From Eledone cirrhosa (taxonomy: Eukaryota): 64,000 nucleotides of DNA. The DNA lies in assembly GCA_964016885.1 (NCBI GenBank), contig OZ024759.1, positions 17,298,001 through 17,362,000 of the forward strand. Direction: 5' to 3'. The notes under the pieces are model-generated. The model searched no databases, was not told the DNA's origin, and saw nothing but the letters and a program-made list of their open reading frames with translations. The translations under genes and the position numbers were made by a program. Positions within the stretch are counted from its first letter, which is position 1, and every line of letters starts with the position of its first letter. Of this stretch, positions 1 through 64,000 are shown piece by piece.

Positions 1-12972: not shown

Positions 12973-13291
12973 CAGGGGTGTGCAACATATTCCATTGGCG
13001 GGCCACTTTTGAACATTGGAACAACTATTAGGGCCTTTAATATCTATTAAGCAATATTCCAAAGATTCACCACAACTTCTTTCCATAACATGGAACTGGG
13101 AAATTATAACACACATAACCCTATCAGTGAAGCCCTTTAGTATAGGTCAACTAACAGAAAATTGTATTACGGTTAAGAAAAAAATTCTGAATAAGCCTAC
13201 AAGGTAAAAATTAAAAACGGTCATCGTGGGCCCCTCTGACTGGTCTGGTCGGCCAGATTGTGGCCCGTGGACCTCCTGTTGCATGCCCCTG
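12973..13291. mobile_element. hAT-type MITE
   Basis: TIRs CAGGGGTGTGCAACA / TGTTGCATGCCCCTG; imperfect 8 bp TSD TTATAGAC / CTATAGAT. Confidence 0.75.
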
Positions 13292-13299
13292 CTATAGAT

Positions 13300-13760
13300 G
13301 AATCCATAAAAAAACTAGAAAATAAGTTCCAAATATGGAAATAGAATTTGGAATCTAAAAGTCTGAGAGTAAACTTAACCAAATCTAAAGTGCGAGTGAG
13401 TAGGAGAGAAGATAGGACCCTGATCCTTTCATGGAAGTGGCTCTCCTCAGTATGTAGAAAAGGAGTAGGCATAAACTACATACGATGTACACAATGTAAA
13501 TCTGGGTACATAAGAGATCTAGTGGGATAACATGCAGACTAACAGGAAGCGAAGACTTTGTATGTAGAAGATGAACAGCGCTAATTGATGGGAAGAGCGT
13601 CAGTGATATAAACCTCATCAAGTCACAGGAAGGGTCCATAGAAGTGGTTGATAGTTTTTGTTATCTAGGTGATTCAATTAGTAGTGGATGAGGATGTTCT
13701 GAGAGCATAACAGCTAGAATAAGGATAAGATGGATGAAATTCAGAGAACTACCCCACTGT
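13300..13760 (+). mobile_element. RTE-type LINE ORF fragment
   Basis: LESKSLRVNLTKSKV...SVCRKGVGINYIRCTQCK...EVVDSFCYLGD. Confidence 0.75.
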
Positions 13761-13884
13761 AAACGAAATAAAAAAACAATGTGTGTGTTTTATGCATTTG
13801 GTATTCCTACATTTTCAAATTTCAAATCCCCTAAAGCTCTGATAATTCACAAGATAAAAAAATAGACAAAATGAAATAACTAAC

Positions 13885-14072
13885 TTGTCATGTTAAACTT
13901 ATCAGTTTTGGCTTCAAGCAAGTCTTCGTTCTCAGTAGAGTTGTTGCTGCTAAAATCTATGTCTTCTATCACATCTGGTGTCTCTCTGAAGATCAAGAAA
14001 TCAGCTGAGGTGCCACCAAATCTCAGGTATGCAGGTGATAAACCTTTGGCAAGGGTAAGTAATTTCTTGGAG
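13885..14072 (-). CDS. HPSE: Heparanase exon 2
   Basis: [29 protein letters not shown], the heparanase [11 protein letters not shown] motif; AG/GT boundaries in phase with neighbours. Confidence 0.93.
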
Positions 14073-14581
14073 CTGTTAGGAGATTAAAGAAGAAAAATAG
14101 CCTTTTTAGGGTGTTCATATCAATGTAAGTATATGGGTATATATAGGTGTCTAAAAATGTGTGTATATATATATATAGCTATGTCTACATATATCTGTAC
14201 ATATACAGCTAAGTCTACATATATGACTACGTATGTTTACATATTTCATCATCATCGTTTACATTTTTTTTTTTAAATTAACAAAAATCAAAAGAAATAA
14301 AATAAAAAATTCTAATTTGTTTATTTACTTTTCTTAAAATTATTTTTAAAAAAATTTTTTTTAAATCAAACAAAAATAATTAAATAATTTAAAATTTAAT
14401 TAATAACTTTCTTACTTAATTACATTAAAAAAAATAATTAAAATAATTTTTTAAAAAATAATAATAATTTAATGCGGGCAACTACAAGATACATATGTTA
14501 TACATAAACATATCACATATCCCTTTATATACACCTCTATTATGACTCACGCTATGTTAGTGGCACTGCTAATATACTCAC

Positions 14582-14808
14582 CTGGTGTCAAAGTGGTCCC
14601 AATTACCCCGCAAAATACCCGAATCTAAAGTCACCGATAGAAATCGGTCATTAAGGGTATGTACGGCATATTCTAGCTTCAATTCTACAGGAAATTTTTT
14701 ATAAGGTTTGTAAAGCTCAGTGTAGTTGTCGGAGTGGGCCAAAGGCGTGAGCCAACAGACCAACACAAACCCCAGACGAAATATGTCTGGCACCAAAGAC
14801 GATCTCAT
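14582..14808 (-). CDS. HPSE: Heparanase (GH79) coding exon 1 with signal-peptide-like N-terminus
   Basis: ATG at 14808; MRSSLVPDIFRLGFVLVCWLTPLAHS...LNDRFLSVTLDS matches the heparanase 'FLSVTID' region; donor GTGAGT at 14581. Confidence 0.88.
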
Positions 14809-15337
14809 TCTCAAACTACCGTTTATTTTTGTTGTTGTTTTCGGAATATATGACGTGATATTATTTTGAAGAAGAGAAAAAAATGTTTAGGAAAAACTAA
14901 AAGTTAACATACAACAGATCAACTTATAAATAGCTTCTGTTTAGTATATTATTATTGTTGTATTCCTGCCTTCGGTGTATAAAGTGCAGGCAGATTTTGA
15001 TGTAAAATTTGATGGGAGTGAGGGATAAAGAAAAACGTGGGTCATATACACCGGACAAAACGTTAATTAACCAGAAATTAATTAATTGTATTGCCAACTG
15101 TAAAATATATAATGTTTGTGGTCTATGGTGTGGAGAAAGGAGCAGTCTGACCCGGTATATATCCGTGTGTCCGGTCTGTTAACTTCTTTCTCTCTCTCTC
15201 TCTCTCTCTTTCTTTGTTTATATATATATAGGAGAAAGTATGACCCCGATGGCAGAGCTCAAGCCGTTTCGACGGCTATTTCTGGACTAAAGTACTCTGG
15301 TGCGTTATGGTCCATCTGGTTCCTTACAACTCCTCCG

Positions 15338-15373
<36 letters not shown>

Positions 15374-15619
15374 GGCTGTGTCCGATAGATGACAACAGCA
15401 AAGAGTCAGTTTGAGTATATATATACCCCTGTGTATCCGATCCAATTAGTTTCAGTTTATATATCCGTGAGTATGACCAGTAAACAATGATAGTAAACAA
15501 CTATTATGACTGTTGTTAATACACGTCCCGAAAATATGAAAACGGAACTCGTCACATGTTTCACAACTTCCTTTTGCCTCCCCTTCTCTCAAACATTTTC
15601 CCCCTCACTGTCTATAAGT

Positions 15620-16005
15620 CTATGCTTCTTCAAATATCATTTTAGAAGAAGAATCAGAGTGGAGAGAGAGGCGTTGCACCCCAGCAAATTTTACGAAAGG
15701 TGGGTGAATGTGGCAAGGATGGCCCGAGTGGTTGGGCCTTCTCTCTATATAAACCTGTAGGTTGAGGAAAAAGAGGAAGGGAGCGCTCACTCTTCGTGCT
15801 CCTGGAGATGAGGGTTGTACATTTTTTCGGGGTGTGTACAATCCATGTGTAACACCTCCCCCCCTATTGGGGATTTCGATTGTTAAATTTAATATTATTG
15901 TTGTTAATTCTTTTTTCTTTACACGCCTGTATGTAAACTCCTCACTATATGTATGTATTTGAATTTGTCCCCATCTTTTTGCGCCCTTGTGACAAATAAA
16001 GAAAT
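15620..16005 (+). mobile_element. 3' end of an L1/Tx1-like LINE upstream of HPSE
   Basis: FFKYHFRRRIRVEREALHPSKFYERWVNV resembles the Tx1 ORF2 C-terminus, followed by UTR and AATAAA at ~15995. Confidence 0.55.
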
Positions 16006-19000
16006 ATATCTAATCTTCACACTCTTTATTAGTTTATCTAACTAGGATCGAATGTGATATGAATCTGGCTAGCATAGAGTTAGGCGCTTTACGGTCTGAG
16101 TTCAAATCCTGCCGAGATTAACTTTGCCTTTCATCCTTACGGGGTCGATAAAATAAAGTACCAGTAATACACTGGTATAATTGCTGGCCTTGTGCCAAAA
16201 GTAGAAATAATTATTTCTAACATCGATGTCAACCTGTTACATCATACAATGTAATTTTTTTTTCCAAGATAGTAGATGTAATGTGATGGGATTGTGGCTG
16301 TTATTTCCAACATCGATGTCAACCTATTATAGGACATCTGACAATAAAATACATATAGTGACCTCTGGTGGCTAACTTGTCACCTAAAGATGTAAACAGA
16401 AAAATGTTACCGTATTTGTTTCGTTATTATCCTGAGTTCAAATCCCGCCGAGGTTAACTTTGCCTTTCATCCTTACGCGGTAGATAAAATAAAGTACCAG
16501 TAATGCACTGGGTATTTGCTGGCCCTGTGCCAAAAGTAGAAACAGTTATTAGCCTGTCTATTTTATTTTCAGACTTAGTAAATATAGAACCGCATTATTG
16601 CATATGTTCTCTTTATTTCACAACTTAAGATTTAATTTGAGGAAAACTTGGCTGTTATTTTTTGCAATTTAAGCAGGTATATTGATGTTCGATACAAATC
16701 CATATACGTACTGACGGCGAGATTCTTATCTTCATTGGAGGCTCGCCTAACCGAGGTAACTGGTGATGCTCGTGATCTAACCCTGGCTCTCCTGCCTGTT
16801 GGTTTTGTTCGTAAAGTCTGTCCAGCGATTCTTTGCTGCGACATTCTAACCACATGCTCGCAATATTGGAGCAATGATCACCCAATTCGGAGGAGAGACT
16901 CTCTGATCTCCGAGTAACATATTCTATCGTGTAACCTTACGCCAAAATCCTTCGGAGAAATCCCATTTTGGCCGCTTGTCTTCGCCATCGTATTCTCTGT
17001 CATTAAACAAGATTCATGGGTAGTATTAAAATTCTGTTATAACAAGAAAAGTATTAACAGAAAACGATAAAAATGTCCAAAGCAATAACTGCTGTTGGTG
17101 TTTGCACGAGTAATCATTGTTTAAGAAATGTCTCCTCTCATAGGCAATATTTATTTATTTATATTTTATATGTATATGTTGTCAAGAGAATATTTGTATT
17201 TAAAGACAAACATATGTTCGACTTCAACTATTGACCTGTTTCAGAAATACATCATCCGATGTCTTTGTTTTTTGCTGTGACCTCTGATGCCTAACTTGAC
17301 CATTAAAGATGTAAACACAAATATTTCCACGAATTTGTTTCGTTATTATCTTGTCTTATTTATTTTCAGACTGAGTAAATATAGAACCACATTATCTAAT
17401 TTATTTCACAACATAAGACAAACATCTGTTCAACATCAGCTATTGACCTATTTCAGAAATACATCATCCAATGTGTTGTTATTAATGTGATGTGGATTTG
17501 GTGGTTATTTCTAACAACTGCAATAACTTGTTATAGGACAACTGACAATAAAATACATGTCGTGACCTCTGGTGGCTGAATTATCATGATGTAAAGATAG
17601 CAGTAAGAAAGATAACTCTTTGACCTAGGATTTCTTTATGCTATTTGGTTGTTGTTTCTAGCAGAAAAATTCAACTTGTTATAGGACAGTTGACAATAAA
17701 ATACATGTAGTGACCTCTGGTGCCTAACTTGACAACTAAAGATGTAAACAAAGATGTTTTGCCGTATTTGTTTCGTTATTACCTGTCTTATTTTTTCTGA
17801 CTTAGTAAATATAGAACCACATTATTTCCTATGTTCTCTTTATTTCAAGACTTAAGGTGTAATTTGAGGAAAGTTTGGCTGCTATTTCCTCAAATGCCAG
17901 TGACCTGTTGGATGCCTCATTCGCTGTTCGATAGAAATACATATACAATAGATAACTGATGGTTAGTCCCAGGTCAGCCCTGATAGAGGAGTTATTCGAT
18001 ATAAAACATTTCAGTGATAGCCAAGTCTCCTTATTTTCAGACATAGCTTACGTAGATCTACATCATCCAATGTGTCCCAGTTTTTCAAGATCATAGAGTA
18101 ATCATTTAGTAGAGATAGTAGCATGCAGAAGGACAACGTGTAACAAAATATATATAATGACCACTTGTGGCCAAATTGGCATCACATAGACACAGAAAAG
18201 AAAATAATAACCACACATAGTGTATATAGAATGAAATTATCCACTATGTCCGTTTATTTCAAGAAGATACCATGAAGTTTGAGGAATTTAAGTTACGAGG
18301 CAGATGTCTTCTTGTTTAGTCTCAGATCAACTCTGAAACATACGACTAAAAATATTTCATTGTTACCCAAGCCAACTTGGTTTCAAATAAAGTTTATATA
18401 GAGTGTTGGCCACCCGCAGACATCAGTCCTGAGAGTTGGAATGACTATTTCAATAGGTCCTCCTCGTTATCCCACGAGGTGATACATTCTCTATTCTATC
18501 GCTTGAAACAATGAGAAGGCTTGCACCTGTGGTTTTGTAAGTGGGAGAGCCCTCCCACACATTGTCCAGACATGTACCAGTGGTCTGGCGATGGTGGTGG
18601 TCTGTATATTATTCTAAGTTTTATTAAAACAATTCTGTTATGTTTACTGTCTGTTGTGAAACTTGTACAGTTAACGGCGACAAGAATAGCATTGATAGAC
18701 AAGTATGAATATGTCCAAAGTAATAACTACTGTCGGATCTATTAAACTCGAGGAACTGCCCCCCCCCCCCCCCCCCCCCCGTAGCAGATACAAAATATGC
18801 AGTGTGGAAATGCCTCAACAGACTAAGATCTGGTGTTAGATGTGTTAAATCTTATAAAAGGGGGATATTTAGAGGATGGGAACGTTCTGTGAGACTGTGG
18901 CATCGAACCACAAACTACGCAGCACCTTTTGATATACCCCCCGTTGGAAGACGTCTCCACAACATTGGACTGACTTCGCAGAGTTTAATGAGAAAAGCGA

Positions 19001-20499
19001 ACAATGTGTTCAGCTGTGGCAGAACCACATCTAGCCAAGCGTTTTAACTGACACTCTTGTGGGCACGATATTTGAGAAATGTCACCTCTCGCAGACGTTC
19101 TAAATTACATTTTATATGTATATGTTGTCAAGAAAATATTTTTATTTAAAGATGGCCCGCAAGTCAAACCTCAGCTATTGACCTATTTCAGAAATAAATC
19201 ATTCGACGTGTCTTTGTTATTCAAGATAATAGGATGTAATTTGAAGAGGGTTTGGTGGTTATCTCTAACAACTGTAACAACCTGTTATAGGACAACTGAC
19301 AATAAAATACATGTCATGACCTCTGGTGGCTGGATCATCATTATGAAAACATAACATCAAGAAAGATAACTCTTTGACCTAGGATCTTTTTATGCTATTT
19401 GGTTGTTGTTTCTAGCAGAAAAATTCAACTTGTTATAGGACAGTTGACAATGAAATACATGTAGTGACCTCTGGTGCCTAACTTGACAACTAAAGATGTA
19501 AACAAAGATGTTTTGCCGTATTTGTTTCGTTATTACCTGTCTTATTTTTCTGACTTAGTTAATATAGAACCACGTTATTTCCTATGTTCTCTTTATTTCA
19601 AGACTTAAGGTGTAATTTGAGGAAAGTTTGGCTGCTATTTCCTCAAATGCCAGTGACCTGTTGGATGCCTCATTCGCTGTTCGATAGAAATACATATACA
19701 ATAGATAACTGATGTTTAGTCCCAGGTCAGCCCTGATAGAGGAGTTATTCGATATAAAACATTTCAGTGATAGCCAAGTCTCCTTATTTTCAGACAAAGC
19801 TTACGTAGATCTACATCATCCAATGTGTCCCAGTTTTTCAAGATCATAGAGTAATCATTTAGTAGAGATAGTAGCATGCAGAAGGACAACGTGTAACAAA
19901 ATATATATAATGACCACTTGTGGCCAAATTGGCATCACATGAACACAGAAAAGAAAATAATAACCACACGTAGTGTATATAGAACGAAATTATCCACTAT
20001 GTCATTTTATTTCAAGAAGATACCATGAAGTTTGAGGAATTTAAGTTACGAGGCAGATGTCTTCTCCTTGATTAGTCTCAGATCAACTCTGAAACATACG
20101 ATAAAAATATTTCATTGGTTACCCAAGCCAACTTGGTTTCAAATAAAGTTTATATAGAGTGTTGGCCACCCGCAGACATCAGTCCTGAGAGTTGGAATGA
20201 CTATTTCAATAGGTCCTCCTCGTTATCCCACGAGGTGATACATTCTCTATTCTATCGCTTGAAACAATGAGAAGGCTTGCACCTGTGGTTTTGTAAGTGG
20301 GAGAGCCCTCCCACACATTGTCCAGACATGTACCAGTGGTCTGGCGATGGTGGTGGTCTGTATATTATTCTAAGTTTTATTAAAACAATTCTGTTATGTT
20401 TACTGTCTGTTGTGACACTTGTACAGTTAACGGCGACAAGAATAGCATTGATAGACAAGTATGAATATGTCCAAAGTAATAACTACTGTCGGATCTATT

Positions 20500-20843
20500 A
20501 ACCTCCCATCTGTAACAACAATTGAGCTAAAGGCGAGCGAGGAACTGCCCCCCGTAGCAGATACAAACTATGCAGTGTGGGGATGCCTCAACAGACTAAG
20601 ATATGGTATTAGATGTGTTAAATTTTGTAAAATGGGGATATTTAAAGGATGGGAACGTTCTGTGTGACTGTGGCATCCAACCACAGATTATGCAGCACCT
20701 TCTGATATACCCCCTGTTGGAAGACCCCATCCACAACATTGGACTGACTTCGCAGAGTTTAATGAGAAAAGCGAACAATGTGTTCAGCTGTGGCAGAACC
20801 ACATCTAGCCAAGCGTTTTAACTGACACTCTTGTGGACACGAC
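20500..20843 (+). mobile_element. 3' fragment of a non-LTR retrotransposon embedded in the full-length macrosatellite units (representative copy)
   Basis: Frameshifted WxCLNRLRSGV..LVKWGYLKDGNVLCDCGIEPQTTQHLLIxPLL resembles the Cys/His C-terminus of Ingi/Vingi- or RTEX-type LINE ORFs; clade assignment uncertain. Confidence 0.7.
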
Positions 20844-23800
20844 ATTTGAGAAATGTCACCTCTCGCAGACGTTCTAAATTACATTTTATATGTATATGTT
20901 GTCAAGAAAATATTTTTATTTAAAGATGGCCCGCAAGTCAAACCTCAGCTATTGACCTATTTCAGAAATAAATCATTCGATGTGTCTTTGTTATTCAAGA
21001 TAATAGGATGTAATCTGATGTGGATTTGGTGGTTATTTCTAACAACTGTAACAACCTGTTATAGGAAAACTGACAATAAATACATGTCATGACCTCTGGT
21101 GGCTGGATCATCATTATGAAAACATAACATCAAGAAAGATAACTCTTTGACCTAGGATTTCTTTATGCTATTTGGTTGTTATTTCTAGCAGAAAAATTCA
21201 ACTTGTTATAGGACAGTTGACAATAAAATACATGTAGTGACCTCTGGTGGCTAACTTGACAACTAAAGATGTAAACAAAGATGTTTTGCCGTATTTGTTT
21301 CGTTATTATCCTGTCTTATTTTTTCTGACTTAGTAAATATAAGACCACATTATTTCCTATGTTCTCTTTATTTCAAGACTTAAGGTGTAATTTGAGGAAA
21401 GTTTGGCTGCTATTTCCTCAAATTCCAGTGACCTGTTCGATGCCTCATTCGCTGTTCGATAGAAATACATATACAATAGATAACTGATGTTTAGTCCCAG
21501 GTCAGCCCTGATAGAGGAGATATTCGATATAAAACATTTCAGTGATAGCCAAGTCTCCTTAGTTTCAGACATAGCTTACGTAGATCTAGATCATCCAATG
21601 TGTCCTAGTTTTGCAAGATCATAGAGTAATTATTTAATAGAGATAGCAACATGCAGAAGGACAACGGCTAACAAAATATATATAATGACCACTTGTGGCC
21701 AAATTGGCATCACCTGAACACAGAAAAGAAAATAATAACCACACATAGTGTATATAGAACGAAATTATCCACTATGTCCTTTTATTTCAAGAAGATACCA
21801 TGAAGTTTGAGGAATTTAAGTTACGAGGCAGATGTCTTCTCCTTGTTTAGTCTCAGATCAACTCTGAAACATACGACTAAAAACATTTCATTGTTACCCA
21901 AGCCAACTTGGTTTCAAATAAATTTTATACAGAGTGTTGGCCACCCGCAGACATCAGTCCTGAGAGTTGGAATGACTATTTCAACAGGTCCTACTCGTTA
22001 TCCCACGAGGTGATACATTCTCCTTCCTATTGCTTGAAACAATGAGAAGGCTTGCACCTGTGGTTCTGTAACTGGGAGAGACCTCCCACACATTGTCCAG
22101 ACATGTACCAGTGGTCTGGCGATGGTGGTGGTCTGTATATTATTATAGGTTTTATTAAAACAATTCTGTTATGTTTACTGTCTGTTGTGACACTTGTACA
22201 GTTAACCGCGACAAGAAAAGCATTGATAGACAAGTATGAATATGTCCAAAGTAATAACTACTGTCGGATCTATTAACCTCCCATCTGTAACAACAATGGA
22301 GCTAAAGGCGAGCGAGGAACTGCACCCCGTAGCAAATACAAACTGTGCAGTGTGGAAATGCCTCAACAGACTAAGATCTGGTGTTAGACGTGTTAAATCT
22401 TGTAAAAGTGGGATATTTAAAGGATGGGAACGTTCTGTGTGACTGGGCATCGAACCACAGACTACGCAGCACCTTTTGATATACCCCTGTTGGAACACCC
22501 CTCCACAACATTGGACTGACTTCGCAGAGTTTAATGAGAAAAGCGAACAATGTGTTCAGCTGTGGCAGAACCACATCTAGCCAGGCGTTTTAACTGACAC
22601 TCTTGTGGACACGACATTTGAGAAATGTCACCTCTCGCAGACGTTCTAAATTAAATTTTATATGTATATGTTGTCAAGAAAATATTTTTATTTAAAGATG
22701 GCCCGCAAGACAAACATCTGTTCGACCTCAGCTATTGACCTATTTCAGAAATAAATCATTCGACGTGTCTTTGTTATTCAAGATAATAGGATGTAACTTG
22801 ATGTGGATTTGGTGGTTATCTCTAACAACTGTAACAACCTGTTATAGGACAACTGACAATAAAATACATGTCATGACCTCTGGTGGCTGGATCATCATTA
22901 TGAAAACATAACATCAAGAAAGATAACTCTTTGACCTAGGATCTTTTTATGCTACTTCGTTGTTGTCTCTAGCAGAAAAATTCAACTTGTTATAGGACAG
23001 TTGACGATAAAATACATGTAGTGACCTCTGGTGCCTAACTTGACAACTAAAGATGTAAACAAAGATGTGTTGCCGTACTTGTTTCGTTATTACCTGTCTT
23101 ATTTTTTCTGACTTAGTTAATATAGAACCACATTATTTCCTATGTTCTCTTTATTTCAAGACTTAAGGAGTAATTTGAGGAAAGTTTGGCTGCTATTTCC
23201 TCAAATTCCAGTGACCTGTTGGATGCCTCATTCGCTGTTCGCTAGAAATACATATACAATAGATAACTGATGTTTAGTCCCAGGTCAGCCCTGATAGAGG
23301 AGATATTCGATATAAAACATTTCAGTGATAGCCAAGTCTCCTTATTTTCAGACAAAGCTTACGTAGATCTACATCATCCAATGTGTCCCAGTTTTTCAAG
23401 ATAATAGAGTAATATTTTAGTAGAGATAGCAACATGCAGAAGGTCAACGGCTAACAAAATATATATAATGACCACTTGTGGCCAAATTGGCATCACCTGA
23501 ACACAGAAAAGAAAATAATAACCACACATAGTGTATATAAAACGAAATTATCCACTATGTCCTTTTATTTCAAGAAGATACCATGAAGTTTGAGGAATTT
23601 AAGTTACGAGGCAGATGTCTTCTCCTTGTTTAGTCTCAGATCAACTCTGAAACATACGATAAAAATATTTCATTGTTACCCAAGCCAACTTGGTTTCAAA
23701 TAAAGTTTATATAGAGTGTTGGCCACCCGCAGACATCACTTCTGAGAGTTGGAATGACTATTTCAACAGGTCCTCCTCGTTACCCCACGAGGTGATACAT

Positions 23801-25265
23801 TCTCCATTCTATCGCTTGAAACAATGAGAAGGCTTGCATCTGTAGTTCTGTAACTGGGAGAGCCCTCTCACACATTGTCCAGACACGTACCATTGGTCTG
23901 GCGATGGTGGTGGTCTGTATATTATTCTAAGTTTTATTAAAACAATTCTGTTATGTTTACTGTCTGTTGTGACACTTGTACAGTTAACAGCGACAAGAAA
24001 AGCATTGATAGACAAGTATGAATATGTCCAAAGTAATAACTACTGTCGGATCTATTAACCTCCCATCTGTAACAACAATTGAGCTAAAGGCGAGCGAGGA
24101 ACTGCCCCCCCCCCCCCCCCCCGTAGCAGATACAAACTGTGCAGCGTGGAAATGCCTCAACAGACTAAGATCTGGTGTTAGATGTGCTAAATCTTATAAA
24201 AGTGGGATATTTAAAGGATGGGGACGTTCAGTGAGACTGTGGCATCGAACCACAGACTACGCAGCACCTTTTGATATACCCCCTGTTGGAAGACCTCTCC
24301 ACAACATTGGACTGACTTGGCAGAGTTTAATGACAAAAGCGAACAATGTGTTCAGCTGTGGCAGAACCACATCTAGCCAAGCGTTTTAACTGACACTCTT
24401 GTGGATACAATATTTGAGAAATGTCACCTCTCGCAGACGTTCTAAATTAGATTTTATATGTATATGTTGTCAAGAAAATATATTTTTATTTAAAGATGGC
24501 CCGCAAGTCAAACATCTGTTCGAATTCAGCTATTGACCTATTTCAGAAATAAATCATTCGATGTGTCTTTGTTATTCAAGATAATAGGATGTAATCTGAT
24601 GTGGATTTGGTGGTTATTTCTAACAACTGTAACAACCTGTTATAGGACAACTGACAATAAATACATGTCATGACCTCTGGTGGCTGAATTATCATTATGA
24701 AAACATAACATCAAGAAAGATAACTCTTTGACCTAGGATCTTTTAATGCTATTTGGTTGTTGTTTCTAGCAGAAAAATTCAACTTGTTATAAAACAGTTG
24801 ACAATAAAATACATGTAGTGACCTCTGGTGCCTAACTTGACAACTAAAGATGTAAACAAAGATGTTTTGCCGTATTTGTTTCGTTATTACCTGTCTTATT
24901 TTTTCTGACTTAGTTAATATAGAACCACATTATTTCCTATGTTCTCTTTATTTCAAGACTTAAGGAGTAATTTGAGGAAAGTTTGGCTGCTATTTCCTCA
25001 AATTCCAGTGACCTGTTCGATGCCTCATTCGCTGTTCGATAGAAATACATATACAATAGATAACTGATGTTTAGTCCCAGGTCAGCCCTGATAGAGGAGA
25101 TATTCGATATAAAACATTTCAGTGATAGCCAAGACTCCTTATTTTCAGTCAAAGCTTACGTAGATCTACATCATCCAATGTGTCCCAGTTTTTCAAGATA
25201 ATAGAGTAATATTTTAGTAGAGATAGCAACATGCAGAAGGACAACGGCTAACAAAATATATATAA

Positions 25266-25327
25266 CAAGGGCGGTGCCCCAGCATGGCCTCAGCCGGATG
25301 GCTGAAACAGGTAAAAGAGTAAAAGAG
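25266..25327 (+). mobile_element. 5'-truncated SINE 3' end inserted into one unit, TATAA target-site duplication
   Basis: GGGCGGTGCCCCAGCATGGCC...GGCTGAAACAGGTAAAAGAGTAAAAGAG is absent from all other units; flanked by TATAA at 25261-25265 and 25328-25332. Confidence 0.8.
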
Positions 25328-28300
25328 TATAATGACCACTTGTGGCCAAATTGGCATCACATGAACACAGAAAAGAAAATAATAATCACACATAGTGTAT
25401 ATAGAACGAAATTATCCACTATGTCCTTTTATTTCAAGAAGATACCTTGAAGTTTGAGGAATTTAAGTTACGAGGCAGATGTCTTCTCCTTGTTTAGTCT
25501 CAGATCAACTCTGAAACATACGATAAAAATATTTCATTGTTACCCAAGCCAACTTGGTTTCAAATAAAGTTTATATAGAGTGTTGGCCACCCGCAGACAT
25601 CAGTCCTGAGAGTTGGAATGACTATTTCAACAGGTCCTCCTCGTTATCCCAAGAGGTGATACATTCTCCATTCTATCGCTTGAAACAATGAGAAGGCTTG
25701 CATCTGTGGTTCTGTAACTGGGAGAGACCTCCCACACATTGTCCAGACACGTACCAGTGGTCTGGCGATGGTGGTGGTCTGTATATTATTCTAAGTTTTA
25801 TTAAAACAATTCTGTTATGTTTACTGTCTGTGACACTCGTACAGTTAACGGCGACAAGAAAAGCATTGATAGACAAGTATGAATATGTCCAAAGTAATAA
25901 CTACTGTCGGATCTATTAACCTCCCATCTGTAACAACAATTGAGCTAAAGGCGAGCGAGGAACTGCCCCCCGTAGCAGATACAAACTATGCAGTGTGGGG
26001 ATGCCTCAACAGACTAAGATATGGTATTAGATGTGTTAAATTTTGTAAAATGGGGATATTTAAAGGATGGGAACGTTCTGTGTGACTGTGGCATCCAACC
26101 ACAGATTATGCAGCACCTTCTGATATACCCCCTGTTGGAAGACCCCATCCACAACATTGGACTGACTTCGCAGAGTTTAATGAGAAAAGCGAACAATGTG
26201 TTCAGCTGTGGCAGAACCACATCTAGCCAAGCGTTTTAACTGACACTCTTGTGGACACGACATTTGAGAAATGTCACCTCTCGCAGACGTTCTAAATTAC
26301 ATTTTATATGTATATGTTGTCAAGAAAATATTTTTATTTAAATATGGGCTGCAAGTCAAATATCTGTTCGAATTCAGCTATTGACCTATTTCAGAAATAA
26401 ATCATTCGGTGTGTCTTTGTTATTCAAGTTAATAGGATGTAATCTGATGTGGATTTGGTGATTATTTCTAACAACTGTAACAACCTGTTATAGGACAACT
26501 GACAATAAAATACATGTCATGACCTCTGGTGGCTGGATCATCATTATGAAAACATAACATCAAGAAAGATAACTCTTTGACCTAGGATTTCTTTATGCTA
26601 TTTGGTTGTTATTTCTAGCAGAAAAATTCAACTTGTTATAGGACAGTTGACAATAAAATACATGTAGTGACCTCTGGTGCCTAACTTGACAACTAAAGAT
26701 GTAAACAAAGATGTGTTGCCGTACTTGTTTCGTTATTACCTGTCTTATTTTTTCTGACTTAGTAAATATAGAACCACATTATTTCCTATGTTCTCTTTAT
26801 TTCAAGACTTAAGGTGTAATTTGAGGAAAGTTTGGCTGCTTTTCCTCAAATTCCAGTGACCTGTTGGATGCCTCATTCGCTGTTCGATAGAAATACATAT
26901 ACAATAGATAACTGATGGTTAGTCCCAGGTCAGCCCTGATAGAGGAGATATATGATATAAAACATTTCAGTGATAGCCAAGTCTCCTAATTTTCAGACAA
27001 AGCTTACGTAGATCTACATCATCCAATGTGTCCCAGTTTTTCAAGATAATAGAGTAATATTTTAGTAGAGATAGCAACATGCAGAAGGTCAACGGCTAAC
27101 AAAATATATATAATGACCACTTGTGGCCAAATTGGCATCACCTGAACACAGAAAATAAAATAATAACCACACATAGTGTATATAGAATGAAATTATCCAC
27201 TATGTACTTTTATTTCCAGAAGATACCATGAAGTTTGAGGAATTTAAGTTACGAGGCAGATGTCTTCTCCTTGTTTAGTCTCAGATTAACTCTGAAACAT
27301 ACGACTAAAACATTTCATTGTTACCCAAGCCAACTTGGTTTCAAATAAAGATGGCCCGCAAGTCAAACATCTGTTCGACCTCAGCTATTGACCTATTTCA
27401 GAAATAAATCATTCGACGTGTCTTTGTTATTCAAGATAATAGGATGTAATTTGATGTGGATTTGGTGGTTATTTCTAACAACTGTAACAACCTGTTATAG
27501 GACAACTGACAATAAAATACATGTCGTGACCTCTGGTGGCCGGATCATCATCATGAAAACATAACATCAAGAAAGATAACTCTTTGACCTAGGATCTTTT
27601 TATGCTATTTGTTTGTTGTTTCTAGCAGATAAATTCAACTTGTTATAGGACAGTTGACAATAAAATACATGTAGTGACCTCTGGTGGCTAACTTGGCAAC
27701 TAAAGATGTAAACAAAGACATTTTGCCGTATTTGTTTCGTTATTATCCTGTCTTAATTTTTAGACTTATTAAATATAGAACCACAATACCTCATATATGT
27801 TCTCTTTACTTCATGATCTAAAGTGTAATTTGAAAAAGATTTGGATATTATTTCTTCCAATTTCTGTGACCAGATCGATGTCTCACTCGCTATTCGATAA
27901 AAATACATATACAATAGATAACTTTTGTTTTGTCCCAGATCAGCCCTGGTTGAGGAGACATACGATATAAAACATTTCAGTGATAACCAAACGCCCTTAT
28001 TTTCAAACATATCTTACATAGATCTACATCAACCAATGTGACCTTGTTTTTCAAGATAGTAGGGTGTAATATTATGTGTATTGGGCTACTATTTCTGGCA
28101 GAGGTAGAAACCTAATAAAGGACTACGGTTAACAAATTCCTTATAACAACCATTAGTGGCCCAATTGTCATCACCCGATGACAAAAAGTATCAAAAGAAG
28201 TCCGAGGAAACCTGATGAGAGACATTCCAATCGTGATCATCCTTTCTTTTATTGTCAGACATAGTGTACATAGAAGAAGCTAATCTAATATGTTCTTTAT

Positions 28301-28398
28301 TTCAAGACAATAAGGTGTAATTTGAGGAATATTCTAAGTTTTATTAGGATTACACTTTAGGGGAATATGTATATATATATATATACATATATATACAT

Positions 28399-28484
<86 letters not shown>

Positions 28485-29656
28485 AGAGAGAGGGGGGGGG
28501 GGGTTGAACCAGGTGTGTAGTTTAAGGTGGTTTGACATTAAAAAGCATTAGAACACTACCCAAGAGTAGAGTGGATACCTCAGGAATGCACCTTTTATTA
28601 ATTTCACAGAAAGGGCGAAAGCTCCATATTCCCATTTCTTTAATAGATGTAGACACTTTTGGAACTCTTCACAACGAATCTCTTCTTATACCTGCAAGAG
28701 AGGTGGGGACAGAGTCCTCAAGCACCTTCAAACAGGTCTTGTCAAAACCAACCATCTCCAATTGATCTGGCTGGAGCTCCAAGCAAGACCAGCAGAGGTC
28801 ATAGATGTTATCCAGCCATCTTGCTCAGAGTCAATCCATGGGTCTGCTGCCAGTTGGTTTTTGCCCTTAAAATCTGCCCAGTTATTTTTTTCTTAGACAT
28901 TCTAAACACATGTATGTAGTATGGGGGCTGCAATATCTTAATTTGGAGAACTAGTGGCTCTACTTAGAGTGACTCTCTGATCTTCAAGCTAGACACTATA
29001 TTGAGTAATGTTACTCTAAAGACCATTCAGAGGAACTCTATTTCAGTTGTTTGTACTAGTATCATGTAACCCAGTACAACCTGCTTCATGGTTGAATGGT
29101 CAGCAACTAAACTAGCTCACCCGTTAGACCCTGGCCTGGTGATAAGAGTAGGAGGAACCAAAGCAACACAAAAAACAAGAGCTGTTAAAAGATGCAGATG
29201 AACTTGTCAGATCAACGGTCATCCACCCCAACTATGAGTTAAATAGCCTCACCAACCCACAATTAACCAAGTGTGGTGAGTATGGCTACACCCTTGACAT
29301 GGCTAAAACCAAATAGAAAGTGGTGGAGGTCAACCAGGAAGGGGTTCCTCCAACAAAAGTGGGAAGGCCCTGGATTAGATTGGAACCATACTATAACTGT
29401 GTATTAACATTAATTCTATCCCAGACTTGTTAATTGTTCACTCTATTTCTGTGTCCATTTCTGCAGTGTCATCATCAGCAGTACATATGTTATAGGATGC
29501 TAATGTTCCAAAGGCAGTGAATGAGCAGAGTTGTTAGAAAGTTGGGTAGAATTTTTATGGTATCATTTTGGCTCTCTATTCTCTGAGTTCAAATCCTACC
29601 AAGGTCAATAAAAAAAGTATCAGACTAGTACTGGGGTCAATTTTTCCACCTTACAT

Positions 29657-29736
<80 letters not shown>

Positions 29737-29751
29737 AACAACAAAGAGGGT

Positions 29752-29946
29752 GTGGTAAGATACCAGGTGGAGCATAATGCACCAGAGTACTCAATAATTA
29801 GGAAATTAGGATAGTAGAGTGGGCAATTGGAAAAGAGTCAAGACCCTGAAGGCTGAGCTCCAGCCATTTTGACAGCTAGATCTGATCTAGTTCAGATCTA
29901 GCTGTCGAAACGGCTGGAGCTCAGCCATCAGGGTCTTGACTCTTTT

Positions 29947-29948
<2 letters not shown>
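29752..29948. mobile_element. Short repeat ending in a ~120 bp hairpin (29829-29948), Penelope-like end; relatives at 15230-15335 and 56643-56825
   Basis: Shared GAGTACTCTGGTGC.TTATG.TCCA.CTGG.. and CCCTGATGGC.GAGCTC.AGCCGTTTCGAC; flanked by (TA)n. Confidence 0.6.
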
Positions 29949-29986
<38 letters not shown>

Positions 29987-30631
29987 AATACATACATACA
30001 TATATATATGTATGTATATCTTCCTCACATCCATTCTTTCATTCTCTTTACTCTTCTCTAGAAGAAATCTGCTGTATTCAAACCTGGAGAGGATTGGGCT
30101 CTGCCAGGTTTAGAAATACCCTAGAAATGCTGTATGTCAATAAAGCACCCCTATGACACCCTCGGTACCTACTGTAATTAGTCTTTGCTACTAAATGGAT
30201 TTGTTTTTGGAATTGAGATTGCACAGAAGCTATGGTAGCATCTGTGTCCCTAAGCTTTTCATTAATTTAATTAGAGAGTTATATTCTTTAACAAGTTGAA
30301 GGACATTTTTCAGACATAGAATATATTTATTGTAAAATCCCACATTTTATTCACAGTTGTATAAATAAGATTACAAATTATTTATAATTCTAACAGAATA
30401 TAAACAAATAATATATACAATTAATTAATTATTAAAAATCTAAAATATAATCAAAGAGAGGGAAATATATACAACACATTATCTAAAGATGGAAGAAAAA
30501 AAGAAAAGAAGAGACAGAGACGAGCATTTGTGTAGACTCAGGAAATGCAGCTCAGTCAGAGGACTCTGGAAGCATTCAAGTTTACCAAAGATTAGCTCGT
30601 CAAAGCCTTGGAGCGATGTTAAGAATCTATG

Positions 30632-30830
30632 TGAGGGACTGACTGAAAAGTTCATAGGTTGACCGAGATATTCGAATGGAATAACCAAATCAGGCTTATT
30701 TTTCGACATAGTCTCTGGAAAAAAACGATGTAGTTATTAATGTGAAGAACTGAAATTAATGCCAGCAAGATTTCATAGCCCTAGTATCACTCCTTCATAG
30801 TCAGCCGATGGACGTTTCAGCCGACCCTCG
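30632..30830. mobile_element. Mariner-type MITE; related copy in opposite orientation at ~50665-50880
   Basis: Degenerate TIRs GAGGGACTGACTGAAAAGTTCATAGGTTGAC / GTCAGCCGATGGACGTTTCAGCCGACCCTCG; internal sequence matches 50666-50840. Confidence 0.7.
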
Positions 30831-31234
30831 AACAATAGCTAATTAATCGATAGGTAATTCCTAAGTATATATATATTTAAAAAAACAACCTTGAAGGGGC
30901 TAGATTACTAGTTTGCTATCTCGAAAGCTAGGAAAATACAGTGAGAAAAGTATATATTTAGAGAAGAATGTATATCCAAGAGTGTGTGTAGACTATATTT
31001 ATAACCAAAACAAAGTTAGATCATTAAATCGGTCCAAATTTCTATTTATTTTCAAACATAAGATATAAATTTTTAAAGACTCAGCACGAGGGATAAATAT
31101 AAAATAAGTTAGACTTTCTTTCGATAACAGTTTATTTACATAAAACTACTTTGAAGCATAAATTTTAATGAAATAATTTTAACCGACACACACGCAAATA
31201 CAAATTATGGTCAAAGGGAGATAATTGGTTAAAA

Positions 31235-31680
31235 TGAACTCTTGCATTATTCAGCCACTAGAGGTCACTACATGTATTTTTTTAACCATAGTACTCTCAA
31301 TGGCTACCCTCTTTTGCTAGAAATAGCAGCCAAATCCAACACACATTACATATTATTGTCTTGTAAAAAAATAAAAGCACACAATGTAGTTTTATATAGG
31401 TTATATCTGAGAATAAGGAGGTTTGATCACATTAAATTACTTAGATCTATATACACATGACTAAGTAGTGACATACAATCAAATACCCTAATACCGTGAC
31501 TCCTCAATCAGGGCTGACCTGAGTCTAAACAACAGCTACCTATTGTATATGTATTTCTATCCAACAACGAAGTAGACATCTATCTGGTCGCTCAAACTGG
31601 AAGAAATAGCAGCGAAATATTCATCAAATTACTCCAATAGTCTTGAAATAAAGAAAACATTTTACATAACGTGTTTATAT
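31235..31680 (-). repeat. Diverged partial copy of the macrosatellite subunit inside the spacer
   Basis: AGCCACTAGAGGTCACTACATG at ~31253 and TCAGGGCTGACCTGAGTCTAAACAACAGCTACCTATTGTATATGTATTTCTAT at ~31508. Confidence 0.7.
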
Positions 31681-32279
31681 ATATATACGATAGCCGGATT
31701 TATTTTACAGGCAAAACCATTCAGCAGGAAGCCCAGTGGAAGACCCCGAGCAAGATGGTTGGATAACATACATGGACTCAGTTGGTCTCACTTAGGTATC
31801 GAACTGGGTCAATTGGAGACGGCGGCTTTTAACAGGGCCTATTTGAAGGGTAGTTTGAAGACGCTGCCCACTAGGCGGAGAAGAGGGAGAGAAGAAGGTG
31901 ACTAAGAATGATACACATACCACTACCATCGTAACCTCAGTGTTACATGTCTAGACAATGTGGGGAGAAGGCTCTCCGAGATACTGAACACAAGGTACAA
32001 ACCTCGGGGTCCCAGCAAACAAACTAGAGATGTTCCTGTCGTTTTCCACCAATGCTTTACGTGGCATGAAAGAAATTTTAAAATAAAACTGAAAATAATA
32101 CACAGGGGTAGACCCCGAACAAGATGGTTGCATAATATTCATGAGCGTGGCTGGTCATTCTTAGAGATCCAGCCGGATCAGTTGGAGGCGATTGCTTCTG
32201 ACAAGACTAGCTGGAAGGAGTGTTTGAGGACTCTGCCCCCATGACCCTCTCAGGAATAAATGGGCGAAAAAGAGAAGAA

Positions 32280-35200
32280 CCCGTTGGATGATGTAGATCT
32301 ATGTAAGCTCGGTTTGAAAATAAGGAGGCTTTGCCATCACTAAAATGTTTTATATCGTATGTCTTCTCAATCAAAGCTGACCTGGGACTGAACATCAGCT
32401 ATCTATTGTATATGTATTTCTATCGAACAGCAAGTGAGGCATCTACCTGGGCACTGGAATAGGAAGATATAGTAGCCAAATCTTCTTAAAATTACACATT
32501 AAATCATGAAATAAAGAGAACATTAGATAATGTGGTTTTATATTAACTAAGTCTGAAAAAAAAATAACACTGGAAAATAACGAAACAAATACGGCAAAAC
32601 GTTTTTGTTTACATCTTTAGTGGTCATGTTGTCCACCAGAGGTCACTACATGTATTTTATTGTCAACTGTCCTATAAAAAGTTGAATTTTTCTACTAGAA
32701 ACAACAACCAAATAGCATAAAAAGATCCTAGGTCAAAGAGTTATCTTTCTTGATGTTATGTTTTCATAATGATGATCCAGCCACCAGAGGTCACTACATG
32801 TATTTTATTGTCAACTGTCCTATAACAAGTTGAATTTTTCTGCTAGAAACAACAACCAAATAGCATAAAAAGATCCTAGGTCAAAGAGTTATCTTTCTTG
32901 ATGTTATGTTTTCATAATGATGATCCAGCCACCAGAGGTCACGACAAATATTTTATTGTCAGTTGTCCTATAACAGGTTATTACAGTTGTTAGAAATAAC
33001 GACCAAATGCACATCAAATTACATCTTGAATAACAAAGACAGATCGGATGATGTATTTCTAAAACAGGTCATTAGCTGAGGTCGAACAGATGTTTGTCTT
33101 GTGGGCTATCTTTAAATATAAATATTTTCTTGGCAACATATAAAATATAAAATATTATCTGAGGGAGTTGATATTTCTCAAATAATGGTTACTTGTGGAT
33201 AGATCGAGAGTAGTTATTGCTTTGGACATATTCATACTTTTCTATCAATATTTTTCTTGTCACAACAGACGGTAAACATAACAGAATTCTTTAAATAAAA
33301 CTTAGAATATAGTCCAGTGGTTTATGTCTGGACAAAGTGTGTTTAACAAATAATTGTGTTATAGTTAGTAGCGCCACGAGTAATCAGTTTGGTAGAAAGA
33401 TGTGTTTATGTTTTATCGACAAACGAGTAAGATGATAATAACGTCAACAAGAAGAATGTTCGTGAGATGAAACGTATGTTTATTTTGGTTTAGCACAAAG
33501 TAATGTGTGTGTGTGTGTGTGTGTGTGTGAAGGGCTCTCTGAGTAACAGAATCCCAGGTGCAAGCCTTCTCGTTGTTTCAAGAGACAGAATGGAGAATAT
33601 ATTACCCCGTGGAATAGCAAGGGGGACTTGTTGAAATAGTCATTCCAACTCGCATGACTGATATCTGCGGGTGGCCAACACCCTATATAAACTTTATTTG
33701 AAACCAAGGTGGCTTGGGTAACAGCGAAATGTTTTTTGCCCTATGTTTCCTATATCAGAGATGATCTGAGACTAAATAACGAGGAGAAATCTACCTGGCT
33801 ACTTAAATTCCTCAAATTTAATGGTACCTTCTTGAAATAAAAAGGACATATTGGATAATTTCGTTCTATATACACTGTGTGGTTACTATTTTTTTTCTGT
33901 GTTCAGGTGATGACAATTAAGCCACAAATTGTCATTATGTGTATTTTGTTAGCCGTTGTCCTTCTGCATGTTGCTATCTCTGCTAAAATATTACTCTTCT
34001 ATCTTGAAAAACTAGGACAAATTGGATTATGTAGTTCTATGTAAGCTATGTCTGAAAATAAGGAGACTTGGGTATCACTGAAATGTTTGATATCGTATTT
34101 CTCCTCTATCAGGGCTGACCTGGGACTAAACATCAGTTATCTATTGTATATGTATTTCTATCGAACAGCGAATGAGGTATCTATCAGGTCACTGGAATTT
34201 GAGGATATAGCCGCCAAACTTTCCTCAAATTACATCTGAAGTCTTGAAATAAAAAGAACATATATGAGGTATTGTGGTTCTATATTTACTAAGTCAGAAA
34301 AAATAAGACAGGATAATAACGAAACAAATACGGCAATACATCTTTGTTTACATCTTTAGTTGTCAAGTTAGCCACAAGAGGTCACTACATGGATTTTATT
34401 GTCAACTGTCCTATAACAAGTTGAATTTTTCTGCTAGAAAGAACAACCAAATAGCATTAAAAAATCCTAGGTCAAAGAGTTATCTTTCTTGATGTTATGT
34501 TTTCATAATGATGATCCAGCCACCAGAGGTCATGACATGTATTTTATTGTCAGTTGTCCTATAACAGGTTATTATAGTTAGAAATAACAACTAAATCCAC
34601 ATCAAATTACATGGTACTATCTTGAAAAATAACAACACATTGGATGATGTATTTCTGAAACAAGTGAATAGTTGAGGTCGAACAGATGTTTGTCTTGAAC
34701 GTTATCCTTTAAATAAAAATATTTTATTGACAACATATACATATAAAATATAATTTAGAACGTGTGCGAGAGGCGACATTTCTCAAATATCGTGTCCACA
34801 AGAGTGTCAGTTAAAAAGATTGGCTAGATGTGGTTCTGCCACAGCTGAAAACATTGCTCTTTTCTCATTAAACTCTGCCAAGTTAGTCCAATGTTGTGGG
34901 GAGGTCTTCCAACAGGGGGTATATCAAAAGGTGCTGCGTAGTCTGTGGTTCGATGCTACAGTCGCACATAACGTTCCCATCCTTTAAATATCCCCATTTT
35001 ACAAGATTTAACACATCCAACACCAGATCTTAGTCTGTTGAGGCATCCCCACACTGCACAGTTTGTATCTGCTACGAGGGGCAGTTCATCGCTCGCCTTT
35101 AGCTCCATTGTTGCTACAGATGGGAGGTTAATAGATCGACCGTAGTTATTACTTTGGACATACTGCTACTTTTCTTGTCACCGTTAACTGTACAAGTGTC

Positions 35201-38200
35201 ACAACAGACAGTAAACATAACAGAATTGTTTTAATAATATACAGGCCACCACCATCGCCAGACCACTGGTACATGTCTGGACAACGTGTGGGAGGGCTCT
35301 CCCAGTTACAGAACCACAGGTGCAAGCCTTCTCATTGTTTCAAGCGATAGGATGGAGAATGTAGTACCTCGTGGGATAACGAGAAGGACCTGTTGAAATA
35401 GTCATTCCAACTCTTAGGACTGATGTCTGCGGGTGGCCAACACTCTATATAAACTTTATTTGAAACCAAGTTGGCTTGGGTAACCGCGAAATGTTTTTTT
35501 GTCCTATGTTTCCTGTTCAAAGTTGATCTGAGACTAAACAACGAGGAGAAATCTACATGGCAACTTAAAATCATCAAACTTCATGGTATCTTCTTGAAAT
35601 AAAAGGACATAGTGGATAATTTCGTTCTATATACACTATTTGTTGTTACTATTTTCTTTTCTGTCTTCAGGTGATGACAATTAAGCCACAAGTGGTCATT
35701 ATATGTATTTTGTTAGCCGTTGTCCTTCTGCATGTTGCTATCTCTGCTAAAATATTACTCTTCTATCTTGAAAAACTAGGACAAATTGGATTATGTAGTT
35801 CTATGTAAGCTATGTCTGAAAATAAGGAGACTTGGCTATCACTGAAATGTTTCATATCGTATTTCTCCTCTATCAGGGCTGACCTGGGACTAAACATCAG
35901 TTATCTATTGTATATGTATTTCTATCGAACAGCGAATGAGGTATCTACCAGGTCACTGGAATTTGAGGATATAGCAGCCAAACTTTCCCCAAATTACACC
36001 TGAAGTCTGGAAATAAAAAGAACATATATGAGGTATTGTGGTTCTATATTTACTAAGTCAGAAAAAATAAGACAGGATAATAACGAAACAAATACGGCAA
36101 TACATCTTTGTTTACATCTTTAGTTGTCAAGTTAGCCACCAGAGGTCACTACATGGATTTTATTGTCCACTGTCTTATAACAAGTTGAATTTTTCTGCTA
36201 GAAAGAACAACCAAATAGCATTAAAAAATCCTAGGTCAAAGAGTTATCTTTCTTGATGTTATGTTTTCATAATGATGATCCAGCCACCAGAGGTCATGAC
36301 ATGTATTTTATTGTCAGTTGTCCTATAACAGGTTATTATAGTTAGAAATAACAACTAAATCCACATCAAATTACATGGTACTATCTTGAAAAATAACAAC
36401 ACATTGGATGATGTATTTCTGAAACATGTGAATAGTTGAGGTCGAACAGATGTTTGTCTTGAGCGTTATCCTTTAAATAAAAATATTTTCTTGACAACAT
36501 ATACATATAAAATATAATTTGGAACGTGTGCGAGTGGCGACATTTCTCAGATATCGTGTCCACAAGACTGTCAGTTAAAAAGCTTGGCTAGATGTGGTTC
36601 TGCCACAGCTGAACACATTGCTCTCTTTTCTCATTAAACTCTGCCAAGTCAGTCCAATGTTGTGGAGGTATATCCAAACAGGGGGTATATCAAAAGGTGC
36701 TGCGTAGTCTGTGGTTCGATGCCACAGACACACAGAACGTTCCCATCCTTTAAATATCCCCATTTTACAAGATTTCACACATCCAACTCCAGATCTTAGT
36801 CTGTTGAGGCATCCCCACACTGAACAGTTTGTATCTGCTACGGGGGGCAGTTCCTCGCTCGCCTTTAGCTCCATTGTTGCTACAGATGGGAGGTTAATAG
36901 ATCCGACAGTAGTTATTACTTTGGACATATTCATACTTGTCTATCAATGCTTTTCTTGTCGCCGTTAACTGTACAAGTGTCACAACAGACAGTAAACATA
37001 ACAGAATTGTTTTAATAAAACTTTGAATAATATACAGACCACCACCATCGCCAGACCACTGGTACATGTCTGGACAATGTGTGGGAGGGCTCTCCCAGTT
37101 ACAGAACCACAGGTGCAAGCCTTCTCATTGTTTCAAGCGATAGGATGGAGAATGTAGTACCTCGTGGGATAACGAGAAGGACCTGTTGAAATAGTCATTC
37201 CAACTCTCAGGACTGATGTCTGCGGGTGGCCAACACTCTATATAAACTTTATTTGAAACCAAGTTGGCTTGGGTAATCGCGAAATGTTTTTTTGTCCTAT
37301 GTTTCCTGTTCAAAGTTGATCTGAGACTAAACAACGAGGAGAAATCTACCTGGCAACTTAAAATCATCAAACCTCATGGTATCTTCTTGAAATAAAAGAA
37401 CATAGTGGATAATTTCGTTCTATATACAATATGTGTTGTTACTATTTTCTTTTCTATATTCAGGTGATGACAATTAAGCCACAAGTGGTCATTATATGTA
37501 TTTTGTTAGCCGTTGTCCTTCTGCATGTTGCTATCTCTGCTAAAATATTACTCTTCTATCTTGAAAAACTAGGACAAATTGGATTATGTAGTTCTATGTA
37601 AGCTATGTCGGAAAATAAGGAGACTTGGGTATCACTGAAATGTTTCATATCGTATTTCTCCTCTATCAGGGCTGACCTGGGACTAAACATCAGTTATCTA
37701 TTGTATATGTATTTCTATCGAACAGCGAATGAGGTATCTATCAGGTCACTGGAATTTGAGGATATAGCAGCCAAACTTTCCTCAAATTACACCTGAAGTC
37801 TTGAAATAAAAAGAACATATATGAGGTATTGTGGTTCTATATTTACTAAGTCAGAAAAAATAAGACAGGATAATAACGAAACAAATACGGCAATACATCT
37901 TTGTTTACATCTTTAGTTGTCAAGTTAGCCACAAGAGGTCACTACATGGATTTTATTGTCAACTGTCCTATAACAAGTTGAATTTTTCTGCTAGAAAGAA
38001 CAACCAAATAGCATTAAAAAATCCTAGGTCAAAGAGTTATCTTTCTTGATGTTATGTTTTCATAATGATGATCCAGCCACCAGAGGTCACGACATGTATT
38101 TTATTGTCAGTTGTCCAATAACAGGTTATTATAGTTAGAAATAACAACTAAATCCACATCAAATTACATGGTACTATCTTGAAAAATAACAACACATTGG

Positions 38201-41200
38201 ATGATGTATTTCTGAAACAAGTAAATAGTTGAGGTCGAACAGATGTTTGTCTTGCGGGCCATCTTTAAATAAAAATATTTTCTTGTCAACATATACATAT
38301 AAAATATAATTTAGAACGTGTGCGAGAGGCGACATTTCTCAAATATCGTGTCCACAAGACTGTCAGTTAAAAGGCTTGGTTAGATGTGGTTCTGCCACAG
38401 CTGAACACATTGCTCTCTTTTCTCATTAAACTCTGCCGAGTCAGTCCAATGTTATGGAGGGGTCTTCCAACAGGGGGTATATCTGAAGGTGCTGCGTAGT
38501 CTGTGGTTCGATACCACAGTCATACACAACGCTCCCGTCCTTTAAATATCCCCATTTTACAAGATTTAACTTTAACACATCCAACACCAGATCTTAGGCT
38601 GTTGAGGCATCCCCACACTGCACAGTTTCTATCTGCTACGGGGGGCAGTTCATCGCTCGCCTTTAGCTCCATTGTTGTTACAGATGGAAGGTTAATAGAT
38701 CGACCGTAGTTATTACTTTGGACATACTGCTACTTTTCTTGTCACCGTTAACTGTACAAGTGTCACAACAGACAGTAAACATAACAGAATTGTTTTAATA
38801 ATATACAGGCCACCACCATCGCCAGACCACTGGTACATGTCTGGACAATGTGTGGGAGGGCTCTCCCAGTTACAGAACCACAGGTGCAAGCCTTCTCATT
38901 GTTTCAAGCGATAGGATGGAGAATGTAGTACCTCGTGGGATAACGAGAAGGACCTGTTGAAATAGTCATTCCAACTCGTAGGACTGATGTCTGCGGGTGG
39001 CCAACACTCTATATAAACTTTATTTGAAACCAAGTTGGCTTGGGTAACCGCGAAATGTTTTTTTGTCCTATGTTTCCTGTTCAAAGTTGATCTGAGACTA
39101 AACAACGAGGAGAAATCTACATGGCAACTTAAAATCATCAAACTTCATGGTATCTTCTTGAAATAAAAGGACATAGTGGATAATTTCGTTCTATATACAC
39201 TATTTGTTGTTACTATTTTCTTTTCTGTCTTCAGGTGATGACAATTAAGCCACAAGTGGTCATTATATGTATTTTGTTAGCCGTTGTCCTTCTGCATGTT
39301 GCTATCTCTGCTAAAATATTACTCTTCTATCTTGAAAAACTAGGACAAATTGGATTATGTAGTTCTATGTAAGCTATGTCTGAAAATAAGGAGACTTGGC
39401 TATCACTGAAATGTTTCATATCGTATTTCTCCTCTATCAGGGCTGACCTGGGACTAAACATCAGTTATCTATTGTATATGTATTTCTATCGAACAGCGAA
39501 TGAGGTATCTACCAGGTCACTGGAATTTGAGGATATAGCAGCCAAACTTTCCTCAAATTACACCTGAAGTCTTGAAATAAAAAGAACATATATGAGGTAT
39601 TGTGGTTCTATATTTACTAAATCAGAAAAAATAAGACAGGATAATAACGAAACAAATACGGCAATACAACTTTGTTTACATCTTTAGTTGTCAAGTTAGC
39701 CACCAGAGGTCACTACATGGATTATATTGTCAACTGTCTTATAACAAGTTGAATTTTTCTGCTAGAAAGAACAACCAAATAGCATTAAAAAATCCTAGGT
39801 CAAAGAGTTATCTTTCTTGATGTTATGTTTTCATAATGATGATCCAGCCACCAGAGGTCACGACATGTATTTTATCGTCAGTTGTCCTATAACAGGTTAT
39901 TATAGTTAGAAATAACAACTAAATCCACATCAAATTACATGGTACTATCTTGAAAAATAACAACACATTGGATGATGTATTTCTGAAACAAGTAAATAGT
40001 TGAGGTCGAACAGATGTTTGTCTTGCGGGCCATCTTTAAATAAAAATATTTTCTTGTCAACATATACATATAAAATATAATTTAGAACGTGTGCGAGAGG
40101 CGACATTTCTCAAATATCGTGTCCACAAGAGTGTCAGTTAAAAGGCTTGGCTAGATGTGGTTCTGCCACAGCTGAACACATTGCTCTCTTTTCTCATTAA
40201 ACTCTGCCGAGTCAGTCCAATGTTATGGAGGGGTCTTCCAACAGGGGGTATATCAGAAGGTGCTGCGTAGTCTGTGGTTCGATGCCACGGTCATACACAA
40301 CATTCCCGTCTTTTAAATATCCCCATTTTACAAGATTAACTTTAACACATCCAACACCAGATCTTAGTCTGTTGAGGCATCCCCACACTGAACAGTTTGT
40401 ATCTGCTACGGGGGGCAGTTCATCGCTCGCCTTTAGCTCCATTGTTGCTACAGATGGGAGGTTAATAGATCCGACAGTAGTTATTACTTTGGACATATTC
40501 ATATTTGTCTATCAATGCTTTTCTTGTCGCCGTTAACTGTACAAGTGTCACAACAGACAGTAAACATAACAGAATTGTTTTAATAAAACTTAGAATAATA
40601 TACAGACCACCACCATCGCCAGACCACTGGTACATGTCTGGACAATGTGTGGGAGGGCTCTCCCAGTTACAGAACCACAGGTGCAAGCCTTCTCATTATT
40701 TCAAGCGATAGGATGGAGAATGTATTACCTCGTGGGATAACGAGGAGGACCTGTTGAAATAGTCATTCCAACTCTTAGGACTGATGTCTGCGGGTGGCCA
40801 ACACTCTATATAAACTTTATTTGAAACCAAGTTGGCTTGGGTAACCGCGAAATGTTTTTTTGTCCTATGTTTCCTGTTCGAAGTTGATCTGAGACTAAAC
40901 AACGAGGAGAAATCTACATGGCAACTTAAAATCATCAAACTTCATGGTATCTTCTTGAAATAAAAGGACATAGTGGATAATTTCGTTCTATATACACTAT
41001 GTGTTGTTACTATTTTCTTTTCTATATTCAGGTGATGACAATTAAGCCACAACTGGTCATTATTTGTATTTTGTTACACGTTGTCCTTCTGCATGTTGCT
41101 ATCTCTGCTAAAATATTACTCTTCTATCTTGAAAAACTAGGACAAATTGGATTATGTAGTTCTATGTAAGCTATGTCTGAAAATAAGGAGACTTGGGTAT

Positions 41201-44200
41201 CACTGAAATGTTTCATATCGTATTTCTCCTCTATCAGGGCTGACCTGGGACTAAACATCAGTTATCTATTGTATATGTATTTCTATCGAACAGCGAATGA
41301 GGTATCTACCAGGTCACTGGAATTTGAGGATATAGCAGCCAAACTTTCCCCAAATTACACCTGAAGTCTGGAAATAAAAAGAACATATATGAGGTATTGT
41401 GGTTCTATATTTACTAAGTCAGAAAAAATAAGACAGGATAATAACGAAACAAATACGGCAATACATCTTTGTTTACATCTTTAGTTGTCAAGTTAGCCAC
41501 CAGAGGTCACTACATGGATTTTATTGTCCACTGTCTTATAACAAGTTGAATTTTTCTGCTAGAAAGAACAACCAAATAGCATTAAAAAATCCTAGGTCAA
41601 AGAGTTATCTTTCTTGATGTTATGTTTTCATAATGATGATCCAGCCACCAGAGGTCATGACATGTATTTTATTGTCAGTTGTCCTATAACAGGTTATTAT
41701 AGTTAGAAATAACAACTAAATCCACATCAAATTACATGGTACTATCTTGAAAAATAACAACACATTGGATGATGTATTTCTGAAACATGTGAATAGTTGA
41801 GGTCGAACAGATGTTTGTCTTGAGCGTTATCCTTTAAATAAAAATATTTTCTTGACAACATATACATATAAAATATAATTTGGAACGTGTGCGAGTGGCG
41901 ACATTTCTCAGATATCGTGTCCACAAGACTGTCAGTTAAAAAGCTTGGCTAGATGTGGTTCTGCCACAGCTGAACACATTGCTCTCTTTTCTCATTAAAC
42001 TCTGCCAAGTCAGTCCAATGTTGTGGAGGTATATCCAAACAGGGGGTATATCAAAAGGTGCTGCGTAGTCTGTGGTTCGATGCCACAGACACACAGAACG
42101 TTCCCATCCTTTAAATATCCCCATTTTACAAGATTTCACACATCCAACTCCAGATCTTAGTCTGTTGAGGCATCCCCACACTGAACAGTTTGTATCTGCT
42201 ACGGGGGGCAGTTCCTCGCTCGCCTTTAGCTCCATTGTTGCTACAGATGGGAGGTTAATAGATCCGACAGTAGTTATTACTTTGGACATATTCATACTTG
42301 TCTACCAATGCTTTTCTTGTCGCCGTTAACTGTACAAGTGTCACAACAGACAGTAAACATAACAGAATTGTTTTAATAAAACTTTGAATAATATACAGAC
42401 CACCACCATCGCCAGACCACTGGTACATGTCTGGACAATGTGTGGGAGGGCTCTCCCAGTTACAGAACCACAGGTGCAAGCCTTCTCATTGTTTCAAGCG
42501 ATAGGATGGAGAATGTAGTACCTCGTGGGATAACGAGAAGGACCTGTTGAAATAGTCATTCCAACTCTCAGGACTGATGTCTGCGGGTGGCCAACACTCT
42601 ATATAAACTTTATTTGAAACCAAGTTGGCTTGGGTAATCGCGAAATGTTTTTTTGTCCTATGTTTCCTGTTCAAAGTTGATCTGAGACTAAACAACGAGG
42701 AGAAATCTACCTGGCAACTTAAAATCATCAAACCTCATGGTATCTTCTTGAAATAAAAGAACATAGTGGATAATTTCGTTCTATATACAATATGTGTTGT
42801 TACTATTTTCTTTTCTATATTCAGGTGATGACAATTAAGCCACAAGTGGTCATTATATGTATTTTGTTAGCCGTTGTCCTTCTGCATGTTGCTATCTCTG
42901 CTAAAATATTACTCTTCTATCTTGAAAAACTAGGACAAATTGGATTATGTAGTTCTATGTAAGCTATGTCGGAAAATAAGGAGACTTGGGTATCACTGAA
43001 ATGTTTCATATCGTATTTCTCCTCTATCAGGGCTGACCTGGGACTAAACATCAGTTATCTATTGTATATGTATTTCTATCGAACAGCGAATGAGGTATCT
43101 ATCAGGTCACTGGAATTTGAGGATATAGCAGCCAAACTTTCCTCAAATTACACCTGAAGTCTTGAAATAAAAAGAACATATATGAGGTATTGTGGTTCTA
43201 TATTTACTAAGTCAGAAAAAATAAGACAGGATAATAACGAAACAAATACGGCAATACATCTTTAGTTGTCAAGTTAGCCACAAGAGGTCACTACATGGAT
43301 TTTATTGTCAACTGTCCTATAACAAGTTGAATTTTTCTGCTAGAAAGAACAACCAAATAGCATTAAAAAATCCTAGGTCAAAGAGTTATCTTTCTTGATG
43401 TTATGTTTTCATAATGATGATCCAGCCACCAGAGGTCACGACATGTATTTTATTGTCAGTTGTCCAATAACAGGTTATTATAGTTAGAAATAACAACTAA
43501 ATCCACATCAAATTACATGGTACTATCTTGAAAAATAACAACACATTGGATGATGTATTTCTGAAACAAGTAAATAGTTGAGGTCGAACAGATGTTTGTC
43601 TTGCGGGCCATCTTTAAATAAAAATATTTTCTTGTCAACATATACATATAAAATATAATTTAGAACGTGTGCGAGAGGCGACATTTCTCAAATATCGTGT
43701 CCACAAGACTGTCAGTTAAAAGGCTTGGTTAGATGTGGTTCTGCCACAGCTGAACACATTGCTCTCTTTTCTCATTAAACTCTGCCGAGTCAGTCCAATG
43801 TTATGGAGGGGTCTTCCAACAGGGGGTATATCTGAAGGTGCTGCGTAGTCTGTGGTTCGATACCACAGTCATACACAACGCTCCCGTCCTTTAAATATCC
43901 CCATTTTACAAGATTTAACTTTAACACATCCAACACCAGATCTTAGGCTGTTGAGGCATCCCCACACTGCACAGTTTCTATCTGCTACGGGGGGCAGTTC
44001 ATCGCTCGCCTTTAGCTCCATTGTTGTTACAGATGGAAGGTTAATAGATCGACCGTAGTTATTACTTTGGACATACTGCTACTTTTCTTGTCACCGTTAA
44101 CTGTACAAGTGTCACAACAGACAGTAAACATAACAGAATTGTTTTAATAATATACAGGCCACCACCATCGCCAGACCACTGGTACATGTCTGGACAATGT

Positions 44201-47200
44201 GTGGGAGGGCTCTCCCAGTTACAGAACCACAGGTGCAAGCCTTCTCATTGTTTCAAGCGATAGGATGGAGAATGTAGTACCTCGTGGGATAACGAGAAGG
44301 ACCTGTTGAAATAGTCATTCCAACTCGTAGGACTGATGTCTGCGGGTGGCCAACACTCTATATAAACTTTATTTGAAACCAAGTTGGCTTGGGTAACCGC
44401 GAAATGTTTTTTTGTCCTATGTTTCCTGTTCAAAGTTGATCTGAGACTAAACAACGAGGAGAAATCTACATGGCAACTTAAAATCATCAAACTTCATGGT
44501 ATCTTCTTGAAATAAAAGGACATAGTGGATAATTTCGTTCTATATACACTATTTGTTGTTACTATTTTCTTTTCTGTCTTCAGGTGATGACAATTAAGCC
44601 ACAAGTGGTCATTATATGTATTTTGTTAGCCGTTGTCCTTCTGCATGTTGCTATCTCTGCTAAAATATTACTCTTCTATCTTGAAAAACTAGGACAAATT
44701 GGATTATGTAGTTCTATGTAAGCTATGTCTGAAAATAAGGAGACTTGGCTATCACTGAAATGTTTCATATCGTATTTCTCCTCTATCAGGGCTGACCTGG
44801 GACTAAACATCAGTTATCTATTGTATATGTATTTCTATCGAACAGCGAATGAGGTATCTACCAGGTCACTGGAATTTGAGGATATAGCAGCCAAACTTTC
44901 CTCAAATTACACCTGAAGTCTTGAAATAAAAAGAACATATATGAGGTATTGTGGTTCTATATTTACTAAATCAGAAAAAATAAGACAGGATAATAACGAA
45001 ACAAATACGGCAATACAACTTTGTTTACATCTTTAGTTGTCAAGTTAGCCACCAGAGGTCACTACATGGATTATATTGTCAACTGTCTTATAACAAGTTG
45101 AATTTTTCTGCTAGAAAGAACAACCAAATAGCATTAAAAAATCCTAGGTCAAAGAGTTATCTTTCTTGATGTTATGTTTTCATAATGATGATCCAGCCAC
45201 CAGAGGTCACGACATGTATTTTATCGTCAGTTGTCCTATAACAGGTTATTATAGTTAGAAATAACAACTAAATCCACATCAAATTACATGGTACTATCTT
45301 GAAAAATAACAACACATTGGATGATGTATTTCTGAAACAAGTAAATAGTTGAGGTCGAACAGATGTTTGTCTTGCGGGCCATCTTTAAATAAAAATATTT
45401 TCTTGTCAACATATACATATAAAATATAATTTAGAACGTGTGCGAGAGGCGACATTTCTCAAATATCGTGTCCACAAGAGTGTCAGTTAAAAGGCTTGGC
45501 TAGATGTGGTTCTGCCACAGCTGAACACATTGCTCTCTTTTCTCATTAAACTCTGCCGAGTCAGTCCAATGTTATGGAGGGGTCTTCCAACAGGGGGTAT
45601 ATCAGAAGGTGCTGCGTAGTCTGTGGTTCGATGCCACGGTCATACACAACATTCCCGTCTTTTAAATATCCCCATTTTACAAGATTAACTTTAACACATC
45701 CAACACCAGATCTTAGTCTGTTGAGGCATCCCCACACTGAACAGTTTGTATCTGCTACGGGGGGCAGTTCATCGCTCGCCTTTAGCTCCATTGTTGCTAC
45801 AGATGGGAGGTTAATAGATCCGACAGTAGTTATTACTTTGGACATATTCATATTTGTCTATCAATGCTTTTCTTGTCGCCGTTAACTGTACAAGTGTCAC
45901 AACAGACAGTAAACATAACAGAATTGTTTTAATAAAACTTAGAATAATATACAGACCACCACCATCGCCAGACCACTGGTACATGTCTGGACAATGTGTG
46001 GGAGGGCTCTCCCAGTTACAGAACCACAGGTGCAAGCCTTCTCATTATTTCAAGCGATAGGATGGAGAATGTATTACCTCGTGGGATAACGAGGAGGACC
46101 TGTTGAAATAGTCATTCCAACTCTTAGGACTGATGTCTGCGGGTGGCCAACACTCTATATAAACTTTATTTGAAACCAAGTTGGCTTGGGTAACCGCGAA
46201 ATGTTTTTTTGTCCTATGTTTCCTGTTCGAAGTTGATCTGAGACTAAACAACGAGGAGAAATCTACATGGCAACTTAAAATCATCAAACTTCATGGTATC
46301 TTCTTGAAATAAAAGGACATAGTGGATAATTTCGTTCTATATACACTATGTGTTGTTACTATTTTCTTTTCTATATTCAGGTGATGACAATTAAGCCACA
46401 ACTGGTCATTATTTGTATTTTGTTACACGTTGTCCTTCTGCATGTTGCTATCTCTGCTAAAATATTACTCTTCTATCTTGAAAAACTAGGACAAATTGGA
46501 TTATGTAGTTCTATGTAAGCTATGTCTGAAAATAAGGAGACTTGGGTATCACTGAAATGTTTCATATCGTATTTCTCCTCTATCAGGGCTGACCTGGGAC
46601 TAAACATCAGTTATCTATTGTATATGTATTTCTATCGAACAGCGAATGAGGTATCTACCAGGTCACTGGAATTTGAGGATATAGCAGCCAAACTTTCCCC
46701 AAATTACACCTGAAGTCTGGAAATAAAAAGAACATATATGAGGTATTGTGGTTCTATATTTACTAAGTCAGAAAAAATAAGACAGGATAATAACGAAACA
46801 AATACGGCAATACATCTTTGTTTACATCTTTAGTTGTCAAGTTAGCCACCAGAGGTCACTACATGGATTTTATTGTCCACTGTCTTATAACAAGTTGAAT
46901 TTTTCTGCTAGAAAGAACAACCAAATAGCATTAAAAAATCCTAGGTCAAAGAGTTATCTTTCTTGATGTTATGTTTTCATAATGATGATCCAGCCACCAG
47001 AGGTCACGACATGTAATTTATTGTCAGTTGTCCTTGAAAAATAACAACACATTGGCTGATGTATTTCTGAAACAGGTCAATAGTTGAGTTCGTATTTGTC
47101 TTGAGGGTTATCCTTTAAATAAAAATATTTTCTTGACAACATATACTATACATATAAAATATGAATGAGTATTCTCTGCGAGAGGTAACATTTCTCAAAT

Positions 47201-49620
47201 AATGGATAGATCGACAGTAGTTATTGCTTTGGACATATTCATAGTTTTCCATCAATACTTTTCTTGTCATCATCAACTGTACATGGGTCACAGCCCGCGG
47301 TAAACAAAAGTATTCTTTAAATAAAACTCAGATCACCACCATCGCTAGCCCAGTGGTACATATCTGGACAATGTGTGGGAAATCTCCCCGTGGTACAGAA
47401 ACCCAGGTGCAAGCCTTCTCGTTGTTTCAAGGGACAGAATGGAGAATCTATTACCCCGTGGGATAACGAGGAGGACGTGTTGAAATAGTCATTCAAACTC
47501 GCAAGACTGATGATATCTGCGGGTGGCCAACACCCTATATAAACTTTATTTGAAACCAAGGTGGTTTGGGTAACAGTGAAATATTTTAGTCGTATGTTCC
47601 CCCTATTAGAGTTGACCCGAGACTAAACAACGAGGAGACATCTACTTGGTCACTTCAATTGGAAGAAGGGACTGCGACTTCATGGTATCTTCATGAAATT
47701 GAAAGGATATATTGGATAATTTCATTCTATATACACTTCGTGGTTTTTATTTTGTCTTCAGATTATGACAATTAGGCCACAAGTGGTCATTATATGTATT
47801 TTCTTGGCCGTCGTCCTTTCACTCGTTGCTCTTTATACGAGAAATAGTAGCTAAATAAACTTCATATTGCACTCTACTATCTTGAAAAACAAGGACCCTT
47901 TAGATGATGCAGATTTATGTAAGTTAAATGTTTTATATCGTATATCTGTCTCCTCAATCAGGGCCGACCTGGTACTAAACATCAGCTATCTATTGTGTGA
48001 GGCATCTACTTGGTCACTGAAATTAGAAGAAATAGCTGCCAAATCTTCTTCAAATTACATCTTAAATCTTGAAATAAAGAAAACATGAGAAAATATCGTT
48101 TTGTATTTACTAAGTCAGAAGGAAAATAAGACAAAACAAATACGCCAAAATATTTTTGTTTACATCTTTAGGTGAGAAGTTAGCCACCAGAGGTCACTAC
48201 ATGTATTTTATTGTCAGTTGTCCTATAACAGGTTGACTTCGATGTTAGAAATAACAGCTACAATCAAATCACATTACATCCTACTATCTTGAATAAGAAA
48301 GACACATCGGATGATGTTTTTCTGAAACAGGTCAATAGTTGAGGTCAAACAGATATTGGTATTGTGGACTATCTTTAAATATAAATATTTTCATGACTAC
48401 AATATAAGTATAAAATATGAGTATTGTCTGGAAGATCTACTTATGGATAGATCAACAGTAGTTATTGCTTGGGACATCTTCATGTTCCATTAATAATTTT
48501 CGTTTCATAACAAAATTGTTTAAATAAAACTGAGAATAATATACAGATCCCCACCATCACTACCCCAGTGTTACATATCTGTAATTGAACCCTAGGTGTA
48601 AATTGTCTCGTAGTCCCAGCAAACTGAATTCGTAATGTGTTACCCTACATAAGCTTTATCTGAACACAAAGTGACTTGGGTAACAATGAAATGTTTGTTT
48701 CCTCCATCACAGTTGTTCTGGGACAAAATAACGATGAGACATCTACCTGGTCACTTAAATTGGAAGAAATAACAGCAAGATCTTCCACAAATTAAACTGT
48801 ATTTTCTTGAAATGAAGAGAACATATTGGATAATTCTAATCTATACGCAATGTTTGAGGTTTTTTGTTATTTATTATTTATTTATTTATCTTCAGGTGAT
48901 AACAATTGAGCCACTAGTGGTCACTTTATATATTTTGTTAGCCGTTATACTTTAGCTTGTTGCCCTCTCTGCTAGAAGTAGTAGCTAAATTCAAATTAAA
49001 CCCTACTATCTTGAAAAACTGAGACACATTGGTTGATGTAGTTCTATGTTAGCTATGTGTGAAAATAACGAGGCTTGGTCATCACTGAAATGTTTTATAT
49101 CGTATATCTCCTCAATCAGGGCTGATCTGGGACTAAACATCAGCTATCTATTCGTATATGTATTTTTATCGAATAGCGAGAGAGGTCACTGAAATTGGAA
49201 GAAATACCAGTTAAATTTTCCTCAAATTTACCCCTTAAGTCTTGAGATAAAGAGAACATAGGAAATAAAGTGGTTCTATATTTACTAAGTCTGAAAATAA
49301 ATAAGACAGGATAATAACGAAACAAATTCGTTAAAATATTTGTTTACATCTTTAGGTATCAAGTTAGCCACCAGAGGTCACTACATGTATTTTATTGTCA
49401 ACTGTCCTATAACAAGTTGAATTTATCTGCTAGAAACAACAACCAAATAGCATAAAGAAATCCTAGGTCAAAGAGTTATCTTTCTTGATGTTATCTTTTC
49501 ATCATAATTCAGCCACCAGAGGTCACTACATGTATTTTATTGTCAGTTGTCCTATAACAGGTTGCTCCCTTTGCCAGAAACAGTAGCCAATTTCATTTCG
49601 TATTACATCCTACTATCTGG
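32280..49620 (-). repeat. Right arm of the same macrosatellite in inverted orientation: ~8 units with degenerate margins
   Basis: Reverse-complement copies; unit marker at 34048, 35812, 37605, 39376, 41173, 42966, 44725, 46522 (spacing 1759-1797). Confidence 0.95.
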
Positions 49621-51082
49621 AAATAAATTAAGCACACAACGCACCAGGCTAATCAAGTCTTACCCATTATGCGGGAATTTCCACTATCTGCCTTTCATTA
49701 CGCATTTTACCGTACATTTTAGCATTGTAGATCTACCAGGAGTTGTGACTGATAGTTTTTTTTTTTCCTTTTTTTGTTGAAAAAATGTTTTTTACAGTAG
49801 AATAACGTTGCAAATATGTTTTAAATATATACATAAATAACATTAAAAAATGCGTAAATAACATTATAAATGACACAAAAATATAAAATCATGAACAAAA
49901 AGGATCTGCAATGTATAATAGTAAGAAATAGGTAGGGTTAGAGAGACGGCGGCGGTGACAGTGCGTGTTCGGACCTGGTATACGTGTGTGCGTGTGTATG
50001 TTTACTTCTATTCAGTGAATAATTAATTGTATATATATATTGTACGAAAACTTTGTTTTAATGTAAACATTGTTTCCTTGGTTCGATTTAACGAGTTCCA
50101 TCGTTCTCGTTAAGCGAATGAGGTCTGAGATGTTATCGATCGATTCTACCCATGTTTATGTTAATTTACTGTCACTCCGTATTTTTTTTAATTTCAAGAA
50201 GTCTTCTTAAATTGCTTTAAACTACGAATGTCAGGTGAAGGGCATAAAGTTAGTACATCGTATTTTTTATTATTATCAATTAACATCGTAAGTCTCATAG
50301 TAATATTTTAGTACATTTTAAAAACCTAAGTAAATAAAAATAAATTTAATTTTCTTTCCGACTTATGTTATTTTATATGAAGTACCAGTAAGTGCTATTG
50401 TTACCTTAGAAAAGAGTTGCCCTTATTGGTGTAGAAGCGATCACCATCGTGTTTATAATTGCGGAGATGTTCGAGGTTTAATTTAAGGGCCACTAGAACT
50501 CCACTAGCCAATAAAACAATTATAAGGCCTTATAAGATGCAGAGTAATTTTTTGGGAAAAAAATACGTCTTATACGCCGTCAAATATAGTACTTTACTGA
50601 AGATAAACATTTAAATCACAGATGTCTTTTGGTATCATGGAAAAACGTTTTTCTTTTGAAAGTAAGAGGGTCATCTAAAAAGTTCATAGGCTGTCTATGA
50701 AGTAGTGATGCTAGGGCTGTGAAATCTTGCATGCATTAGTTTCAACTATTCTTACTAATAACTGGAATATTTCTTTCGAAGGTCTATGTTGAAAAATAAA
50801 CCTCATTTGATCATTCCACGAGAATATCTTTGTCAGCCTATAGAGTGATGCTAGAGCTGAGAAATCTTGCATGCATTAATGGTAATAAAAATTTTCGAAA
50901 TAAAATTTAAATTTAAAAAATTACAAATTAATTTTGTTAAAATACTTTATTTGATAAAAAATAAAATAAAAATACAAATACTATTCACAAATGCTTCCTC
51001 ACCAATCTATTTTCTGGAGAACCAGTTACAGCTTGCAGCCAGAAAGAACCAAAGAACCAACTTTTTAACTAGGATTTCTTGT

Positions 51083-51226
<144 letters not shown>

Positions 51227-51254
51227 TCATTGATTATTAATAATAGCAATAATA

Positions 51255-51640
51255 ATAAAGACCACAAAGAAAAAAAATGTCTTCTAATAGATGTATCAAT
51301 TCCCACAGACGACAGTGTATCTGCCAAGGAAATAGAGAAACTCTCCAAATGTAAAGATCTAGAGATAGAAATAACTCGAATGTGGAAAATGAAAACAGAA
51401 ACAATACTTATAATAATAGGTGCTCTGGAAATGATAAAAAACACAGACAAATACATAACCAAAACCCCAGGACTTATAAATATATATAATATCAAAAGAT
51501 AGCACTACTAGGCACTGCACACATGAAAAGTACTATCAATACAATAGAAACAACAGCAAAAACTACACTGCTTATACCCAAGGCACACAGAGCTGTGCTT
51601 GGTAAAGCAGTAATGATGCACAATAATAATAATAATAAAC
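51255..51640 (+). mobile_element. R4/Dong-type LINE 3' fragment (restriction-like endonuclease end) in the last POLR2B intron
   Basis: KCLLIDVSIPTDDSVSAKEIEKLSKCKDLEIEITRMWKMKTETILIIIGALEMI; flanked by (TAA)n at both ends. Confidence 0.8.
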
Positions 51641-51688
51641 AACTTAAAATATATCAATTGCAGGTATTACAATAATCTACCATCTTAC

Positions 51689-51884
51689 CTGTGTTTTATT
51701 CTTGCAACCTCGACACTCAAAAGTCTGGTTCCTCAGGTTGGCAATGCACACCAAACCACATAAGTTGCATACGTGCACACGATATGGATCTGATACTTCA
51801 AACAGTCTCTCTCGTAGAAATTGTGCAGCACCATGAGCAATCTGGCAATCGCGCTCCATCTCACCAAAACGCAAACCTCCATCA
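51689..51884 (-). CDS. POLR2B: RPB2 exon (zinc-binding region)
   Basis: [28 protein letters not shown]...CNLCG...CRGCKNKTQ. Confidence 0.97.
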
Positions 51885-51898
51885 CTGAAATTAATTAA

Positions 51899-52468
51899 CC
51901 CTTTCGTTAACATATTTCTAAGGATATATATACACTCTATTTCAATTAATTAATTAATTAAGAATTTGGAGGGATTTACCAAAACTATTAATTATTTTAT
52001 TACTAAGACAGATATAACAAATGGTAAGAATTTAGAACTATGTTAGAAAACCAGCTGTCGGTGATGGGGTGTGGGGGGGGGGGGGGGGTGCAGATGATAA
52101 GGCAAAATGGAGAAGCTTGTTATGGGGCCTACAAAGCTAAATTCTGCTTTACTAGGGAAAAAAGACTTAAAACACTTGTTCTTTTGTTGTATAAAGACAA
52201 AGCAAATGTTTTGTGTCATAGAATCAGGAGCAGTTTCATGCAGTAAAAAGTTAAGAAAATTTCTAACAAGGAATGTTTTCAAATTGCTTGTTTCGAACAG
52301 TAAATGAATTGATCTATAATAATTATATATTATAAGAACAAGGATATGGTCTGAACATGGAAGAGCCAAACTCCCACTGTCATCGCCTCCCCACATCCCT
52401 GGCGGACAGAATAGAGAAGGCATTTCCCCGGAGGATGGTAAGGGAGATGCAGTTCAGCATCAAAAGGG
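51899..52468. mobile_element. TTAA-flanked piggyBac-like element, possibly composite
   Basis: TTAA|CCCTTTCG ... CAAAAGGG|TTAA; the same left end occurs inverted at ~6870-6925. Confidence 0.5.
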
Positions 52469-52496
52469 TTAAAATTGTCTGCAATGGTTAACATAC

Positions 52497-52657
52497 CGAG
52501 ATCTTCCTTCCATAGGTTGTCTGTTCATAATCTGCAAAGGTCCACGGGCCCTAGAATGAATTTTGTCATCCACCATATGTTTTAAACGTTGGTAGTATGT
52601 GGGCCCCAAGAAAATCTGGGCATTCAGTTTTCTTCCTGTGTGTCCGTTATACAAAAT
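52497..52657 (-). CDS. POLR2B: RPB2 exon
   Basis: [54 protein letters not shown]. Confidence 0.97.
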
Positions 52658-53938
52658 CTACCATAATAAAAAAAAAACAATAACAAAACAGAAAATAATA
52701 AATAATACGTAGTATATAAATCATTCATAAGAACCCCCCAATTAAATATTTTTCCTTTGTTGTGTTCATCATCATCATCATTTTTACACCCATTGTTCCA
52801 CGCTTCCATCCAGGTCTTCCTTCCACTGGGATTATTTGGCACTTCTTCACTCCACAATCATCATCAATGTGCATCACATGTCCATACCCACACTGCCTTC
52901 TCTCCTGCACACCACCTCTGTCATGTCTGTTTGTACTCGGTTTAGAATACATACACTATATTTCTGCGTGTCAAACAAAAAAAGAAAGTCTAAAGTCTGT
53001 CCCAAGCCCAGGGGCTCACCAGGTTGGTGCTTATTCCAGTTTCATTGGTGTTAAGTGACAGAATATAGCACTTCCCCCTGGACATCACACCAGTCCATCA
53101 CCAGGTTAATCTCCCCTCCCTCAGATACTGTTGGCACTCATTTTCAGTTAAATGAACTGAAGCACACTACCCAGCTCAAGAATAGAAAATACAACATTAA
53201 GATCATAAGTCCAACACCCCTAACCACTTTACAGAATGTACTGAGTGCATTTTATTGAGTTATCATAGCTATCTCATTACAGAGTGGACTGGGTGCATTT
53301 TGTTGTGGCACCAGCACTACCCCCAACACTGGTGAAGTTGGCAAGACCAAAAGGTCTACTTTACCCCACCTTCCCTCTCCCTTGCTCATCCAACACTTTA
53401 CAGGAACAATAGGTACTGAGGGTGCTACATCAAGATAAAAACACTAGAGAGGTTGCTTTGTCCATTTATCCATTGCACTCTAAAATGGAAGCTTCTCCAC
53501 TTGATGTAGTCTCCGATCTCTAGCCATATTTCATCATTTAATGTCTGCTTCCCCTGCTAGCAAGAGTTGGAAAAGTCTTCACTTATATACAGTGTATTTT
53601 ATTGTGGTTAAAAGGTTGTCATGTCTTTGATACAACTGAATTGTCCTCCCAACCTTTTGTGTGGCAAGCTTTCTACGATTGGATAACCTTCCTACCACTA
53701 ACTACTTGGTCTGTTTATCATGTAGATCACCAACATTAGAGATGTCAGATTTTTGACACAACTGAAGATCCTTCTAATCTTCTGTTTGGCAAGCTTTCTA
53801 TAGCTGGATGCCCTTCCTATCACCAATCACTTTATAGCACCTACTGGGTGCATTTACAATGTAGATTACCCAATATAAGAAGACAATAAAAAGTAAAATA
53901 GTAAAAACAAAAAGCTATAAAAGTAGGTATTTACTGAC

Positions 53939-54160
53939 CTCGTTACCTCTGAGATGGTAACCGTATTGCTGTAGCAGGTTAGACACTTTCTGTACATTGA
54001 CAGCATCATTGAATGGCGAGGCATCACCGATCTCACCCTTGTTTGCAGCTACCTTGCCCTGAAGGCACTCGATTAAATGGCCAATGGTCATACGTGAAGG
54101 AATGGCGTGAGGGTTAACAATCAGATCAGGTGATATACCTTCACAGGTAAATGGCATGTC
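53939..54160 (-). CDS. POLR2B: RPB2 exon
   Basis: [37 protein letters not shown]...YGYHLRGNE. Confidence 0.97.
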
Positions 54161-54249
54161 CTAGAAGAAAAAGAAGAAATCATCATCATCATTATCAGTA
54201 TCACCATTCTTTGTCCTGCTTCTATACTGGCATGGGCTGGACGGTTTAA

Positions 54250-54447
54250 CCCTTTAGCATTTAAACTGGCTGTATCCAGTCAGAATTCTCTCACCTCTTT
54301 CTGCTCAAACTGATGTTAAGGTGTTGTTCTCAAAATAAATAATATCAAAATCTCATAGATTTGATATTATGTGAGGTAATTATGTCAGGTAAAGCCTTTA
54401 CCATGAAGATACAATAGTATAAATAGAGTAATGTAAATGCTAATGGG
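54250..54447. mobile_element. piggyBac-like MITE, same family as 9398
   Basis: TTAA|CCCTTTAGCATTTAAAC...GTAAATGCTAATGGG|TTAA. Confidence 0.8.
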
Positions 54448-55232
54448 TTAAGTCACAAGAAAATTGAAAATGAAATTTACAGCTCAAACCTATACAGATT
54501 TAGGAGGTTTTTAGTTTTTTTTTAATGCTGGGGTCCCAGTCTTATGTTGTTACAGTTTACACTTATGTAGGTTTAGCTGTCCTTCAATGGGGTTACATCT
54601 CATAGGTTTCTTGTCTGTTTCAAATCAAATTGTTGTTGTCAGATCTCACACCTATGTAGGTTTAGCTGATCTCCTACAAGGTTGCATCTAATAGAATGTT
54701 CCTTAGGTGTTTTAATGAGAGGGCCCCAGTCCTGCCATGAATGAATACATATATTATTATTCTTGTTACAGCTCACACCTATACAGGTTTAGCTGGCCTC
54801 CTCTGAGGTTGCACCTCATAGGGTGTTTTAATGATAGGAGCCCCAGTCCTATTACACAGAAATATATATGCTGTTACAGCTCTCACCTATGTAGGTTTAG
54901 CCAGCCCCTTAAAAATTGCATACCAAAGGAGATTGCTTGAGTGTTTTAATGAAAGGGGCCTCAGTCCTATCAAGTTCTTATTAAGGTTCACACCTATGTA
55001 GATTTTATTGGCTCAAGGTATTGCATCTCATAGGTTTTCAGATGTTTAAATGACAGGTCCCAAGTCCTATCATGATAACCGACAGGAAATGAAGTGTCTT
55101 GGTTAAGAAGGCATCACACCATCCAGTTCAGGAATTCAACCATCAACCTTATGGTTGTTGAGTCCAACACCCTAACCATAAGGCCAACCATAAGGCCACA
55201 AACACCAATGATAATCTAAAAAAACCTCTCAC

Positions 55233-55370
55233 CTCTTGTCTGTATGTGATACCACAGGTTCCTTTCTGTCCGTGACGACTGGCAAATTTATCACCAATCT
55301 GTGGAGTTTTCACTGTACGTACACGGATCTTACAAAACTTGAAACCTTCCTGATTGATTGTCACCATGAC
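55233..55370 (-). CDS. POLR2B: RPB2 exon
   Basis: [46 protein letters not shown]. Confidence 0.97.
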
Positions 55371-55452
55371 CTAGTGAAAGGAGAAAATGATTAGCCATGT
55401 CTTTCTTGGTCTTCCCTTTCCTCAACTTCCTTCCTTATTCATTTCCACCACT

Positions 55453-56422
55453 CCTCACCCAGTCACTTTCATCCTTCCTCAACACATGACCCAACCATCT
55501 CATTCCTTATCTCTTCACAACATCCATCACTGGCTCTATTCCTCTCACCCAGTCACTTTCATCCTTCAACACATGACCCAACCATCTCATTCCTTATCTC
55601 TTCACAACATCCATCACTGGCTCTATTCCTCTCACCCAGTCACTTTCATCCTTCAACACATGACCCAACCATCTCATTCCTTATCTCTTCACAACATCCA
55701 TCACTGGCTCTATTCCTCTCACCCAGTCACTTTCATCCTTCAACACATGACCCAACCATCTCATTCCTTATCTCTTCACAACATCCATCACTGGCTCTAT
55801 TCCTCTCACCCAGTCACTTTCATCCTTCAACACATGACCCAACCATCTCATTCCTTATCTCTTCACAACATCCATCACTGGCTCTATTCCTCTCACCCAG
55901 TCACTTTCATCCTTCAACACATGACCCAACCATCTCATTCCTTATCTCTTCACAACATCCATCACTGGCTCTATTCCTCTCACCCAGTCACTTTCATCCT
56001 TCAACACATGACCCAACCATCTCATTCCTTATCTCTTCACAACATCCATCACTGGCTCTATTCCTCTCACCCAGTCACTTTCATCCTTCAACACATGACC
56101 CAACCATCTCATTCCATATCTCTTCACAACAACCATCACTAGCTCTATTCCTCTCACCCAGTCACTTTCATCCTTCCTCAACACATGACCCAACCATCTC
56201 ATTCCATATCTCTTCACAACAACCATCACTGGCTCTATTCCTCTCACCCAGTCACTTTCATCCTTCCTCAACACATGACCCAACCATCTCATTCCATATC
56301 TCTTCACAACAACCATCACTGGCTTTATTCCTCTCACCCAGTCACTTTCAGCCTTCCTCAACACATGACCCAACCATCTCATTCCATATCTCTTCACAAC
56401 ATTTATCACTGGCTCTATTCCC
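55453..56422. repeat. 87/90 bp minisatellite (~11 copies) derived from RTE LINE coding sequence
   Basis: 29- and 30-aa periodicity in the ORF track; minus strand reads MRWLGHVL(R)KDESDWVR. Confidence 0.9.
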
Positions 56423-56494
56423 ATAATCCTTGGCTGGATAAGTCTAATTAACATGGCTTACTATTGCCTTATAATAACAGAAATTTAGTCGTAC

Positions 56495-56575
56495 CTGGTC
56501 AATAATGCCAGTTTCACTTCTTCTCATGAACACACTAGCATCTCGCTTGGCAAACCTTCGAACGACACTATCAAG
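56495..56575 (-). CDS. POLR2B: RPB2 exon
   Basis: [27 protein letters not shown]. Confidence 0.93.
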
Positions 56576-56829
56576 CTGCAACAAAGAGTAGAAAGGAAAC
56601 ATTAAATAATGGTCTTCATTTTAAAAATGCCTATACATCTATATAGGAAAAAGTATGACCCTGATGGCAGAGCTCAAGCCGTTTCGACGGCTATTTCTGG
56701 ACCAGAAATAACCGTCGAAATGGCTTGGGCTCTGCTATTGGAGTCATACTTTTTCCTATTTCCCATTCTACTACCCTAAGTATTGAGTACTCTGGTGCGT
56801 TATGGTCCATCTGGTTCCTTACCACAATT

Positions 56830-56881
<52 letters not shown>

Positions 56882-56933
56882 GGTATGCAAATGTGTGTGT
56901 GTATGAAAGTGATTGACAACTAACTAAGTTTAC

Positions 56934-57055
56934 CTCGTTCTCATTCGGTGGCAGGGTCAGTGTTTTACCAATAAGTACATCATCACCAGACACCCTGGTA
57001 CCAGGAGCTATGATGCCATCCTCATCTAGTTTGTCATATATGGCATGCCGCATTC
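56934..57055 (-). CDS. POLR2B: RPB2 exon
   Basis: [41 protein letters not shown]. Confidence 0.96.
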
Positions 57056-57829
57056 CTGAAATTGAAACAATCATTACAGTGAGACAAAAACCAAACACCA
57101 AGAATTCTTAATGGAAATTAACCCTTTAGCATTTACATTATTCATCATTATCATCATTTTATGTCCGCTTTTCCCTGCTTGCAAGGGTAGGATGGGTCCT
57201 ATTCAGCACAGCATCTCTTCATTCGTCACGATCCTTTGTCATCTCCTCTGTGAGCTTCAGTGATCTGAGGTCAGCTCTCCCCACCTCCATCTATGTTTTT
57301 CGTGGTCTTCCTCAACTGCATCTTCCTTCTACTGGGATTTCTTGGCACTTCTTTACCCAGCGGACATCCTCTATGCGCATCACATGTCCATACCAACGCA
57401 GTCTTCTCTCCTACACCCTATCCCCCTTATACACAGTTTTTACTATATTTACTATTGTATTTTCACAGTAAAGGCTTTATAGACATACATTGTTGTACTT
57501 CATGACAGCAACCCATCAACAGTTATGGAGCTATATAAAAAAATTAAGATCTATCATAAATGATTGTGACAGCTGACATGGATCCTGTATATCTATGTGT
57601 GATTGTCACCTGTACAGGTATTTCAAAGTGACGGATATAAAAACGATGTTGATGATGGCAATGTAGAGTCATCATCATCATCGTTTTTATGTCGACTTTT
57701 CTATACTGGCATGGGTTGGATAGGACTTTTTGAGGCAATGTTTTACAGACTTCCTGACGTCAATCCTTTTAGACACTTCTTACGACATGAAGGAATGTGG
57801 TAAAAAGAGAGTCAAATGCCTATTAATAA

Positions 57830-58320
57830 TTACAGGTTGAAACATTTATAGACCTTGTTTAGGGAGGTCATTCTTCTTTCACTTGCAGCGACGGGTTTCT
57901 GACATCCATGTATAAATAATTATCTTTTTTAACACTCAATTCAATATAAGCATATATTTATTGTTAGAAGGCCGAATTTATATACATTGGAAGATATAAG
58001 AAATGAAAGCAATTACTGGCCATTAGGTTGAAGCTAGGCAGTTACCGTCTAGAACAGAACAGGGAACGTTGAATATCTTATACCGTAATAGAACAATTCC
58101 CCGAGATGTAGAATATGTCTAGTTGATAAATATTTAGTTCCTCTTTACAGGAAAAATACAAGGAATAGCACATCTCTTGCTGTCAAGAGTTATCTCTACT
58201 GAACTAGAAGCTTTTATAAGGAGGAGACAACAATGTATTCATATACGATCTAATACGATTGGTTTGTTTCACCAAATCACATATGAAACATTGCTTTGAA
58301 AGGTATGAAGTGAAACACTA
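57830..58320 (-). mobile_element. Possible decayed Penelope GIY-YIG fragment
   Basis: Frameshifted YV.GETNQS..DRIYE resembles the YIGET..R..EH motif. Confidence 0.35.
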
Positions 58321-58425
58321 CAATGGTGTATCCAGTCTAAACCAGATACATATGGACGTAGAAACAATGAAGATGATAGCAGAATAAAGAGATTATAAAA
58401 GTAAAGAAAAGGAAAATAGTTTAAC

Positions 58426-58520
58426 CTTGAACAAATTCTTTAGTTGGTTTCTCAAATATTTCTTCCTGGTCCATTCCCTTCTTTGATTCTTGATCTTTGT
58501 AGGAACGGAAGAAAAATGAC
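58426..58520 (-). CDS. POLR2B: RPB2 exon
   Basis: [31 protein letters not shown]; phases fit flanking exons. Confidence 0.93.
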
Positions 58521-58990
58521 CTGCAAGATAAAGTAATTGATGTTCACATTACATCTTCTCAACAAGAAAGATGAACAAACCTGCCTCAAACCTTAATTTT
58601 AAATCTTTAATTTTTAATTCTTTTTAATTGTAATACTCACCAATTGATGAGATGGATTTCACTGATACATCGAAACCCGTTATATTTTATATACATTATA
58701 AAACTCTTTTTGTAAAAAATTTGTCCCTCTCATTTTTTCAATAATGTCACTTTGACGAATCAAAGAAGAAAAAAAAAGAAAAACAGACCCTTAATTATAT
58801 TTTCCATGCTATTTCCAATTCCACCCTCTCTCTCTCTATATATATATATATATACAAAGAATATATAGGTGGATTACTGATATATATCAGGTGAACACAG
58901 TTAAAAAGGTACTCAATACGTTAGAATATAGGCATATTTATTTTATTATAGAAATGATATAATAAAATATATATATACATATAATATATA

Positions 58991-59133
58991 CAGGTAAAAT
59001 TCTGTTATAATGAAATTTTTTCAATCCTCGGCCACATGCTCGATGTGTTAGGTCAATCTCATTATAAAGAAATTTTCATTGCAACAAATTTTCTTTTATA
59101 CCCTGTGAATTTCGTTATAACGGAATTTCACTG
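58991..59133. mobile_element. Tc1/pogo-type MITE
   Basis: TIRs CAGGTAAAATTCTGTTATAATGAAATT / AATTTCGTTATAACGGAATTTCACTG. Confidence 0.65.
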
Positions 59134-59374
59134 TGTATATATATATAATTATATATAATTAATTTGAGTATGTGTTGGTTAATTACCGACACTTCAGTGT
59201 GCAGGGTAGAGCACTCAACAAAGTGCAGAGGTGGGTCTGTTTACTCTGGAGTATATTTATTAACAAGTAGAGACTATGAATAAACGAAGTTAATTTTAAC
59301 CTGTTGATTTACACTTCTTGTTTATATATATATATATATATACATATGATACACAAGTAAATTTGTCAGCAATA

Positions 59375-59928
59375 TACATATAGAACATCTTGTACAAAAT
59401 TACTGACAGGTAGATCCTAGTAAAGTCATCTAAAACAAACTTCAGAAGTATCTTTCCTTAGGGGTAGATCCTACTAGAGTAATCTAAAACAAAAAAACTT
59501 CAGAAGTATCTTTCCCTAGGGGTAGATCCTAGTAAAGTAATCTAAAACAAACCTCAGAAGTATCTTTCCCTAGGGGTAGATCCCAGTAAAGTTATCTAAA
59601 ACAAACTTCAGAAGTATCTTTCCCTCGGGGTAGATCCTAGTAAAGTAATCTAAAACAAACTACAGAAATATCTTTCCCTCGGGGTAGATCCTAGTAAAGT
59701 AATCTAAAACAAACTACAGAAATATCTTTCCCTCGGGGTAGATCCTAGTAAAGTAATCTAAAACAAACTACAGAAGTATCTTTCCCTCGGGGTAGAGTCT
59801 TAGTTAAGCAGCCTATTCTAGTTTTAGGTTGCTTAACTAAGATTCTTCCCCGAGGGAAGTGTTTCGTGTTTTAGACTACTTTACTAAGATCTACCTATTG
59901 GTAATTTTGTATAAGATGTTCTATATAT
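59375..59928. repeat. Foldback element with ~7 copies of a 54 bp unit in the left arm
   Basis: TATAGAACATCTTGTACAAAATTAC mirrored at 59901-59925; GTAGATCC.AGTAAAGT.ATCTAAAAC every 54 bp; central hairpin near 59800-59841. Confidence 0.8.
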
Positions 59929-60171
59929 GTGTATGTGTATATATATATATATATACACACATACATACCAACTCATGCAAGCATAGAAAAATAGACACTA
60001 AACGATGATGATAATGATGACATAAATACATATATAATATATATATATACACACATATATATGAAGAAAAAGAAGAGACTAAAGACCTTAATTTTTTAAC
60101 GTGCTGTGGCCATAATGCTGTTTTGTACTTTTTAAGGATATCTTAATGTGGTAATGGACATTAACTGTTAA

Positions 60172-60554
60172 ACCTTTAGCATTTATACTACTCTATATAT
60201 ACTATTGTATTTTTGTGGTAAAGGCTTTATCTCACATAATATTGAATCTATGAGATTTTGATATTTATTTTGAGAATAATACCTTAACATACCATATTTC
60301 CAGGCGCCGAAGACGCTTCGTCCTCGAGGACGGACCCTAATTTTGACAACCAAAAATTTGAAAAAAAAAAAAATAATAATAAACAACCTTTGGCCCCCAG
60401 GACGCATGGAAGATTTTTTAGACTTATTTTAGGAAAAAAGTAGCCTCTTCGACGCCAGGAACTATGGTAAGTATGAGCAGCCGGTTATGGCCAGTTTGAA
60501 CAGAAAGAAGCAAGAGAATTCTGGCTGAATACAGCCAGTTTAAATGCTAAAGGG
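60172..60554. mobile_element. piggyBac-like MITE containing a nested TA-flanked pogo/Tc1-type MITE (60292-60467)
   Basis: Outer TTAA...AAATGCTAAAGGG|TTAA; inner TA|CCATATTTCCAGGCGCCGAAGA ... TCTTCGACGCCAGGAACTATGG|TA. Confidence 0.75.
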
Positions 60555-60608
60555 TTAATGCAGGTAAAACAAACAAACAAAAAAATGGTATAATAAGCAG
60601 CACAGCAC

Positions 60609-60705
60609 CTGAAATATCCTCGGTCAACAGCGGAAGCATTCAAAATGATGGAATCTTCTTGATTGTAGCCAGTATAGGAAGCAATGGCGACTATAGAATT
60701 AATAC
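60609..60705 (-). CDS. POLR2B: RPB2 exon
   Basis: [33 protein letters not shown]. Confidence 0.96.
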
Positions 60706-60821
60706 CTATAAAGAAGTACACAATAAGAAGCATGTGAAGTTTGTATTAAAACTTTTGTTACGATATTTTGAAATTAAATGCACTACCCTTCAGTAATGTC
60801 GAGGACATGACGGCCTCCTAG

Positions 60822-61335
60822 TGGTGGTAATTTACATGATAAATACACCCAGTACACTCTGTAAAGTGGCTGGTGAAAGGAAGGATATCTTAATGTTGGT
60901 AATTTACATGATAAATACACCCAGTACACTCTGTAAAGTGGCTGGTGATAGGAAGGACATCTCAATGTTGGTAATTTACATGATAAATACACCCAGTACA
61001 CTCTGTAAAGTGGCTGGTGAAAGGAAGGATATCTTAATGTTGGTAATTTACATGATAAATACACCCAGTACACTCTGTAAAGTGGCTGGTGATAGGAAGG
61101 ACATCTCAATGTTGGTAATTTACATGATAAATACACCCAGTACACTCTGTAAAGTGGCTGGTGATAGGAAGGACATCTCAATGTTGGTAATTTACATGAT
61201 AAATACACCCAGTACACTCTGTAAAGTGGCTGGTGAAAGGAAGGACATCTCAATGTTGGTAATTTACATGATAAATACACCCAGTACACTCTGTAAAGTG
61301 GCTGGTGATAGGAAAGGCACCCAGCCATAGAAAGT
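60822..61335. repeat. 72 bp minisatellite, ~7 copies, derived from a SINE/RTE 3' tail
   Basis: 24-aa ORF periodicity; unit contains ACACTCTGTAAAGTGGCTGGTGATAGGAAGG and the last copy continues GGCACCCAGCCATAGAAA. Confidence 0.9.
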
Positions 61336-61872
61336 TTGCCAAAGAAAGGGTTAGAAGAACCTTCAGTTGTATCAAAACCTGACAACCTAAAGTCGATTAA
61401 TTCAATCCCCAGTGCATTACTGGTACTTTATTTCAGTGAGCCTGTAAGGATGAAAGGCACACATGTATGCATACACATATTTACATACAAACATATCTAA
61501 CAATTGTTTCTACTTTAGGCACAAGGTCAGCAATTACTCCAGTGCATTACTGGTACTTTATTTTATCGACCCCGTAAGGATGAAAGGCAAAGTTAACCTC
61601 GGCGGGATTTGAACCCAGACCATACTGCCAATCCACCACCCTAACTAAGTAGTAATCATCATCATCATCATCACCGTTTTACCCCCATTCTTCCACGCTA
61701 GTATGGGTTAGACGGGTTGTCCTGTTGAGGGCAATGCCAGGTCAGGTGACCATGTCTTGCTCATACAGGAACTGATTTTGGCTTGATTTCTACAGCTGGA
61801 TGCCCTCCCTAACACCAACCTCATTTACAGTGAGTGCTGGGTGCCTCTTTACCGTGGCGCCTCCACGACTTA

Positions 61873-62790
<918 letters not shown>

Positions 62791-62933
62791 GGACTAAAAA
62801 ATATACAAAAGTTAGAAACCAATAAAATATGTAGAATTTACAATGTAACTGAAAAAACAACAACAAAAAAATATATAAAAAATATAAAAACTACAGTATA
62901 TAACAAAAAAAAACAACAAAAAGTCCACTTTAC

Positions 62934-63126
62934 CTGGTTGTGATCAGGGAACGGAATAATGGAGGCACACACCCCTAGTACCATAGCGGGGTGGATCTCA
63001 CAGTGAGTATATGTAGAGCAGTATGCCATTCCTTGGAGATCATCAGGAGTCATGGCTAACATTACAGTCTCTTCTTCGAGAGGATCAATATATTCCACAA
63101 CACCGCTGGCAACAAGATCCTGCCAA
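62934..63126 (-). CDS. POLR2B: RNA polymerase II second-largest subunit (RPB2), first exon visible in the window
   Basis: [25 protein letters not shown]...[26 protein letters not shown]. Confidence 0.96.
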
Positions 63127-64000
63127 CTAGTAAGAGATAAAAAAAAACAATATTCATTTACTACCTATATTGAATCTTGAGGCAGCGTATTAACAGAGTT
63201 CAGAGAACGTCCGATAGAAAGCTCTGCAACATTCGTTTCAGCTCTCAGACATCAAATCCCGCTGAGGTCAACTTTGCCTTTCATCCATTCGAGGTTGATG
63301 AAAAAAATACCAGTGTAGCTCTGTAGTACTGGGGTTGATTCTTCCTCTATATCTCTTTCTCACTATCTCTATGCTTCTCCAGAAGAAATCTGGTGTATTC
63401 AGAACTGGAGAGGAGATAGATAGGTTCTGCTATGGTTTTAAAATGCCCTATTTCAATATGGCGGCCCTACGACTCCCTCGGGAGTTAGGGGAAAAGATGA
63501 AAGATGATGATGTTGTGTCTTGGGTAATTCCTGAAAGAATACAATTGCCAATGCAAGTGACTAAAATGGAGTTCTTCTGAAGGGACTTCAGAGTAATGTT
63601 GGTCAATAGAGATCAGGGAGTCACTCCATGTACAGCTACTACTTCTCCGAATTGAGAGATCACAGCTCTGGTACTACGGGCATGAGGTTACAATGTCTCA
63701 GTTAAGATACACTACACATATTTTATGCGCAAAGCCAACCAGCAAGAGACCCAGGGGTAGACCACAAGCAAGTGGCTGAAATAGGGTTCCTCTGAAGGGT
63801 CTTTGGAATAAAGTTTCATGATAGGGGGCATAGTTAAGCGATCAGGGCATCACTCCAGGTAGAGATGCTACTTTGCATTGAGAGATCACAGCTCCAGTAC
63901 TATGGACATGTGATTAGAAGAATGTCTAAGGAAAGAATCACTAGACAGATTTTATGGGCAAAGCCAACCAGGAGACCCAGGGGTAGCCCTTGAGCAAGAT

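Follow-up and report, generated by a model that had tools for sequence, protein, structure and literature searches.

The window analysed here, a stretch of 64,000 nucleotides from Eledone cirrhosa (contig OZ024759.1), contains a kilobase-scale tandem array between the 3′ end of POLR2B and the promoter of HPSE (Table 1). Both genes had been named in a preliminary description of the sequence, and both are confirmed by exon matches at the protein level. The POLR2B exon at 53939–54160 matches RPB2 with an E-value of 1.8e-42, and the HPSE exon at 13886–14068 matches a heparanase of the PDB at 1.5e-8; exon 1 of HPSE gave no match among 61 candidates in a protein search.

Table 1. Features of the array and its neighbours (window coordinates)
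Feature	Position	Strand	Remarks
HPSE, first two coding exons	13886–14808	−	transcribed away from the array
Left arm	16238–28345	−	5 full 1.78-kb units and one partial; edge monomers old and diverged; 23 left-pointing motifs (15 strong)
Outermost left motif	16358–16372	−	old monomer; 21.6 bits; ~1.55 kb upstream of the HPSE start codon
67-bp insertion	25266–25332		single unit; at the 3′ end of its type-A motif
Spacer (2.9 kb)	28346–31245		(AT)n tracts, fragments of dispersed repeats, and a dispersed palindrome of 126 bp; array monomers absent
Right arm	31246–49654	+	7 full 1.78-kb units and one partial; edge monomers old and diverged; 33 right-pointing motifs (23 strong)
Innermost right motif	31254–31268	+	20.6 bits, a strong match to CTCF; in an old, diverged monomer
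Recent 5.35-kb (three-unit) duplication	35837–47006	+	repeat copies of ~5.8 kb that differ by 1 substitution and a single 12-bp indel
Representative unit	39190–40986	+	motifs of type A (weak) at 39249, type B (strong) at 39699 and type C (strong) at 39847 (B and C 148 bp apart); LINE fragment; remainder older sub-repeats
Non-LTR retrotransposon 3′ fragment	40080–40456	−	antisense to the unit; same place in 12 units, both arms
Outermost right motif	49512–49526	+	old monomer; 21.8 bits
POLR2B, last coding exons	51083–54160	−	transcribed towards the array

The arms share a 15-bp motif, of which a pattern scan allowing up to three mismatches finds 56 copies, 23 on the minus strand left of the spacer and 33 on the plus strand to its right. 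With at most two mismatches the counts are 22 and 33, and the exact pattern occurs 16 times on the minus strand (16358–27688) and 29 times on the plus strand (31254–49526). Neither the pattern scans nor a CTCF matrix scan at p ≤ 1e-4 detects a reverse-oriented copy inside either arm, and old as well as young copies keep the outward polarity. The earlier manual count of about 23 and 33 copies with none in the opposite orientation is thus reproduced, and the two 19-mers it quoted, at 48181 and 49365, are both present. The spacer holds one unrelated plus-strand match (at most two mismatches) at 28788.

The arms contain full units, 12 in all and 1751–1864 bp long, which are 95–100% identical within arms and 90–93% identical between them. 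Each carries three motifs, at offsets 59, 509, and 657, and tandem periods of 148 bp, ~450 bp, 1.78 kb (the unit with its LINE fragment), and 5.35 kb are nested within one another. The two arms have been homogenised separately, with 60 fixed differences in 1357 columns, and the array is homogeneous at its centre and diverged at its ends. A profile built from the downstream flank alone recovers no full-length monomer lacking the motif, except one split by an insertion. All copies descend from one ancestral motif, probably through nested tandem duplication and a single inversion. The number of copies is a consequence of duplication, so that the 56 are not independent signals, and the inversion would likewise account for the opposite polarities of the arms. 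The near-identical 5.35-kb duplication may be either a real expansion or an assembly duplicate.

The LINE fragment is absent from both old edge copies inspected. It has 182 homologs in an exhaustive protein search, with RVT_1 lying upstream in two of the eight homologs scanned; a word-indexed protein search returned no match among 21 candidates. Protein alignment of six open frames from the unit gave no match among 2792 candidates. Pfam families were found in none of seven open frames out of eight, and the eighth, which lies outside the array, had two sub-threshold matches. A 72-codon open frame was considered as a coding origin and rejected, having no third-position excess and carrying frameshifting indels. 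As for a known structured RNA such as a snoRNA, miRNA, or snRNA, no Rfam family matched at gathering score. No stable hairpin was seen at the motif block; of 114 folding windows tried in one unit, the best five fall outside the motifs or upstream on the opposite strand. Part of the unit may derive from an octopus SINE tail; all 19 matches to it fall inside the arms. In a search of sequencing runs, three of six rows among the matches listed contain the stretch; they come from one study and one organism, possibly the source of the assembly, and the matches listed include no RNA dataset and no second species.

Matches to CTCF were scored with an approximate matrix. On this matrix 38 of the 56 copies reach 15.7–22.4 bits (p ≤ 1.5e-6), and the other 18, of which 17 are of type A and one is truncated, stay at or below 11.4 bits. 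Each unit holds two strong matches and one weak one. The preliminary description had counted three motifs per ~1.78-kb unit; three are present, one of them, type A, decayed. Since duplication explains the copy number, the relevant chance null is a single unit, and only one of 2000 dinucleotide shuffles of a 1.8-kb unit reached the observed best score on this approximate matrix. The same description had feared that a G-to-T change in the core would weaken the CTCF assignment. According to PMC10484683, T:A at core position 11 is bound by human CTCF only two-fold more weakly than G:C, and T is the best-tolerated change there. Judged by the human finger specificities given there, the 15-bp cores of types B and C fit fingers ZF7 to ZF3 triplet by triplet. 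The assignment to CTCF thus emerges stronger than it was first put, also because old cores are better kept than their flanks. The CTCF of squid has 11 fingers, and motifs resembling its site occur at squid TAD boundaries; CTCF-like motifs also lie at loop anchors in three coleoids.

Constraint on the motif differs between old and young copies, all of them paralogs within one locus. In the old edge copies (n = 16) the core changes at a rate of 0.40 against 0.71–0.92 in the flanks, a ratio of 0.43–0.56 (LRT p 0.054–0.002; column permutation p 0.035–0.071). Without two truncated copies the ratio is 0.32 (p ≤ 3e-4) and the core is the second-slowest of 102 15-base windows; re-adding them weakened the signal to 0.43. 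In the young monomers (n = 26) the ratio of core to near flank is 0.90–1.16, and in young units 7 of 57 motif columns vary, against 196 of 1300 others (p 0.71). Pooling all 40 distinct monomers gives 0.64–0.69 (p 0.03–0.09, flank-only tree), or 0.90 when G/C content is matched (p 0.66). These values carry the qualification that the split into old and young was chosen after the pooled test and that gene conversion violates the tree model. The monomer set comprised 47 of the 56 copies, 40 of them distinct, omitting three truncated or interrupted ones and six from the recent duplication, and the unit comparisons omitted three near-identical units of that duplication. A ratio of 0.10 for old type-B and type-C copies is partly circular and was not relied on. 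A motif mutating as fast as its flank, which the preliminary description had named as refuting a CTCF super-boundary, is what the young copies of the recent expansion present, but not the old edge copies.

The shape of the conserved block is not that of a CTCF site, as the core is no slower than the 15 bases that follow it (p 0.36) and the block spans ~28 bp. Ranked against windows from the entire unit, the cores of the three motifs fall within the lowest 12%, 36%, and 53%.

The explanation that best accommodates these observations, held tentatively and at a little under even confidence, is a locus-specific macrosatellite of two inverted arms in which one ancestral CTCF-type motif was copied 56 times. 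The 38 strong copies likely bind CTCF densely and would form a local insulator or a cohesin-stopping cluster between the two genes. A motif-bearing monomer of ~450 bp may first have duplicated in tandem, after which one inversion would have set the polarities of the arms. Unequal exchange probably later carried the LINE-bearing 1.78-kb unit through the central part of each arm, leaving old monomers at all four arm ends. Fingers 7 to 3 of CTCF would read the 15-bp core. Constraint would have acted at a small number of old sites, and the majority of young copies would be redundant, carried along as passengers when the array expanded. Selection need not be invoked for the outward polarity.

Satellites can be heterochromatic, and the motif may instead be a passenger, a once-used site or a chance look-alike of CTCF, in an array of silent chromatin without effective binding. 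This is possible, though rather unlikely. It agrees with the lack of constraint on the motif in young units, the decay of 17 type-A copies (one of them struck by an insertion), the LINE fragment in the unit, and a polarity that a single two-way event can produce. Nor are the core substitutions biased towards mild ones: the 13 distinct changes, scored on the approximate matrix, are no milder than expected at random (P 0.37), and damaging variants have reached five and eight copies. However, a match this strong is rare among shuffled units, old cores change at about half the flank rate, and of the 12 old B/C-like copies at the edges, 11 have kept a score of at least 20 bits on the approximate matrix.

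The preliminary description had gone further and proposed a super-boundary. Here the divergent arms would be a selected, orientation-dependent device that stops cohesin from both sides and splits two large domains. The geometry resembles that of the mouse Tfap2c–Bmp7 transition zone and the synthetic STITCH, where blocking is strongest with divergent arrays and grows with the number of sites, and outward polarity is common to old and young copies. Yet one inversion explains that polarity, young copies are unconstrained, a third of the sites have decayed, and the unit lacks GC/CpG richness of the DXZ4 kind. In echinoderms and flies CTCF sites follow no orientation pattern at boundaries, squid data do not resolve CTCF directionality, and the only neighbours visible within the window are the 3′ end of a housekeeping gene and one promoter. 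A selected super-boundary is therefore not supported and appears improbable. Equally improbable is its fullest form, a naturally evolved STITCH in which dozens of outward CTCF sites in an invertebrate macrosatellite form a selected cohesin barrier, with vertebrate-style extrusion blocking in a spiralian and a strength tuned by copy number.

Conservation beyond the core would also follow if the 28-bp block were the 3′ end of a 31–34-nt micro-exon with its splice donor, belonging either to a repetitive gene that has decayed or to a non-coding transcript across the array. GT stands at +20 in 38 of 56 copies and YAG upstream in 32, and in one frame pN/pS is 0.29 over the first seven codons and 1.70 just downstream. 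Nevertheless, only 20 of 56 copies have both splice signals, three of 12 deep copies have in-frame stops, and the longer open frame has no third-position excess, homologs, or Pfam family and suffers frameshifting indels. The pN/pS values rest on few independent events, a stop-ridden antisense frame gives 0.21, and the triplet tolerance of CTCF predicts the same periodicity, which leaves the micro-exon very improbable. Most doubtful is a different binder, either a lineage-specific zinc-finger protein of the C2H2 class, a gene family that has expanded in octopus, or a nuclear receptor recognising AGGTCA; the block does extend past the CTCF core and each unit has six AGGTCA-like half-sites, but these, judged by eye, are not arranged as regular direct or inverted repeats, the GCCAC half, superfluous for a receptor, is among the least-changed columns, and the whole 15-mer fits CTCF triplet by triplet on the published human specificities.

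For the role of CTCF site orientation in folding outside vertebrates, this locus would offer a natural test. Its 33 kb present 15 strong sites in one orientation and 23 in the opposite one, about the strongest natural input one could wish for. If the sites are bound, as the favoured reading of a CTCF-binding macrosatellite would have it, tandem amplification and inversion would have built a divergent CTCF cluster from one site. Titles and opening abstract text in the open-access literature yielded no report of a mollusc array of this kind.

Several known systems share parts of this architecture. Foldback-type transposons have long modular inverted arms and, like this locus, inverted arms of tandem repeats around a spacer. 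A foldback element was rejected here, as the outer ends are not mirror images, a target-site duplication was not detected, and the spacer has no transposase-length frame. Higher-order satellite arrays under concerted evolution likewise have a homogeneous centre, diverged ends, arm-specific variants, and nested periods. In contrast to them, this array is small and intergenic, with two inverted arms and a monomer bearing a strong transcription-factor motif. In the Tfap2c–Bmp7 transition zone and STITCH, binding and blocking were measured in mammalian cells at few sites (L1–L4, R1–R3), whereas the 56 predicted sites here are paralogs that arose by tandem duplication.

Closest in design are DXZ4/Dxz4, ICCE, and FIRRE of the mammalian X, which are also locus-specific kilobase-scale tandem arrays with CTCF motifs in each unit; no sequence relation to them is claimed. 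In that class a YY1 motif adjoins the CTCF motif; here a crude pattern for YY1 finds nine matches in the arms, all more than 150 bp from a core. The unit here is AT-rich, with a GC content of 0.37, equal to the rest of the window, and a CpG observed/expected ratio of 0.53–0.55 (0.41 outside), and it includes a LINE fragment, unlike the GC/CpG-rich units of those arrays. The CTCF sites of Dxz4 share one polarity (PMC6985041), as do those within each arm here, and conservation in ICCE and DXZ4 extends past the core motif (PMC6125249), as the ~28-bp block does here. Felid DXZ4 consists of two arrays around a spacer (PMC8662614). What sets the present array apart from these systems is that its arms are inverted copies of the same unit with outward polarity.

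The repeat array, two inverted arms around a spacer, separates HPSE from POLR2B, as the preliminary description had it. Its neighbors are the HPSE start on one side and the POLR2B end on the other, and both genes are encoded on the minus strand. Its 15-bp CTCF-like motif (the core) occurs in exact form 16 times on the minus strand left of the spacer and 29 times on the plus strand to the right. With up to three mismatches, the same pattern search gives 23 and 33 copies in the arms, in agreement with the counts first proposed. Neither this search nor a CTCF matrix scan found a reversed motif inside either arm, as had also been claimed. Both the motif and its arrangement are confirmed.

Positions in the window of the array and neighboring features
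Feature	Position	Remark
Left arm	16238-28345	
Spacer	28346-31245	
Right arm	31246-49654	
LINE fragment	40080-40456	example copy
Minisatellite, 87 bp	55454-56421	POLR2B side, in an intron
Minisatellite, 54 bp	59409-59808	POLR2B side
Minisatellite, 72 bp	60825-61314	POLR2B side
(CCA)n tract, 1 kb	3178-4236	HPSE side

The 12 full units, 1751-1864 bp long, group into arm-specific clades, with 95-100% identity inside an arm and 90-93% across arms. Each contains the three expected motifs: type-A, type-B 450 bp on, and type-C another 148 bp on. These types are paralogs inside older sub-repeats of 60-80% identity (sensitive self-comparison), which means that all 56 copies derive from one ancestral site. 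Diverged old monomers, 62-88% identical to the center, occupy all four arm ends. A motif-bearing monomer would have duplicated in tandem and undergone a single inversion, with a LINE-bearing unit spreading later through both arms. Given tandem duplication and one inversion, the count and polarity amount to one motif and one event rather than 56 observations, and the array structure is ordinary satellite evolution. A near-exact ~5.8-kb repeat in the right arm (one substitution and one 12-bp indel; nine motifs) either arose by very recent expansion or is a duplicate made in assembly. Among 18 windows, between-arm divergence is lowest around type-C (unit offsets 600-700, e.g., 39790-39890; 2.2%, 0 fixed differences) and highest directly afterwards (17.8%, 15 fixed), which may be a sign of inter-arm conversion or of constraint on the type-C site. 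A 126-bp palindrome near the spacer middle (29826-29951; 92% self-inverted) resembles a MITE and has a relative at 56632-56826. In the interval from the right arm to the 3′ end of POLR2B lies a short GC-rich patch with GGCGGCGG (49940-50000), a possible promoter or 5′ exon for a transcript not yet annotated.

In every full unit, some 370 bp come from a non-LTR retrotransposon: a 3′ fragment lying antisense, with 182 homologs (reverse transcriptase upstream in two of eight scanned). It sits at an identical position in 12 units across both arms, and neither of two old edge copies examined has it. Within arms, the LINE part diverges by 5.9-7.2% versus 2.4-3.3% for the remaining unit; singletons are twice as frequent (45/323 versus 98/1357 columns, p = 2e-4), and differences fixed between arms number 5/323 versus 60/1357. 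Homogenization seems to have bypassed this piece, or the remaining unit is constrained as a whole. Named members of its closest homolog clusters (P0001, P0008) are the fishes Pogonophryne and Aldrovandia (53-63% identity to the fragment), which may hint at a retroelement family common to marine animals.

Judged by score, the motif matches the CTCF site strongly. On a JASPAR-type matrix, 15.7-22.4 bits (p ≤ 1.5e-6) are reached by 38 of the 56 copies, 15 in the left arm and 23 in the right; the 17 type-A copies and a truncated one reach at most 11.4. The best score on this matrix was attained by 1 of 2000 dinucleotide shuffles of one unit. Isolated weaker matches outside the monomer family (12.7-16.6 bits) lie at 28786 (+), 31865 (+), 8276 (-), and 60827 (-), those at 28786 and 8276 within copies of one dispersed repeat. 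The most likely reading, held tentatively, is that the strong copies would bind CTCF and, once bound, act as a dense local insulator or as a stop for cohesin.

A neutral, unbound satellite is a somewhat unlikely alternative, on which motif constraint bears. In nine non-redundant young (central) units, variation affects 7 of 57 motif columns versus 196 of 1300 others (p = 0.71). Across 40 distinct monomers, the core/flank rate ratio is 0.64-0.69 on a flank-only tree (p = 0.03-0.09), 0.43-0.46 on trees including the core, and 0.90 for G/C columns alone. Searching with a profile of the flank alone turned up the motif in every full-length monomer, bar one that an insertion has split; having the motif was thus no condition for entering the set. 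With monomers split post hoc by age, the ratio is 0.32 in 14 old edge monomers (p ≤ 3e-4; core second slowest among 102 windows) and 0.90-1.16 against the near flank in 26 young ones. Including two truncated copies (16 old monomers) gives 0.43-0.56 (LRT p = 0.002-0.054; permutation p = 0.035-0.071). Relative to the 15 bases that follow it, the core shows no lower rate (p = 0.36). On the scale of the full unit, 25/207 core positions differ in old copies versus 900/5023 elsewhere, these counts being non-independent; by window rank, the three cores stand within the lowest 12%, 36%, and 53%. By matrix score, the 13 distinct core substitutions are no milder than random (P = 0.37), and 8 and 5 copies carry variants that lower the score by 4.5-5.2 bits. 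A few old sites are probably constrained; the redundant young sites are read as unconstrained.

The macrosatellite super-boundary proposed earlier finds partial support, in that its CTCF match is strong (38/56 copies). Its polarity, however, reflects one event and its young copies lack constraint, and a selected, orientation-dependent boundary is improbable. A micro-exon or array-spanning transcript is more doubtful still: pN/pS is 0.29 across seven codons, but both splice signals occur in just 20/56 copies and stops interrupt 3 of 12 deep copies. A structured RNA (for the array), a protein-coding unit, and a foldback element were tested and ruled out. Slimmest is the chance that another zinc-finger protein or a nuclear receptor is the binder. 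The G-to-T substitution first held against CTCF falls at core position 11, contacted by Lys365 of finger 4, where the measured affinity of human ZF1-7 is best for G:C, 2-fold lower for T:A, 7-fold for A:T, and >54-fold for C:G (PMC10484683). Because T:A costs only twofold in the human protein, this objection is weak if the finger is conserved in this species; in squid, the protein has the full set of 11 fingers, which are described as relatively conserved (PMC9023564).

DXZ4, ICCE, and FIRRE are described as tandem kb-scale units with CTCF motifs of one polarity (PMC6985041, PMC6125249, PMC8662614). At most, the array shares with them kb-scale tandem units and same-polarity CTCF-like motifs per arm. 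It is not counted as a member of that group: unlike them, it is AT-rich and no YY1-like site adjoins its motif. Judging from literature listings, no mollusc report of such an array was found. Cephalopod evidence for CTCF consists of the enrichment of its motif at boundaries and at loop anchors (PMC9023564, PMC13652810), CTCF directionality was not identified in squid (PMC10658182), and echinoderm and fly boundaries have no CTCF orientation pattern (PMC13317027). The array geometry, as read from sequence, is that of the mouse Tfap2c-Bmp7 transition zone and the synthetic insulator cassette STITCH, for which divergent arrays are reported to block most strongly (PMC6137755, PMC7200164). The locus offers a direct test of whether CTCF function depends on orientation in spiralians.
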